This document shows, in pieces, positions 1 through 64,000 of a stretch of DNA of 64,000 bases. Below the pieces are notes generated by a model. That model searched no databases. It was not told the DNA's origin and was given only the letters and a program-made list of their open reading frames with translations. This DNA comes from Amoebophrya sp. A120 (Eukaryota; Protista; Dinoflagellata). Location: positions 1,534,269 to 1,598,268 of the forward strand of contig CAJINV010000017.1 of NCBI GenBank assembly GCA_905178155.1, read 5' to 3'. How positions within the stretch are numbered: position 1 is the first letter of the stretch; the number at the start of each line of letters is the position of its first letter. Made by a program: the position numbers and the translations under genes.

Positions 1-739
1 ATACTTTCTACGCATAGACACGCCTTCTAGAGCTCCAAGAACCAAAAGTAGAAGCACAACAGATGAACTTTCGAGCTTATCATGTGTGTACTGTTTCAGT
101 TTCTGTTTCGCATTCGCAGGCGATTGGCGACCCGTAAACGAGGATGCTAAAGCTGCCGTATGTTTCTTGTGTAACCATAGCGAGGCCCTCGTGGCTTGTT
201 GTCTTCATAAAAAAAGCAATCACCTCACTGGAGGTCCGCAGTCGCAGCGTGTTCGTGCAGCTTCGCCAGTGATGCAAAAAAGAGTCCCTATAATTGGCTC
301 TTGTGCTCCAGGCACAGTAGTTCGCTACACTGTCATTTTCGATATCGGGCAGCCTTTCTAAGTGCGCTTGCGTGAGAAACAAATGAACGCCTTCTCGTAC
401 TGTCATCGACAGAATGCAGCTCACACCATCCTTGTGATATTCGATCCACCTCCGGTTCCGGTACCGATTCCAGTGTAATTGCAATGGATCCACCGTGGCG
501 CGGTATTGTTCGCACGCGCATGTATATCTGGTCCGTTTTCCACGACTGATTCGAGTAAAAACTTTTTCTTTTGTGGACGTGGAGGATTTCAAAAAAAAAA
601 AAGTTTATTTCATGTATTCATCGCTAGAGCAGATGCAGATACACCAGTAAATACAACTGATACCCGAGCAGCACATTCTCGCGCATAGATACTTAAACGT
701 ACATACTCACACTCTTTTCCTGCTTACACTCACAAAAAG

Positions 740-3608
740 ATGTTGTCGGGCCCGATTTTTTTCAAAAAGTATCTGTCTGCAAAAAGATGGTGGAGTCGCC
801 AACTCCATCGGCAGATTCGAAGAGCACTACTGGGCGGGTCTTCGCATCATGGTTCACCCTCGCTGTGCGCTGACGCCGGCGGTAGCGCCTCACAGGTAAT
901 GGCATCTCACGAACGCCAGGTGCGGATGTATCACAGCCTCGCGGACGAGAATCCAGCAGATTGCCTCGCGGGTTTGAGATCACATACAGTGCCAGCCTCA
1001 GCGCTCTCTAGAGGGTTGACCGGCGTAGGAACCGTTGCAGGCAGGAGCACAGCGTCCTCCTCCAGGTCAACATCATCATCATCATCATCATCATGCCCGA
1101 GTGACGTCGTTCATAAAACCGGGAAGACGATGAGTCGTCAAAATCCACCAGCACGACAAGACCACGACCGCTACGAAAATCCCGATCCGCAAGAAGCCGG
1201 GATCACGGGCACGGCCTTGACGATTGGAGTCGTGTCCGCGTTGTGTTACGCGGTCGCGTCCGTGGTGTCCTTTTCATCATCTTCGTCCTCCTCGAAGAGT
1301 GCAAAAAGGTCAAGTTCCGCAGGGGACGATCGCAGCGCCAGAGGCGGAAAAAATACCGAAGTTCCCGCAGACAGCACGTCGCCCAGAATATCGCCACTGC
1401 CGCTTGCCAATCCGGAGGACGACCCTGAGAACTACGACTTCGTTGCCAAAGGCAGCATGCATTTTGTCTACCGCCTGAAGCAGGATATTAAAGGTCGTGA
1501 CGCAACCTCCTCCAACACCGTGCTTCGCGTCCGGAAGAACAGTCAGCAACAAGCGTTTTACGACGAGGAATTTCGACGGAGGGTTGTCAGATCGCTCTTC
1601 CCCGATTGCAACGTGCAGGTGCCGGAGATTGTATTAGCTTCGCCCGAGTTTCTGACCAGACTGGTCGAGCGAACGAGGGCGGCAGACAGTGCTACCTTCT
1701 CAGTAGAAGATGGAACTACAGCCAAGTCTTCTACAAACTCGGGCAGCTTGGCGTCATCTTCTTCATCCAAGAACGGAGATGATCTCATCCCGGTTTCTAA
1801 GCTCCGCGACGCAACCAGAACGTCCGCGTTAAGGAACACAAAATCTACTTCCGTGCTCACGATCGAGATCAAGCCCAAGTGCGGGTTGCAGGAGATCGAG
1901 ACGCTGCCGACGCGGTTCGAGATGCTGCAGTACCAGAAACTGCGGAACGGGGAAATCAGCCGAATCACGAGATATAATCCCGTCCAGATGTTCAAACCCA
2001 GGACGGCGGCCCGGGCGTTGCAAAACCTTTTCGACGAACCCCAGAATTTTCTGAAGGTGTTTCTCGACGGAAAATTGCTGTTCGGGGAGGAGCTGTTGCG
2101 AGGTAGTCCGACCGACAATACCGAATTAGATTCGAATCTTCACGACAATCTGATCGTGGATTTAGCCCGGGAAGCGGGGAAGGCTTTGAAAATATCGGGT
2201 GCGGGTGAAGGATCTACTGCTAGCGGACTTCCATCCGCGAAATCAGAGTTCCTTCTTGACCTCGTCCAGCAGGTCGTACAAGCGGACCCCGCTTGGCAAC
2301 GCATCCTCCACGTGCAGGCGTTCGCGGCCGGGCGAACCGCCGAATACGCCAACGAATTGCTCTATGGATGTGTTAGGATCGAAATCGTCAAAGTTGAAAT
2401 AGTTTGCCATGCATAAAAATGCAACGCAAAGATTGTCTCTATTGCAGAGGACGCAAGGGAGACAGATTGTAAGCCTTTTGAGAGGTAGAAAAAGAGCTGC
2501 TAAAGTAGCATGACAAAAGGAAAAGGCGCCGCCCTTACCCAAACAGCATGACAAACTGGATTTAGGTTCTAAGTTGTGCCCAAGTTTGTCATGCGCCACT
2601 TAGAAACTGGGCTTTCAACTGGCATCCATTTCATGCATGGCAAATTATTTCGACTTTGTCGATTTCGAACCTGACAGATCCATATACTCGAGCACTTGCA
2701 GCGGACGAAGACAAGCACGAGGAACATGATTCTTTCTGTCGACGACTACGCGGCTGCTTTACAAGCGTCCTATCCTGAGTAAAAACGTACCCACGCCAGA
2801 GTTGTAATGCAGATTTGCAAAGACAGGAAGACTTGTAATGCGCATCCCCTGGAGAGCCATTTCCAGTCGTGTTTTGGAATTTGTGATGCTTTGAACAGGA
2901 TGAGCAGCTGGATTTGTGATGCGGCTGCACTTGCTAACCTGCGCTACACTTTAGAGTGCAACTTGTCATGCGTGACTCACAAAACTCCTAGGTTTGTGTT
3001 GCAAAATCCCCATCCTGACTCTGGTGTGGGTACGTTTTTACTCAGGATGCGTCCAAATTTCGTCCCTTTCTGCCCGACGAGAGCGGGATGCGGCTCAGCG
3101 AGCGCGAGGGGCGAAAACTCGTGGAGCAGACGAAGAGGAGCGAATTTTTACCGGGGGAAAGGCAGTTTTCGCAGGCCTCGCAAACGGATTTGGAGAAACA
3201 GATCGTGGCGTACATTTGCAGGTATAATATGACTGTTGGTGTTGCTTCTTGTTGTAAATGGTACTGAATTTTTCATTTAGCATGACTTTCGTATAAAACT
3301 GCAACGGGTCGCTGTGAACATACAAAGCGGCATGAAGATGATGCTATTCCAATTTTCTCCTCGCCCATACCAGGTTCCTGCTCGGCCGCATGGCCATGGA
3401 TTTGAGCGTGATGATGAATTTCGTACACGCCGACGTGGAAAATCTGGAGCCTCTGCGCAAAGCGGGTTTCCGCCCGTTGCGCGGACAGATCTGGTACCGG
3501 CTGACTCTGGTCGATACGGATTCTAAGCCGTTGGACCGGTTACCAACGTATTCCAGGCAGCTGGCGGAGTACGAGAGACTCTGGAAAGGGATGCCGGGTG
3601 GCGGATAG
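740..3608 (+). CDS. IPK1: Inositol-pentakisphosphate 2-kinase; 4 exons interrupted by two introners and one GT-AG intron (3222-3373)
   Basis: Motifs FVAKGSMHFVY, VLRVRK, TIEIKPKCG, YNPVQMF, EPQNFLKVF. After splicing: AYICRFLLGRMAMDLSVMM (matches the FLxxxxxxDxSxM motif) and LVDTDSKP. The true start could be a downstream ATG. Confidence 0.85.
2363..2684. mobile_element. Introner E1 (322 bp, TIR about 52 bp) in IPK1
   Basis: Left end tatggatgtgttaggatcgaaatcgtcaaagttgaaat pairs with right end atttcgactttgtcgatttcgaacctgacagatccata. TSD tgctc/tactc. Removal gives ANELL-EHLQR in frame. Confidence 0.9.
2771..3049. mobile_element. Introner E2 (279 bp) in IPK1
   Basis: TIR tatcctgagtaaaaacgtacccacgccagagt / actctggtgtgggtacgtttttactcaggatg. 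TSD cgtcc. Removal gives AALQA-SKFRPF. Confidence 0.92.
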
Positions 3609-4720
3609 GAGTGAGAAAGTGGATTGCTGTGGCGCTGGTCTACTTGATGCTGCGAGGAGGAGCTGACAAGTTCAATGAAGCGCATTTTTTGCGATGGTGA
3701 GAGTGATCAAGAAAACACCTACTTCAAGTGAACAGTACTTCGAATCCGCATGCTAGCGCAACAAGCCACTTTTTTGTTGGATGTGATGTCCCCATGCAAA
3801 TCACGAGTCTTGAAGTTTCACGCTGTTTCGCACAGCACCAATGGCACTACGAGATAAAACACGTATGCGCATACTTACAGTAGACGAATACCACTAAAAG
3901 AGCCGAGTCGTGGAGAATGTTGGAGCGTGTTCACGTGCTAGCTGACTGTGCTAGGCAATGATATACACAGCGAATTCAAAATATACGTATGTATCAAAGT
4001 CAAACGAAACATAGAGAGTAGAGTACGAGAGCTGGCGAGCGCACCAAAAAAAAGCAAAAATGCAAACCTGAGTGTAATGATGTTTCTGTTTCAGAAGTTT
4101 CATCTCCGACTTGGCGAAAGCGCCTATGTAATGTGTAGTTTTTCTTGCTGACTCACACATGTCGCCATGACCCCCCTGCCAGACCTAAACGAGTGACTCG
4201 CTCAAGATGATTTTTATCTTTGAAAGTAGGCCTGCCCATCTCAATCTCGAACGCCATAAGTAAGAAGCAGTAGCTCCCAGTAGTACCACTAAGAATCTTC
4301 TTAATCTTCTTCTTTGAAGAGCGTCATATATAAGTTTCATCAACCAAGAGAGAAGATTTACTGCTATCTAAATTCTTCATGCTCGGCATCCTGTTTCTTC
4401 TCGTTCTTTGTTTGAGCCATCTTGTCAACGGCGATAGCGAGAGAAAGGCCTCAGACGAAGCAGGAGCCACCAGCACGGCTAGAAACTCTAGTCCACAAAC
4501 ACGAAACTCCCTCTCCCCGAGGACTAGCTCAACTAGAGAAAGAACAAGAGGCATGAGATAGTCGTGCTGGTGTACAACTAGACTAGTAGGTGTCGCGCCA
4601 AAGTGTTCCTGAAAGTAGATTTTCCATACTAGATTAGTTTGCCCTGTTGCCCCCTCCTCTTTTCTCCCACACACAACTTCTACGCCCTTTTTTCTTTACC
4701 GAACTAGAGAGCCCTAAGTC

Positions 4721-5902
4721 ATGTCCGCCGCCGCCTCGATCCGTACTTCGGTCCGGCAAACCCGGTTCTTCGCGACCACAGTGAAGCGCGCCGTTGACGC
4801 CCCGGCGCGGATCGAACTGAAGATGGGCGTAGGGCTTCGGAACCGGCGGCCGAAGGTATGGGACGGCACGGGGGAGGTGAACAGGTTGAAACCGGTGTAC
4901 TCGAAAGACCAAGTGAAGGAGTGGCGAGAAACCTTCAAAATGCCCAAGCTGCAGCATTCGCTGGGCAGACCGAGCTACAGTGACGACGACATATTAACTT
5001 GGAGAGCGGTCTTTGACAAGTATAACAAAGATCGTTGGACTGTTCGACAACTCTCGAACTACTGTAGACGGATCGAAATCGAATTGACTTTCCAAAACAG
5101 GTGCAGGCGTTTAAGTAGTGCACCTCAGTGCCACTGTCAACTACACGCTAGTGATTACTTATGTTGACCCCGTCCTCTTCGAAGTAAACATCGAACAAAT
5201 ATTAACTCAGGTACTGCAGTGGGCAATCCGGACAGATCAACCTGACAAACTTTCAGAAGCTACTGCAGGAAAAGTACCCCGACATTCCGGAGAAGGAACT
5301 TCCTTCGCTCGTCATGCGACACTGGAAGCAGTTCGATTTGGACGGGAACAACTTTATCGATTTCGGCGAGTTCTGCAAGGTGTCCTTCAAAGTGGACGTG
5401 TCCAGGATGCGGGAGTCGATTTTTGACGGCGGGAACAAGGAGAAAATGAAGGAAATTTTCTTGAAGTACCAAGAAGACGGCTACATAACGGAGACCGGCC
5501 TGTTTCAAATGATGGAAGACTACCGGTTCACCTGCGCAACCACGAGCGATTTGCGAAAGTTGTTGAGCCTGATTGACTATCCATTGCAAATTATGTCTGG
5601 GTCTAGAAGACGAGCGCAGGTTTGTCATGCTCAGCCAGCATGACTCTCAAGTCTGTCATGCAGGTTATGCAAAAGCCCCGACTTTCTGTCATGCAAAAAC
5701 CAACGTACTTTGTCAACACACAACACGTAGCAAGTCAGAAACTTGTCATGCCGAGCCGTCACTTGTGGCCTCCTCATGATTTGCCTCTCAGCGTCACAAG
5801 TTTCCAGACCCAGACACTTTTACAGTCCACATTTACAAGGACAAGGACAACATGCTGTCGGAGCTGGATTTTGAGTCCTGGGCAAAATCCGAAAAAGACT
5901 GA
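4721..5902 (+). CDS. Calmodulin-like EF-hand protein with a mitochondrial-type presequence; introns at about 5034-5224 and E3
   Basis: EF loops NKDxSGQIN, DLDGNNFIDFGEF, QEDGYITETGL and (after removing E3) DKDKDNMLSELDF. The N-terminus MSAAASIRTSVRQTRFFATT is Arg/Ser/Thr-rich with no acidic residues. Confidence 0.8.
5578..5831. mobile_element. Introner E3 (254 bp, degenerate member of the E9/E11 family)
   Basis: Ends tatccattgcaaattatgtctgggtctagaa / ttccagacccagacacttttacagtccaca. TSD ttgac/tttac. Removal restores the EF-hand LID-KDKDNML. Confidence 0.85.
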
Positions 5903-6489
5903 AAATTGATGATCTTCAGAGGAGTACTGTTTGATGTATTTGGTGGCGTGCAGCTGCATTCGCATTCTTTTTCTATGAATAAAACGAATGCTGCGCACAG
6001 TCTACTGGTAAGACACTGTTTCAGAAACTGCAAAAATTCTATACGATCATTTTGGTGCTGGTACTGGATCCCCCTCGTCGTGGTGTCGTGAGCAGAACGA
6101 CAGCAGAACATAAGCGATTTTGCTGGATCAAATCTGTGTCTTTAGAACTCTTATATTTTCCACCGGCTCAGGATCTTCGATATGTGGCGTTTCATTGCGG
6201 AAAACGAAACTAAAAAATACTCGTTGCCTTCAGTCGCATATGCAGGAGCCGTGCAGTAGAATAGATACTTTGCGATGATGTACTGACTTTCGAACGAGCA
6301 GAAGAAAGTAGTGCAGCGGCACAACACCAAAGATCAACGTGTAAACAAAGATAATTTCTGTACTATCTTGGTTACAGCTCTAAAATAAAATATTGGAAGC
6401 GCGTTTGATCCACAGGATTACCTTCTATAAGGAAAGAAGGAGTTTTCTGATGGCGAAAACGGAAAGGATGAAGATAAAAATCGTATAGG

Positions 6490-6680
6490 TCATCAAGGCT
6501 TGAAATCAAGATGGAAAATGAAAGAGACACGTTGTCAATTGAAGGTAACTGTAATTGACACCGCAAGGCTAAGGTTAACAGAAAACGGTTGCAACCCTCG
6601 ATGCCTTCATCCGGAGAATTCCATTCGAACAGACACAGGGAAATGTATGTACGTTGTTTTCGTGGTATTTTTTCCAGTGC
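6490..6680. repeat. Dispersed diverged repeat, copy 1 (copy 2 at about 9480-9680)
   Basis: Shared collinear blocks agatggaa..aagagacacg.tgtca, ccgcaagg, cagaaaa.ggttg, cctcgat, aattcca.tcga.cag. Confidence 0.6.
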
Positions 6681-9479
6681 TTGGCTTGTCCACAACAAAC
6701 AGACGTCCTATGGTTAGGTTAAGAAAGAGATAGCTTAGTAGATAGAAGCTGGCTATAGAGTTTTCCTCCTCCTCTTCCTTTTTCCAGATAGGATTCTTAT
6801 TCTTTCTCTTTGCGATCATCGTGCCAGTTTGTTTTTCATCTCGTAGTGATCATCCCTGTGGAAGATCAATCGGTTGTCTTGCTCTTATCTTAATCTTCGC
6901 ACCAGAACAAGCACAATAAGCGTACCTTCCCTATAAAAAAAATGCAAAGCTTCGCCCAAGACGTAGCAGGTGGTGGCCAGCCACTGCCACAGGTACCACT
7001 AGTATCACGGAACAACGACAGAAAGTTAACAAAAACTGCTCCACGACAAGCACTATCCTTTGTCAGCGATAAAATCGCAGCAAGAAGAACAAGCGCTACC
7101 CTAAAAGGTCAAATAAGAGATCTACGTGCACCACCTTCCAGCGAGCATGCCGTGCGCCTGGCATTTCTGCGGTATTGTGGCGCCCCCCCCTTCACGCGGG
7201 GGGGGGGGGGGCGTGGAGACGCGCAGGACGAGGCGCTGCTCTGCTCGCGGTTTTTTTTGTCTCTCGCGCTTTTGGCGCTGTGTTAAGCAAGAACCACGAC
7301 CACACTGCACATTTCCCGTATGCCGGCGCAGCGACCGCGATGAGCGATTTGCCGTATTAAGTATTGCTATGCTTCTATTTCCACGCCTATAGAGTTGCCC
7401 TTCCCCTTGCACAGCCAAGGTCGCCGACCACTATTGCAGCGAGGCCCGGTATTTCTGCAGTCAGGAATCTTTGGAACCGCTTTGGAAGGAAATAATCCGA
7501 CGGCCCGCCGGGCTGCAGCGAAGATGAATGCACAGCATCACGACCAGAGCGTGTCGCACAAAGTCGAAGGCGGGTGGTCGTCAGGCTACGAGGCCGGCGG
7601 AGAGGCCGCAAAGACGTCGACAAGCAGCGCCAAGATGAAAGCGCTTTCGGAAAGCCACGCCGACGCCGAGCTGAACAATGCGGACTACCTTGAGGCATTA
7701 TACTCGCAGCAGCTCTACTGTCTCGCAAGTGCGCCATTTGGTATTAAGACGCTTCCACGTCGTTGTCAAGGGAGGCGCGGGCGGTTCCACACGAGTTCTA
7801 CAGCAGATAGTGAGGCTCCCCCTGCTGGGGGGCTGCGGAGGGTTGAGGCCTGCCCATACCTCGGAAGTTTGGGCATACCAAGCTCGCAGGAACCTAGCGA
7901 GCAGCGTGCCCCGTGCATCTTTTTCAGCGAGGCAGAGCCGGCGCCGTCGTCGTTAGACAGCGGGAGCGGCTCTCGTGCTGGTGATGAATGCAGCAACGTT
8001 ATCCCGCCGATGAGGACATACCAGGGGCAGGGAGCTGCAGGAGACGGAGACTCCGACAGCGAGCCAGGCTTTCTATTAGGGCTGCGCTCCGGCTTCAGCA
8101 GGGCGACCAGTTGCGGCAGCCGCAGCGATTTTGGCGCAGCAGAACCGCCAACATCGGGCTCCTGTCACGCTACCGCGTGTTCCGGGGTTTAGAAGTACTC
8201 GGCTTCTTCGGTAAAAAAGGTGTGAGTGTCGAATGCCAGTGGAAATGAGAATAACTGTATCGAGCACACACGAAACCCGATTACAGTAAGTTGCAGAACC
8301 TAGTAACAAGGAAACGTGGACCACACGACCGCCAGCGTGAGTCACTCGCGAGTACGAACCGGGCAGAAGTAGAAAGAAAGAATAATAGAAAATATGATGA
8401 TTTACAGTAATTAACCCTGCGGAGTGCCAGCTATGGAGTGCTTTTTGTGTTTTGTTCTTTTCGAAGACTCCCACTGGTACTAGCACAAGAGCTCCAAATT
8501 CGATTTCGAACTCAAATAAATATAAATGACAAACCACAGAAGTCAAGATATAGTGACTCTCTCTCTCGAGATATAAGACCGATAGGGTTGTAGTCTCGCG
8601 AGATTTTCTCGTGAATAAATTGCAAATTGTAAACTGTGCCTGTAGTTGTGCAACAAACACAAACACAAACTCAAACTACAACATGTATGATACGCACCAC
8701 CTCCTCCTGGGCCTCTACTGCCTTCTTTAAATTTTTTCCAATTTTACCTGCCTTATGTAGGAGGACCATGCATTTGTATGTTGAATGTGACCGTGCGACG
8801 AGAAGTGCTGCCTGCACATGGGCCGGTCTTTTCGATATTATGCCTGACTTCTTCTCTTGACTATGCACCACTACGACCACCACAAAAATGGGAGGCAAGA
8901 TTTGGACTCCCAGTTACCTACCAACAACTACGAGCTTGTCAAAATACCCTTTGCCGTGCAACATCGAATCTGACCTCTTTTAGGGTCGTCGTGTTGACCA
9001 TAGGCAGTATGAGTTTACGATGGTGCTGGAGATCTCCCAACAAAATTTTACCGCCAAAATATTAGTTTTCTAAAAGTGCTTCGCTTTGCTTTTTTTTTGT
9101 TTTTTCTTTATGTGTGCACTGCAACTGTTCTAGTTCTACCTCGTCACGAGCGAGGATTCGCAAGAAACGCACTGACTTGCGAGTGCTTTCCGAAACACTA
9201 CTCGGCTCGACTTGACTGGACTTGCGTTGCATCCAGGCGAGCTACGACATCGAAACAAAAGGAAGATTTAGATACTATCGTTTAGAGCTACTAGAGGAGT
9301 ACTACTACTCAAAATAAAAATATGTCCCTACTGTAGGGAAGAAACGAACGAGAAAAGCAACAAAGAGTGCTCTAATGTAAAAACTTAGAATCGCGCTTGG
9401 CGTCCCTTCTACATCTACACGGAAAAAAACAGATTTCTCTTGGAGAAACGAACAGCAAAGGATAAAGAAGGTAAAGTCA

Positions 9480-9680
9480 ACATGAAGACTTCAAAGAAAG
9501 GCTGATTTAGCAGATGGAAGACGGAAGAGACACGCTGTCATCTCGAGGTAGCTGCCACCGCAAGGTAAGCAGAAAAAGGTTGTCCTCGATCGCTTTCATC
9601 AAGATAATTCCAGTCGAGCAGCCTTGTTTTGGACAGCACACGTGAGTAAGTATTGCGTTCGTGTCATTTTTGCGATATAT
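9480..9680. repeat. Dispersed diverged repeat, copy 2
   Basis: Collinear similarity to 6490-6680. Confidence 0.6.
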
Positions 9681-10296
9681 TGGGATTGTTTGCCATGCTC
9701 GTCGCAGCCCGCTTTACATCACGCGGTAAGTTGTCAGCCGCCGTCTTAATTCCGACGCGTGTAGTGGAAAGATGCATCGAGTTGATGTGATCAAAGGTGA
9801 TCGTTTTTCTCTGAAGAGGATGTTTGCTTTACAGCAATAATGTCACTCTCGTGTCAACTATTTTTCATCTGGACCGCCGTCGTGATCTTGGCCCAAAGCA
9901 GCGCATTTTTCGGATCTGAGACAATCTTCTGATTACGCAACGCAACCACGACTGACCAAGATCCTCTGCATGATTTTGTATGATCAAGTACAAGATCAAA
10001 AGCAAAATAGATAGAGATACACCCGTGTCGCATCAGTGTGTTAATTCTTGTTTTGCCTTTTTATTTTTTCGAACTCTTCTATGTTAGTCTTCACCTTCAG
10101 ACGATGGTGCATGCAGCAAGGGATGTTTGATAGCAACCAAGTTCATCGGTGTTAAGCGGATTTTTATCTGACCCGTTCAATTTTTTTTCTTAGAATTGAA
10201 GTTCGTTTGTATTCCCCAGCCGGTTCTGAGTCTTCATCCTCGATTTGTTCATCCGTTCAGTTGATAGCGACAACATCAAGACGTCGCAAGGACACT

Positions 10297-12470
10297 ATGG
10301 CTCGCGCTCGCACTAATACCACGCAGCCAGCAGTTGCCCCCACGGCAATCAGCTCCACTTCCCCCGATGCGACGAATAAAACCAGCGCCGCAATTGGGAA
10401 CAATAAAGGTAAATCGCTTCTGCCGCAAGTCCTGATCCGGCCGCAGACGGATTTGCACCCCAAGTCCAGAACCTTCATCCGCGACGTGGTTGAGATTCTG
10501 TACGAAAAAGTTTTCCTGAACGGTGAGGACACGTTGAGGCTGGCGAAGGAAGTTGAGGCGGCGACAAAGAGGGCGGGCGACAGCACGACACCTGCAACGA
10601 GCATCGACGACGACGGAAAATGGCTGCAGGAGGCACTGATGCCCGAACAGGCGATCCAGCCTTCCTACGATTCCGACCAGGATGCGCGGCAGTACATGAA
10701 GCGGCTACAGTCGAAGCAGAAACACCAACTCTACGTTGATTGGGTGCGAAACGTGTTGGATTCTCGGTACGGAGGTGGCTGGCACGTGCTTTTCGGAAAG
10801 GATATGGGGTATTCTTTAAGTTTGTACTGCACAAGGATTCTGAACTAGGTGTCGAGGAATCTTCTTCAGCTTTTTTCCGTCGTCGTGAATTGGAATTGCT
10901 ATGTGGTGTTTCGAAGTTTTCTTTACTTCTAGACAACGGACAGGTGGAGGACACGACAATAAAGTGGAGGTAGCTTTGAAGATACCTCCGAGCCTCTTCC
11001 AGTACTACTCCTACATCAGTGAGTTGGCATCAAGTGTTTACCGTAGCTGCATTTCGATTTCTTTATCTTTTTATTCACTTGTTCGTCCTACACAGCTTTT
11101 CCAAAATAATAAAAACCCCTAGGTTCGCCATGCGGTACCGCAAAGGATCTCTTGGCATGTTCAGCATCGGCAATGCCGTCAGGGTGATCGTCTACAAATC
11201 TGGCCCGGAGGGCACCGCGCTGCACAACAATCGCCTCGTGTGCACCCGACCGCCCGAAGTGAAAGCCGCCGCGTACAGTCTGACGGACAAAGACTGTCCG
11301 AAGCTGCAAATCGTCGGCTGGTACGGGTACTGTGCGGAGGAGTGGGAGGACGAGGAAGTAGGAGGAGCAGGAATGTTGACACATGGGGAGAAAGAGCAGG
11401 AGGAGGCGAGAGAAGAGGAGGCGAGAGACGGCAAGGAAGCTCTACAACCGCACGAACCACGAGCCGCAGGCGGAGCAACAGAGGGCAACGACCCGACTAC
11501 TGCTATTCAAATAAAACGGAAGGAACAAATCCTCGAGTTCGCCCGGTCCCGGAAGCGGTTCGAACCGGTTATCGATGCGTTGACGAAGGCGGTTCCGTTT
11601 GAGGCGAGCGATTCCGCGGTGTTCGCCAGGTCTTTACGGTACCAACTGACCAAAAACGCAGTGTTTGAGGACTTGGAAAAGGAAAAGAAAAACGCGGGAG
11701 AAGGCGCATCAAGTGCTTCGTCGACCAACACTGCTACGTCCAACCTTACAGTTGAAAATATCCATTGCAAGGAGAGTTCGCAGCGGGATCTACTTCCTGA
11801 AGAAGGGGACATCAAGCAAGCGTCTAGGACAGCCTCCGGAGAAGCAGAGATCACATCAGCCTCCACGACCTCGCCGTCTTTGACAGTCTGTCAGCCGAAA
11901 GCGGACAGCAGTTGGCACTGCTACATCGGGTCGGACTACGCGGTGTCGACGGCGGTGACGGCGGAAAACCAGATCACCGCCATGTACAAAAAGAAGCGCG
12001 TCATCGTCTTCCAGCACTGCAGTCCGGACGACCCGCAGAGCTTTTCCCCGGTCGCGCTGGCCAAAACGGTCTTCTCGGATGGGCAGATGTTGATGAAAAT
12101 CCTGCCGTACTTGTGTCTGTTTCTCCTCGGCATCTGGTATTGCAGCCGCAAAATCCTCTGCGTCGACAGGGAAAGTCTCGCAGGAGGAGCCTTGGCGGCG
12201 GACGGGACGGGACACGCGGAAGCGGTGGACAGATCGGAGGCGTCAGCAGAAAACCTCACAGATACGGCTGTGGGTCCAAAACTCACTGTGCACCCCAACG
12301 TGGAAGCGTACACGGGTCAGGACTTCGGTTTTCTCGTCGACACCGCGCTTTGCCGACCGGATCTGGAGAAGAGTGGGATTATGACGTACGTCGCCGGGCT
12401 TTTTATAGCGATGATGGTCGCAAGGAGCGTGTCGGGGAAGATGGGCGGGGGTGGAGGCGGAAAGAGATAG
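10297..12470 (+). CDS. Protein with two dynein light chain (LC8/DYNLL)-like domains and C-terminal transmembrane helices; GT-AG intron 10809-11122
   Basis: Spliced sequence VRNVLDSRYGGGWHVLFGKDMG-FAMRY...VIVYKSG resembles LC8 FDKKYxxxWHCIVGxxFG...ILLFKSG. Second copy WHCYIGSDYA...RVIVFQ. Hydrophobic segments ILPYLCLFLLGIWY and IMTYVAGLFIAMMVA. Confidence 0.7.
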
Positions 12471-13837
12471 CGGAAATAATGAACAACCCCCATCGGACAG
12501 ACAGTTTTAGCTCTCAAAGGTATGCTGTTGCATCAAATCAAAATGAGAAAAAGCGCATGAATTCCAGACAGCGATTTATACGACAGTTATGGCGAGGTCG
12601 AGGACACCGACTTATTGAAAGAACCTCCCATAAAGATAAACGCGAAGCTACAATACCCGCAGGAATTTATGACGAGCATCCTCGTGCAACTGAAACCGTA
12701 CGAACGTAATTGGACTTCCGCCACGGTACACGACGCGGGCGTTCAAATGAAGAATCAGATGAGTCTCTCTGTCTCTCTCTCTCTCTGGTGAGGGAGACGC
12801 ACGGACAACCTCGATCGGCGGGTTCTCTTGTTCGTATCTACTCGTCGCCGTGCTTCATCTCAGAAAGGCACGTCTAAATCATTTACCCCTCTGGTCATCC
12901 TGACTGCCCCAGGCCCCACGAGGCGGCGATCTGAAACAGGTCGGTCGTGTCTTTTATTCGTCATGTCGAAAATACAAATTTTTTTGCCTTCCTCGTCGTG
13001 AAGTAGCCAGACATTGAGGACCAGCACAAACCATGTCGGTACCTGATCTTGTTTGCTGATGGAAACTGAAGGTAGTCAAGTTTGAGAATCCAAAGGGCGT
13101 GCGTGTCCCGAAGGCGGGTTGGCCGCACGGCACTGGTGTTTGCGTTTGGTATGAAAGAATCATTGGAATGCGATTACTTCTACACAGTTGGGTAAATCAT
13201 TCACACATTCCGTGACAAGAAAAATGAGGAAAATCAGTGAGCTTCGTATTTTTTTTTAGGAGTATGTTTCTTGATGTTCCGGCTGCAAATGTTGGTGCTA
13301 CCATTGCTAAATTACATTAGCCCATGCCCAGTAAGATAATTGCAAAGGGGGTGGATCACGAAGACCGAGATCATTCAACAGTAAGGTTTGATAGTTCTTT
13401 TATTGCTACAGTACACGCTTCCTATGAAGAGCAAGAGCAGGATGAATTCAAATCATTCAATGATCATACAGATAGCTGGAAGAGAAAGAGAGCAGTGAGA
13501 GGAAGCCTAAGCAGCTCCGGTGGTACTGACACAAACTACATTCGACCGCACGGCGGAATGATTGCACTGTTTCAATCTGCTCTTCGCGAACTACCGCTAT
13601 TACCTTCCAGGTTTCATTCCCCGCCTTTTATTTCCCCATGAGATTTGGTCTGCAAAAAACACCTATACCCAACGCATTTTTCTTTTACGATTCTGCTTCA
13701 AGAACAAAACATCACCCAATAGTGTCATTGCCGCACCCACGACGATTGCTAGCCGACCTGCGCAATTAGTACCATTGTTCCTCCCACTCAAGAGTATTCA
13801 TTTCTTTTTCAGCAGATACCGATTTATATTTGGAATC

Positions 13838-15216
13838 ATGCCCGGCGAGCACGGTCCGGGGATTTGCAGTTGCCAGGACGAGCACAACGCCCTGGGGTTG
13901 ACGGCCAAATGGCTGAACCCCCACATCGCGCTGGACCAGGCCACGGCACTGAACGTGGACTCGGGCGACATCAAGCGGGTTTTGAAAAAATCCTACGACA
14001 ACCGGCTCCGGGATGAGCTCGGCTGCGTCACGACCCCGGACGACGACAACGAAATGCTGGTGTTCATCCCGTTCTCCAGTCCCGTCATGCTGCAATCCGT
14101 CTACATCATCGGCGGCGAAGGGTCCCAACACCCGCGGAAGGCGCGGCTGTTCGCGAATCCGCCCAGCAGCTGCACCGGGTTTTCGGAGTTCGCGGACCGG
14201 CAGCCCGAGCAGGCGCTGGACCTCGCGGAAGACCTCTGTGGGGCGGTCGAGTACCCAGTAAGGGCGACCAAGTTCACAAACCTGCAGCAGCTAGTCATAC
14301 ACTTTGAAACGGTATATGAGCTTTCATTTTTATTTTCTACGTAAAGTGCTTGCATTTTGTAAAGTTGCAATTAGTGGCGCCATGGAGTCTGCTCATCATC
14401 ACTGACGCCGGATAGAACGAAGCATCGTCTCGATGAACATAGAAACTCAAATTTACAATTTTGCGGTCGCTGCAGCACCCGCCCAAATAGATTGCCACTT
14501 ACAGCAGGACGGTGCAGGATTTCCGCGCACGGAGAAAGTTGTATTACCAGTTTCTTTGATGAGGCCTTGCCGAAGAAACGCAAACGACTTTCCAGAAAAA
14601 TCAGCGCCGCGTTGCTTCCGAGTCCTGCGTCTCTGGGATGAATACCGAACGCATAAAACTATCTGCGCCGCCCAGAAGTTTCTCATTCTCTGCAAGCTTT
14701 TCTAACGCGCTCTGCCCACGCCCAAGGCCTTCCCGCGCGCGCCCCGTTTCCGCATGCATTCGTGCTACAGCTACTTCTGTGTAAGTATCTATAAAAATAA
14801 CAAATCATCTGTGTAGCAGTAGCTGACAGGGACGTCTTGTGAATATTTAGAGCGGCCTTCATCTACACATTGTTTGATTGAGGCCAGACTCTTAATGAAA
14901 AAGATGAAAAACTGCTCCCCTCCACAAATGATCTCATTTGAGGCTAGAAGATTTATTTACCCACGATTATAGTGCCACGACTTATACATAGATTTTCATC
15001 CTTTTTCCAAATCTCGTACACCACTTTTACTGTCGAAAAACATCATAACTACAGGACGAGACAGCTGAGGAGAAAGAGGTATTTTGGATCGGCCTCAAGG
15101 GCACCCCAACCGACTACAAACGGCAAGCGGTAATCACCGTGTACGAGAGCCAGGCCAACGTCGCGGATCACGAAGCACCCGAGGAAGCGTTCGCTGCCAA
15201 CATGATGCAGCACTGA
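13838..15216 (+). CDS. PITH-domain protein (PITHD1-like), paralog 1; GT-AG intron 14312-15054
   Basis: LNPHIALDQATALN, DDDNEMLVFIPF, HPRKARLFAN, EYPVRATKFTNLQQLVIHF, FWIGLKG, VITVYESQANVADH. Confidence 0.9.
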
Positions 15217-16295
15217 TCACGATAGTGCTTGCCGCTCCTCCTCCTGGAAGGCGTGCTTGGCGAGGACCACGTATTGAACGTGAAGACGGGCGGGCGGCAG
15301 GCGGCGATGCAGCGCGGCGGTATCATGTACTACCGGGTCGTGATGTTCATCCTCTGCTAGCGCTCATTGTGGGGGCCGAGTTGGTCGTGGGAAGAAGGAA
15401 ATGCAAGAAATGCTTGCTCGCCGGAGTTCAACAGTTAACGACAGCCACATCATGTACGGGCGTTGCACATCAACCGGTCGACGTCGCGAATCTCGACGAC
15501 CAGCGGTGGAGGCCGACGCGGTCGAACATGGCAGGATGCGGACGCGGAGTCGGAGTGTACTTGGGTAGCTCGACGGGGACGGAGGCGCCGGGGTTGTTAC
15601 AATGACGGAGCGTTCAACAACAGGGACAGGACGACGAGGAAAAAATCGCTCAGGCCAAGTTGTGCGAAGCTTGCTCAGAAGTAGAGCACACACGCCACCG
15701 TCAGCAGCTTTTGCCAGAAGAAAAAAAAGCGAATGAATGGCGTGGTCATGGTGCTGGTACACAAGCACCACGATAGAATGTCGTCTTTTGTCTTCAAACT
15801 CGCAAGTTTTACTGGCGACACAGAGAAATAACAGAAACAGCATCAAACTGAGTGACAAGTACTGTTGGGCCGCACAAGTAGGATGCGATGCGCCGACGCA
15901 GCACAATCGAAAGACTTTTCAACGCTAGACTCATCTTCGGAGTTTCCATGTTGAGGTACTCCTGATTGAGCTTGACGCAGGCACTCATTTCAATTTACGG
16001 AGGTAGCTTGCTCGTCGGCTGCAGCTCCTACAAAGTGTTCATAGACGTATTCAGAGCCAGAATTTCGTTTGCACCTGAAGAGTAGCGCCGACAATCCTGG
16101 CCTGTGTACGTGTGACTAGGCACGATATCATCTCCTTAGTAACATAAAGAAGATCCACTTGATGCGCACCCTCTTTGCTATTCCTGATTTGAGGTTTTAG
16201 TTCTATGGGCCTGGTGCAGCGGGAAAGCACTTCACAAGCAAAACCCTGTCGGTACTGTTTTGTTTTCCTACCACTACAACTGCAAGGACTACACC

Positions 16296-17317
16296 ATGCC
16301 CCCTCCACCTGCCGTGGAGCACAGCCACGCCGCTTGTAGTTCCTCCGATGAGGAAGGTGAAGCGCTCGGCCTGAATATCACAGGAAAAAGTGTTAACGGT
16401 AACGGAATTTGTGATGCAGTATCGCACCACAAAACGTGCCCAAAATTGTCATGCATAGCATGCATGCTAAGCAAAATTTGTCATGCATATTTGCAATCCA
16501 TGAAAATAACCGTTAACGTTAACACTTTTTTGTTTGATACTGAACACCAAATGGCTCAACCCGCACATTGTGCTGGACCAGGCCACCGCTTTAAACGTGG
16601 AGAGCGGAGACATCAAGCGGGTCTTGCAGAAGCTTTACGACGACCGGCTTTGTGAAGACGAGGGAAAAGCTGTAGTCGCCACACCGGATGATGATAATGA
16701 GATGTTGGTCTTCATCCCCTTCTCTTCCCCCGCGCAGCTGCAATCCATTTTCGTTATCGGTGGGGAGGGGTCCCAGCACCCGCGGAAGGCGCGGCTGTTC
16801 GCGAACCCGCCCAACAGCTGCACCGGGTTTGCCGATTTTGAGGACCGCCAGCCGGAGCAAGTGCTTGACTTGGCGGAAGACGTCCGGGGCGTCGTCGAGT
16901 ACCCGGTAAGGGCGAACAAGTTTGCAAATCTCCAGCAGCTCGTCATTCACTTTGAGACGGTATCTATAACGCTGCGAAGGGTCTTGTTGCGTGTTGTTTT
17001 TCTGTGTCGAAGTTATCGACGATATCATGCGAACACCCATGTGAAAAGATTACAGGTTGGTACGCAGCAGAGCAGGTTTCGTTTCCAATTTAGCGAGACT
17101 AGCTCAACAACTTAAAAAACTTGTGATACGTCGAAAATCACACCACTGAAATCAGGACGACTCCGCCGATGAGAAGAAAGTCCTTTGGATCGGCCCTAAG
17201 GGCACCCCCACCGACTACAAGCGCCAAGCAGTGATCACCGTGTACGAGAGCCAAGCCAACGTCGCAGACCACGAGGCACCCGACGACGCCTATGCGGCGA
17301 ATCTCTTGCAGCACTGA
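16296..17317 (+). CDS. PITH-domain protein, tandem paralog 2; introner E4 plus GT-AG intron 16960-17155
   Basis: Very similar protein to paralog 1. The shared intron lies after HFET in both genes. Confidence 0.88.
16376..16539. mobile_element. Introner E4 (164 bp)
   Basis: TIR tatcacaggaaaaagtgttaacggtaacgg / ccgttaacgttaacacttttttgtttgata. Perfect TSD ctgaa. Removal gives ALGLN-TKWLNPH; the site is empty in paralog 1. Confidence 0.95.
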
Positions 17318-18459
17318 TGCGGGGGACGGCCGCTCTGATCGACTGCAGCGGATAATTTCCTCCATTCAGCAAGTGCAAGCGTAAGAACGTCACTTGGAAA
17401 GATCCGGTCTGAGTCTGAAGGCAGCGTGGGCCAAAACTGCCCTCTTGCACCCTCAGCGAGGAGGAGTTTTCTTTTTCGAAGTCATTCGTTTTAAGTATGA
17501 ATTCGGTTTTGCATATGCATTTAGCCTACTACTTACAGAACTTTTGGAAGACAGAAGGTTTTTGTACGATGATCGGATTTTTCAAAAAAATAAGGACCCG
17601 CTTTCTAAAGCTATTCTGAATATTCTAAACCCAGCAACGACGCCAGATCGTGTTGCGGGCCGAGGTGTCACGACGTCCATGTGTAATTATCAGCAATTTC
17701 TAAAAATGTACAAATTAGTTCGTAGACACGAGTAGAATTGGCGACAGCTTACGAGTCAAATGTGTAAGTGTTGCAGTCCTTCAGGTAAGTTTCTCTATAT
17801 TCAGTTGGTGAAGTTGTATGCTGTTGTTGCGTTACTGTTTTACTAGTGGTTCCTTTGAGACTAAAACTAATCCTTGTGGGAGATGAACTGAAGTCCTTTA
17901 TTGGCCAGCAGAAAAAAATGAGAGCGTTCCTCTGCAAGACGCATTTGTGTCTATTTCAGGAGCCTTTTTCGCGAATGAAAATTTCGTATTTCATATTTGA
18001 TGAAAAATATCATTCTACGTACTTCTGGCATCGCAGAGTTTTAACACCAGTGGTTTCATCGTATTGAACGACGTTTGCACTTTATTGACGGCCGCTCTAA
18101 AAAGTGGAGAAAAGATTCCAAGAGGCGCGCAACTCTTGACGGATGTAGTTTCATCGAAGTTGTGCGCTTATTGGCTGCACAAGCAGGGCCACGGGCCGAA
18201 ACGGTGGTCGATGGTTTGGTGAGGAAGACGAGTTCCGAGGAGACGTCCTTCAGAGCCAGATTGTCTAGCTGTCCTTTTCACCAACTGGGCAGCCACCATG
18301 AGCCACAAGCGAACGGAGGCAGGTTTCTTCATCTTCTGCTTCTCGATTTCGATTTTTCGGATGTAAGGACCTAACACTTCGTGCGCATTGTTCGAATCAT
18401 GTTGTAATTGATCGTTCGAATCATGTTGTAAAAAACCCGTAGTCGTTGGCGCTGGTAAA

Positions 18460-19440
18460 ATGCTTCGGCCCAGCTTGCTGTCTAACCTCTCGTCTCGTCG
18501 ATGCTTGTGCCGCGCACAAGCTCTCGCCGTCGCACTGCGTTTGCTTCTTGTGCTTGCGTTTTCATGGCCGAATCTGAGCAGCTTCGTGGCACTGGCAAGA
18601 ACCACTGCAACACCTAGCACACCGCCAGACAGGCCAGTCCAGGCCGAAGCAGGTGTGGAGAACGACGCAGCAGGTGATGGAGCGGGCCCGCACCCCGACG
18701 CCAAGCTTTCGAAGCCGAAGCAGGCGCCCGGCACGAGCAAGCACCGCCGGAAGAAAAAAGTCGTGAAGAGAAGCTATGTGACGCTGCCGGAGTTGCCGGA
18801 AGCCCTGCTCCCGCACAAAAAGGACCGGTATGGGCTAAGGGAAATGCTGAAAGTGGATCTTCGAGTAGCTGCACACGAAAGCAGCCGAGTAGCGTCAAAA
18901 CAAGTAGATGACGACGCCCCCGTCGCCTCCTGGATGGTCGAACCACGGTCACTTATCTCCTCATCGTCTACTCCGCCGAGCACGGACGGAGGTCTTGTCC
19001 CTCTCTCTACTTGGCAACAAATCATCGATTCCGAGGACGAGGGGCGGTTTCGCGACATTGTGGAGCAGTTCTACGAACGCACCTGCCGTGCTGACGTTTG
19101 GCACGCAATCGATGACAACGAGGACGGAATTTTGTCCCTGGACGAATTCAAACAAATGCTTTCGCAGGCTGAAGAACACTTTGCTGCTGCGATGAAATCT
19201 GAAGCAACAGCAGAACCTGCAATAAATGCGGGCACTACAACTGCCAAGAAAAGCGTCAAGAAATCGTCAAAACCACCTACCTCCGCAGTGTGGGCGTTTT
19301 GCTTTGAAGCGTTACACGCAGCTTTTTGGCGGTTGGAGTTACAGGAGCGGACGGTGTTGGAACCGGATGTGGTCATGAGGGAGCTGAAAACGTTTTTGAG
19401 TAAAAACACCGACTTCCTGGAAGCGAGAAGGCGGGTATGA
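18460..19440 (+). CDS. EF-hand protein with an N-terminal signal or anchor segment
   Basis: 326-aa ORF with hydrophobic LAVALRLLLVLAFSW and EF loop DDNEDGILSLDEF. Confidence 0.7.
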   Translation: MLRPSLLSNLSSRRCLCRAQALAVALRLLLVLAFSWPNLSSFVALARTTATPSTPPDRPVQAEAGVENDAAGDGAGPHPDAKLSKPKQAPGTSKHRRKKKVVKRSYVTLPELPEALLPHKKDRYGLREMLKVDLRVAAHESSRVASKQVDDDAPVASWMVEPRSLISSSSTPPSTDGGLVPLSTWQQIIDSEDEGRFRDIVEQFYERTCRADVWHAIDDNEDGILSLDEFKQMLSQAEEHFAAAMKSEATAEPAINAGTTTAKKSVKKSSKPPTSAVWAFCFEALHAAFWRLELQERTVLEPDVVMRELKTFLSKNTDFLEARRRV

Positions 19441-20688
19441 AAGGGAGCAGAAATAAAGTGATTCCAGTGCTAGTAGTGTTGAAGATGTGATGAAAAGCAT
19501 GACTTAATGAAGTAGAGTTTTGTGATGTGTGTATGCATTTCTGTTGATACAACATGACGAACATCAAGAGCTGCAGGCTCTTGTGGTAGTAAAGCGAGGC
19601 TGAACTTGATGTAGCTCCTGTTGACTTCTGCATCAGGGTAGTAAGTTGTGGTCTGGTGCAGCTGCGACCAAGATCAGCAACTGCATACCAACACAAGTCA
19701 CAAAACCAATATGTGACAAACACCACTGCAAGTCGCAACAAGAAACACTTTTTACCTGGATAGTGTGCATTCGATTCGTTGCCTGGCATCGTGGAAAAGA
19801 TGGAGGCAGCACAGCTGGAGGGAGCGGGCGGCTCCGAGAAAAGTAAGAACGATAAAGAGCAGGAACTGTAGAACCAAAGCACCGAAACATTTTGATGCAT
19901 ACTTTCCTGGAACTACACACTAGTACAGCTTCTATTGTCACAGTACCATTCACACATTGCGGAAGTCCTCGTGCAATTCCGAGCACGTCGCTGCTGAAAT
20001 GGCTGCGTCAAGCTGAAGTGGCTGCGTCCACCTGACAGTGGAGCAATGCTGTTTTTTCATAGCTGTGTCTGGTTTCCAAGACGATGAGAAATGAGATGTG
20101 AGATACACACACCAATCACAGACAAGACCAGCCGACGAGCGCAAAATTTATCCTATTGCTGTGGCTTGATATTGATCTAATCTGTCGTGTGTGTGGCCGT
20201 GTGGAGTTCTTTGTCTCTGAAGAGCGACGCTAGAATGAGCGATCCATGATGTGGCTTGCGCGGGAGGTGCGTTTGCGTAGGACCTCTTCATGCGGCCTAT
20301 AGTGCCAATATTGCGTACATCGCACCTAAAACTTCGGTGCAGTTTGATGATTCATTGTATTACGGCCATTTCCGTTTAAGCCACACCATGCAAAATGACA
20401 TGCAACTGTGGATGAAGAAGTAGGCCAGAGCTCCGAAGCCCTCAAAATCGACACCGCCGCAGCATCACTTGTGGTTGCGCCGGGTTCCACGCGGTTTGCT
20501 CGTTGCCGGCTTATTTCGAGGTCCAGCTAGTAGAACTCCGGTCGTCCAAGGGGGAAAACGAAAACCGCGGTGCTCTTGCGCAGCAGTAAGAATTGTGCGC
20601 CCGGTGCACACTTCTAAGCTTTAGTTATTTCTGGTGATCCACCTCCTCCTCCACGAGAAAGAAACCTTCGCGCGCGTCAACTTCCAAG

Positions 20689-23600
20689 ATGGGAGCGTGT
20701 CACTGCGGTGGTAGTAAGAAAAAGGAACCAGCAGATGATGGGACTGCAGCAACGCTAACGCAGTCAAACGCACCAACACTACCACCGCAAGCAACATCAG
20801 CGACTGCAGCGCAGGAACAAGAAGCTACAAACCTTCTTCCGGGAGAGAACTCAACATCACTCACCGCTCCGGCCGAAGAGGCTGGCGCTTCCACCGTCGG
20901 CCCTGCCGCAAATAAATCTTCAAAGTTCGACGAGGCAAAGCGGTCGACCTCCCGCGAAGAGGATGCTGCGTGGCTGCGAAAATATGGTCCGTCGATGGAG
21001 GCACTGGCGAAGGAGGTGCTCGCCGGTTTGGAGGATACCGAGGGACTACTAGTTTTCATGAATGATTCTACAGACAAAAAAGATGATAAAAACACTTCGA
21101 GCAAGGCCGCCAATAATGATGTTGACAATCAAGCACCAATACCACCGGCAAAAACTTCCAGTAAAACATCAACAAACTCCCTGACCCCGGAGACAGACTA
21201 CCTGGAACTGCTACTGCAGCTTCTGACAGAGGACGCGGACGAAATTTTCTACGCGGTCAGAACCACCGAGGCGCTCGAGGAGGCTGTGGAGAGGTTGACG
21301 CGGATCGGGACACTCTTGATCGACAAGCAGTTCCTGCAAATCGTGAAGTTGAACCGCGTGCTGCGCTTGTCCGAGGCGAAATACAAGATCATCGAACTGG
21401 AAAACTTCCTCGCAAACTACAAGTCCGAGCTCAAGTTCGAACCCATCAGCCCGAATCCGTCGCAGCCAAAGTTGGTAATCATCGCGGAAGAGCAGGAGGT
21501 ATCCCGTGGAAGCGAGGCTGTGCCATCCTTTTCGTGTGTATTTGCGTCCATTGAGAATTGCAATTGCATCAACTCGAGTGGTGGTGTCTTTGTTTTTCAA
21601 TGAATGAGAAAGAGAAAAGAGCTGCCGAGCCCTCCAGCTCGATCTCATCATCAAAGAGGTGCCATTTTTCTCATCGTATGAATAAGTACATTTGCCTTTG
21701 CATGATCTAAAAGTGCAATTCGTACGATATGTGCGACGAGCGATGTTGGCGTTTTTGCAATGCATAAATCGACAGCAGTCCGAACTCGGGCATAAACCCG
21801 AAATCCGAGAAACACGGCCCGACGGAGAAGGAAGACGACGGAGTTTTGCGGGTGCGCACAAGCTATGCAGGGCAAACACCTGGCCTCCGTGTTGTTGTAG
21901 TGTTATTCTAGATTAGAAGCAGGAACGTCTTTGTTGAAATGCAAGCAAACGGGTTTGGATGCGGATGAGTGCGCACCATCGGGAGTTTGAAACTTAATCT
22001 GATCCTGTGAAGAGGAGTCGCGATACACTTTGCCAGAGGTGATATGAGGAACTCCTAGTGCCTTATGCCAAAACAGCGCGCAGCTGAAAGTGAAACCGCA
22101 ATTGATTCAGACTTCACACCCAACAGCATTAATACACAGCCTTGTTGCACTGCATACATGAAAGTTGACTGGCGCGGATCAGGAAGTCGTCGTGACCAAG
22201 GAAATCCGGCCGCCGCAGGGCGCTTACAGCAGCAGCGTAAGTGCGACGGCGAACAAAGCACCAGCTGACGGAACAACTGGCGCTGTCTCACCCTCTTCTG
22301 AGGCGAATACAACAGACGGAGGCGCGACGACCAGTGCTGCTCCTAATGGAGCAGTTCCACCCGCGACCACTTTTCTCGATCCCGCCATTGGAGGGGGCGG
22401 GAGCGGCGGCACGGGCCCGTTGCTGAAGGAACGGACGCTGTCCCGGGACAGTAATCGATCGCAGAACAGCACGGGGAGTCGGGCGAAGGTGCAGGTTCTC
22501 GTCCCGCCCGCGCACGCCGAGATGGCGCAGTGTCTGTGCGACTACTTTCACGAGTGCATGTCGGGCAAATATAAAAAAATCGTCGACTCCATCAACTTTA
22601 CGCTGGAGCGGATGACCGCGGCGCTGGGAGCGCTGTACAAGGAGCAGCGGTTGGCGGACTACGTGCCGTTCCACCTGAAAAAGAAGGACCACGTATGAAT
22701 TGCAAAAGTATCGTACTCGTATAAATGCTTTACAAACTTCTTCAGCATGAGAAAGAAAATTTGTGATGCGGATTTGCCTTAAGAGCAAGATTTGCAATGC
22801 ATGTTTGCAATTACTACGAGCGCGATACTTTTGCACAGGATACCACGTGTACGACGTGGACGTAGATTTCGACATCCGCATCAACTACGCGGCAGACAAG
22901 GGAAAAGTCTATGCGTACTTTGACGCGAGCCCGATTCCGATCCCAATCCAGCACATTGCCAGCCTGGCGCACGAAGTAGATCGTATGATCGGTTTGGAAT
23001 TTCAAAGAGGTCGTCAAGCTCAACTAAGAAAGCTCCACCTCATTTCGTTAATCTAGCGCTACTCCTTGGCTCTTCGCACACATTTGTCTCCTGCTTGCGG
23101 CAACACAAACGACCAAAACAGAGGGAAATCCATCGGTCGGCGTCAACGCCATAGAATTTTTGCTTTCTCACTGGGCGGGTGCGGCGGGAAGATGGAGGTA
23201 GAGCTTGAGTGAGGCTTGCCGGAAGTTTTGAAGTTTTTTGCCTGCATACTTCTCTGGTCAGAGCTTGTTCCCTACGTTCCGAGCATCGACATCGTGAAAC
23301 AGTGGTCCTTCGCAGACAGGGTCCACAAAGTGACCATGGCGCCGCCGATACCGTGGTCCAGAAACATCGAGTGCTACATGCACCGCTCGCTGTGCGATTT
23401 AATGGAACTGGATGCCACAAATTCGGTGCTACAAATCCAGCCAAAACTGTACCAACCGACCTGGATGCCGTCGGATTGTACTGATTTTCATTGTAGTGCA
23501 GTTTGTAGCATCGTGGTGGAAGAACAGACTCTATCGTCGTGAAAGTTGTGCCTTCGAATGAACAATGGCCGAGCAGCTCTGTTGCTACAGAGGTGGTCCT

Positions 23601-25650
23601 GGTCCTCGTGGTTCTTGTTGCAAAACAAGACGATCATATTAGTTCTCCTTTTTAATTAAAAATCCAAATTCACAACCCGTTTACACGACGACACGCGTCT
23701 TCTACAACACAACGACTCTACAAAATCATCCAGGTACCCAGCAGCTGAAGGAGCGGTACCACTACCAGGCCGGCATTGCGATTTTCGAGGCGAGTCCGAA
23801 ACCCTACCCCGCGATCCGTCAGGCGGTCCAGGAAAATCCCGAACGGGACTTCCCCTGGCGCGACATCCGAATCCCGGGCGTCCCGAAGGACAAGCAGAAG
23901 AAAGTCTATCACAGCAAAAAGTGTTAACATTAACGGAATTTGTGATGCAGCAAGCAGCAATGCATCACAAAAGATGCCAAGATTTGTAATGCATAGCATG
24001 CATATTGGGCGACATTTGTGATGCATGTGCAGGTAGATGAGTTGTCGTATAGGATGAATTGCACCCAAATACGTATTAGGAATCCAGCAAAGCTTACATC
24101 GTATCGTATTGCGAAAGCTCGAAAACAGCGAGCAAAGCACTTTACCAGCCAATTTCTTCAAAAGCGAAAATGGCGGACCCTGTGTCGTATTTGCCCAAAA
24201 ACGAAGGCAATAGCTTAGCAGCTGAATTGTCACAAAGCGAAGCAATTCAGCGCAGAAACACAATGCAGCCTATCTCGGTCGATCGGAAATATATTTGCCG
24301 GCAAAAGCCAGTGACAAGCTTTGAAGCAAGAAGACAGCAGTCCACGAAAGTGGAAGTGCCCGACACGCTTCCAGGCGCCTCCGATAGAAGCGGTCGCTCT
24401 ACGTCTACAAGGCCGGTCGGCGGTCGCGCGGAAGGGCTGCGCAGGCGCTTGGCATATGGCGCGACTGGCAGTGTGCGTGCCGACGTGCTCCGCATAGCAG
24501 TAGCACTGCTTTAAACTTAAAGCAAAAGCGAAAATAGGCAGCGCGCGCGCCCTAATTTCGCATCGCGCCAGCATGCGAAAGAGGGCCCGGGGGGGGCGGG
24601 GGGGGTACACAGCCGCCCCCAGGCGTTATCTATGGGCTATGCCAGGCGCGAGGCGTGCCGAAAAATCATAATGTTGGGAGGCTTGCGGCAATTTGCTCGG
24701 AACGCTCCACCGCCACACGCGCAACCATGCCCAGGGCCCAGGAGAGCACTCCTTGGCAGTACCCCCGCAAACTGGCTGCGGTAAAGCGCAGCGCCTGCAG
24801 CTTTTTACCCGTTCCGCCATGCTTTTGCCCTCGAACAAGTGCGCGCGGAAGCCTAGGGCCCCGAGCAATCAAGCCTGCGCGGATCAGGTGATAATCACGT
24901 GAGGAGTCACGTGATAATCACATGATTTTGGCGGCCCATAAGCCATTTTGAGTTGTCTTCATCACGTGATAATCACATGATTATCACGTGATGACGACCC
25001 CGGAAAGGCGACGGCCAAAATTTCAAGATATGACGCTCCCCCCGTCATACGTGGAACCCAAAGCGGCAAAACAGTAACGATTCACGAAGAAAACGGAGCA
25101 AAGACGAAAGTCGAACGTATGAGCTATATTGTGACAATTCAGATCGCGCCAGAAACTACACAACAAAAAGTCAAAAAAGCAACTCAGCATGGAGCAATTC
25201 AGATTACTGCATGCATGCCTGCAATCTGTGAAAGCCGTTAACTTTAACACTTTTTCCTGCGATAAAGTCGCCCGGTTTAACACGGAGTGTTTCTTGATCA
25301 TCGGCACACCGTACTTGATCGCGAACCCCCATTTCGACCCGAAAAAGCCGGCCACGTTCGGGGACGACAACACAAACCCGAAGGCGCTCGAGGCGTTCCG
25401 GGCGCGGGGGATGGTGGAGGTGGACTGGAACCCCTGGGTGCGAACGATGTGCCCCAACGTGCTAGTGCGGTACATCGCGAAGAAAATTTGCAGCCAGTTG
25501 CTAACAAAAATGATGGAGGTGCACAAGAATTTCGACCAGAGCGAGCACAAGCGGCGGCTGGAGCAAGATGCGGAAAGGAGATTCGTTCTCGGTCAGCTAG
25601 CCGACCGGGTACAGGAATATTTAAAGAAGCGCTTCAAGAAGGTGAAATAG
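20689..25650 (+). CDS. Multi-exon protein with an N-myristoylation/palmitoylation-type start and a probable START/SRPBCC lipid-binding domain
   Basis: Starts MGACHCGGSKKK. Approximate exons 20689-21498, 22181-22693, 22848-22982, 23253-23425, 23734-23906, 25270-25650. Segments IASLAHEVDLWSELVPYV, PPIPWSRNIE and GIAIFEASP resemble protist START-like proteins. Some junctions are approximate. Confidence 0.6.
22694..22842. mobile_element. Introner E5 (149 bp)
   Basis: TIR tatgaattgcaaaagtatcgtactcgta / tacgagcgcgatacttttgcacaggata. Perfect TSD ccacg. Removal gives KKDH-VYDVD. Confidence 0.9.
22984..23248. mobile_element. Degenerate introner E6 (265 bp)
   Basis: tatg...cata ends, eroded TIR, eroded TSD gatcg/cttct. 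Removal in the 4|1 register gives HEVD-LWSELVPY. Confidence 0.55.
23907..25264. mobile_element. Introner E7 (E4 family, 168 bp host) carrying a nested insertion
   Basis: TIR tatcacagcaaaaagtgttaacattaacgg / ccgttaactttaacactttttcctgcgata. Perfect TSD aagtc. Removal gives QKKV-ARFNTE. Confidence 0.9.
24028..25211. mobile_element. Non-coding 1184-bp element nested in E7
   Basis: Ends TGCAG...CTGCA flanked by a tgcatg duplication (24022-24027, 25212-25217). Subtracting it leaves a host collinear with E4. Confidence 0.75.
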
Positions 25651-27432
25651 GAATAGCGAGAACAAAGGGGATACTAAGGAGCGGCGGGCGAACAGGACAA
25701 GTGATGCGAGATAGCAGACGTAGACGATGATCGTCTACTACGTGAAGATCGTCCAAAAAGTGGTTTCCTTGCGCTTCGTCCTCCACAAAAACAAAAAGTG
25801 TGCGCCGAGCAAGGCATTAAACATGCAAAGGCCGCTTCGCGACTACAGCGCAGAGAGCTTCGATGCTGGCACCGAAACATGATTACCAGCAGTCTAGCAC
25901 ATGTTCATTCGCAGTCTCTCGAAAGACGAAGATCTCCCGTCTAAGTAGCAGGCCAGCTACGATTTTCATCGCATCTTCGTTCACCAGCAAGAAAAAGTTC
26001 GAGCGTACTCCTCCCCAGCTGTGAGAGCTCCTGAACGCAGAATTTAGCTGCGGGTTGGGGATAAAGCGCGCGTTTGATGTCTTCTGTGCAGTCGGGCGAA
26101 CGGATTTGTGGAACGAAGATAAGGCCGAAGATGCTACCTGTTTCGAGTCGGCCGTTTTTTTATGGCCGAAGCACCAAAAACAAAAAATCTAAAGAAAGCC
26201 CGAGCTTTCGCTGTCCACCAGTTCTTCCAACGACAGCTCCTCCGAAAGAGCAGCGGCAGACAAGTAGGTTGACGAGCTGCAACAAATGCAATACGTACAG
26301 TAATGGGCGGAAAGCTCGCTGAGCTCCACCGTTAAGACGACGTCGGTGCGAAAACATACTCCCGACGATGGTGGTGGTAAAACCACAGAAATTTTCCAGA
26401 CAACGGCGCGTCACAAGGAAAGATGGCGCTCCTGTCGCATCTTCGAATGAATTTAGATCTCGTTGAGAAGCAATGATTTCGGTGCAGCCTTCACCCATTT
26501 ATTTCGAAGAAATGCTGGTAAAATCAATTCGCAATGACTGCCCCCCACAAGGGAGGTTCATTCTCGTTCTGGAAACAAGTTGAAGAACCAAGGAAATTTT
26601 CAAAAAGAAAAAAGACGAGGATCCACAAGCAGCACTGCTGCGTTGAGGTCGTGAAGGAAAGGCAAAGCCCGCGGGTCAATGCGTGTGTTGCGCACATGAT
26701 GGATTTCGTGCAAACGGTCGTGAGATCAGAATGATATGAAAATCGGTTGCTTACCGATTGAATGTCTACTGGATTCGTTGGCGTTGCTCTGTTTGATTAT
26801 CCTATCGAAATCCAAGTCGGTGGGGTCTGTGTGTGTTTTGGATGCCGTGAGGACATCGTGACTCTAAAGGTTTCGTGTTTTTTTTTCAAATATCGCCCTG
26901 TCCAGCAGTGGAGGAGGTCAAACTCAAGCTATTGATCTGGTTTACTTTGGCAAGATTTAAAGATGACGCGTGTCGTGAGTCTAAAGCGAGAGCGACAGAT
27001 AGATCCATCAGAGGTCCTGCAGAAAGAAGTTGTTCTTGGCCTATAAATATCTTCGAGAAATTACGACTGCAGTTTGCTCGATCTGAGAATCGCACAGCAC
27101 ATGACCCAACATGGTATCGATAAAGGTTCAGAGTGTCAATGAGTGTGTTGCAGTAGATGATCCGAAATCTAAATCTGCAATCTGTTGCGACGATCATTTT
27201 TGAAAAGTGCCTAGTGTTTGCGATCTGTGAATTCCTAGAAGAGATCGATCAGCAAATCGGATCAACGATCTGTTCTTGTTGAGCAAAATTAACTAGATGC
27301 CGCATGTATGTACGACTATTCACGACCCTGAAACTCATCGCAATTTCTTTCTCACCACTCCAGGGACAACTAAAGAACACTGGACACTATCGTCCTGGTA
27401 AGCTCGATATCCTCCAAAAAACAAAAGACAAA

Positions 27433-28114
27433 ATGGCTGAAAAGGACGTGAAGACTATGGAGGTCGAGGAGGAGACCCTCCACAAGATCCGCATCACCCT
27501 GACCTCCCGCAACGTCAAGTCTCTGGAAAAGGTCTGCGCGGACCTCATCGAAGGCGCCAAGCAGAAGGAGCTCGTGTGCAAGGGTAAAGACGAGGAGTTT
27601 TTATTTTTTGCTTTCACTATTGGTTTCTGGGTTTAGGGTTTCTAAAAAACATATTTTTTCCCGAAGTCGTGTGACGCCGACGAGGGAGTGTTTGCAAGTA
27701 GAGAGACGAGGAGAGATTTAGATGGATCTTTATGATGTACGTAGTCCTTGTGCGTGTGCCTATTGCTGGGGATTTAAATTTCCCCGCGAGAGAGAGAAGT
27801 TTTGGCTTAGCTAGGGCATTTCCTTCCAATATGGATCTCTGTCTTTACAGAATATCAAAGAATCAGCATTACCGCAACATCCATTTCCACAATCTACTCA
27901 ATCCCCAGGTCCGGTCCGCCTGCCGACCAAGCGCCTGCGCATCTGCACCCGTAAGGCCCCGAACGGTGAGGGTACCAACACCTACGACAAATTCGAGATG
28001 CGCATCCACAAGCGCCTGATCGACTTGCACTCCCCGTCCGACGTCGTCAAGCAGATCACCTCCATCCACATCGAGCCGGGTGTCGAGGTTGAGGTCACCA
28101 TCAACGATGCTTAA
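27433..28114 (+). CDS. RPS20: 40S ribosomal protein S20 (uS10); GT-AG intron 27584-27908
   Basis: [24 protein letters not shown]...[66 protein letters not shown]. Confidence 0.98.
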
Positions 28115-28816
28115 GAAGCTTGTGTGTGGTGAAAACCATATGTAGAGAAGATTTTGTCGCTTCTGCTTCAAAATTTAGACCGGCATGGGGTTGTTACCAT
28201 CATCGAGAATGTCGCATGTTGAGAGGATACAGTTCGAGCTAGGACGCTTCTAAGATTTAGAACACTTGAGTCCAGTGGAGTGAACAAAAGAAAACGCAGG
28301 AGTGGGTTTCTGCTGTGGTCAGTTCAACAATTGTGAACGGATTTAGATTTGTGTTCGAGCCGCGGACCAAAGCGCTTTCGTTTCAGAGGTTGTCACGGTG
28401 TGACATATCAAAATGGAATCAAAGACAAAGTGCGCTTTTTTGTCGTTGTGCGGGTTCGTTATTTTAGATATGAGTTGTCCGCCGTGACGGTCATGTCAGC
28501 CGTGACGGCGATGCTCTCTCTGGTTTTGGTAGTTGAAGTAGTTGTGCAGCGGAGATGAAGTAGAAGAAGAAGTTCATGTCATCACGCACGGAAGGCTTCT
28601 CATAAGTCCAAATACAGCGATGGTTGCCATGGAGATAGAAAGAACAGTGAGGGATGAATGAAAGGTGAAATGTCATCTTCAGTTTGCGTTGAACTTTGGT
28701 GTTACGAGACGAGTCGTTGCCTTCATTTTTTCTGGTCTGGCAAAGTCAAAGTAGAGTAGTGGTTGAGTCTCCCCCCCGAGCAATAGTAGTGTTGCTGCGA
28801 AACCAAAGACTACATC

Positions 28817-30117
28817 ATGTCGTCGACCGTCGAGCAACAAATTTCCAAGCGCCTTGACCAAGCGCACTTCGTGTCGACGTGCTACCTTGCAACAGTCGGT
28901 GTGGATAGGAATACCGCGATTCTCGACCTGAAGACGTTCTTTGATAAGAACCTAAAGGCGAAGAAGCTCGAGGCGTGTTACGGAATTAGTCGCGAATTTT
29001 CTGGTGCAGCAGGGGGGGCTCCTGCATCTTCAGCTTCTGGTGACCAAACAACAGAGAACATGCGCGCATTCGGGTTGACTTTCACACTGAAAGAGCTCGA
29101 GGAAAAGAAAGCGGCGACGAAAGACCTGCAGCCGGTGATGTTTGCTATAGCCAAAGAAAAGTTTGTGAAGAAGCTGAAGGTAAAGATCGTTCTCGTGGTG
29201 GTTGAAGTATATTCATGAACGTCATGTGGCACTGTGCGAATTCGTTTTTTTTGTATTAATCAGATCATGTCGTGCGTCGTTCTTGATGCTTAAAATCGAC
29301 GAGGCGCTATTGTGACACCCCACAGACGTGAAATTTTTCTCAGGCCGACATCGCAGATGAATGGGCCATGATGGTGAAGAAGGTCAAGTTAGAAGACTTC
29401 GCAAAGCTCGGTTACTCCGCTGCGGGCCCGTCGCGGCCAAGAAATCAGCCTCCCGTCTCTTTTTCCGAACTTGGTGGAGGAGGAACTTTACCCGCAAAGC
29501 CAACAGCCATCTCTGGAGCAGCTGCTCCGAACGCGGCTGCAACAGGACTGTCTCAATCTTCCTCGGTCCAGAAGCTCGCGGATTCGGTCGGTGGGCAAAA
29601 TAGCGGAAACAAGAATTTTTCTGCGGACATGTCAATGAATCCGTCGACTTCCAACAAGCGCACGTTCGAGGAAGCTTTTGTGAAGCAGCAATCCTCTTCG
29701 AACCTTCTAAGTTCCGTTCCGACACCAAATCAGAAAGACACCAGCAAGCAGAACCTACCTTCGATGTTTTCCACCATGGCAAGTCAATCCACGTCAAACA
29801 ATAAGCCATGGTCTCCCCCTAAAGGAACGGCTGCGGCGAATGGAAATAATGGTAGCAGTACTTCTGGCGGCGCAGGAGGAGCATCTGTAGCTACGGCAAC
29901 TGCCTCCGGTAGTGGCACCACTTCGTCTTCGGGTGCGGTACCATCCGCACCGGCTTCAAATAAAGCGGGTGGGTTGACCGAGGAGCAGAAGGCGCGGATC
30001 GCGAAAAACAGGGAGGAAGCGTTAAGGAGGAAAGCGCTGAAACAACAGGCGGCAGCGGGGGGTGGAGCCGTCAGTGGTGCTGGAGCAGTTGCTGGTGTTG
30101 TGGCGCAAGGGTCATGA
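28817..30117 (+). CDS. Uncharacterised protein with a C-terminal RPA32C-binding-like helix; GT-AG intron 29180-29343
   Basis: Two ORFs joined in frame by canonical splice sites. LTEEQKARIAKNREEALRRK resembles the UNG2/SMARCAL1/TIPIN motif. Confidence 0.65.
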
Positions 30118-30727
30118 AAAAGCAGCGCTTTTTAGTGCCTTCTCATATGGGGCAGCAATGGTCCTCTCTTGAGCGACTCAGTATTCCAAAGGAGAGGACG
30201 ATGGACATGAAAATAGTACATGTCCTTGTACTCACGCGCAGGTATTGAAAGCCAAACGCAGACTGACCGAAGTCAGTTGCTCCAGTTGTCGAACGGCGTC
30301 GTCGTGCTTTCGTTGTTACACCGTGGCTGTACTGGTTCACACACAGGTAGGTACTACTTGACAAACCGTTGGAGAGAGCCAGTAGCCCCGTTGGCGAACA
30401 AGAGCAGCGACCGAGATGATCTCTTCTTGCGTTTTTCCGAGCTGCGATAATTCTATTGTGTATGTATGGCAATGAGGGCTACATGCAAGGTCGAGCCGCG
30501 CTTTAGTGCAGTTCTTGGGAGAGTCTATTTTTAGTGAAGAAGTAGGAGAGCATAGCGATAGCTGTAGTGCTGTCGTTGTTATCACTTCGCGACACGAAGA
30601 TCTATCGTCAACACGCCAGCACTTGTTTTCGAAAATAAGAAGTTAGAGCAAATTGATTAAGGTCTGCACCATCGTTGCTGATCGTCAACGTCTGTCAAAT
30701 CCTGTATAAAACAAAGAGCGAAAGAAG

Positions 30728-33700
30728 ATGGTGCGGGTCTTGCTATCGAACTCGAGGAGGTTCCGTGCCTTGCAGCTCCACCTCTCACGACGACTACCTT
30801 TTCGTCCCTTCGCCTCCGCAGCGACAACCCGACGTCGTCCTTACTACTACAACCAGTCTAGCTCTTCGCCTCGCGGCACTGATGGAGCTTCATCAACATC
30901 CACCGAACACTACCAGTCTCGGTCCTACTACCGCAGAGGCGGGAACAGTTACGGCTATTACGGCAACAAATCCTCATCTTCCTCCCGACCTACCTCCGCG
31001 GCCAACAAAGCGGCTAAAAAGTACAACCAAAACGCATCCGATTTTGGGTTGGACATCCTGTCCCCAGACCCGTCCGTGACGCAGGTGGACTTGGCGAGGC
31101 CGAGCGGGGTGGCGCGGCAGCTGATCAACTATTGGAAGCGCAGAGCGCTGGCAGAGCAAGAGGAGGGGTGTAAGACGCGGGCAAGCAGAAATTTACCGGA
31201 AATCGAGACGGAAGAGGTGAAGCAACGGGTGATCAGCTTTTCTTCCACTACCGCGGCGACTGCAGCGGCTTCCTCATCTGGTGGTGCAGTAGAGGATGCC
31301 GGTCGCGCACCAGGAAACGATACTTCGAGCCAACCGCTTCAGTGGCTAATCCGTGAGCCATGTGTGATTCACGAACAGAATCGGAAATTGGAAGGTAGTG
31401 CGGAAGGAAGTGGCAACGAGAATATTTTCGTCATTCAAGACGCGGGGAACGAGGTTGAGATCAAGATTCCACCAGCCGGCACTACAGGTTGTAACCACGA
31501 CAGTGATAGTGGCGGGAACATCAACCCGGAAAAGATGACAAAGTCGTCCGAGACGACTACATCCCTTTCCATGGAGTGGCCGTTCCCGCAAATTTACGAG
31601 TGCCAGCAGCAGCTTTCCCTCGCCTCAGTGAAGGCGATTCTGAACAAACAGCACGCGTTCATCGAGACGCCCTCCGGCACGGGAAAGACCGCTGCGCTGC
31701 TCTGCTCCGCGCTCGCCGCGCAGCGGCACCTGGCGATGAAGTACGGCGCGGCGCCGCAGATCGTGTATGGGACCCGGACGCACGCGCAAATCCGACAGAT
31801 CGTCGACACTTTGAAGCAAACCCCGTATCGCAACGTCGCCGTCCAGTGCGTGGGGGCGAGGACGAACGCGAAATTGTGCGCAAACCCGAAGATTCGTTCG
31901 CAAGCCGGGGCGGTGCTTGAGTGTCGCGATGCGGTGCGGAATTACTGGCAAAACGGCTTAAAGGCGGAGGAACGGAAAAATTTGGCCGATGAATTCAAAC
32001 AAGTTTTGAAAACCGCATCCAGTTCTTGCAGTGGCGGGGGGGAAAATTTTTCTTCCTGTGGTAGAGCAGCTGGTGCCATACCAAAAACGACAACAGCAGA
32101 AGATCATCAACAGCAATCCACGATCGACAGCCGGTACATGTGCTCCCGCTTGCACAACATGCTGGACCCGCAATTCGTCCCAAAAGCCTACGATGAGCTG
32201 AGAAATCAAGGTCCCCTGAATCTCGAGGAAGTCGGGGAGAAAATCCAGAATCTCGGTGGTTGTCCGTACTTTCTCTCCAGAGCAAGTTTGTACGATGCGG
32301 ACATTGTGATCCTTCCCTACGCGTACATCATGGACCCGCAGGTCCGGGACGCGACGTTTCCGCTGGATGCCAGAGAATTCCTGAAAGACAAGATTTTGAT
32401 CCTCGACGAGGCGCACAACGTGGACGGGTACTGCCGCGAAGCGTGCAGTTTCGACTGCAGCTTGGACAAACTGGAGGAGTTCGAGGAGGCTTTGCGCTCG
32501 ATCAGAACCGGAACAAAGTACGACACGGAGGATTTGAGGAAGGCAAGTAGTGCTGTAGCAAGTGCAGTAGGTGGAAATGATGGTGAAAATCAAAATGGAA
32601 ATTGTGCAGCTGGAGTGGCCTCATCTACAACTTCTTCTTACGACCAGAATCTTGTCCAGGAACTACTGAGCTCCGACGAGCAGGGTGACGTGCGGGACTG
32701 GGGATTCGCGACCTGTTACATGCGCGCGGTGTTGCTGAGACTGGCCGACTGCATGCAGAAATGGGCACTGGAGGCACAAGCGTTGCAAATGCAGAGTGGA
32801 GCGGCGGTGGGGACAAGAAGCTACGGATCATCTTCCGGTGCTGGTGCACCAGGGAAAAAAACGTCCTCTCCTTTCGCCGACGGTTTGAGTGTCGGTCAGG
32901 CCGGGACGAGACGGGAGCTGCGAAGTTGGGCGGTGTATAACGACGATGACAGTCAGAATCAGTACCAAGCATCAAAGCGGTTTGGTAAAAGTAAAAAATC
33001 TGAGTCCGGTGGTACCGACCCCCGTCTCGCGAAGCCGATGAGTTCGTTCTTGCAAGAACTCGCAACGGCTCTGTACAACGACGACGCGAAACTGCTGCCA
33101 CAGTTCATTGACAAGCAGCTGATACCCATGCTCACCTACGGGATCGCGGGGAGGGTTCGGGAACTGCAACGCGAACAGCGCAGCTCGACGCAAAATCAAA
33201 CGTTTTTTGACGAGTTGGAGGAAGCAAGACTGACGCACACGGTGCGGGAACTGCAGGATTTGTTCTCGCGATTGAAATTCGTGTTTGAAAACTCTGACGA
33301 TTTTTCGGTTGGCGTGTCGGTGAACCGGAAGCAAGACGCGGGTATTGACGGGATCGGCAGCGGTGCAGCAGCAGGCGCGAATGTCCACTTAGACTTCCAC
33401 CTCTTGAATGCGACGAAAGTTTTGGACTCCACTTTCGAGCCGACGCACAGTGTGTTGCTCAGCAGCGGCACACTCTGTACCGAACTAGGAAACGACTTTT
33501 CGCAGCGCCAGGTGCAGGGGAGCTATCTTCCTGCGGAGAAAAGTAGCGATGCAGTTGTAAAAAGCACGACGAACCGCAAATCTCTTAAATCGGCCCCAGC
33601 TACGGTTCCCTTAAGTCCGCTCCGCACAAATCACGTGATCACGAAGGAACAATTGTTGGTGCAGAAAGTGCCCTGTCTCATCGATGGAAGCCGTTTCACC

Positions 33701-34510
33701 ACCGATTTTCAAGCGATGCGGAAAAATAACGACAGCAGTACTAAAAAAGCTAGCGATCAGGTAGCACGATCCAGCACTCAATCCCTTTTCAGCAACTGGA
33801 ACCAGGACACCTTGATCGCTTTGGGTAATTCGGTGCTGCAACTCGCGGCCAAAATCCCGGGCGGCGTTCTGGTCTTCTTCCCGAGCTACAAGATGCTGAA
33901 AGAGTGCAGTTCCTGTTGGAAGCGGCACGAGATTTGGGAGGAGATAGAGAAAGCAAAGAGCTGTAAAATCCTGAAAGAAACGGAAAAAGTAGATATTGAC
34001 AAACTCCGGGATGAACACAACAAAGCCGTCGACGAGAACGGTAGCTCCCTGCTGTTCGGCGTGATGCGGGGGAAGTGCAGTGAAGGAATTTCCTACAACG
34101 ATAGCTACGCGCGGGGGGTGATCTTACTCGGGATCCCCTACCCAACGGTGAACGCGGCGGACGTTTTCCACAAACGGGCGTACAACACGTTCCAGAGTAG
34201 TAATAGCAAGAAAACAAACAAGTTAGCTACAACAGCCACGTACGACAACATGAACGCGCTCTCGCAAGAACTGCTGGACGGCAACGCGTGGTACCGGCAG
34301 GAAGCGTTCACGGCGGTCAACCAAGCTTTGGGCAGGTGTATTCGGCATCAGGAGGACTATGGAGCGGTGTTTTTGTTGGATGCGAGGTGGGAGCTTCACG
34401 AGCAGGAATTGCCAGCCTGGGTGAAGGAGCTGGAGTGTGTCAGAAGGTATGACGGGAACTGGAAAAAAATGCTGGCGAATGTGGGGAAGTTTTTCGCGGG
34501 GAAGCAGTAA
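30728..34510 (+). CDS. XPD/RAD3/DinG-family Fe-S DNA helicase (FANCJ/RTEL1-like), intronless
   Basis: Q motif WPFPQIYECQ, Walker A ETPSGTGKT, YGTRTHAQI, Fe-S cysteines (LCAN, ECRD, MCSR, GCPYF), ILDEAHN, LSSGTL, LVFFPSY, GKCSEGI, GIPYP, AVNQALGRCIRHQEDYG. Confidence 0.95.
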   Translation: MVRVLLSNSRRFRALQLHLSRRLPFRPFASAATTRRRPYYYNQSSSSPRGTDGASSTSTEHYQSRSYYRRGGNSYGYYGNKSSSSSRPTSAANKAAKKYNQNASDFGLDILSPDPSVTQVDLARPSGVARQLINYWKRRALAEQEEGCKTRASRNLPEIETEEVKQRVISFSSTTAATAAASSSGGAVEDAGRAPGNDTSSQPLQWLIREPCVIHEQNRKLEGSAEGSGNENIFVIQDAGNEVEIKIPPAGTTGCNHDSDSGGNINPEKMTKSSETTTSLSMEWPFPQIYECQQQLSLASVKAILNKQHAFIETPSGTGKTAALLCSALAAQRHLAMKYGAAPQIVYGTRTHAQIRQIVDTLKQTPYRNVAVQCVGARTNAKLCANPKIRSQAGAVLECRDAVRNYWQNGLKAEERKNLADEFKQVLKTASSSCSGGGENFSSCGRAAGAIPKTTTAEDHQQQSTIDSRYMCSRLHNMLDPQFVPKAYDELRNQGPLNLEEVGEKIQNLGGCPYFLSRASLYDADIVILPYAYIMDPQVRDATFPLDAREFLKDKILILDEAHNVDGYCREACSFDCSLDKLEEFEEALRSIRTGTKYDTEDLRKASSAVASAVGGNDGENQNGNCAAGVASSTTSSYDQNLVQELLSSDEQGDVRDWGFATCYMRAVLLRLADCMQKWALEAQALQMQSGAAVGTRSYGSSSGAGAPGKKTSSPFADGLSVGQAGTRRELRSWAVYNDDDSQNQYQASKRFGKSKKSESGGTDPRLAKPMSSFLQELATALYNDDAKLLPQFIDKQLIPMLTYGIAGRVRELQREQRSSTQNQTFFDELEEARLTHTVRELQDLFSRLKFVFENSDDFSVGVSVNRKQDAGIDGIGSGAAAGANVHLDFHLLNATKVLDSTFEPTHSVLLSSGTLCTELGNDFSQRQVQGSYLPAEKSSDAVVKSTTNRKSLKSAPATVPLSPLRTNHVITKEQLLVQKVPCLIDGSRFTTDFQAMRKNNDSSTKKASDQVARSSTQSLFSNWNQDTLIALGNSVLQLAAKIPGGVLVFFPSYKMLKECSSCWKRHEIWEEIEKAKSCKILKETEKVDIDKLRDEHNKAVDENGSSLLFGVMRGKCSEGISYNDSYARGVILLGIPYPTVNAADVFHKRAYNTFQSSNSKKTNKLATTATYDNMNALSQELLDGNAWYRQEAFTAVNQALGRCIRHQEDYGAVFLLDARWELHEQELPAWVKELECVRRYDGNWKKMLANVGKFFAGKQ

Positions 34511-35470
34511 AATCAAAGCAGCTGCGAAAGGGTTTTTGGAGCTTGATCCGTCTTCATCATGAAAGTGTTATTTTTACGGAGCCGTTGCCGCAGTATGCGC
34601 CGCTTTGAACTCGGGCTGCGGTAGCCAATACTTCCAAGAATGAAACAGCAAGACGCGAAGGATAGCAAAGCCAAGGCTCAGTTTCTGTTTTTAAAGTCGT
34701 GCTCTGCGGATATGGACAGCAGCAGCGCGAGACGACATCTATCCTCAAGCTGCGCCTTCACGTTTTCAAATTTCCTGCTTCAAGGGCGATTTCTTGACTT
34801 TGCGGGCCGCCATCGCAGCCGGCGCCTATTATTTCAGCATCCCTGAAGGAACTACAGCTTTTCATTTTGGCCGTACTGGTTTCATTTCTGTAGTTTGCGG
34901 TAAACAATACAACCATGCTTTTTCACTTAATCTGTCCATTTTTGTTTTGCGAAACGTAAGTACTTAGAAGATTTTTGATTTCTCACGTATCATCAGATTC
35001 TCATCATAACTACGAGAAGTGCCAATGGAATGAGAAAAGAAGCATGCGAATCAAGAAGGTGGTGCTTCCGCAGTTGGCAACATCGAATGGCAGCGGTTTT
35101 GTTTCGACCATAGGTGGAGAGCCGTCGTGACACAGCAAGACTCAACCATCAAACAGCACGAATATCTGTCGTTCTAGTGGGATTTTCGTATTGGAAATGT
35201 GGGCGTCATCTACACCAGAGTCAGATAATATACACAGGCTGGCTTTCATTCTTCCCTTGCTCCATCAACTCATTTTTTTTTTCTACAACGAACAGGAGCA
35301 GCTAGTTGATTGTAAAAATAACGGGAGTTGCTATCACCCAAGGTGGTATCGTTGTCGTATTTCATCTTTGGCATAGAGAGACCACAAAACAGCGTCAGAG
35401 GCGGGAAAACATTACAAACAGTTGAAAATAGAAGAAGAACAGAGCTCTTGTCCCAGGCAGAGCAGCTAGG

Positions 35471-37156
35471 ATGGATGATGTCAGCCGTTCTTCGGCATTG
35501 CCGGAGCAAGGAGACCACGGACAACACCCTGCAGCACCAGGTAACGGCAGTCCGCGGAGCAACAAGCGGCTTCGACGGCAACACTCGGACCAACCTGTTA
35601 TACAGCATGTAGTCGACGCTGCGCAGCAAAGCAGTGCAAGACTATTTGATCCGGCAGCCGCATCTATGCGGAGTGAGTTTGAACAGATCCTCCTCGCAGA
35701 GGTCCGCGACGGGAAGGACCTAGCGGTTGCCACGTTTGACCTGACGAGGAAGCATTTGCATTCAACAGCCGCGATTCTTGACAATATCAAAGAAGCAATT
35801 CAGAATGTGAACAATCAGCACGCGGCATCATCACAACTATCATCCCCTCTGCATGTAGCCGACGTAGAAATGGGAGCAAGTGTCTTCACTGGCAACGACT
35901 CGCAGCCCGCATCGAAAAACAGCCGACGCTCGATGTCAATCAGCCCTCCGCGCGGAAGTGCGACGCCCCCGGCAGCTGGATCTTCTGTCCTACCGCCACC
36001 GAGCGACATTCAATCGCTCGCTGGATCGCTATCAACCGCAAATCAAGTATCGCACTCGTACTAGTTCAGCATGGTAGGTCCATCTGTTTACTCACCTGCT
36101 AATTCTGAATTAGTTTGCAGAGTGCTGAATAGCATTCAGCGCTCTGCAAAATTTTTCGATTCCGTCCCGGACGAAATCCGCTGCAAAAATTTGTCCTGCG
36201 ATTCTCACTAGTGCGATGGGACGAGATTATTTTTGCACTGCATAATTGCAACACGCCTACAACAGCCAGTCCACATCGTCGAGCCAGCCCCTGGAGCTGT
36301 GCCAAGATGGTGCTCTAGTAGACCCGCCGTCCTACTACACCAATAGCAGGAACCGAGCCGCAAAGCTGAAGGCCTTTGCCGACGCGAAGAATTTGGCGCA
36401 GCAGCTCTATGCGCGCGCCAAAGCCGACAACATCTGGTATAGTATAATGTGCACGACTGAAACTGATGGCATTTTCCGCCTTGATGTTTTATGTGTGTCG
36501 TTCGTAGAAGTTCATCTTTTTTCGCGCAAAAATGCAGACCCTTCGTGATGAGACCCCCCACAGTATCAGTACTCAGAAGATAGTGCGCTCCTCTACTTTG
36601 TTGAATCAGCATGATGAAGAGCAAACCTATCAGGTTTCATTTTGTGAAGAACGAGGCGCGCGAAGGCGGGCTGTGCCACAGCGACCAGCTCAAAGTTCCG
36701 GACTCGGAGGAAGACAAGTCAGTCCTTGCAGCCATCGAGCAAGTGGCGACGGAGCAGGCGGACCGCGAAACCGGCAAGGATTTTTCCTACGACAAAGACT
36801 TCTACGGATCGCTTGGTCTCTTTGCAAATGCTGGGAAGCACATCGACGACTGCCGCACGGAGTGGCCGACAGACGAAGCCGGGCGCTTCGTGGAGCGGAG
36901 AGTGCGGGTGTACCAAAAGCAGCGCGAGGTCTTGAAGAACTACGCGAAAAGGTACCACGGTGGGGACTGGACGCCGACGCATTTCGAGCTAGACAACTGC
37001 GGCAATCACGTGGCGCATTGGCTAGTGCACCGCTACACGACCTTCCCCACGGTCTGCGACAAATTGAAAACGCACGGAAATTCCTTGGTACAGGCGGAGA
37101 AGGATAAAGAGAAGCAAGGACAAGTCGACGCGCTGCTTCAGGTTATTCCTCTTTGA
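35471..37156 (+). CDS. Hypothetical multi-exon protein; boundaries approximate
   Basis: Three consecutive + ORFs (35471-, 36246-, 36611-). The second junction is GT-AG and gives DNIW-FHFVKN. No family recognised. Confidence 0.5.
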
Positions 37157-37821
37157 TGACTTCTTGGCTTATTGTGCGCGTGCTGTAAAATTTGGATAGG
37201 AGGAGCAGGAAAGTGCACAGATGATCATGGAGCCAGATGCATCAACTACAACCCATCCCTTCCGTTGAAGTTGAAGATGCTCGAATGCGAAAGGGTAAAA
37301 ATGCCTACAATCAGGTGGACAAAAACGGGAACAGCAAGCTCCACAGAGCAATTTTCCAGGGCGACGTGACGAGGGCGAAGCGGTTACAGCTTGGACGGCC
37401 GTTAGAAATCATCTTGGCGAATTTCTTGCGAATTTATAGGGGAAAGACCCGCAGCGCGGCCTGGGCATTGGTGTCGGGCTTGGGATTCTGCGTTGCCAAC
37501 GCATCTATGACGCCCCGCTCGTATTCCGCGTCTTTTTGGTGTCCCGACGAGGAGGGGCAAAACCAGCAAAATCTTTCCGCGCCGGGCGCCTTGGTCTGTG
37601 CCCGAGTTTTGGGCCCAGTGGCTGCACTAATGTGCCCCACCTAGGAGCACCATCGCGCCACACCGGGAACAGAGCTCGCGCGCGATGGACAGGGAGGGCA
37701 TCAATTGCACCCCCTTCCCCCTGAGTTGTCCTCGAATGCCAAGAGTTTTGCTCTTGCGACAGGTGGGCACAAATCTGTGCATTTTGGAACACAAGGCCTC
37801 GGGACTTGGTCTACAGATTTT

Positions 37822-37972
37822 GCCTCTGCGAATTTAGAAAAGTGGCCCTCGCGAATTTCGCGCGAATTTAGAAAAGTGGCCCTCGCGAATTTCGAAAGCC
37901 CGACCTGAAATTGCGTTTTTTTCTAAATTCGCGCGAAATTCGCGAGGGCCACTTTTCTAAATTCGCAGAGGC
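37822..37972. repeat. Inverted repeat with arms of about 54 bp built from GCGAATTT motifs
   Basis: gcctctgcgaatttagaaaagtggccctcgcgaatttcgcgcgaatttagaaaa (37822-37875) is the reverse complement of 37919-37972. Confidence 0.85.
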
Positions 37973-39448
37973 CGCTTTTGCAAATTCGCACGGGCCACCT
38001 TTGTAAATTCGCAAATCGAGAATACCGCCCTGATTGGGCATGCCTTTAAACGCTTAGCCCGATGGTGCTCTGGTGTTCCAACTTTAGCAAAATTCAAAAA
38101 TTACATCTGAAGCCGCATGGTATGACGAGAAAGCGGCTGCGATTGTGCGTGACGGCGTTAAAAGTTTCGCATCTGGCGCAAAAAGCTGCTGCTCATAATT
38201 GACGCCGTGGCAGTTTCTAAGCCGGCGCCTGTCGCATCGAAAGCGAAGAGGCCCCCTCGATGGTGAGGCACGGGAAACGCAGCAAATTTCCTTGCGTCCC
38301 TCGGAAGGGCATGGGACCGCGAACAGGGTGGCCACGTGATTGGCCACCAGACGTTGGCGCTTGGATTTGCGCTGAAATTCGCTTGAAATTCGCGCCTGCT
38401 CTTTCTAATGGGTGCCCAAGCTCTAAGCGAAGCGGTACATAGACGCCGGAATCGAGCTCTCCTGGAGGAATTCGCACGGTGAAACAGCGGAGGAATTCGC
38501 AAAGTGGTACATCGAGAACCCGCGACCCAGCGCCCCCGACAAGCGGCAGCAGGAACACTGCCAGGAGATTGTGGACGCGATAAACATGAAAAAGCGTAGC
38601 CGAGACCTCGGGCGGTCTTGCAGCAGTAGCTCAGCGAATTAAAAATTGATCCATGATTCCATTACACCAGGGGCGATCGATGCGGTCAGGGTTTAGAAGG
38701 AAAAAGGGCTTCTAGTAGTAGCGTCGATCTCTTCAATCAAAACTGAAAGTAATTCCGTCAGCACATTCGTTCTCTGATCCACAAAAGCGTGTCGGTCTAT
38801 TCTAGGTAGTTAGTTGATCGCATTCTTGATTTTTACAGCTCAGATGACGTCGGAAGAAACGACACAGCAAAGTGTTGATATCGACGACGCAAAAGCCGTA
38901 AGTATGAAAGTCAATTGAGGTGTGGGCTATCCCCATCCTTATCCTATCCTATGGTTCGATCCCGGTCCCGTACATTGTTCCTGTGAGGAGGTGATCCCTT
39001 GTTTACTCGAAGTTGTGTGTCCGACCGGAGCGAAAGTGAGTGTGTAAGTGAGTGCTAGAAGAGGGTCCTGCCTAGCACGGCGCATCGAAGATTTTCCACC
39101 CTGTCATCGTGACGCATATTTCACTTCCTCGAGAGAAATTCAGAAAGAGAGGACAGCACTAGGAGTTGTGGTTTTCCAGGCATGTGGTCCTAAGCGTTAA
39201 TGACTACATCTTCTTCGTCGCCGGTCATAAATACGTTGTGTATCTGTTGACGAGGGCAACGAACAATCTCGATACGTTACCGATATCATGTTGCATTTGC
39301 ATTTTATCTCCCCGTTATTTGTCTAGAAGTGAAAGTGAATTACATAGATCCGTCTCGCATTGCTCCTGCATTACGACTGAAAAATGAGTTCTCGGAGTCG
39401 GAGCCACAAGAATCATGTCGCGTGTTTGAATTTAATCTTTTCTTCTAA

Positions 39449-42400
39449 ATGTCGAGTTTCATCGCAGCGGGAAGATCTCCTCCTAAGGAGGACGTGGCGC
39501 ATGTTGAAAAGCCATACCCGCAGGCCGCCTCGTCTCGTCCGCCACGGTCCCGGGATTCAGAGCAGAAAGGCACAGAGCGGTTTTTTGCGCGGCCTATCGT
39601 GAGCCCGGGCGCTGCCGGAGGAGCCTCGAGCAAAGTCGATCATGCCTTGACAGGTAAAAACGAACAACACCAACCTAGACGCCACTACTCCAGCGCCTCG
39701 TCTACTGCAAGCGCAGCGAGCAACCGCACGGCTCGCTCGGGTCCGCCGTCCACCTGGCAGGACGTAGAAGTGATCACGCGGCCATCCACCGTCCCGGCAG
39801 TGAGCTCGTCTGCTTCGTCTTCCAGCAGTAGAAGCTCTATTTCGCCGTCAAAACAACAAGTTGTACAAGGGCTGGTAAACAAGCAAGCTGCAGCTCCATC
39901 GAGACAAAAGCTGCAAACTAATGCGAGTACTGTTGATTCTGGGTCAGTGCTACACCAGATTCAGCAGGGTGATGAAACAAAGGCGAGGCCTGATCTTGAT
40001 CTCGTAAAAAACAGACCTACGAGGACAACGGGTGGTCCCAATAATGAAGACGGAGAACATGATGATGCGGCGGTCAACGTACGCGCCCTGAGGGCGTTTG
40101 GGTCCGGCCGGCAGAGTTCCGTGCTTTCCAACAAACTTCGATCGTCCATCAACACCTTGAACACTCTGCGAAAAAGCACGATCCCGGATGTGTCGAGTAG
40201 CAGCTCCTGCGAAAGCTACGACGGCACCAGCAGCTCCGCCAGCGGTTCCAAAGGAACCTCGGCGCCGGCCGTGGACCACTTTTTCTGCGACAAAGCGAAA
40301 TCAGATGGGTTATTCGGCGCTCGAGATGAACGAAGGAGCGCGACAACAAAACCGTTTCTGCTAGGAGAGCCTGCGGCAAAAGCTCCTGCGTCGCTAGATG
40401 GCAACAACACGAGGAACAGCGGTGCTGCTGACGCTCCTCAGGGTCAGGGGCAGGTGACAAAGGCAGATGGTGGGAAGAAAAATCGAGCGCAAGACGATCG
40501 GGGTCGAATCACGGTGCAGCTAAACGTAAAGCAGGCAGCAGCAGCAGCAGCAAACGAGGAGAAAAACGTGGAAAACATTGCGGAGCCTTCAAAGCCAGCT
40601 CCGGTGGTTTTCGAAGCACTTGTACAAGATGAGGAGGAGGACGGGCCGTTGCCAGTACTGCAGCAAGAGCAAAAAGTCAAGATGGAGGCTCATGCCATTG
40701 TCACTGAAGCCATGAGCAGAAGCACCGAGCGCACAGAGAAAGCACAGGAAGACGTGGCAATGATAAATCGATCTAGCTCTGAAGAAGCCGAGAAAAACAA
40801 AGAAGGAAGCGGAGCGGAAGCGACCGCGACGCCTGCAGAAGCCAATGTCAGCGACGGTCCTCCCCGAGCACGGCCGATCCGACTGCCCGATCTTCTGCCA
40901 AAATTGAACGTTTTGCGGTACTTCAAGAGCATCAGCAAGCAAAGAGAAAGGGATTTGTTTGTCGAGGATCTGCATGCAGCGGACGGGCGTGAAGGAGACA
41001 CCAGTACCGAACCGGCTCTTGCTGCCGGAACAATTACTGGATCGGAGAACAAAGACATAGCTTCAGGTGCTCTCGCCCCTGCTTCGATTTCTTTGAACGA
41101 ACACGTGGAAGCGAGACCTACACTGCAACTGGACGGGACTGCAGTTCTTGTAGATAAACCACTACAAGTAGTAGCTGATGATGATGCTCAGATGCAAAAA
41201 GCGATAAAACCGGCCGTCTTACTTGAAAACTTCCCTCGCCCCGCCTCTAATATTGCCGAAATGAGAAAGACACGGCTCGCAGCCGCCGCGCACCAAATTC
41301 GGTCGAGCGCAGCAGTGTTGAAGCGTATGCGCAGCTCGTCGGGTACTGGGTCGAGCAGTGGCTCGTCGTTTTCTTCCACCACGGGTGGCGCAAAGGACAC
41401 CAGGCAAAAATTGCGAATATGGGTAAACACAACGGGTGCCAGCCGCGCGGCAAGGGTTCCAGAGGTAGCAACAGGGAAGGTTTTGGGGTCGGGAGTTGAA
41501 AGCGGTACTGTGCCCGTCGGACGTAGTTCTGGAGATGAACCAGCAGGAGCAGCTACAGGAGCGACGGCCACGGCGCAGATAACGAAGATTGAGGCAACTG
41601 CTGTTGGTCACGAGGACAATTCAGAAACTACCCGTACACAAAATAAACGGCCCTCAGCTTCAGTCATCTCGATGTCCTCTTCCACAACACTAACGGAGCA
41701 GCTTTTGCAAGCTGCAGGCGCTCCGATCGTTCCCATCCGTCCAGCGCTACCGCAGGTATTTCAGGCAGAAGCAAAACGTGCAGTGCTTCCACCAACCGCG
41801 ACTCTTGTGGCCCCCGCGATCGTGCCGAAGCGGCCCGTTGCCCCCATGACGATCCTCGGTCTTGGAACAGGTCTTGGAGCTGCAACTGGCGGCTCAACAA
41901 GTGCCTCCAGCGGTCGTGCAGCCATAAACCCGTCGGCCGGCTGCACAACTGATGTTGCTGACGACTTCCGGCGAACTCTATTACAGTCTGCCAGCCGCGC
42001 GAAGAAGCCGAAGATAATCCCACCCAGGCCAGCGAAGGCGCCACAAATCCTTGCGCCACCGCCGCTGCAAGAGGAAAGGGGTTACGTCGCTGCAAAACTT
42101 TTGCAAACGAAGACGCTCCCAGTTGTCTGGACCGCGCCCACCACGCCGGTGGCGGCCGCTGGGGGGACGCGAGTTGCTGCTGCTCTGCCGAAGTCCGCAA
42201 TGCTTATGTCGTCGTCTGTCGGAGGACCTGCAGCGACAAGTACGGGAAACCGCAGCGCTTCTCCGGTCTCGAAGATAATGTTCTCGCCAGCGAAGATGAG
42301 AGCTGCTCCTGCTCCGTCGTGCTCAGCTGCATCTGGTGCGCAAAGCGGTGCTGCAGGAGCTACTACTAGCTTTGTGCCTCCTACTGCACCTAAGCTTTTC

Positions 42401-45400
42401 GCGCCGGCTTCTTCGCCTCTGCAGGCAGGCTTGTTTTTACCGGCACGAGGTGCGACAGTGGCTCGTGCGACCGGTACAGCCGCTCCTATGCGGGTGTTTG
42501 ATCCTGGAACATCAAGCGCGTTCCTGTCATCAGCTTCCAGCACGAGCACTGGCACAAGTTTCTTGCGTCCCTTCGATGCGCGGCAAGAACAACAACCGCC
42601 TCAGAAGTCCCAAACACCGCCGCACCTAGATACTGAGCTAGCGCGCCAATTCCGCCTCAGTCTAGTCCCAGTGCACCTTCCGCCCCCGGAGAAGTTGCCG
42701 TCGAAACTTTCTCACAAGCAAGTTGTGACTGAAAGCGTGCAGAAGCACCTGCAGGTAGAGTTAGAAAGGATGAAGAGCAGGAAGAAAAGAATCGCCACGG
42801 AAAAATCCTTCTTCGACTTGCTTTACCTGGGAAAGCTGAGAGAGATGCAAGAAGGCGCGGAAGTGAAGAACGCGGCTTTGCGTAGGAAAATCCAGCGGGC
42901 CAAGCAGGACTTCGCAGATGAGGTGACGGAACAGATTGACCGGTTGCGGAAGTTTTTGTTGTACTCCAAAGACAGCTGGCGCAGCCACGACGCGCTGGTG
43001 GTGAAGCGAAACAAGAAGGGACCTCCTGGCGACGATGAAGAAACGGTCTTGTTGCAAGAACACGAGCGATACCGTCTCGAAGAAGATGAAACTTCTTCAG
43101 AGGAACAAGAAGCCGAAGAATCACAATCCTCGTCGTTAATATCGGCCACCGAATCAAAAGCAACAAGGAAAAGCCAGCTGGGGAAATCTTCCAAGATGTC
43201 GTGTTTGACGTCGTCCTCCAGTGAACAGGAAAAGCCAGTCGCTGTTCCCGATGCGGCGGAGAACGACCTTGACTCGCCTGATGCTCCTGCCGGCGCTGAA
43301 GGAGAAGAGGCTGGGGGCGAAGATGAAGAAGTAGAAGGACAGCACGAGTCAGGAGCCCCTGGCGCTCCAAAACGACCAAGCAAAGACTCATCCGGCCCTC
43401 CCGTCTCTTCTGCGGTCCACTCCCCAAGCGAAATGGCGCCCTCATCTCCTCGTGATCATGCAGAGCAAGAAACTCCTCTTCCCGAAGACGGTGGCGAAGC
43501 GAACGCCGCCCAATTAGAACCTGGATCAGCGTTATCGCAAGTCGAAGGAACTGAAGCAGGTTCAGCACAAAGCGTCTCGGAAGCAGCAGTGGGTGGGCAG
43601 GCCTTGTTATCCGAGACAGCAGCTGTTTCGAATGGGACGCGCTCGTCCACTTCTGCGCAACATCACAGCGCGGTGTTGAAAGCCGCTGTGAAGACCTCCA
43701 GGCTGGAGCGCGTGAAAGGAAGAGAGAACAACAAGCCGAAGGGAGGCCGCTTGGGGAGAGTTGGGCAGGAGCAGCAAGATGGAAGCCTTGAGGCAGAGCA
43801 GCAACCAGCACAGCCGCGGCAACAGATGCTGTTTTACCCGGAGCCAGAAGATGGTGTTGACGACAAAGCTGGTTCTGCATCATCTGCTGATCGGACGACA
43901 AAACCGATGAAATCGCCGTCGGGACGAGATGGAAGAAAACTACCGAAACGCAAACCGGTGAAGCCGAAGCGAAATTCAGACCTGCAAGAGGCTGCAAAAG
44001 GAATTCGTCAAGTCGATCCTTCCCTCGACAATTCCAAAATGATTCACCTGCCTATTCTCGAGAAGAAAACCGACCTGAAGCTTGCCGTCGAGCAGTCACC
44101 GGGGCATCAAACGAAAATCACCGCGGGTAAGTCAGATCAAGTGCGGCACGCGGCGGAGCAGGCACTTGCTGAAGCGGAGGAGCGATTTGGGAAGATTTTT
44201 TACAAAGCGAAGTTTGTTGTCGAGGAAGTGGATTATGCGCAGGAAAAAGAAGAAGAAGAACGCCATCGGGAACATCAAGGGATGAAGACTGCCTCGTCTG
44301 CAAATCGCGATCCACGCCAGTACTACCTCGCCCGCCGTTGGCAGCAGTTCGAGGAAGAGGTTTTCAAGCCGTGTCGAGAAGAACGGCTTAAAATCCATCG
44401 AGAAACAAAGCACGCTGCCGCTGTCGTGAAGCTCGCACGCGTGTTGCACTTCGTTACGCGCGACCAACTCCAGCACAGCTTTTTCCAAGTAGCGGGCATG
44501 CCTCAGGCAGCGGCACTTTTCACGGAAGTGGAGAAGGACTGGTTGTCGCAGAAAAAAGCCAAATTGCGTTCTGAAGTGCAACAGGAGGAGCTGACGCTTT
44601 TGAAGAGAAACAAGGTTCGGGCTTTGACAACGACTCTGCACAACTGTCTCGTGCGGAAGATTTTGGCAGCCGCGTTTTTCCGGCTGAGGTATCACACAGC
44701 ATGCCGCGTGACGACGGCGAGTACTGGTGCGAGAACGTCTGCTGTTGCGAGCACTTCTCAGAAACAGGACGAGGCTCTTGCCGCAGAAGGCGGCCCTACC
44801 GGCGCTCCTTTAGCCGTTCCCGGCAGTTCCTCGGAACTAGACCTTTTGGTCGATTCAGACTTCGATGTGAAGGTCTCGTCTGGCGCGGCTGGGAAGCTGC
44901 TTCTTGCAGCGGGGAAGCGGACAACAGCTGAAAGCGGAGATGCCCCGCTTGATGTTCTCGACACCGCCGACTCAAATTCCACCAAACAGGCTGTCGTCCT
45001 GGCCCCGGCTGCGAAACCTTTGCGCCAAAGTCGCTCTTCGGACGTGATTGTGTTTTCGGATGATTCCCCACGCGGTGCTGGAGTACTTCCAATGGCAGAA
45101 CTACTAGAAGAACCACCAGCATTTCGAGCGAACGAAGCTGCAACTACTACAGAGCCCCGAGTTTTAGTTTTTGATGCAGCAACCGCAGCGGACGAGCAGC
45201 TTGGTAACGACCTCGCAGGGAATCTAGGCGAAAGTGCTTCCGCACCACAACGATGGAGCGATAGGGTGTTGGACTTTTTCGGTGTGAGTACTGCGCTGAA
45301 GGACGAAAATACACGGGCACATGCTCCGAGCCGCGAAGACCAAATCGCGCTTCCTACAGTTGCTGTACCAAGCGAGGCTGTACCGGCTGCGACGCATCAC

Positions 45401-45736
45401 CAGTCGCAGCTCCAACTGCACAACAGGCTGCACGTCCACGAAAGCCAGAGAGAAACCGTAGGAGGCCAGGAAACAAAGTTTGAAAATAGCGCCGCAGAGG
45501 CAGTAGAAGAACAAGCAGAGCCGAGCATTCTGTTCTATCCGGAGGCCTTGCCATTGACCTCGCAGCCGGAAGAAGACGCGGTAGAGGACCTTACCAGCTT
45601 TTCTCTACCAGGAACGAAAGTAACTACACTGGCAGGAATGGAAAATAGAGAAAAACACTACAAGCAGAACTCGTTTCCGAATGGCTTGAAGCTACCACCA
45701 AAGCCCAGAATATTGACCGTTTCCAAGAAAATGTAA
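39449..45736 (+). CDS. Large low-complexity hypothetical protein (2095 aa) with coiled-coil segments
   Basis: 6.3-kb uninterrupted ORF rich in Ser/Ala/Glu; no recognisable domain. Confidence 0.75.
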   Translation: MSSFIAAGRSPPKEDVAHVEKPYPQAASSRPPRSRDSEQKGTERFFARPIVSPGAAGGASSKVDHALTGKNEQHQPRRHYSSASSTASAASNRTARSGPPSTWQDVEVITRPSTVPAVSSSASSSSSRSSISPSKQQVVQGLVNKQAAAPSRQKLQTNASTVDSGSVLHQIQQGDETKARPDLDLVKNRPTRTTGGPNNEDGEHDDAAVNVRALRAFGSGRQSSVLSNKLRSSINTLNTLRKSTIPDVSSSSSCESYDGTSSSASGSKGTSAPAVDHFFCDKAKSDGLFGARDERRSATTKPFLLGEPAAKAPASLDGNNTRNSGAADAPQGQGQVTKADGGKKNRAQDDRGRITVQLNVKQAAAAAANEEKNVENIAEPSKPAPVVFEALVQDEEEDGPLPVLQQEQKVKMEAHAIVTEAMSRSTERTEKAQEDVAMINRSSSEEAEKNKEGSGAEATATPAEANVSDGPPRARPIRLPDLLPKLNVLRYFKSISKQRERDLFVEDLHAADGREGDTSTEPALAAGTITGSENKDIASGALAPASISLNEHVEARPTLQLDGTAVLVDKPLQVVADDDAQMQKAIKPAVLLENFPRPASNIAEMRKTRLAAAAHQIRSSAAVLKRMRSSSGTGSSSGSSFSSTTGGAKDTRQKLRIWVNTTGASRAARVPEVATGKVLGSGVESGTVPVGRSSGDEPAGAATGATATAQITKIEATAVGHEDNSETTRTQNKRPSASVISMSSSTTLTEQLLQAAGAPIVPIRPALPQVFQAEAKRAVLPPTATLVAPAIVPKRPVAPMTILGLGTGLGAATGGSTSASSGRAAINPSAGCTTDVADDFRRTLLQSASRAKKPKIIPPRPAKAPQILAPPPLQEERGYVAAKLLQTKTLPVVWTAPTTPVAAAGGTRVAAALPKSAMLMSSSVGGPAATSTGNRSASPVSKIMFSPAKMRAAPAPSCSAASGAQSGAAGATTSFVPPTAPKLFAPASSPLQAGLFLPARGATVARATGTAAPMRVFDPGTSSAFLSSASSTSTGTSFLRPFDARQEQQPPQKSQTPPHLDTELARQFRLSLVPVHLPPPEKLPSKLSHKQVVTESVQKHLQVELERMKSRKKRIATEKSFFDLLYLGKLREMQEGAEVKNAALRRKIQRAKQDFADEVTEQIDRLRKFLLYSKDSWRSHDALVVKRNKKGPPGDDEETVLLQEHERYRLEEDETSSEEQEAEESQSSSLISATESKATRKSQLGKSSKMSCLTSSSSEQEKPVAVPDAAENDLDSPDAPAGAEGEEAGGEDEEVEGQHESGAPGAPKRPSKDSSGPPVSSAVHSPSEMAPSSPRDHAEQETPLPEDGGEANAAQLEPGSALSQVEGTEAGSAQSVSEAAVGGQALLSETAAVSNGTRSSTSAQHHSAVLKAAVKTSRLERVKGRENNKPKGGRLGRVGQEQQDGSLEAEQQPAQPRQQMLFYPEPEDGVDDKAGSASSADRTTKPMKSPSGRDGRKLPKRKPVKPKRNSDLQEAAKGIRQVDPSLDNSKMIHLPILEKKTDLKLAVEQSPGHQTKITAGKSDQVRHAAEQALAEAEERFGKIFYKAKFVVEEVDYAQEKEEEERHREHQGMKTASSANRDPRQYYLARRWQQFEEEVFKPCREERLKIHRETKHAAAVVKLARVLHFVTRDQLQHSFFQVAGMPQAAALFTEVEKDWLSQKKAKLRSEVQQEELTLLKRNKVRALTTTLHNCLVRKILAAAFFRLRYHTACRVTTASTGARTSAVASTSQKQDEALAAEGGPTGAPLAVPGSSSELDLLVDSDFDVKVSSGAAGKLLLAAGKRTTAESGDAPLDVLDTADSNSTKQAVVLAPAAKPLRQSRSSDVIVFSDDSPRGAGVLPMAELLEEPPAFRANEAATTTEPRVLVFDAATAADEQLGNDLAGNLGESASAPQRWSDRVLDFFGVSTALKDENTRAHAPSREDQIALPTVAVPSEAVPAATHHQSQLQLHNRLHVHESQRETVGGQETKFENSAAEAVEEQAEPSILFYPEALPLTSQPEEDAVEDLTSFSLPGTKVTTLAGMENREKHYKQNSFPNGLKLPPKPRILTVSKKM

Positions 45737-46261
45737 ATCAATATCAAATTATGTGAAAACACGATGAAGGTACTTCTAAAGCCTAGATTCTAAAACGCCT
45801 CGTTTCGAGATGAAATGGAAATGCACCAAGAGAATGAGAAGATTGAGCAACGCCACCGGCACGACACTGCCTTACAACTCGCGCGGGCAGCCGTGCGGTC
45901 GGTACCAAGGGAGATGAGAGGGACGGAACAGCTGGGAAGACCTGTCGTGTTTTCGTGATGCTGATTGCACCTTTCTTGGATGAAAAATTAAGCATGAAGA
46001 TGATCACTGAGTCGCCCAGCAGAGCTGCTGAAGAAGCTGCAGTGTTTTATCGAGATCCATTTCAATCAGTTCGACTTCGATTTGATGGCCGTTGCCGTTG
46101 GCTCCCAATGTAATCAAGATCAACCCCTTGTTGCCTTCGGACCACGAGTAAGTACGACCTGCTCCATTGTTTCATCGCTTGTGCAACAGCACTTCTCCCT
46201 TGTATACTCGTGAAGGAACAAAGTAGTACATGTTCAACAGACACTCTTCCACGAAAAAATC

Positions 46262-48001
46262 ATGTCCGGAGCTACTTCGAGCTCCTCCTCCGTGTTGCCT
46301 TCCGGCAGTACAACTAGGCAGTTCAGCACAAGGATCACGAAAAACGCCGAACGTGAAAATTTCGACCACTACCACAACACGGGCGACAGCGCGACGAATG
46401 ATGGTCCTAAGGAGCTTTTCACAGACAATGACCCAGCCACGACGATTAAGGGTTGTGGCTTCAAAAACAAACTCACCGCAGAACTCACCCTGCACCTCAT
46501 CCAGCAGCCGGGGTCAAGCTACAAGCAGTATTGGACGGTAAGGGCGATGCAGGAACGGGCGACAAGGCACCCGCACCAAACGGAGCAAATGCGAGAGGCG
46601 ATTACGGTGTTTGATAAGTGGCTTGTGGAGAGGGACGAAAGCATGAGCAGAAATGTTGTCACGGCGAGCACAAGTGGCAAGGCGAGCGAGAATGACCATC
46701 ATCATCAAGACGCTGTACTACAGCTGCAAGTTGACCAGCCGGCCGCTTTGCAACAGCGAAGAACCCTTGCTTTTTCCAAGGCGAACGCCCACGCGCGACG
46801 GAATTGCGATACTGATGAGGAGTTCCACAACTACACAAAACAAGACCGAAACGAGATGCTGAAATGTCTGCGCGAAAACGCAATGTCTACGGATTGGTTT
46901 GCGCTATCAGCGACGGCCTTTGTAGGACTCTTCGGCGGACCCGGGGAGCACGGCTATGGTGTGCACGTATGTTGCGGCAACTTCGAAGGAGACGCAAGTT
47001 TAGCAATACAGGCTGACGAAATGGAAGACAAGCACAAGCTTACATCTCATGGTCATGGAGAAGAAACGGCTGCCGGGGGTGGCGCAAGCTCAAGCACTGT
47101 TCATCAGATGAAGTTTTCTTTTCTGTACGAGAAGTACCGATCGGAGATGCAGAGCCGTTCTTGCAACTTCTCGAAGTGCGTCTGTAGCTTCGAGAACACT
47201 CATGAGGTCCATGTTGTTGGCTTCAATGCAGCATTAAGTTGTGCGTCTTCTTCCAGTGCGTCGAGGAAAAACAAGAGCGACTCAAACACATCATCGGCAG
47301 CACTGCATCCTACCAAGCGAGATCAGGACACCAAGTGCCACCTACCACTTCTTTCTGCCTTCTATTCCGTCTGTTCCGAGGAAAATCAGACCCATCCGTG
47401 GTTCCACTCCTCTAAAGATTGGAGCGTCAGCCAGCTTGGGTTGGGAAGCAAATTTCCCTGGACCGCTTTTTCTCTCGAGTACGATGGAGCACAGGAGAAA
47501 GCGAGGTTCGTGCGGAATCGGTTTTGGAAGGCGAAAGAGGATGGCGTGGAGACTGGCACTGACGGCAGCATTGTTGTCGCAAAAACCGGACACATCATGA
47601 AGCACCAACCTTCAGTGAAAGATTTTTTTTCGAGAAAACGACCAGCAGTTGCGTCTGTACAATCCGTGGTTGATTCTGGCACAAAGTGCGCTGTCCAGAC
47701 CCAGCAGAAGTACGCGACCTTTGCTAGTAACAAAAGGCAGAATGCATCTTCGTTGGAAACAAGGACAGAAGTCGCGACAAAGTTGATTTGTACAAAAAAC
47801 AGCGATGATGTCATTGTCTTGTCGTCAGATGACGAAGTTGACGTAGATGTACCGGGAAAACGAAAATCAAGGGCATTTCATCGTGGCCAATTAGAAATGT
47901 TGGAGCTGCGCACCCGGAGAAATCCTGGTTGCGACTTTTTTCGGTATTCTAGTTCTACTCTTTCCATCCAACAGAAGTTGTTAGCAGGTATGATCGTCTG
48001 A
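46262..48001 (+). CDS. Hypothetical protein (579 aa)
   Basis: Long ORF. The C-terminal part has SIM-like DVIVLSSDDE and PIP-box-like QPSVKDFF motifs. The 3' end may be spliced. Confidence 0.6.
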   Translation: MSGATSSSSSVLPSGSTTRQFSTRITKNAERENFDHYHNTGDSATNDGPKELFTDNDPATTIKGCGFKNKLTAELTLHLIQQPGSSYKQYWTVRAMQERATRHPHQTEQMREAITVFDKWLVERDESMSRNVVTASTSGKASENDHHHQDAVLQLQVDQPAALQQRRTLAFSKANAHARRNCDTDEEFHNYTKQDRNEMLKCLRENAMSTDWFALSATAFVGLFGGPGEHGYGVHVCCGNFEGDASLAIQADEMEDKHKLTSHGHGEETAAGGGASSSTVHQMKFSFLYEKYRSEMQSRSCNFSKCVCSFENTHEVHVVGFNAALSCASSSSASRKNKSDSNTSSAALHPTKRDQDTKCHLPLLSAFYSVCSEENQTHPWFHSSKDWSVSQLGLGSKFPWTAFSLEYDGAQEKARFVRNRFWKAKEDGVETGTDGSIVVAKTGHIMKHQPSVKDFFSRKRPAVASVQSVVDSGTKCAVQTQQKYATFASNKRQNASSLETRTEVATKLICTKNSDDVIVLSSDDEVDVDVPGKRKSRAFHRGQLEMLELRTRRNPGCDFFRYSSSTLSIQQKLLAGMIV

Positions 48002-48506
48002 CAAGCGACGCAATTGCGGCTCTGCAGCAGAGGTGAAACGCGTTGAGAAGTTGCGCAGTTTGTGTGATTCGTGAGACGAATACGAGAAGCAAGCCTGCTG
48101 AGATGTAGGCATAAGCATAACACTAGAGACTGCGAGGAATGAGACGCGTTTTTGCAGCGCATGCATTTCTGATGCAAATGTAGCAAACGGACCTGCAGTC
48201 CGACAATGCAGTTGGCAGCTGCAGCAAGCGCGATCATCTACATCTTCTTCCTCCAAACAAAGAAAAGCGAATAAGGATTTTAGGAATTATACGATTTCTT
48301 GCCCACAAAAAGCTTCGTTGCGTATTATAGCGAGGCATTTTCTTAGCTGCCGCAATCGCATCAATCTACAATATTCTGCGCGCATGGCTTCTTCGTTGAG
48401 TGGTTTTGTAATTGAATTTATATTTTTCCGTGACGTGATTTTTTTTTAATGTAAAAAATCATTTTCATGATCGTCCGTGTAAACAAAGCTCGTCTACCCT
48501 ACCAAA

Positions 48507-51500
48507 ATGTCGACCCGTCTCTCCTCCCGTACGCGCTCCTCTTCTTTCGGGAGCGCGGTGCACGAAGCGGCCCAGTTACGGGAAAGTTTATTGCAACAAC
48601 AGAACTTTCAACATTCGGACCAAGCCGCGAACCGCTACGGTGTCGCAGCGAAATCCCGGCGGTTGTCCGTCCACACGGGCGCCGCCAGTCCCTTGGTGGT
48701 CCGTGCTCACGCAGCGAGTGGTCGGGGACAGGGGCAGACGAGCTTGTTGAGTGTGCCGCCAAATGGAAATATCCTCGATGGAGGGGTGATCTCTCCTTCC
48801 GCCGTTTCACCGAGAGGAAGCGGCGCTGATGAGCAGCACGCAAACAATTTCTCACTCAGGCCAACGCCGTCGCCATTCAATATTGGCAGCAACAAAGTGG
48901 AGCCGAGAATAAGCAGTATCAGTGGAGATAGATTGCACCCAACAGGGTCTCCGATAGCGATACAAGCACACCAGGGCGCGGCAAGTCTTCTAGGGCAGCG
49001 TAGTATTTCGAAATCCGAAGTTCGTGGCGCAGCGTCTCCAAGAAAGACCACCACCAGCGATGCGCTTCATTTGCAGCTGTGGGCACAGCTGACCGCACTG
49101 TTGGGAGGGGGTGCTGATGCCGACGTTACTGATAAAGCGATATTGTCTGCTCCTGACGCCGATGCCCGAGCCACACTTCTACCAGGCGTGGAGCCAGCAG
49201 ATGAAGCTGCCCTTCTCCCCACGTCAAAAACTACAGCCGAACTCGGCCGCTCCACGGCCATCGCGTTTTCGTACGGAATCATCAACTTTGTGTGCGTTTT
49301 GCCCGTCATCGTCGCGTACGCGCACATTGTCTACGCGAGTAACGATTTCGAGGAATACATGCCGTACATTTTGAAAGTCGTCATGCTGAGTTGCTGCATC
49401 CACCAGGCCTTGTTCTCGTGGTTCAGCCGACTCCCCTTCTCCATCGGCCAGGTCCAAGACGTCGGCTTGATCTTTCTCGCGGCGATTACAAAAAACGTCC
49501 AGGAGCTCGCAACCTACCAAAACGCCCTAGCAGAGCAGGCACGGACGGCGCTACTGGCAAAAGCGGGCAATTATCCGGGTTTACCCGGCTTGGAGGGCGG
49601 AGTTGGCAGTGCACGACCAGCAGCACAACTTGCAGCCCAGGCCTACCACCCCATAACGACGAAGGAGATTGTTGCGACGAGTCTCTGGGCGGGTGGGATC
49701 GGCACGACAATCACCGGCTTGATTGTTTGGTACGTGGGGTATCGGCAGTTGGTCGACTACGTCTCGTTGCTCCCCTTGCCGGTCGTGGGCGGATATTTGG
49801 GTTACATCGGCTGGTTCTGCATCGTATTCCCTGAAAATTGACCGTCCCCATCCACTTTTGGCATGGCAAGCACATAATTTGCTACGTGTTTTCCATGACA
49901 AACTGGATGGGGGATGGTTAATTTTCAGGGAATACATCGCGGCGGGGTTGACCATCATGTCCGGACAACAGATCAACGCCCCCTGGACGGTGGCGCCGCT
50001 GTTCTGCGAGGAACAGGTGCCGTACTTGGTTTCCTTTGCGCTGTTTCTCGTGCTGTTTCTCTTCATCCACTACCGGTTGAGCCACCACGTCTTCGTGATG
50101 CCCACGGTGTTGCTGCTCGCTCCGGTCGGTTTTCTAGCCATCGCGATCTACGGCTTGGGGTTTACGCTAGAGGAACTGCGGGAGGAGAATTGGCTGAGCT
50201 ACCCGGCAAAGGGGCTGGTGTGGGGCCCGACACAATACGCGATCTACGATCCGAGGCTGGTGCACTGGAGCTTTTTGCCGAGGCAGATTGGGAACTTCAT
50301 CGGTACCCATCAATGAAAACGAATGCTCTTTGCTGGATTTCTGAACACTTCTCTACGCAAACCAATATATGAAAATCGCGAAAAGAATTTGAATCACATT
50401 CACCTGCATGATGACAAACACAAAGATCTAAATCGCCTACCAATTACCCTTCTCAGGTCTCACCATCGTGGTCACCTTCGGCTCTTCCCTGGACGTAGCC
50501 GCGATCCAGGCGGAGATTCCCTACCGCTTGGATTTCAACGGCGAAATGCGGATGATTGGCGGCGCGAATTTCATTGCGGGATTGACCGGTGGCATGACGG
50601 GCAGCTACATCTTCAGCCAGACGATTTTCTCGCTGAAATCCCAGGTCACCAGCAGTCTTTGCGGCTGGACGGTTTTCTTCTGCGAATTTCTCCTGTGGGC
50701 GCTACCGATCGACTTATCCTGCGTGTTGCCAAAACCCTACGTCGGTGCGTTAGTCGCGTTATTCGGCGTCGACATTCTCCGGGACTGGCTGTGGAAAAGC
50801 CGCGCGCTCCTGTCCCAGATGGAGTACGTCCTTGTGTGGCTCGCGTTTTCCATCATTATGGTTCTCCAGGGGTTAAACAGCTTCGGGGTGATTGAAGGGA
50901 TGTTAGTCGCGACGGGTCTGGCCTGCGTCACGTTTGTCTGCCTGTACAGCACCTTGCCGGTGTGGACGGTCGGGCCGCAGACGAGATCCGGGCAGTTTCG
51001 GAGGTACAACGAGCGGAAAGTGCTGGACCGGCAGAAGCAGCAAATCTTTGTGTGCCAGTTGAAGGGGTACATTTTCTTCGGCTCCAGTATGGATTTGAGC
51101 ACACGACTGCTGAACGCCGTGCTGGATCATTTCCAAAAGGCGGACAAGATCTCCAGATTGCAGTTCGGAGGAGGCGGATCTGTAGTGCAGGCGGGGACGG
51201 GGGGCGGCGACAAGGCCATCGTGACATCAAGTTTGATCCAAAATAATAGAGGTGGTGAGGGAACAAACAATCCATTTCCTGTCGCGCCGTCAAGACAAAA
51301 TCCCGATCAGAATCTCGCAACACACTTGCTGAACGAAGAAAAAACGGGAAAGGTGAACATCAAGAATCTCCCAACTCCTGCAGCAGCAACCACCGCAACA
51401 CGAGCCGGACGTCCGCCGCAGCCCAGCGAAGCGGTCTTCAACGTCGCAGCTGACAACCCAGCACGAATTTCGGTCCAAACTAGCGACTTCCCGGACGAAA

Positions 51501-54500
51501 GTAGAGAGAGCACGTTTGCAGTCCCGAGAATCAGTGTGGACGACCCGCGCTATTCCGCCATCGATAGCGTGGTGACAGTCGACCCATACGGGACAACTAG
51601 GGACTCCGCCGCGCAAATGAACCACCTGCCGAAAAACTACAGCGAATCCAACCGGAGTGGCTCGTCGGCTGTGCTACATGATCCAGCACACCTTCCCCTG
51701 TCGCAGCAGCAACCGCCTTCGTCCCACTACGTCTCCGGTACCGGGGGGCTGACCGATGACGAGTTGATTCCAGTCAACCGGGATGATAAACAAGCCAACG
51801 CAAACCGATCAGAGAATGGCATATTTGAGGACTTTTCCTACACACTGCAAATCAACACAGACGGGAATATTTCTAGCAGGACGACGACAAATCAAAACGC
51901 GATCATGCTAGAGCAGCAGAATAGTCCTCCTGACCATCAAGAAGAAGATCAGTTTTTGCACAAGCTGAATCTCCGGTCCCCGACCTCGGAAGCGTCGTTT
52001 GTCCTCCCGACACCGATTGGACCTGGAGCTCCTTCGCAGCCAAAATTTGTCGTGTTAGATTTTGAGCAAGTACAGAACATCGACTCAACCGCTTGCGTGT
52101 CCCTGGCGAGTATGAAAGTCTCTTTAAAAACCTCCGACGTGATGGTCTCCAACTCGCGCTTGCACTTCGTCTATTGCGGAATAAGGTCGGATTCCCTTCG
52201 GGAGCTGCTACAGGCAAACAACGCACTGAACAGCAACGAGGACTACGAGTTTGGTGCGTTGGAAGATGCCTTGAACTTCATCGAAGAGATGATTCTGAAC
52301 CACCACTACGAAAACTTAAGCCTGTATGAGGTGGAGATGAACTACACTGGCAGTGGTATATTAGCAGGAGGAAGTACTACTTCTAACCCGCCGCGCTCGA
52401 GTCTTGCGGCGTTTCACAAGTCAAGAAACGCAAACTTTGCCCTGACGCTCGAGGAGATCTTGTTGGAGTACTTTCGGCAGGACCCGACTGTGAACCCGCC
52501 GAACATGTGGTCTCCAAGGGTGACGGCGAGCTCGACTTACCGGCCGCAATTTTACCCCGCTTCTGCGTCTGCTGGCTACGAGCCACCGAAGCCGGTTTTT
52601 ACTAGTGACACAGGAGAGGGACGAGATGACACGACGGCAACTTCTGCAGGAGCGCAGCTAAAGAGTGCAAAGCAAAACGCCGCCAGCACGACCGAGTCGG
52701 AGTTCGTGCAATCTGGACAGAAAACCGCTTCCTTTCCGGACGAACCAGGAGTCGAAGTTGCGTTAACCAAGGCGACGTCGAGCACATCCAGCTCCTCATC
52801 GCAGCCGATGAGTCGGCAACTGCTGGTGCTGGCCGATAATTCGGAACTACAACATGAGCCTTTCTCCCAAGACTACACGAGCTCGAGCACGGCGCAGCAC
52901 CAGCAGCAGCATCCCCCACTGCTGGGGATGAAGCCGCAACACCAAATCTCCCTCACCGATATCCGGTCCCACGACTTCCTAACCGGGTTGCGGCAGATCG
53001 CCAAATCCTTCACGGTGACCTTAACACTACCCGCGGGCGCCGTCCTCTTTCGGTCAGTATCAAATGCAAAAATGTCTGGGTCTGGAAGAGTCATGCTGTT
53101 TTTGCATCACGCAGAAGGTCTGGCATGGAAGCTGTAGCATCACAGGTTTCGAAAAGCTTCCGCAATGCCGAATCCGCATGACAAATCCCCCACTTTGGTG
53201 ACAGAAAGTGGGCAGCTTTTGCTACCTATGCATCAGAGATTTTTCTGTGTGCTGAAATGCGCATCACAAGTTTGTATTCTTCCAGACCCAGACACTTTTA
53301 CATTTGATAGTCAGAGGACGTCTGCAACGCGGTGTTTTTCGTCAGTAAGGGTATCCTGAGTAAAAACGTCCCCACACCAGAGTTGTCATGCAAATCTGCA
53401 TGCCAAAAAAGTTTCTCATGCTGAGACGATTCCGGTTTATGATCCCAGTCCCCCCTCCCACCCTTTGCTTCTGTTGCAGAATAAGTCAAGCTGAGTCACT
53501 ACGGTTGCCGCGCACAAATTAAGCCTTTAAGTTGTCGCTGTGCCCCAGGTGGGTTGCCAGTCAGCAGTGCCAAACAACTGGTCTATGGTTTGACAACTGT
53601 GACCCGCTCGCTTGCCTTTTTCGTCCGTGCCGCAGGTAAGGCGCAAACGGTCCAGCCTCCCCTGTCTGGGCGGGGCTGCGGCTTAGGGGAGAGTCTCGCC
53701 CCTTCACCCAAAGGGGTGCGTCGTCTCTTCCGTGAGAGCAAAAACGTAGGGCGTAAAATGGGTCGGGTCCTGGATCATTCTGTATGTTGGGCTGTCGCGC
53801 TCGGCTTGCTGGCCGGGCTGTACCGATCAGGTGTGGTGGGTAGCTCCCGACTGGTTGGTACTTTTCTTGGGGCGACTTGCCGTGGTAGCGCTCGGCTTTT
53901 GTATGATGAGGTCGCCGAAAGTGCTTCCTCGCCCACCCCCCGGGGAGGGGATCCTTGACCTGTGGCGCTGGGAGCGGGTGTCCACTACATGATGATGATG
54001 ATGCTGAGCCCCATGAAAGGCATTTTCTAATCGTGTTTTGGGATTTGTGATGCTATAATCAGCATGATGTGCTAGATCTGTGATGCTGCTGAACTACCTA
54101 AACAGGATTACATTACAAGGACAAACGTGTCATGCGAAACAGCCAAAGCTGGTTGATTTGTCTAGCAGATTTCCCATCTTGACTCTGGTGTGGGTACGTT
54201 TTTACTCAGGATAAAGGGGGTGGTAGAGGTATCCGCGTGGCGCTCGTTGAAGAACAACGCGGCGAGTTTGATCAAGAACGATCCGACGCTAGGGGTTGCT
54301 GGTGGCGCAGGTCCGTTTGGAAATATTAGAGCAGGACCAGGAGGAGCTACAGCATCTTCACAGTCGCATCTTCAAGATCGACAGACGATGCCAACGGTCG
54401 TGCAACACCAATCTACTTCTGCACGGCAGGAAACGCTGAAGTCCACGACAATTTCCCCGACCCTGTCCTCCTGGCTCCGAACGCGTTCGATCCAATGCCG

Positions 54501-55094
54501 GCCCGGTGCGCTGCTGGGCAACACGGCGTATCAAATGCAAAAATGTCTGGGTCTGGAAACTTGTGATGCTGTGTGGCGTATCATGAGGAGGCCACAATTG
54601 CTGGCTCAGCATGACAAGTTTCTGAGCTTCTAGGTGTTGCCTATTCTGCATGACAAACTACGTTTCTGCATGACAGAAAAGTGGGGCGCTTTGGTAATGT
54701 GCATGACAGATTTAAGAGTCATGCCAGACAAGCATGACAAACTTGCATTCTTCCAGACCCAGACACTTTTACATTTGATACGGCGTTTGCCTACCCCAAA
54801 AGGGAGATGGTGTACGGGTTTGACGCGGGTTATCCAGAAAAAAACACCCATCCCCATCCAATTTGTCATGCAAAACCCGCATAAAGTGCAGTGTTTGTCA
54901 TGCTAAAAATGGATGGGGATGGGTGTTTTTTTCTGGATACGAGTGCGAGTGAGGATGTAGGTGCGGTAGTATTCAAAATCGATCGGGAGGCCATGCGCCG
55001 GATGGAGCTGCGAAATCCTAATTTAGCATTATTGCTGCACAAAGTCTTCCTTCAAGACATGTGCTACGACGCGATCAGAGACTTGGTTGACTGA
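48507..55094 (+). CDS. SulP/SLC26 anion transporter with STAS and cyclic-nucleotide-binding domains; five introners and one GT-AG intron (50303-50456)
   Basis: TM domain (IGQVQDVGLIFL, LPLPVVGGYLGYIGWFCI, GSYIFSQT), STAS (QLKGYIFFGS, FVVLDFEQVQNIDS), and a cNMP domain reassembled after splicing (AGAVLFRSEDVCNAVFFVSKGVVEV...PGALLGNTAF...IDREAMRRMELRNPNLA). Confidence 0.92.
49825..49934. mobile_element. Introner E8 (110 bp)
   Basis: TIR tattccctgaaaattgaccgtccccatcca / tggatggggatggttaattttcagggaata. Perfect TSD catcg. Removal gives WFCI-AAGLTI. Confidence 0.93.
53058..53309. mobile_element. Introner E9 (252 bp)
   Basis: TIR tatcaaatgcaaaaatgtctgggtctggaa / ttccagacccagacacttttacatttgata. Perfect TSD gtcag. 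Removal gives LFRS-EDVC. Confidence 0.95.
53352..54213. mobile_element. Introner E10 (E2 family, 279 bp host) carrying a nested insertion
   Basis: TIR tatcctgagtaaaaacgtccccacaccagagt / actctggtgtgggtacgtttttactcaggata. Perfect TSD aaggg. Removal gives VSKG-VVEV. Confidence 0.93.
53426..54000 (+). mobile_element. 575-bp SINE or truncated non-LTR-like element nested in E10
   Basis: 8-bp TSD atgctgag (53418-53425, 54001-54008), 3' (ATG)n tail, no TIR. 862-575-8 = 279 bp, the length of E2. Confidence 0.8.
54529..54780. mobile_element. Introner E11 (252 bp, E9 family)
   Basis: TIRs identical to E9. Perfect TSD cggcg. Removal gives LGNTA-FAYP. Confidence 0.95.
54831..54939. mobile_element. Introner E12 (109 bp, related to E8)
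   Basis: TIR tatccagaaaaaaacacccatccccatcca / tggatggggatgggtgtttttttctggata. TSD cgggt/cgagt. Removal gives FDAG-ASEDV. Confidence 0.93.
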
Positions 55095-56548
55095 GTGTAC
55101 AACTAGTACAGCGAAAATAAGAACCTGTAGTGCCAGCTGGTTTAAGCAGTAGCACTTCCTGTTCCTGGAATAAAGTAGAAATATGCGCAGCAGTAGACAC
55201 GTTTGGTTTCTATGTTTGTACTCCATCTGATGCGCAGGATTTTTTGCGCCAACCAAATAGGTCGCAGCTGTTTTTCGTATTTCAGAAGTGGTTTCATCGC
55301 GTTCGGGGGCTTTATCAGTTCTCGATAAGACTTGTTTGCTACAGCCGATTTCCTTGACACAGCATCCTCCATGGGCATTTTACATGATGAGTAGAGTCTT
55401 GAACTTTTTGAAGATGAAAGAGAAACTGGTTTATATGCAGCAGACAGTTTGCGTCGCTCGCAAGACATTTTGAAATCAGGACGAAGAAGATTTTCGATTA
55501 TGCATTGAACAAAATTAATGAGCGCTAGCACTCGCCGCTGAGAATCTTCATCTCATGATCGCATTTATTCGTGTGGTCGCGATCGAGAATAAAAGCAGAA
55601 ACACATCATCAGCGCAGTTTTCGCATCACCTCTTCGTCCGCATGATCAATACGGGCGAATAGGAACTAGTGTCTTGTTGTGAAGAGAAGTCGAAGATGTT
55701 GTGTGCTATGGTTCTTGATGAGATGATTGAACCTTTCTGCTTCGACCTCTTCGACTACACAGATAGCTTCGATCTTTTGCGTTCGTCGACGTGGTTTAGG
55801 GTTTCAATCGCTCGTCTCATGATGGGTCAAGGGAAGTAGATCTTTTGCTCGTCATGTCTTCAAAGCACTGTAGTTCGTTGTAGGACCAATCGACGATCCG
55901 AACGGTTTAGCACTGAGGCAAACTGGTGCTGAGACAAGGCAAATGCATTTTGCAGCATTTTTACACAACCTCGTAGCAGTTTTTTTTTCAGAAGCAGGAA
56001 AACCGCGTTATTTTTATTTGAAAGACACAAAACCAATAAAAGCAGTCGATCTGTCGCTGTCCAGCATTTAATATGCTTTTGGAAGAGGAATCTTGAATTA
56101 ACAATCGCGTAATTCGCTGAGAAGAAAAAGTTTGTTTGCTAGTTAAACGGAATACGAATGAAGTTTTAAAAAGCTCAAATTTGCGCAAATTTCAAATCAG
56201 GACCTAAAGCTCTGCGTACTATCGAAACTAGAAGTATAAGTGTGAAAAGAACTCTACTCCCACTAACGAAAGAGTCGTGAGATGAAGTGTATGTTGTATT
56301 CCAAAATTAGTATAATCAGTCGCGTGTTGCGAATTTTGTAGAACTACTGGTCGTGCCGACCTGCTTTATTTTGTCGCGTTTGAGAGTAGAAAAAAGACAA
56401 CCTCTACCATGCTGTTTAGAAGTAAGCTCACGCGACGTGACGCGTAGTGGTCTCCACCCACTTCACGTCCTCGTAGGTACTGCTGCAACTTGTACGTTTG
56501 CCGCGTGCTTCTACTGCGTAGTTTGCGCGCGAAGACCCCAACAACAGC

Positions 56549-59349
56549 ATGCTGAACGTCGAGGTGGTCGAGCGCGCTCAGGAGGCGGAACGGGAAGGGA
56601 AGTTCCTGGTTTGTACGCTGAAGCAGCTTCCGCAAATCGTCGACAACCAGTTGCCAGAGAAAATTGAAATTTACAGCGGTATAAATATTGCATGTTTTTG
56701 TCGCACGAAGAACAAGAGCATCTGCAATGACTATGGTGTCCATTCTAGCTTGGAAGCGAAGACGAGCAAGCTGGTGTCTGATGAATTTGGCATGCGCAAA
56801 AATAAAAAACAAGATTCAACCTGCTTCCAAAGAAAAAAAACAGTTGACAAGTCGAAGGCCGTTGGTCGTTCGCAAGACAATGACATTGTCGCGACCTCTC
56901 ATGCCATCTCGCACTACCACATGGTGCTCGAGGTGCAGCAGACCCGGCCCAAATCCGGGTACGCCCCCATGCCCCCGCTTTTTCTCGACTACAGCGCGTC
57001 GAGCAGCAGCAACGCAGCCGCGACGCAGTCTCTCGGGCGGAATAACACACTGAAAAGGACGCACTCCGAAATGCTGAACAACGGACCGATGAGTGAGGAT
57101 CAAGGTTCGACCCCCGAAGAGCCCATGGAGCATCTGAACAACAGAAACGTGAGAAGAAGGGGCGAAAACGGAAACGCCGTTGCTGGAGCTGCTGCAGCCC
57201 CCGCAGCAGCCGCGAACAATCGAAACCGCCGGAATTCGCAGCAAAACGCGGCTGCTGACCGGACGGAAAACATCGGCAACGCCATCGAGGACAGCAACAC
57301 GCTCCGGGGCCGGGGAACGACGGCTTTCGGCGGCAGCAGTTCTTCGACCGCGAAAATGAACACCAACCCGGAGATCGACAAGATCGTGCGGGGGGTCAGT
57401 CGGAACGATCCGAAGGTTTTGCAGGTGCTGGAAAGCCTGAAATCGATTGGGGTGGATGTCAACAAGTTCACGCAGGAAATCAAGGGCACCTCAACCATCG
57501 GCGGGCCACCGAAGGGCGTTTTGAAGGTGAACGCGAGTACGAGTAGTGGGCCCGGGAGTTTCGGCCGGGACTCGTTAGTACAGTACGAAAACGTCAACAC
57601 GTGGCTGCTGCGAGAGAAGATGCGCAACAACGTGCACGTGTTTCTCCGGGATGTCTCGACGTACGGCACCTACGTCAACGGCGTCAAAGTGGGGAGGAAC
57701 GTCCTTCCGAGGCTGCTGAGGCACGGCGACGTATGACGAGAGATAGCCTTTTGCTTTTCAATCATCGAATTCGAAAATTTAAATTATATAGTTGTATACT
57801 AAACCGAGAGAAAGGAATACTTAACATTGACTTAGACTTACTTATTTAACAAGTATTTGCAGGCAGCGAAAGTTCGTATTCAAAGACCTCAGTCAGTCAG
57901 AGCCTTAGCAGGCAATGGCAAAAATTGTCTTCGCACAATCCACCGCCCAAAAACGACAGGTAATCGCTTTCATGCGACACGAAGAGGAGCCTAACGTGCT
58001 GGGTGACTTTCGGGTTGAGTACGCAGAGGGACACGCGCCGCGTGGCGATGAGGTACAGACTAAATAGCGTACATCAATCGGCGTGCTCATATTCGTCATC
58101 GCGGTAGGAGCTGATGCAGCATGGCAGGCACGAGAGTTGTGTGTCAGCTCTGTAGTTCAAACAATGTGCAACATGTTGAAAATGAACTTGCCACAATTCG
58201 TCCGTTGACCTCCACAGGTCGTCTCTGTCGAGCTCCCCCTGTTCACCTCGATGAGCTTCGGTGACTGGATTCGGCATCGGGAGGCGGTGGTGTTGGCAAA
58301 CAGCAGCAAATCCACCATTCGCCAGTGCTACCGGGTTTGCCTGACCACGTTCCTGATGTGCAACGAGGACCCGAGCAGAAAGAGCCGGATAAAGGCCGAC
58401 CTGCCACAAGACATCCGGAGGAAGATCCTGGAGTTCCTCTACGTCGACACGCCGGCGCAGGCCGTTGCGGGATGCCCATGTAAATAAGATGGGGATAATA
58501 TACTTTGCTACTGTTTTTTTCTGATGTCGAAGAACAGTTCGTTGTACTGCATTGGGTCTGACAGTTGTGTTATAAATATGAGCGCGACAACTTCGGCTCG
58601 ATGCCGTTCCATGAACAAAGAAAATATTGGTTTGAATCTTTAAACCCCAACAGTCCCCGAGGAGCAACGGCCGCCGAAGGCTGACCATTTGAAGCACAAG
58701 GCGAATAAGGCCAAGGAACGGCACATCAACAGTACGGTCGAAACGATCTTGAACTATTGTGACGGGTTGGCATCGAACGGGACAATGCAGCTCGAGATGA
58801 AGATCTACCGTATCATATTTTTTTCTGTTTTTCCTTTTCCAGCAAAGTTGAGCTTGCCAATTTTGCAGCGAAAGTGGTGGCTCTGTCTTCAAGGCTGCTG
58901 CATGACGAGCATGATGTTCGCTCTGAAAATAATTCACAAGGAAAATCACAAACACAATCTGAATGCACCATCAAAAAAAAAACAAAAACGCAGTCGACAA
59001 TATCGAGAACAAGGCGAACAATCCGAAGTGGATGTGGGACCTGAAGGGCGAGGTTTTGAAAGACCGGCGACTGCACACGAAAATCAAGGACCTGGGCTAC
59101 ATCGTGGAGCACAACAACCAGCAGCAAAAACTGACGATCAAGTGGTCTGGGCAAGAGGCCGGCGCCAACAACCGCGCGGGTGCCGCTGCCGCCGCGGGCG
59201 CCGCCTTGGCCGCCGCCGCGGCTGCCGCCGACCTCGGAGCCCCGCCGCCACCAGCAGTGCTGGAGCGCGCGCTTGGCGGCGTACACCGAAGATTGGGGAT
59301 CCGGGCCGCCGCTGCGGCGCCGCCACCGGTGAACCCCGATGACATGTGA
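56549..59349 (+). CDS. FHA-domain protein, multi-exon; some junctions approximate
   Basis: FHA motifs VGRSQDNDIV..AISHYH and FLRDVSTYGTYVNGVKV...LRHGD, separated by a long low-complexity insert. Downstream exons at about 57910-58050, 58218-58468, 58654-58809 and 58994-59349. Confidence 0.75.
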
Positions 59350-60659
59350 TAAAGAAGATGGTGTAGCGGAAGTGTATCCGCAAAGCTGCACCGCCCCTGA
59401 TTTCTTTCAAAAATGTGTATATCCTTTTCTTGATCCTGCCTAGGCGAAGAGGACGACCTGTACGCGACAGCGAGCGACAAGATCAAAGCACTTGTCTCTA
59501 TATGACACAAGAAGATAAAAAGAACTTCAATAATTAGCGCGCGACTCTTCTCAAGAAATCACGTTTGACGGATTTAATACTGCAGAATTCTATCTGCATT
59601 CCCGTTCGACTGAGTTTACCACCAATTTTAACATCTATTCTATACCAGATCACCATGGTGACTGAGATTTCTTAAACCGACTAAAAAAGCTTGTTGCGAC
59701 AACATCGTATCGCAAGCAGAAACAGTATTCTCAACAGTACGAAATTGACAATGATAGATGGGGTTAGGGAGTGAATCTTTGACCCTGTCAATAAAGACCT
59801 AGAGACAGGCCAGCGACCGAGCCACCAAATTACGTCTATACCCGCGCCTACCCAGATCTAGTATTGCAGAATATGCCCAACACCAACTTAAAGTTTATCG
59901 AAACCCTACAACGAAGCTGTTTCCTACACAGAAACGACCTTCACGACGAAATTTTTGGCTTCGACCACTGCAGCGGACGTGGTGGGTGGAGCTAGGAAAG
60001 CTTTCTCCTTTGCTTGCGACCGAATCTACACCCCCCAGGACGACCGACGTCAAAGGTGCTTCTACACTTCTAGACTTACCTATCAATCCCTACTGACCGC
60101 AACTAAGCAACGACTTCGCCGTCCTTTATTGCTGACTCGAGAAGATGAGAAGGGCTTCGGCTTGTTGTGCACAATACAGCTGATATCAAATTTGGCATTG
60201 GTGTCAGGGAAGCAACGCGAACATTTTTTCCGATTTCGTGCTCCTGCTGGTGCAAATTCACCGCGGGAATCGAAACATATTGCAAGCCTGTATTAGATGG
60301 CGCGCACGCGTTCTTGTCAACTACGAAGTCTTATCCCAGTTAAGTTTATAAGCTGGGAGAGGGGAGAGCCCGGGAGAGGCTGGGAGAGGCTGGGAGAGCT
60401 TCCGCAAATTAGAAGGAACAGCGCGACTCGTTTTGTAAATTTGCTTCAGGCTCGATGGTATGATGTCTATTCTACTGCAGTTCTTTTTATATATATGTAA
60501 GCGGTTTGGACGGCGCCCCTGTGGCGTATTTCTATTTGTGACTACTCGGCGCAGTTTTTGGGATGGCGGATGCCGCCGACAGGTGGCATCTAGGGGGCGA
60601 AAAATTCCTGCATGCGTGTCCTCCACGCGGGCGGCCCCTGGGGCGCTGCTGTCGTTATC

Positions 60660-61137
60660 CATCAGGGAAAGTTGAAGCGGGCACTTCGATTTTCCTTCGA
60701 TGAGGGAAAGCTGAAGTGGCCAATTCAAATTTCCTTCGATGAGGGAAGGTTGAAGTGGTCACTTCAATTTTCCTTCGATGATGGAAAGTTGAAGTGGCCA
60801 CTTCGAATTTCCTTCGATGAGGGAAAGTTGACGGGGCCATTTCAAATTTCCTTCGATGAGGGAAGGTTGAAGCGGTAACGTCGATTTTCCTTCGATGAGG
60901 GAAAGGCGAAGTGGCCACTTCAAATTTCCTTCGAAGAGGGAAAGTTGAAGCGGCCATCCCAAATTTCCTTGCTTCGATGAGGGAAAGTTGAAATGGCAAC
61001 TGCGAGCTTCCTTTGATGAGGGAGCGTTGAAGTGGGCACTTCGATTTTCCTTCGATGAGGGAAAGTTGAAATGGCCATTTCAAATTTCCTTCGATGGGGG
61101 GAAGTTGAAGTGGCCACTTCAAATGTCCTTCGATGAG
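60660..61137. repeat. Tandem array of 12 x 39-bp self-palindromic units
   Basis: Consensus gatgagggaaagttgaagtggccacttcaaatttccttc, whose core ttgaagtggccacttcaa is a perfect palindrome. Units abut with no spacers. Confidence 0.92.
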
Positions 61138-62085
61138 CGGGCGCGCGGTGCTCGTTTGCCTTCGAATCGATGCAACGCCATTGGCTGCGTATGGGGTGAG
61201 TGAATGCGCGCGCGCAGCGCGCGCGCGAAATTTTTTTTGGTTCTATGGCTCTCCCTATTAAAGTATAATAATCAACACCATACGCGGGGGATTAGATAAT
61301 CCAGCGAGTTTTTTTTTTTTTGTGACGTGTTGGCGTTGCTGATTTTCCTCTCCCAGGCTCTCCCAACCCAGGAAAAAGGGGGCTATAAACTGTGCTGTTA
61401 TCCTTTTTGTCGTGCTTGTGCTTCGCCTTGTCGCAGTAGTATGGCCCACTCGTCATTTTCTTGTCGCGGAGAGGGTTGAAATCAGGTTGAGTGAGGAACC
61501 GAAGAAGGAGGAGAATGATCAACTAGCTCGAGGCCGCTACAAAGGCATAGGAGCCGTGGTAGGGTTTTTCGGTGTGGCCTTTCGTGTTTACATACTTACG
61601 ACTATTCTGCTCGCGCAGGAACGTTTCCTCGTTTATGATTGTGTTGATGTAGAGACGCTTCACGCTCACGACGGCAATAATTAACGTCTGGTCGTCATGG
61701 GTTTCGAGAACGAAATGAAAGTCGTCCAATTCCTGGAGTAGAAATTCAAATTCTACGGACGAAATACACAGCACTACTAAAGAGCAGCAAACCACTTAGA
61801 CGAGTGCCATGCCAGCGGCGTAGTTACGCTCACATGTGGCGTAGAGCTACGAACACAACTAAAGTAGACTAAGACTAGATAGAACAACAGAGTCCTCGCT
61901 GTCCAATCAGAACGCGTCACTTCGTGCATGAAGTTAAAGGTTACAATTGCAACCAGGCTCGTTTCCTTCGTCGGCGTTCTCGGATTCGGCCTGCTTACAA
62001 AGTAGTGCCAGCCTTCAGTAGAGGCATTAGTTACCGCTGCAGCTGCAACAAGTGACTACTCCTGGTCCGTCGGACGAAGCCCCCC

Positions 62086-63999
62086 TTGTTGCTGTCTTCC
62101 GGCTCCGTTCCGTCACTACACGATCCGACAGCGTCACCAAAAGTTGCGCACCAGAACAACGCGCTGCAGCTTCGTCTTCCACTACACAAGAACTACAAGT
62201 GCGACATTGTTTATAACATCGATCACAAGCAGCCTCCTCCAACAAGGACCGCAGCTGGAAGAACAACTAGGAAAATGCCGGAGCGGAAGATGCGTACATC
62301 GGCCGCGCACCGCGGCTCCCGGTGCAACGGATTCCGAACGTTACAAGGTTTGGAGGACGGTCTCTACCTGGCGTACGACCTGCAAAAGAGGTTTGAAGCG
62401 AACAAGGAGAGGGCAGTGTCAAGTAGACAAGGGCCGAGACAGATGTTCACCAACCGACCGCCGATTACGAGGCAGTGCAGCGTCGTCCCGAAGTCCAACG
62501 TGCCAAACGCTTTGCAGAACGGAAAATTCTCCTTCTGGCGAGATCTGCGGGGACCGTTTAAAATTACGGGGGTATAGAGAATAAAATGATTGTCATGTTG
62601 CGTAGTAAAACTTTCTCATTTCATATTCATTTTGGATGGATGCTGCTTGTGATGAATCATCCATAGATGCGGGCATACAACTTCTACGACTTCGACTAAC
62701 AATCTAGAAGTGACATCATCTTCATCATCATGAAAAATAACAAAACTGAAACTCAGCTCGCGATTCTGGACGACCAGAGTCCAGATTTCCAGGCGCTTTG
62801 CGAGGAGTCTGACAGCCTGCGAAACGTCCCACTAGCGGAATTGAACGAGGTCTATAAAATCGAGTGGGAAGCGTACTTGAGTTACGATGTGGAAAGGAAT
62901 TTCACGGACATTGAAGACAGGAGAATCTGGGGCATTGCGGTGGTGAAAGTACCACTGAACTACAAAAAGGGCGCGCTGAAGGTAAAAATTCTAATTCAGT
63001 GATTGAAAGAACCTACGAAAGTTTGTCTCACATTTTATTTCCAGCATTTATGCTATCTTCTGCCTTTGTTCTCGTTATATATGCATTTTGAGGAGAATCA
63101 TGCACCCACGTGCACGTCTACTTCGCGCATGAGTCATGACCAACAAGTTGAAGTGACAGCACACTCCCACAGGTCTATAGTTGGGGAAAGCCATCCTGCT
63201 TTGACAAAAAACTGGAATTTCTTTTCAAGCCCGAGAGCAAGAAGCCTTTCGGGCCGACCAAGGGAAAACTGCCACCAGGTAAGTGGTTCTCCTGCTGGAA
63301 AAGACTACACTATTTCTGTGAAAGATGCAGGTGAGTGAATGCAGCTAGATGTTTACGCCCGGCTTAGGCTTTCTCGTCGTTTTGCTAACTATGCTATTGC
63401 AACACTTTATAACTACACAGATCAATCGAGTCTGAATCGCTCGCAGCGACTAAACTCTCCGACTAGCCGCGCGTCAGCCAGTGATCTCGCCTCCACGGTA
63501 GCGTCTTGGGGAATTTCTCCAAGTGACTCAACCTCGTTTGACGGTTACAGCACAGGGTCGACACACTGGCCGACGGTGCCGTTTGGTATACTTGCTTTTC
63601 TACGAGTACAACTCCTAACGCACCATGGTGAAACTACAACAAGACGAGATGAACTCTGTCGTGCTACAGATCAGCATCTTTCTTTATCGTTTCAGATGGG
63701 TGCGACTAGTGCTACTTAGTGATCATTTGTCACGCGAACCCATTACCATTCCAGGTCGCCGCAGCCCCGCGGTCGCGTCAGACACGACGAGAAAAAGTCC
63801 GTTTGGCTCCCCCCTCGATTCCACCGGATCGCAAACCGGGTTGCTACCAAGGAGCTGCTCCTCCTCTCCGAGGACAAGGAGGACGCACAGCGCCGACTCA
63901 ACGTCTGTGGACGTGGTGGATAGGAGACGGAAGCTGAACCGAACTGGGGTGGATTTGATGACTGGATGGCGGAAATACGACCCGGCAAAGTCGTACTGA
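62086..63999 (+). CDS. Hypothetical multi-exon gene; start and 3' end uncertain
   Basis: Coding-like blocks at about 62275-62571, 62757-62981 and 63755 onward, bounded by GT/AG sites. No family recognised. Confidence 0.4.
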
Positions 64000-64000
64000 C

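Follow-up and report, generated by a model that had tools for sequence, protein, structure and literature searches.

Host genes and elements of the window

The window, a stretch of 64,000 nucleotides from Amoebophrya sp. A120, carries five genes that are interrupted by repeat-bordered elements (Table 1). Eleven elements, numbered E1 to E11 by position along the window, were found to combine a TAT end with terminal inverted repeats (TIRs) and a 5-bp duplication. The initial annotation had counted at least twelve, but a scan relaxed to 3/5 matching duplication bases and a low TIR score did not recover a twelfth. Its gene names IPK1, EF-hand, PITH and SulP were upheld by Pfam, whereas START-like was not (0 families for the last exon).

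Table 1. Elements and their host genes, in order of position in the window.
Feature	Position	Strand	Description
IPK1, inositol-pentakisphosphate 2-kinase	1130..3608	+	571-aa model, PF06090; canonical intron 3222-3373
E1	2363..2684		322 bp; TIR ~56 bp; duplication mismatch at base 2; host IPK1
E2	2771..3049		279 bp; ATG end; perfect 5-bp duplication; host IPK1
EF-hand protein gene	4721..5902	+	243 aa, Pfam; canonical intron 5020-5210
E3	5578..5831		254 bp; ACA end; duplication mismatch at base 3; host EF-hand gene
PITH-domain paralog 2	16296..17317	+	218-aa model, PF06201
E4	16376..16539		164 bp; host PITH paralog 2
723-aa model gene	20689..25650	+	family unconfirmed; stop-free frame
E5	22694..22842		149 bp; host 723-aa model gene (START-like in initial annotation), on basis of geometry and frame
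E6	23907..25264		1358 bp; E4-family element with ~1.2 kb insert; in span of 723-aa model gene
SulP/STAS transporter	48507..55094	+	1607-aa model, Pfam; canonical intron 50303-50456
E7	49825..49934		110 bp; host SulP
E8	53058..53309		252 bp; duplication GTCAG; host SulP
E9	53352..54213		862 bp; E2-family element with nested insert; host SulP
E10	54529..54780		252 bp; host SulP
E11	54831..54939		109 bp; duplication mismatch at base 3; host SulP

The TAT...ATA ends reported earlier, with ATG in E2 and ACA in E3, were seen across the eleven elements. The TIR score was passed by ten of them and was reached in 0/20 shuffled windows; the ends of E3 taken alone score at chance level, and E3 shares 79% identity over 239 bp with E10, in opposite orientation. 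By inspection, TAT is followed by seven variable bases and then at least three A residues in the TIR of 10/11 elements, the E1 family being without the A run there. The 5-bp duplication borders all eleven; it is perfect in eight, E1, E3 and E11 each have a single mismatch, and the eroded copy that had been assigned to E6 was not found. Six TIR families can be discerned, as proposed (E1; E2 and E9; E3, E8 and E10; E4 and E6; E5; E7 and E11), but they are not fully unrelated, as an internal motif is common to them (see below).

All six families have relatives in the loci of a related assembly, and in one DNA run the summed depth at E1-E4 lay in the thousands versus ~42 for the flanks. This repeat depth, together with 5-bp duplications on hundreds of copies, bears out the MITE-like origin that had been suggested: the elements possess TIRs, a target-site duplication (TSD) of fixed length and no coding capacity. 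Pfam yielded 0 matches for six ORFs of E6 and E9 (four of them in E6), Rfam 0 matches in the window, and one TIR pattern had 0 matches among viral contigs. The nested insert of E9 (~53426-54000) is bordered by an 8-bp repeat. Descent by successive deletions (862-457-279 bp) of a longer parent was weighed but not adopted; since the extra part is 169/169 identical between strains and the surrounding element ~83-93% identical, later nested insertions are favoured.

Removal of each element plus one duplication gives stop-free frames in all five genes. In the three multi-element or PITH genes the frame is lost when 0, 4 or 6 extra nucleotides are removed, but not with 5, and wherever this was tested, retention of the element leads to a premature stop. 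The uninterrupted PITH paralog at 13838 aligns across the E4 site without insertion or deletion of a residue, and 109/110 alignments of SulP homologs pass the E7 site without a gap (the search of representatives lacked the A120 SulP protein and covered homologs only). The EF-hand exon matches the named A120 protein at 100%, the full model being identical.

Removal from RNA

Junctions were followed in contigs from spliced RNA of one sample; such contigs drop rare forms. Exact removal of the element and 5 nt, without GT-AG, was observed for seven of the eleven elements, five by direct joints and two by exact length. The joints omit 115 nt at E7 (2/4 runs), 257 nt at E8 (3/4), 867 nt at E9 (4/4), 257 nt at E10 (3/4) and 114 nt at E11 (3/4), and the contig gap of 248 nt across E1 and E2 in IPK1 equals 1011-327-284-152, which fits exact removal. 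E3 is covered by annotation instead of an RNA joint, as the annotated A120 EF-hand protein (P0001) equals the model with E3 removed, and E4-E6 by frame or paralog. Canonical GT-AG introns are also skipped in the contigs that skip elements. The outcomes named beforehand as contradicting removal (retained elements, untranscribed hosts, nearby GT-AG sites used instead) were absent where testable, the RNA contigs of SulP (five elements) and IPK1 (two) losing the elements exactly. Removal of the element plus 2 nt as the main form, derived from the N-T..A-N classes of Farhat et al., was rejected, as all seven RNA-tested sites lose 5.

The GT/GC-AG ends of the major spliceosome are lacking: none of the eleven elements has GT..AG in any of six possible registers (the initial annotation had stated this for most of them), and GT-AG is possible in 10 of 219 related copies. 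Precise removal without nearby GT-AG stands for the main junctions but not for every contig: in the fourth run one low-depth contig of E8 omits 258 nt with GT..AG ends. This GT-AG splicing indicates that E8 is present in pre-mRNA, within reach of the spliceosome.

This kind of element, its TAT start and its interpretation as a MITE have already been published (PMC7789003, PMC12130899). In the accessible part of their report, Farhat et al. (2021) describe A120 introners as MITE-like, with RNA-supported non-canonical junctions, TIRs consisting of TAT, seven variable bases and AAA, and direct repeats of 3-5 nt (PMC7789003). From these our elements show no difference in kind, and we are highly confident that they are the known A120 introners, removed at the RNA level. 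Added here are a 5-bp duplication throughout, TIRs of ~30-56 bp versus 8-20 there, a cross-family motif, strand-symmetric splicing signals and a narrowed cut register. Our literature search found no report of one geometry, a shared motif, strand symmetry or a register, although either the motif or the 5-bp rule could appear in figures S19-S25 of Farhat et al.

Shared geometry and the internal motif

To the eleven elements we added a survey of 353 elements from ~0.44 Mb of loci in the related assembly, which is of another strain. TAT..ATA ends were present in 324/353 elements across families. An unbiased scan took in 146 loci with 577 inverted-repeat pairs, 166 of which had a flanking repeat of at least 4 nt; this was 5 nt long in 141 cases, and 137 of those 141 pairs had TAT..ATA ends. 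Without a duplication filter, 299 TAT..ATA pairs gave a perfect 5-mer 227 times, a 4-mer once and a 6-mer never. The duplication bases resemble the flanking exon, and the insertion sites have no base preference. With respect to the host transcript, the surveyed elements are biased neither in strand nor in branch point or dinucleotides, and 0 of 1011 words tested were sense-enriched. Judged from the 219 related copies, removal appears independent of orientation and of GT-AG.

The families share a 9-base motif, TTGT[C/G]ATGC (TTGTSATGC), apart from which the interiors of different families are unrelated. All 25 exact copies in the window lie within elements (2363..54939), there is no motif cluster outside the eleven, and each element holds two to six copies at up to one mismatch. 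Among the 169 elements outside the bait families, the motif occurs in all 169 when one mismatch is allowed (background 11%) and exactly in 133 (background 0%). Copies are often 31-33 bp apart, and at 618 ends the motif points inward 405 times and outward 77 times. Relative to the host transcript, 74 are sense and 67 antisense, and on this basis a role as sense-strand splicing enhancer was rejected. We lean slightly towards a site bound by the transposase.

Movement and splicing

That one mobilising system serves all families is fairly probable, and a single transposase of the integrase type (Ginger or IS3EU-like) likely moves them. Such an enzyme would bind the TAT-N7-AAA ends as well as the internal TTGTSATGC repeats, and would cut with a 5-bp stagger, showing no base preference for the site. 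IS3EU/GingerRoot elements likewise have TA..TA termini, and an integrase-like DDE enzyme would fit; their TSD is usually 6 bp, unlike the 5 bp found here, so our elements were not classed as members. Ginger2 has a TSD of 4-5 bp (all PMC10045372, as far as accessible). The ends of Ginger, according to the available descriptions, differ from those seen here. In the 40 of 58 supplement rows covered, Gozashti et al. (2025) class the A120 families for the most part as TIR DNA elements, 105-320 bp long, most of unknown superfamily and with automated TSDs of 2-6, as opposed to the one geometry for all to which our data point; family 19 has a TSD of 5 by hand, and family 38 is given as Ginger with a 5-bp TSD and TA/TA termini in the supplement and as lacking Ginger termini and TSDs in the main text (PMC12130899). 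The long transposase-encoding copies that had been envisaged were found neither in the window nor in the ~0.44 Mb of loci. The loci hold ten TAT..ATA candidates over 500 bp, several of them false pairings across neighbouring elements, and no convincing transposase ORF was seen in these (ORFs judged without a Pfam scan). Farhat et al. also found no transposase in A120, in the part of the report available to us (PMC7789003).

The position of the cuts can be narrowed by means of mismatched duplications. Five carry the register; eight other non-synonymous mismatches were left out as they had no homolog for comparison. The mRNA contig of E1 carries upstream base 2, the RNA contigs of E11 retain the upstream copy through base 3, and for E3 the annotated P0001 has the Asp of the upstream copy (base 3), as does homolog P0002. 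Bases 4 and 5 were each called from one homology comparison in a strain other than A120: at locus L125 downstream base 4 matches A120 ortholog P0156 in a region ~95% conserved, and at L014 the DUF285 repeat pattern assigns base 5 to the downstream copy. The mRNA would thus owe bases 1-3 to the upstream copy and bases 4-5 to the downstream one; the 5' cut probably falls 2 nt ahead of TAT and the 3' cut 3 nt past ATA, the intron being NN-TAT...ATA-NNN. This would place the first A of ATA at -6 as a possible branch point, as in Stentor introns. Mismatches at duplication bases 1-2 are synonymous in 15 of 17 cases, an excess that a single fixed register leaves unexplained. Several observations point instead to a spliceosomal cut one base before TAT, N-TAT mimicking a G-TAT donor, with the 3' cut 4 nt after ATA: GTAT is found in 6/10 canonical host donors, the nine commonest non-canonical A120 classes of Farhat et al. 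begin N-T (in the part available), the GT-AG contig of E8 is cut there, and all three window mismatches are compatible. However, downstream base 4 at L125 equals the ortholog, aligners favour GT-like registers and the E8 contig represents ordinary GT-AG splicing, making this register improbable.

Taken together, our best explanation (probability roughly 0.45) is that known introners, moved by one integrase-type system, are removed by the host's major spliceosome, which would measure a fixed distance from symmetric ends in the manner of a ruler. Fully free terminal dinucleotides would be unusual for a spliceosome, and besides the AT no U2-pairing sequence is common to the elements. In Fritillaria borealis, most introns are non-GT-AG and only the major spliceosome is present, although U1 and a duplicated U2AF are retained, and the accessible text describes neither long TIRs nor free dinucleotides (PMC13326754). 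In the 15-nt introns of Stentor, position 10 holds the branch A, at -6, and the commonest intron has a U run, AUA and three bases at its end; unlike here, GU and AG are kept, U1 is present and the introns are tiny and immobile (PMC9505925, in part). Whether the spliceosome rather than a nuclease and ligase acts on the elements is, in our judgment, evenly balanced as a separate question. The same exact removal by a non-spliceosomal endonuclease and ligase, reading the terminal stem or a protein on ends and motif, is a serious though less favoured candidate, for which the euglenid nonconventional introns offer the model. These are also non-GT-AG with direct repeats and a proposed MITE origin, and their paired ends lie inward of the cuts, the 3' side having more unpaired bases, although the end motifs differ and circles have been reported (PMC3935182, PMC11170887, both in part); paired-end euglenid introns are thought to exit as circles (PMC11170887). 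Neither cut has a base preference and there is no strand-specific signal; tested elements fold into strong hairpins (z -7.9 for the long hairpin predicted for E10, and -3.8), and in A120 the spliceosome is nearly complete with U1 undetected, according to the available part of Farhat et al. (PMC7789003). Against it, TIR mismatches show no RNA wobble excess (158 G-U versus 161 A-C, a weak test if pairing needs are loose), complementarity at TIR positions 4-9 reaches only 72%, the predicted fold of E3 leaves its outer pairs open and yet the annotated protein lacks E3 exactly, and the tunicate precedent is spliceosomal. The idea that shared end geometry is the removal signal is supported as regards the common geometry, which may or may not act through RNA pairing, the TIR mismatches showing no G-U preference. 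A more doubtful extension, less probable than the foregoing, holds that all families form one transposon system whose ends and 9-mer have two readers: the transposase on DNA, and a specialised cut-and-join machine distinct from the spliceosome. The latter, which could be the same or a domesticated protein working co-transcriptionally, would clear tens of thousands of insertions from mRNA whatever their orientation or sequence context.

Readings in which the elements are not introns fare much worse. Excision at the DNA level in the transcribing stage, like that of ciliate internal eliminated sequences, is very improbable: the complete strand symmetry and the DNA-like phased motif would suit it, and RNA and DNA runs came from different samples with stage uncontrolled, but DNA contigs pass from single-copy flanks into elements, GT-AG splicing of E8 presupposes an element present in pre-mRNA, and the mismatches of the duplications show an asymmetry with respect to transcript sense. 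Still less credible is that the joints are template switches of reverse transcriptase at the repeats around a hairpin, a geometry known to cause artefacts (PMC8240250, in part), with true transcripts retaining the elements; the premature stops upon retention, the predominance of joined forms as main contigs, the E11 joint, which shares 2 nt only and is still exact in three runs, and the collinearity of homologs across E7 all oppose it.

The single end design, the fixed-spacing motif and the candidate register provide concrete baits and predictions for both movement and splicing: a DNA probe for the mobilising protein, a pattern for autonomous copies and a branch position to be expected. Should one or the other version of the RNA step be true, removal is exact wherever in an exon the insertion lies, whatever its orientation and without splice dinucleotides, which would explain how a transposon could fill genes cheaply and would broaden the known range of mRNA splicing.

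Elements interrupting five genes

Eleven elements between 2363 and 54939 (see table) were recovered by scanning for inverted repeats that begin with TAT and are bordered by a 5-bp repeat. The initial annotation had announced at least 12 transposon-like introns; the elements proved real, but a twelfth, sought in the window, was not found. The score of the terminal inverted repeats (TIRs) was above that of all of 20 shuffled windows in 10 of the 11 elements; the ends of E3 score weakly, and this element is 79% identical to E10 across 239 bp in reverse orientation. As annotated, the TIRs are of several families, six in number, and a 5-bp duplication is present at all 11 elements, perfect in eight and with a one-base difference in E1 (base 2), E3 (base 3) and E11 (base 3). 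Once the elements are cut out, each with 5 nt, the reading frames of all five host genes are free of stops; each of nine elements tested singly causes a premature stop when retained. A GT..AG pair, which the initial annotation had found unusable or missing in most elements, is absent from all 11 in each of the six registers permitted by the duplication.

Elements and other repeats discussed in the text
Feature	Position	Host or description
E1	2363-2684	IPK1
E2	2771-3049	IPK1
E3	5578-5831	EF-hand gene
PITH pair	13838-17317	tandem PITH-domain paralogs sharing a canonical intron; introner in second only
E4	16376-16539	PITH paralog 2
E5	22694-22842	723-aa-model gene
E6	23907-25264	723-aa-model gene
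E6 insert	about 24028-25210	1.2 kb; palindromic 11-bp repeats at 24883-24998
Palindromic array	37812-38024	22-bp units, 54-bp perfect inverted repeat, in long intron; type other than TAT..ATA
E7	49825-49934	SulP
E8	53058-53309	SulP
E8 GT..AG joint	53057-53314	one contig
E9	53352-54213	SulP
E9 insert	53426-54000	within E9
E10	54529-54780	SulP
E11	54831-54939	SulP
Intergenic array	60658-61137	about twelve partly palindromic units of 39 bp
Nested element	L014:77-550 (related assembly)	109-bp element (255-363) within another element interrupting a DUF285-repeat gene

The class is already known, because A120 introners have been described by Farhat et al. 2021 (PMC7789003) and Gozashti et al. 2025 (PMC12130899). 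The former, in the part considered here, gives 29,850 copies with 3-5-nt direct repeats and inverted repeats beginning with TAT, seven variable bases and AAA, which resemble our elements in the TAT start and the short direct repeats; neither U1 nor a transposase was found according to that part. Within 40 of the 58 A120 supplement rows of the latter, most families are classed as TIR DNA elements without an assigned superfamily, and one is annotated with a 5-bp TSD and TA/TA termini. Donors of the canonical introns in the window are GTAT (6/10), GTAC (2) and GTAA (2), and a preference for G at +5 is missing from them, in a genome for which U1 went undetected.

Two elements carry inserts. The one in E9 is flanked by an 8-bp repeat, ends in an ATG-repeat tail and is identical in 169/169 bases to an insert (L022:5372-5540) that occupies the corresponding position in a relative from the related assembly described below, the host elements being about 83-93% alike; its features suggest a non-LTR-type element of recent origin with these introners as its targets. 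The E6 insert has a 7-bp repeat at its flanks and a possible GT..AG pair also at its bounds, with no Pfam match and no relative among the 146 loci described below.

Removal from RNA and a probable cut register

RNA contigs show seven of the 11 elements to be cut out exactly. The contigs come in four sets from a single sample, whose RNA label is a guess; they represent spliced RNA because canonical GT-AG introns are skipped in them. Contigs of SulP skip 115 nt at E7 (2/4 runs), 257 nt at E8 (3/4), 867 nt at E9 (4/4), 257 nt at E10 (3/4) and 114 nt at E11 (3/4), each time the element plus 5 nt. For IPK1, 248 nt separate two mapped pieces of one contig, which equals the remainder after removal of E1 and E2 (each plus 5) and the canonical intron, a length argument with no displayed joint. 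Removal of E3 is based on a protein labelled Amoebophrya sp. A120, which matches the EF-hand exon at 100% and whose 243 residues equal the model minus E3, that of E4 on the uninterrupted paralog, and that of E5 and E6 on frame alone. Template switching is an unlikely source of the joints. Excision from DNA is likewise unlikely: in a DNA run the single-copy flanks lie at depth about 42 and coverage continues into the elements, with a pile-up by thousands over E1-E4 that reflects summed depth, not copy number. One contig (depth 4.2) is spliced at E8 by a GT..AG drawn from both duplication copies, taking out 258 nt, one base too many, with a frameshift; it may be an error, and, if real, places E8 in pre-mRNA. 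The proposed reading of MITE-like elements removed precisely from pre-mRNA without GT-AG holds on the basis of the contig joints and the 5-bp duplications.

Where the duplication copies differ, the product reveals the retained copy. Base 2 (E1, one contig) and base 3 (E11, three runs; E3, conserved Asp) come from the upstream copy. Bases 4 and 5 come from the downstream copy, on one homology argument each: for L125, a locus of the related assembly, the A120 ortholog carries that copy's Lys amid sequence that is about 95% conserved, and in L014 Met fits the DUF285 repeat (Met in 4/7 complete units, Val in none). All five mismatched duplications would fit an intron that starts 2 nt upstream of TAT and ends 3 nt downstream of ATA; a 5' cut one base before TAT is a less probable alternative. 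Mismatches in the loci are synonymous in 15/17 cases at bases 1-2 versus 6/15 at bases 3-5 (p 0.008), an excess not predicted by a freely mutating intronic copy.

Ends, strand and internal motif in a related assembly

A search of one related assembly with a pattern from a single TIR family, the bait, yielded 146 loci totalling 535 kb, of which about 442 kb are unique; one protein of this assembly is 82% identical to its A120 ortholog across 97 residues. The fixed 5-bp duplication and the ends are shared across families. Among 577 inverted-repeat pairs from an unbiased scan, a flanking repeat of at least 4 nt was absent at 411 and present at 166; 141 of the latter repeats were 5 nt long, 137 of them with TAT..ATA. 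Without a duplication filter, 299 TAT..ATA pairs had a perfect 5-mer in 227 cases and a single mismatch in 37. An anchored scan found 353 elements in 26 TIR groups (TAT..ATA in 324). When flank frames were called separately (33 called, 4 left out for strand disagreement), the frames implied 5 retained nt in 24/29 same-strand cases. Gaps between neighbouring elements are always at least 26 nt, often 37-65 nt (218 gaps), and insertion phase is uneven (99, 68, 52).

The host strand was scorable for 272/353 elements and called confidently for 219, among which the internal motif treated below is oriented sense in 74, antisense in 67 and tied in 78. Close relatives are inserted in either orientation, those of E5, for instance, 9 times in each. 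Within the 219, base composition of the duplication is unbiased and 10 elements would permit GT-AG. Of 1011 words tested, none is enriched in sense beyond chance, nor is any position. TIR mismatches in 199 elements are equally G-U (158) and A-C (161), and complementarity is 98% at TAT but only 72% at positions 4-9. Given this strand symmetry and the mismatch data, whichever RNA signal is read comes alike from both ends, and tight pairing beside the cuts is unneeded.

The families have a motif in common, TTGT[C/G]ATGC, with 25 copies within the window elements (4,111 bp in total) and 0 across the remaining 59,889 bp, a circular count given its discovery there. In the held-out test, the non-bait families of the loci, it is exact in 133/169 elements versus 0% of same-length background stretches, and present at up to one mismatch in 169/169 versus 11%. 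Representatives of 11 families have no other interior similarity. Just inside the TIR it points inward at 405/618 ends and outward at another 77; in one family the direction is reversed. Same-direction neighbours are 31-33 bp apart in 12/22 cases in the window (random mean 1.8) and 192/596 in the loci, in 11 of the 12 families listed, copies not being independent; the largest family more commonly has 39-bp spacing. Subterminal repeats of other transposons serve as DNA-binding sites. Because of its three-helical-turn spacing and indifference to strand, the motif fits a candidate site of this kind. No mention of it turned up in the literature searched on A120 introners, although the figures of Farhat et al. 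may show it.

Probable mobilisation and splicing

All families would be mobilised by one transposase, probably integrase-like, since TA ends with 5 bp are intermediate between two groups described in the relevant part of PMC10045372: IS3EU/GingerRoot has TA..TA ends as here but a TSD of usually 6 bp, and the 4-5 bp of Ginger2 are compatible with ours. The introners are not assigned to either group.

For the RNA step we put ruler-type spliceosomal removal at roughly one chance in two. In the favoured register the intron would end with a run of U followed by seven bases, then AUA and finally three free bases, with an A at -6, the position of the branch A in Stentor introns (PMC9505925, in part). 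The major spliceosome of Fritillaria, which copes with mostly non-GT-AG introns (PMC13326754, in part), offers a precedent. The main rival, a nuclease with a ligase as proposed for euglenids, appears somewhat less probable than the spliceosomal ruler. With a common geometry, motif, strand symmetry and register, the open questions of the known A120 introner system become testable.

Follow-up and report, generated by a model that had tools for sequence, protein, structure and literature searches.

Why should introner elements with different terminal inverted repeats (TIRs) carry one and the same internal sequence? The question is raised by a 64,000-nucleotide stretch of Amoebophrya sp. A120 (here, the window), in which 11 TIR elements, together 4,115 bp or ~6% of the window, share the motif consensus aaAYYTGTVATGC (Table 1). 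The elements are the A120 introners of Farhat et al. 2021 (PMC7789003) and Gozashti et al. 2025 (PMC12130899). In the parts of these papers drawn on here, the inverted repeat starts with TAT, followed by seven variable bases and a run of A, the direct repeats are short (3 to 5 nt), and the listed families are 105 to 320 bp long. In accordance with this, both a TAT-started inverted repeat with an A-tract and a direct repeat at the border were found here. The same parts describe the introners by terminal inverted- and direct-repeat features only, and mention no shared internal motif, no rule for spacing and no test of conservation. The elements are thus already published; a description of the shared internal motif was not found in the portion of the introner literature examined.

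Table 1. TIR elements of the window and offsets of their motif sites (> and <, orientation)
Element	Position	Context	Ends and structure	Motif sites
E1	2363..2684	inositol-pentakisphosphate 2-kinase gene	TAT...ATA, 56-bp TIR, TSD 4/5	45>, 149<, 187<, 227>, 276<; weak 62<
E2	2771..3049	same gene as E1	5-bp TSD; mutated right terminal triplet	six, co-oriented: 35, 66, 114, 147, 196, 227
E3	5578..5835 (end approximate)	EF-hand gene	decayed; right end degraded, no clear TSD	
E4	16376..16539	PITH-domain gene		37>, 52<, 74>, 106>
E5	22694..22842		5-bp TSD	37<, 55<, 71>, 102>
E6	23907..25264	E4 family	nested insert 24028-25211, motif-free	37>, 59<, 81>, 113>
E7	49825..49934	E12 family, opposite orientation to E12		40<, 72<
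E8	53058..53309	most abundant family		83<, 122<, 176<, 207<
E9	53352..54213	E2 family	nested insert 53426-54000, motif-poor	35-121 and 697-810
E11	54529..54780		5-bp TSD	36>, 84<, 123<, 143<, 176<, 207<
E12	54831..54939		109 bp, TSD 4/5	36>, 68> (two, co-oriented, 32 bp apart)

The motif and the elements that carry it

The first-pass annotation had placed the motif at 19 positions, 13 of which were exact matches to TTGTVATGC on either strand, the remaining six (2994, 5653, 5686, 22792, 54668 and 54701) being off by one base. The whole window contained 28 exact matches (20 plus, 8 minus), compared with 1.84 ± 1.28 in dinucleotide shuffles, none of 100 of which reached 28. All of them lay inside 10 of the 11 TIR elements, E7 having inexact sites only. 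The motif was indeed rare elsewhere in the window, as had been proposed: at a 12-bit cut of the position weight matrix, 10.45 sites/kb were found in elements versus 0.083/kb outside them. Long open reading frame (ORF) cores were near background (0.09/kb). A wider set comprised 282 elements in 12 families, drawn from the window together with 156 related loci; every element contained the motif (median, 5 sites), and a leave-one-family-out model detected it in all 12 held-out families. A control search for repeated elements without TAT ends yielded 12 regions, among them the nested inserts, and none had a site; the control is weak since these regions include no clear TIR element.

Four read runs were compared with 44500-56000. 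In one, DNA-like, depth at the TIRs was more than 1000 times that of the background, a figure that sums contig depth and does not give copy number, and loose ends of other element copies again showed the motif. Of the RNA runs, one of raw reads yielded 86 partial reads, all of them on a TIR, and another yielded 0; the joint run table was filled by repeat artefacts and displayed no spliced junction. Viral contigs gave 0 matches to a TIR 20-mer; the motif pair occurred in them at 17 loci, none with a TAT TIR and target site duplication (TSD), and these were treated as unrelated. Rfam gave 0 matches.

The elements had been regarded as belonging to unrelated families. The end repeats do differ between families, but not all the elements are unrelated. 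In the window, E3 is homologous to E11 in reverse orientation (78.7% over 239 bp), and E8-E11, E2-E9, E4-E6 and E7-E12 are further homologous pairs; the 11 elements therefore represent six families. All families have TAT...ATA ends, an A-tract (74 to 90% across families at TIR positions 11 to 14) and a 5-bp TSD, features that make them look like a single superfamily; the TAT start was a search criterion. Among 428 TIR pairs, the 5-bp duplication was perfect in 244 and 4/5 in 38; no TSD of 6 to 8 bp was seen in the 282 elements, which had been kept on the 5-bp criterion. The TSD of the TAT class was a uniform 5 bp, versus the short direct repeats of the published descriptions, as far as the parts used here go. 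TSD copies differed at 38 of 1,410 sites (2.7%).

The elements have the features of MITEs, being short and present in many copies, with TIRs and a TSD and without coding capacity. A first reading of E6 and E9, in which the motif was subterminal in long parent elements, was rejected because both are short elements carrying nested inserts.

Spacing of the sites and conservation of their cores

Same-orientation pairs at 31 to 33 bp numbered 11.2, against 1.6 in random placements (maximum, 7), and the peak extended across families. Of the earlier suggestion that sites are three helical turns apart, the peak proved real; pair spacings did not form a 10.5-bp comb, following instead an alternating lattice of ~16 bp, with inverted pairs spaced 15 to 17 bp. 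The first inward site lay ~36 or ~45 bp from the element end, and inward sites were phased at 10 to 10.5 bp relative to that end (P = 0.013). A 12/23-like rule on the two end distances was discarded, since families showed the combinations 36/45, 45/45 and 36/36. A tandem-duplication origin of the pairs was not supported either, the two units being no more alike than unrelated sites (flank identity, 0.288 within 31- to 33-bp pairs versus 0.282).

In five large subfamilies (130 copies), substitutions per 1000 on internal branches were 4.4 in cores and 28.5 in spacers, cores evolving ~6 times more slowly and the variable middle base at the spacer rate. On terminal branches the values were 26.2 and 66.6 (ratio, 0.39; internal versus terminal, Fisher P = 5.5e-5), while the singleton comparison gave 17.6 versus 21.6. 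Cores were still depleted of changes in the nine closest pairs (6/343 versus 63/1029). Core divergence rose with spacer divergence with a slope of 0.12, from a floor of ~2.5%; this floor lies close to the mismatch between TSD copies. Core divergence was 0.039 both in 77 exonic and in 54 apparently non-coding copies, as separated by a crude codon score. The core is kept, then, mainly along lineages that went on transposing, and equally in exonic and non-coding copies.

Candidate readers of the motif

With moderate confidence, we read the motif as an array of putative double-stranded DNA (dsDNA) sites at which one shared, probably integrase-type DDE transposase would act during transposition, mobilising all TAT...ATA, 5-bp-TSD introner families of A120. 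A dsDNA reading is the best supported because the motif is strand-independent in exons, keeps a fixed spacing over unconstrained spacers and a helical phase from the end, shows no pairing covariation, and is most strongly conserved along transposing lineages. The proposal of the first-pass annotation, one protein and one machine for all families, is partly supported in this form; its rivals are a factor of the host and a role of the motif in RNA. The protein would bind several sites on one helix face, set its catalytic domain upon the terminal TAT and then cut; insertion with a 5-bp stagger would follow, and elements retaining the lattice would go on spreading. With the lattice and the TAT end as the presumed basis of recognition, families would be free to differ at TIR positions 15 to 28, which would need to match only between an element's own two ends, and this self-match would yield the RNA hairpin put forward for splicing (PMC7789003).

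Gozashti et al., in the part considered, list an A120 family of integrase/transposase-like homology with the annotation "5-bp TSD, TA/TA termini" (PMC12130899). Among 27 ORFs of the window and 148 of the 276 long ORFs of the related loci, which amount to well under 1% of the genome, Pfam gave no transposase or integrase match. Only four elements reached 500 bp, none with a transposase match, and the ORFs of a 1,104-bp element gave no Pfam match at all. Farhat et al., in the sections used here, report putative transposases in A25 only and none in A120, and argue against general mobilisation by a transposase (PMC7789003). Three further observations were counted against the transposase model: core depletion on terminal branches, a slight lean of the motif to the sense strand (see below), and the lack of a general 10.5-bp periodicity among pairs.

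The lack of a transposase among these ORFs and in the A120 data of Farhat et al. would also suit a host DNA-binding protein (architectural factor, transcription factor or domesticated transposase), co-opted for mobilisation and possibly marking the intron for co-transcriptional splicing. The DNA geometry fits such a protein equally well, as do the residual core protection on terminal branches and the reported failure to detect U1 snRNA in A120 or A25 (PMC7789003, in the part used here). We nevertheless consider it rather unlikely: the motif is near background in long ORF cores and, in the window, outside elements, so nothing points to a host role across the genome; the 12 other repeated regions lack it, and it travels with a single end signature, TAT...ATA plus a 5-bp TSD.

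A splicing signal acting at the RNA level, as a protein or small-RNA site or as internal stems replacing U1-type recognition, appears improbable. Consistent with it, taking out the element and one TSD reopened the reading frame for all 10 window elements tested; for E4, the result agreed with a database protein and with an insertion-free paralogue at 13.8 kb. Predicted pairing was higher in cores than in spacers (0.75 versus 0.57), the majority motif orientation leaned to sense (58 versus 39 antisense, with 22 ties; P = 0.067), and part of the motif is visible on both strands because a palindromic 4-mer lies within its commonest variant. However, the occurrence of the motif in either orientation, claimed at the outset, was borne out: fully co-oriented exonic elements were sense in four cases and antisense in five, and E7 and E12 lie within one sulfate-transporter-like gene. 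There was no hairpin covariation, the variable base in inverted pairs giving 21/51 with 0.36 expected; TIR stems showed no bias of G.U over A.C (130 versus 113, P = 0.30), and folding did not differ between sense and antisense. Exonic and non-coding copies decay equally in the core, and an exact spacing across random spacers would be a feature of the duplex.

A relic without function, left by common ancestry or by internal tandem duplication, is a most improbable reading of the motif: shared end features, whole-element homology in some families and interior BLAST matches in 44 of 136 cluster pairs speak for it, but, beyond five pairs merged into shared families, cross-family matches are short (17 to 79 bp) and look motif-centred, paired units are not specially alike, and the relic reading is already contradicted by core-versus-spacer conservation.

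Known transposition systems and significance

hAT elements have an 8-bp TSD, and Tn7 has a 5-bp TSD and an integrase-type fold. The subterminal repeats of the hAT element Hermes are bound by its transposase (PMC10368747), and the A120 sites resemble them in being short, numerous, in both orientations inside the TIRs and asymmetric between ends, with an AT-rich flank and quasi-palindromic pairs. Unlike in Hermes, the motif is longer, paired at 31 to 33 bp and common to at least 12 families with differing TIRs; the A120 TSD is 5 bp, and no BED-domain protein was identified. The TnsB arrays of Tn7 likewise combine a short terminal sequence with an internal site array and place specificity in spacing, but Tn7 is a bacterial, multi-protein system with 22-bp sites and no link to introns (PMC9308760). 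As in Hermes and Tn7, short sites recur here inside the TIR, and their positions and spacings are conserved.

IS3EU/GingerRoot and IS481EU have integrase-related DDE transposases (PMC10045372, PMC6839031). The A120 elements share the TA..TA termini of the former, and TAT...ATA fits the TNT..AYA termini of the latter, whereas their TSDs (6 bp, and ~4, 15 or 25 bp, respectively) differ from the 5 bp of the elements described here, which had been kept on a 5-bp criterion. The word "subterminal" has 0 occurrences in the main texts of these two papers. The TG..CA termini of Ginger2 differ from TAT...ATA, while its 4- to 5-bp TSD would fit.

The shared transposase remains our preferred reading. A bolder one, which we hold to be doubtful, is a two-layer code: one DNA-bound protein would read a helically phased lattice shared by thousands of introns, mobilising them and marking them on the chromosome for splicing without detectable U1, while the family-specific TIR would only pair with itself as RNA. 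If true, what defines an intron would be a code for DNA binding and not the sequence of its splice sites.

The motif provides a concrete bait for the candidate protein and a simple detector of old copies with decayed TIRs. The findings suggest that transposon families can vary their TIRs while specificity stays in an internal lattice. With a motif common to all TAT-class families, seemingly separate families would become clients of one machine, which bears on how the tens of thousands of non-canonical introns of Amoebophrya spread and are spliced.

The motif and the elements that carry it

A PITH-domain exon in the window encodes 140 aa that are 100% identical to a protein labelled Amoebophrya sp. 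A120. The TIR of the most abundant family, used as a query against metagenome contigs, gave 158 stretches, kept as 156 loci (410 kb once overlaps were merged). Judged from one gene, the source of these loci appears to be A120 itself or a very near relative, because one of their proteins shares a 90% cluster with a protein of A120, whereas identity to the A25 orthologue is 66%. Searching the window and the loci for TAT...ATA pairs with a TIR identity of at least 20/28 yielded 428 pairs. The 5-bp duplication (TSD) was perfect in 244 of them, matched at 4/5 positions in 38 and at fewer in 146; the last were excluded, since they are probably cross-pairings between different copies. The 282 elements kept formed 17 TIR clusters and, after clusters with homologous interiors were merged, 12 families. 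The bait family accounted for 149 of the 282, and cross-family tests were therefore weighted by family or restricted to one element per family. Removal of an element plus one TSD reopened the predicted reading frame in 10 of the 10 window elements tested, and for element E4 the predicted product matched both a database protein and the insertion-free paralogue. Sequencing runs compared with 44500-56000 showed no spliced junction.

The exact core, TTGTVATGC, occurred 28 times in the window, versus 1.84 expected, and all matches fell within TIR elements (4,115 of 64,000 bp), in agreement with the rarity elsewhere reported in the first-pass annotation. Of the 19 positions at which that annotation had placed the motif, 13 carried it exactly and 6 with one mismatch. 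Its sharing across families was upheld in that sites were found in 12/12 families, but the window's 11 elements represent only 6 families and so are not 11 independent cases. An unseeded ranking of interior 8-mers across clusters placed the motif complement first (16 of 17 clusters); the motif logo was aaAYYTGTVATGC. All 282 elements contained a site (median, 5, with a PWM trained on the same set), and leave-one-family-out models found 5 to 157 sites per family versus 0 to 1.9 in shuffles, in each of the 12 families. Motif density (sites per kb) was 16.25 in DNA homologous to elements, 0.09 in the cores of long ORFs and 0.47 in the remaining sequence; of the 147 motif clusters outside called elements, 126 showed homology to such elements along half of their length.

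Features of the elements, the window and related loci
Feature	Position	Observation
TIR	4-10	Variable
TIR	11-14	A-tract common to families
TIR	15-28	Differs by family, the most frequent base reaching no more than 51% across families; end-to-end match 0.72-0.90
Tandem PITH-domain paralogues	13820-15217; 16296-17318	~78% DNA identity; E4 in the second only, giving an empty-site comparison
Insert nested in element E6	24028-25211	1,184 bp; short TG...CA-type inverted ends; 6-bp duplication; target is a motif site; no Pfam match in three ORFs; size like 1,180-1,190 bp A120 families in the table of PMC12130899 (lead only)
Nested palindromic repeats	37812-38013	Perfect arms of 54 bp; surrounding 1.2 kb is GC-mixed; motif absent in its exact form; may be a further mobile element
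Sulfate-transporter/STAS-like gene	48506-55094	Five TIR elements, four within 1.9 kb at the 3' end
TIR also seen in RNA	53058-53089	86 reads of an RNA run whose species label is the same show this TIR then the motif, from one other locus; nothing else from that run at 44500-56000; possibly another strain sharing the family
Insert nested in element E9	53426-54000	575 bp; 8-bp duplication; trinucleotide-repeat tail; resembles a truncated non-LTR element; part also present in locus L030
Flank of quasi-palindromic array	60337-60641	93% match to locus L013
Quasi-palindromic array	60658-61137	~39-bp repeats inside a larger repeat; no motif
E1-family element	L022:505-1608	1,104 bp; perfect TSD; sites mostly in the left 220 bp; purine/pyrimidine-rich, repetitive interior; no protein family match in the one ORF scanned
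Viral contigs	L158, L164	Motif-like repeats in short arrays; no TAT TIRs; likely unrelated

Spacing and conservation of the sites

Offsets were counted from the terminal T to the variable base of each motif site. When every family was represented by a single element, pairs in the same orientation at 31 to 33 bp numbered 11.2, versus 1.59 under random placement (maximum, 7 in 6,000), and such a pair was present in most copies of 10 of the 12 families, confirming the spacing originally noticed. Outside the motif, the units of a pair were no more alike than sites from different families (identity of 0.288 versus 0.282), so the spacing is preserved without the sequence. A degenerate reverse half-site often lay midway between them, and inverted pairs were enriched at 15 to 17 bp (6.5 versus 2.2; P=0.019). 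The suggestion that the spacing represents about three helical turns stood only in part: inward-facing sites were phased at 10 to 10.5 bp from the element end (P=0.013), but the periodogram of all motif pair spacings showed no 10.5-bp peak. Among inward sites at 31 to 52, 91% lay at 35 to 37 or 44 to 47, versus 31% for the null, these windows having been picked post hoc.

In five subfamilies of at least 13 copies each, substitutions per 1000 on internal branches were 4.4 in cores versus 28.5 in spacers, which contradicts a reading of the motif as a relic of shared descent without function. On terminal branches the values were 26.2 and 66.6, respectively (Fisher P=5.5e-5 over both branch classes). 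For its part, the variable middle base evolved like spacer. Singleton changes were 17.6 in cores versus 21.6 in spacers, and core divergence plotted on spacer divergence for 281 copies gave a slope of 0.12 and an intercept of 0.025, close to the mismatch between TSD copies (2.7%, a lower bound because 3/5 pairs were excluded). Exonic elements and those that appeared to be non-coding had equal core divergence (108/2784 and 76/1933, respectively), a crude division made from 204 elements with usable flanks. The data fit a decay of cores after insertion, with persistence along lineages still transposing; they are not decisive, since terminal branches also contain unsampled transposition history and cores were still protected in the 9 closest pairs (6/343 versus 63/1029).

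Candidate roles of the motif

No match to a transposase was found among 27 window ORFs and the longest 148 of the 276 locus ORFs, and the text of Farhat et al. (PMC7789003), whose Fig. S19 and S25 may depict element interiors, reports none in A120. The element ends resemble those of IS3EU/GingerRoot (TA..TA) and IS481EU (TNT..AYA), as given in PMC10045372 and PMC6839031, but the elements are not assigned to either group because their TSD is 5 bp (6 bp in IS3EU/GingerRoot). The same end and TSD signature is shared, by description, with an A120 TIR family homologous to transposase/integrase regions of LTR elements, listed as "5-bp TSD, TA/TA Termini" by Gozashti et al. (PMC12130899). Motif strings had 0 matches in 12 of the 14 supplementary files of that paper, and in the accessible text of PMC6482013 the string occurred solely within a primer; no description of the motif was found in the literature covered, which lies outside subscription papers and theses. 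According to PMC10368747 and PMC9308760, reading of multi-site arrays by transposases is established for Hermes and Tn7, respectively. Binding of the motif by a host DNA-binding factor, for which the lack of a transposase match leaves room, seems unlikely.

The majority motif orientation in 119 confidently exonic elements was sense in 58, antisense in 39 and tied in 22 (P=0.067). The preference for a DNA site over an RNA splice signal gained from the 4 versus 5 sense/antisense split of the nine fully co-oriented exonic elements, from the lack of covariation of the variable base in inverted pairs and from the lack of G.U bias in the TIR stem; sense and antisense folding did not differ. However, predicted pairing was higher in cores than in spacers, as expected of inverted copies of one 9-mer, which leaves some probability for an RNA role; an RNA splice signal is nonetheless quite improbable.

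The motif is real, general and under selection. The likeliest reading, held with moderate confidence, is that its sites are of the transposase-bound type and serve a single machine that the families would share.

Follow-up and report, generated by a model that had tools for sequence, protein, structure and literature searches.

More than 60% of Amoebophrya introns are non-canonical (Farhat et al. 2021, PMC7789003). In the accessible parts of that article, the introners of strain A120 are described as having inverted repeats that start with TAT, followed by 7 nt and an A-stretch, and flanking direct repeats of 3-5 nt (5 bp in the legend of Fig. S19), with a terminal inverted repeat (TIR) or hairpin of 8-20 nt as the criterion; 15% of the A120 canonical introns carry the same organisation of direct and inverted repeats, and introner border positions are called 'variable' or 'unknown' (PMC7789003). 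As far as the accessible sections of the respective papers go, the introners of Gozashti et al. 2022 (PMC9860276) and IE1 of Micromonas (PMC11282704) take their donor and/or acceptor, wholly or partly, from the target-site duplication (TSD) and leave the mRNA length unchanged. Intermediate introns of euglenids have a hairpin and one or both ends canonical, and a conversion between intron types has been proposed for them (Milanowski et al. 2016, PMC4770533, accessible in part); they carry paired nucleotides at fixed offsets (+4..+6 with -8..-6, versus +2..+4 with -7..-5 in A120), but differ from A120 in lineage and motif, and their 5′ GT/GC is ascribed there to a purine preference and not to kinship with conventional introns. 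Both the co-option of TSDs and canonical introns laid out like introners have thus been published, and a lone relic intron adds little to them; new here are a splice register bounded by transcript contigs and the worn GT-start introns beside one likely relic.

We analysed a stretch of 64,000 nucleotides of Amoebophrya sp. A120 (contig CAJINV010000017.1, positions 1,534,269 to 1,598,268), hereafter the window, in which all gene models built lie on the + strand. The gene concerned had been named IPK1 by the first-pass annotation, which a domain search corroborated (PF06090, E = 6e-33); its four-exon model encodes 571 aa with zero internal stops and reproduces exactly the 248-nt spacer of the transcript-type contig X1, and a search of proteins 173-553 aa long, a range that excludes the 571-aa length itself, gave no relative at E ≤ 0.001. 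The third intron of this gene (hereafter the IPK1 intron, Table 1) reads, as first described, GCAG at 3218-3221, G-TAT at 3222-3225, ATA at 3367-3369 and CCAG/G at 3370-3374, a slash marking the splice site. A 152-nt skip occurs here in four of four transcript-type contig sets, which come from one sample and whose RNA nature is a guess; it reads 3218 to 3371 with five letters ambiguous, and gives GT..AG at cut +3. In the DNA-type run X5 the intron is retained, with one unbroken contig spanning 3023-5749 and a single-copy depth of 39.9, the bins with intact elements reaching 2,707 to 126,756. It is a genuine intron, spliced out of the IPK1 transcript assemblies with GT-AG ends. Compared with the A120 introners of Farhat et al., it has no inverted repeat; the accessible text of that article (PMC7789003) holds no discussion of TIR-less relics.

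Table 1. Coordinates of the IPK1 gene, its third intron and the introner-type introns of the window (cut, number of left-TSD bases kept in the transcript)
Feature	Position	Strand	Evidence
IPK1 (inositol-pentakisphosphate 2-kinase) gene; exons 1130-2361, 2689-2769, 3054-3221, 3374-3608	1130..3608	+	PF06090, ORF, transcript spacer
Introner E1 intron; TSD TGCTC and TACTC; left base 2 kept in RNA, so cut at 2 or later	2362..2688	+	contig piece ends 2359, length sum
E2 intron, from a high-copy introner; TSD CGTCC without mismatch, strong hairpin	2770..3053	+	sequence, depth, folding
IPK1 intron; GT-AG, 152 nt, third in IPK1, phase 2	3222..3373	+	sequence, transcript-assembly joint 3218 to 3371, reading phase
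TAT…ATA core of the IPK1 intron; 147 nt (intron = core plus 5)	3223..3369	+	sequence
Putative 5-bp duplication, left copy GCAGG; bases 1-4 exonic, base 5 the donor G	3218..3222	+	
Putative 5-bp duplication, right copy CCAGG; acceptor AG at bases 3-4, base 5 in the exon	3370..3374	+	
GCATGA at 3280 and 3330, TGATGC at 3339, inside the IPK1 intron	3280..3344	+	
Introner E3 intron; TSD TTGAC and TTTAC; cut 3-5	5577..5835	+	transcript-type contigs
GT..GT intron; introner geometry, decayed TIR (6 of 17); cut 4-5	19435..19766	+	transcript-type contigs
GT..TC intron; 272 nt, ATA at -7..-5, TSD 1 of 5, left arm weak, right strong; cut 4-5	21499..21770	+	transcript-type contigs
CT..TG introner intron; TSD CAAGC and CATGA; cut 3-4, excluding 5+0	21863..22160	+	transcript-type contigs
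GT..TC intron; TSD GATCG and CTTCT, left arm lost; cut 2-4, excluding 5+0	22983..23252	+	loose contig end, 22982 to 23253
TT..AG introner; intact (perfect) TIR; right TSD differs at base 3, giving an AG acceptor under 4+1	54830..54943	+	sequence and ORF only

The IPK1 intron shows neither the TIR nor the genomic repetition of introners, and is therefore classed among the canonical introns, with introner ancestry likely. Only 2 of 17 arm positions match, 67% of canonical introns score equally well end to end, and its fold is no better than that of shuffles (z = +0.74, versus -8.0 for the neighbour at 2771-3049), in agreement with the earlier statement that no TIR survives. TAT and ATA stand at the introner offsets; the left arm is missing its A-run and scores under all 230 predicted introners, and the right arm, with C-ATA and a shifted T4 run, scores 0.7, between the canonical and introner classes, above 92% of canonical introns yet below 93-94% of predicted introners. 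T-runs of 4 or more, as found here, occur in 0 of the 18 other GT-AG introns of the window, in 15 of 94 canonical introns of the wider loci described below and in 158 of 230 introners. BLAST against 693 kb of introner-rich loci gave no match at E < 1e-3, and four transcript-supported old introner-type introns likewise had none. The GCATGA copies that had been taken for introner remnants are indeed present, but the motif is not diagnostic of introners, since it is enriched in ordinary introns as well: GCATGA/TCATGC, whose density in introners is about 4 per kb on each strand, occurs 8 times in 5.1 kb of the ordinary GT-AG introns of the window versus 8 times in 21.5 kb of intergenic DNA (p = 0.006, roughly fourfold denser), and on both strands in the loci. 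Only 2 of 35 old introners, and 7 of 132 canonical introns, carry the motif at least as densely as the IPK1 intron. That GCATGA serves as a strand-specific branch signal was ruled out, the canonical introns having 28 versus 30 copies on the two strands. Given the motif density, introner remnants may be present in more introns than one would judge from the intron ends.

The flanks GCAGG and CCAGG are identical at 4 of 5 positions, which 10% of permuted canonical ends equal; a match of at least 4 of 5 is also found in 3 of the 18 other GT-AG introns of the window and 12 of 94 in the loci, AG/G being ordinary splice consensus. The chance of ATA at -7..-5 in at least one of the ten GTAT-AG introns of the window is 33%, and that of ATA together with a flank match of at least 4 of 5 is 0.4% per intron, or about 4% per window with ten such introns, with the T-run and motif density uncounted and the features chosen after the intron was seen. 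Such a joint geometry speaks against an ordinary spliceosomal intron in which GTAT and CAG/G are normal consensus and ATA fell at -7..-5 by chance, an explanation that the missing TIR, hairpin and family match would suit and for which ATA at the same offset in 3 of 68 non-GTAT introns also counts. The ordinary-intron explanation is further favoured by GTAT being the commonest native donor, used by 10 of the 19 GT-AG introns of the window and by 49 of 117 predicted GT-AG donors in the loci, where GTAC comes next with 32 (81 together). GTAT and GTAC interchange between L027 and L019, two loci holding about 93% identical copies of an intron-dense gene (a minus-strand element call near 8921 of L019 has no called counterpart in L027), and GTAT is kept in both paralogues of a PITH-domain gene, whose introns are unalignable (34% of shuffles score as well). 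An exon of a PITH-domain gene of the window is 100% identical to a protein of Amoebophrya sp. A120 and has an A25 relative at 71%. In addition, a search for snRNP27 detected it in neither A120 nor A25. Yeasts that have lost this protein tend towards +4U donors, and +4U sites are tied to loss of SNRNP27K or METTL16 in Saccharomycotina, according to the accessible part of Parker et al. 2023 (PMC10581693); by analogy, the link may extend to Amoebophrya with its favoured GTAT and GTAC. From the shared count, the swaps, the persistence in the PITH gene and the undetected snRNP27, GTAT is read as a native donor that the TAT end of the element resembles, and probably not as a scar of past introners.

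The IPK1 intron had been credited with fixing the splice register, which it cannot do, because any number of left-flank bases from 1 to 6 may be kept at its junction and position 4 is chosen only by assuming GT-AG. The proposed register itself, in which four bases of the left duplication and one of the right stay in the transcript (4+1), drew its support from the neighbouring introns instead. Each of the seven introner-type junctions read from transcript-type contigs removes exactly 5 bases in addition to the TAT…ATA core. The left-TSD bases kept number 3-5 at 5577, 4-5 at 19435 and 21499, 3-4 at 21863 and 2-4 at 22983, the last range coming from a loose end at 22982 in contigs X3 and X4 that continues at 23253; the E1 junction allows a cut at 2 or later, and those at 16375 and 22693 are fully ambiguous. 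As 19435 and 21499 exclude 3+2, while 21863 and 22983 exclude 5+0, 4+1 alone is common to all, and 4 is the sole value that meets all six informative junctions, giving an intron of the form N-TAT…ATA-NNNN. Presuming one common register, for no single junction pins 4, we consider it very likely that the introners share this cut. The TSD mismatches at 2363 (position 2) and at 5578 and 54831 (position 3), and the G at left base 5 at 22984 (G versus T; probably the element E6, a guess), are as the first-pass annotation gave them.

Published numbers bear on the register as well. In Table S4 of Farhat et al. (accessible in part, PMC7789003), the nine commonest A120 non-canonical end pairs all have T second (GT, CT, AT, TT) and none begins with TA, so that the register is implicit there, an invariant second-position T fitting N-TAT. 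The nine A25 end pairs all start with TT and the A25 repeats begin with TTA, and the top non-canonical donors of both strains, TT in A25 and NT in A120, would keep the canonical +2 T and +3 A. If the introners were instead cut variously within the duplication, e.g. some 3+2 and some 5+0, the fact that each junction merely bounds the cut would be accommodated, as would the legend of Fig. 3 in the same article, which calls the sites variable relative to the hairpin; but one value fits six of six informative junctions and the second-position T does not vary, and the absence of a single register is thus unlikely. Whereas the accessible text of Farhat et al. leaves the borders undefined and does not spell out 4+1, the junctions here fit that one register; it is stated in none of the titles and abstracts found on Amoebophrya, introners and splice sites, and the published figures (Figs 3 and S19-S25) may show it.

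On the acceptor side, ATA stands at -7..-5 in 14 of the 16 non-GT-AG introns of the window (the other two having ATG and ACA), but in 1 of its 19 GT-AG introns, namely the IPK1 intron; from this difference, ATA plus four bases acts like a 3′ signal when AG is absent, and we infer that it marks non-AG acceptors. Three transcript-supported introns, at 19435, 21499 and 22983, start with GT and do not end with AG, with worn TSDs (1-3 of 5) and TIRs of 5-7 of 17, and retain ATA exactly at -7..-5 and an introner-like right arm; they are possible intermediates. One of them, 21499, had been listed among canonical GTAT introns and proved to be GT..TC in the transcript-type contigs, while 10809, 14312 and 16960 from the same list were transcript-confirmed as GT-AG, all without ATA; those at 56679, 57731, 58810 and 62572, predicted from sequence, also have no ATA at -7..-5. 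Around 16960, X1 and X3 contain a second joint at 16904-17155 (skip of 250, GT..AG) with just 28 bases on one side, which points either to alternative use of an upstream donor or to contigs misjoined with the paralogue at 13838-15216.

To set the IPK1 intron among its relatives, 71 loci were found in one assembly by a scan with the E2 terminus, of which 67 (634 kb) were used after four redundant ones were dropped; they are selected for carrying one introner family, and contain near-identical families (up to 98%). Their introns are predictions without RNA, from our own gene model, which has no ATA, TIR or TSD term for GT-AG introns and recovered 32 of 33 hand-curated introns of the window, an optimistic figure because it was trained there. 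Since a self-trained version performed worse (29 of 33, with 16 extra calls on the window), the calls common to both models were used, filtered by score (e.g. 370 or 520 of 776). Among strong-TIR pairs the TSD is 5 bp long in 176 of 293, versus 5, 4, 2 and 1 for 3, 4, 6 and 7 bp. Of 235 young TSDs, 72 have G at base 5, 18 have AG at bases 3-4 and 7 read NNAGG, from which the target sites appear close to random, unlike those of the Gozashti and Micromonas introners as described in the accessible sections (PMC9860276, PMC11282704); with such a near-random target site, most A120 copies would be spliced without GT-AG and a few percent born canonical. L003:4525-4809 is such a copy, reading GCAG/GTAT…ATA-GCAG/G with a TIR of 17 of 17, i.e. 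the GCAGG site of the IPK1 intron duplicated around a perfect element, and L027:3637-3916 (- strand), shared with L019, is a half-decayed analogue (TSD 4 of 5, TIR 6 of 17). Sharing the layout of the IPK1 intron, these two introners, one born canonical and one half decayed, are a further point against an ordinary spliceosomal intron, which we regard as a possible but somewhat unlikely origin.

We favour, with a probability of about 0.6, the reading that the IPK1 intron is an old A120-type introner that has had GT-AG ends from birth through duplication of a GCAGG site; introner ancestry in itself is rather probable. An element of this type would have inserted at GCAGG and created the 5-bp duplication, and under 4+1 any NNAGG target would automatically yield G-TAT…NNAG/G, a form in which intact young introners exist. 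With both ends canonical, the hairpin may have become dispensable and its arms may have drifted, which would leave what is seen in the IPK1 intron, i.e. no left arm, C-ATA with a T-run at the right end, and no family likeness. The spliceosome would read TAT at +2..+4 as the donor, with +1 free, and the TAT end would correspond to the +4-pyrimidine donors (GTAT and GTAC) of ordinary A120 introns.

The first-pass annotation had instead seen a conversion of introner into intron. Its introner origin is favoured by our data, but no conversion by mutation is called for: CAG/G is present in the exonic copy of the duplication from the outset, so no GT or AG had to be acquired, and, the exonic bases showing an NNAGG site, the intron, if an introner, was born canonical. 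As a general fate of A120 introners, a non-canonical start followed by gain of GT/AG by mutation and then loss of the TIR would be consistent with the GT-start non-AG introns at 19435, 21499 and 22983, in which the right arm is the better one, and with the TSD change that creates AG at 54830. Two signals from the loci point the same way: in a post hoc subset with a TSD match of 3 or less, which may include mis-called ordinary GTAT donors, elements with +1 G have a poorer TIR match than those without (10 versus 30 elements, p = 0.018), and the intronic copy shows a shift towards A/T in 13 cases versus 2 at TSD base 3, the -2 position (p = 0.007, without correction for the five positions). Against it stand the exonic AG and G of the IPK1 intron itself and a series of null results in the loci, which are not final since the predictor under-calls elements lacking both arms. 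In 352 predicted introns with introner geometry (634 kb), TIR decay was unrelated to +1 G (13 of 112 versus 21 of 240, p = 0.44), so that the expected correlation with GT/AG acquisition was not found, and in 352-360 predicted elements TIR and arm asymmetry were unaffected by +1 G (p = 0.44 and 0.61) or AG (p = 0.21). Arm loss under symmetric scoring was balanced and unrelated to G or AG; a GT-gated loss of the left arm, hinted at by three introns of the window, was not reproduced (13 left-lost with 2 G, 12 right-lost with 2 AG). Aged elements were not enriched for +1 G (75 of 248, 27 of 69, 12 of 43) or AG (22, 6, 3), and there was no directional gain of G at TSD base 5 (6 versus 3) or at base 4. 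The stepwise route is therefore quite improbable, and the claim that old introners lose their TIRs upon acquiring GT/AG was largely unsupported in these 634 kb; the proposed general rule of conversion has gained little.

The excess of ATA that the same proposal expected in GTAT introns met a similar fate. ATA was found at -7..-5 in 7 of 49 predicted GTAT-AG introns of the loci versus 1.8% at other offsets, and four of the seven are intact introners with perfect NNAGG duplications. Once intact introners were removed, 3 of 45 TIR-less GTAT-AG introns versus 3 of 68 other GT-AG introns carried it, which is not a significant excess (p = 0.68); a partial ATA match in the TIR-less GTAT introns gave p = 0.07, and their free bases 1-2 gave no evident relic TSD signal (17 where 13.1 were expected, and 10 where 10.6 were).

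Several other repeats were observed in the window. An inverted-repeat pair at 5937-6333 (18 of 22) without TSD lies downstream of an EF-hand gene, and the transcript contig 5835-6594 traverses it unspliced. The elements at 23907-25264 (1358 bp) and 53352-54213 (862 bp) are long forms of short introner families with extra internal sequence, and the interior of the 862-bp element has 91-98% identical copies in the loci. Two long intergenic stretches hold a 39-bp tandem array (60614-61176) and a 33-bp repeat with apparent inverted copies nearby (37828-37990), respectively.

More tentatively, the transposon introns of Amoebophrya, tens of thousands in number, might be spliced in a single fixed register, with an nTAT donor whose +1 is free and an acceptor that a hairpin ruler sets four bases beyond ATA; the ends of the transposon would mimic the +4U donor that is favoured once snRNP27 and U1 are lost (the TTA ends of A25 would keep +2 T and +3 A), and +1 G would free old copies from the hairpin, so that introns would grade step by step into ordinary-looking ones like that of IPK1. 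How the more than 60% non-GT-AG introns of Amoebophrya are removed is an open question in the accessible part of Farhat et al. (PMC7789003). With a fixed register of N-TAT…ATA-NNNN, spliceosome models can be tested against exact ends and gene finders can call introner introns, as with the 32 of 33 curated introns of the window recovered by the window-trained model; such a register also suggests that the donor bases at +2..+4 are still read.
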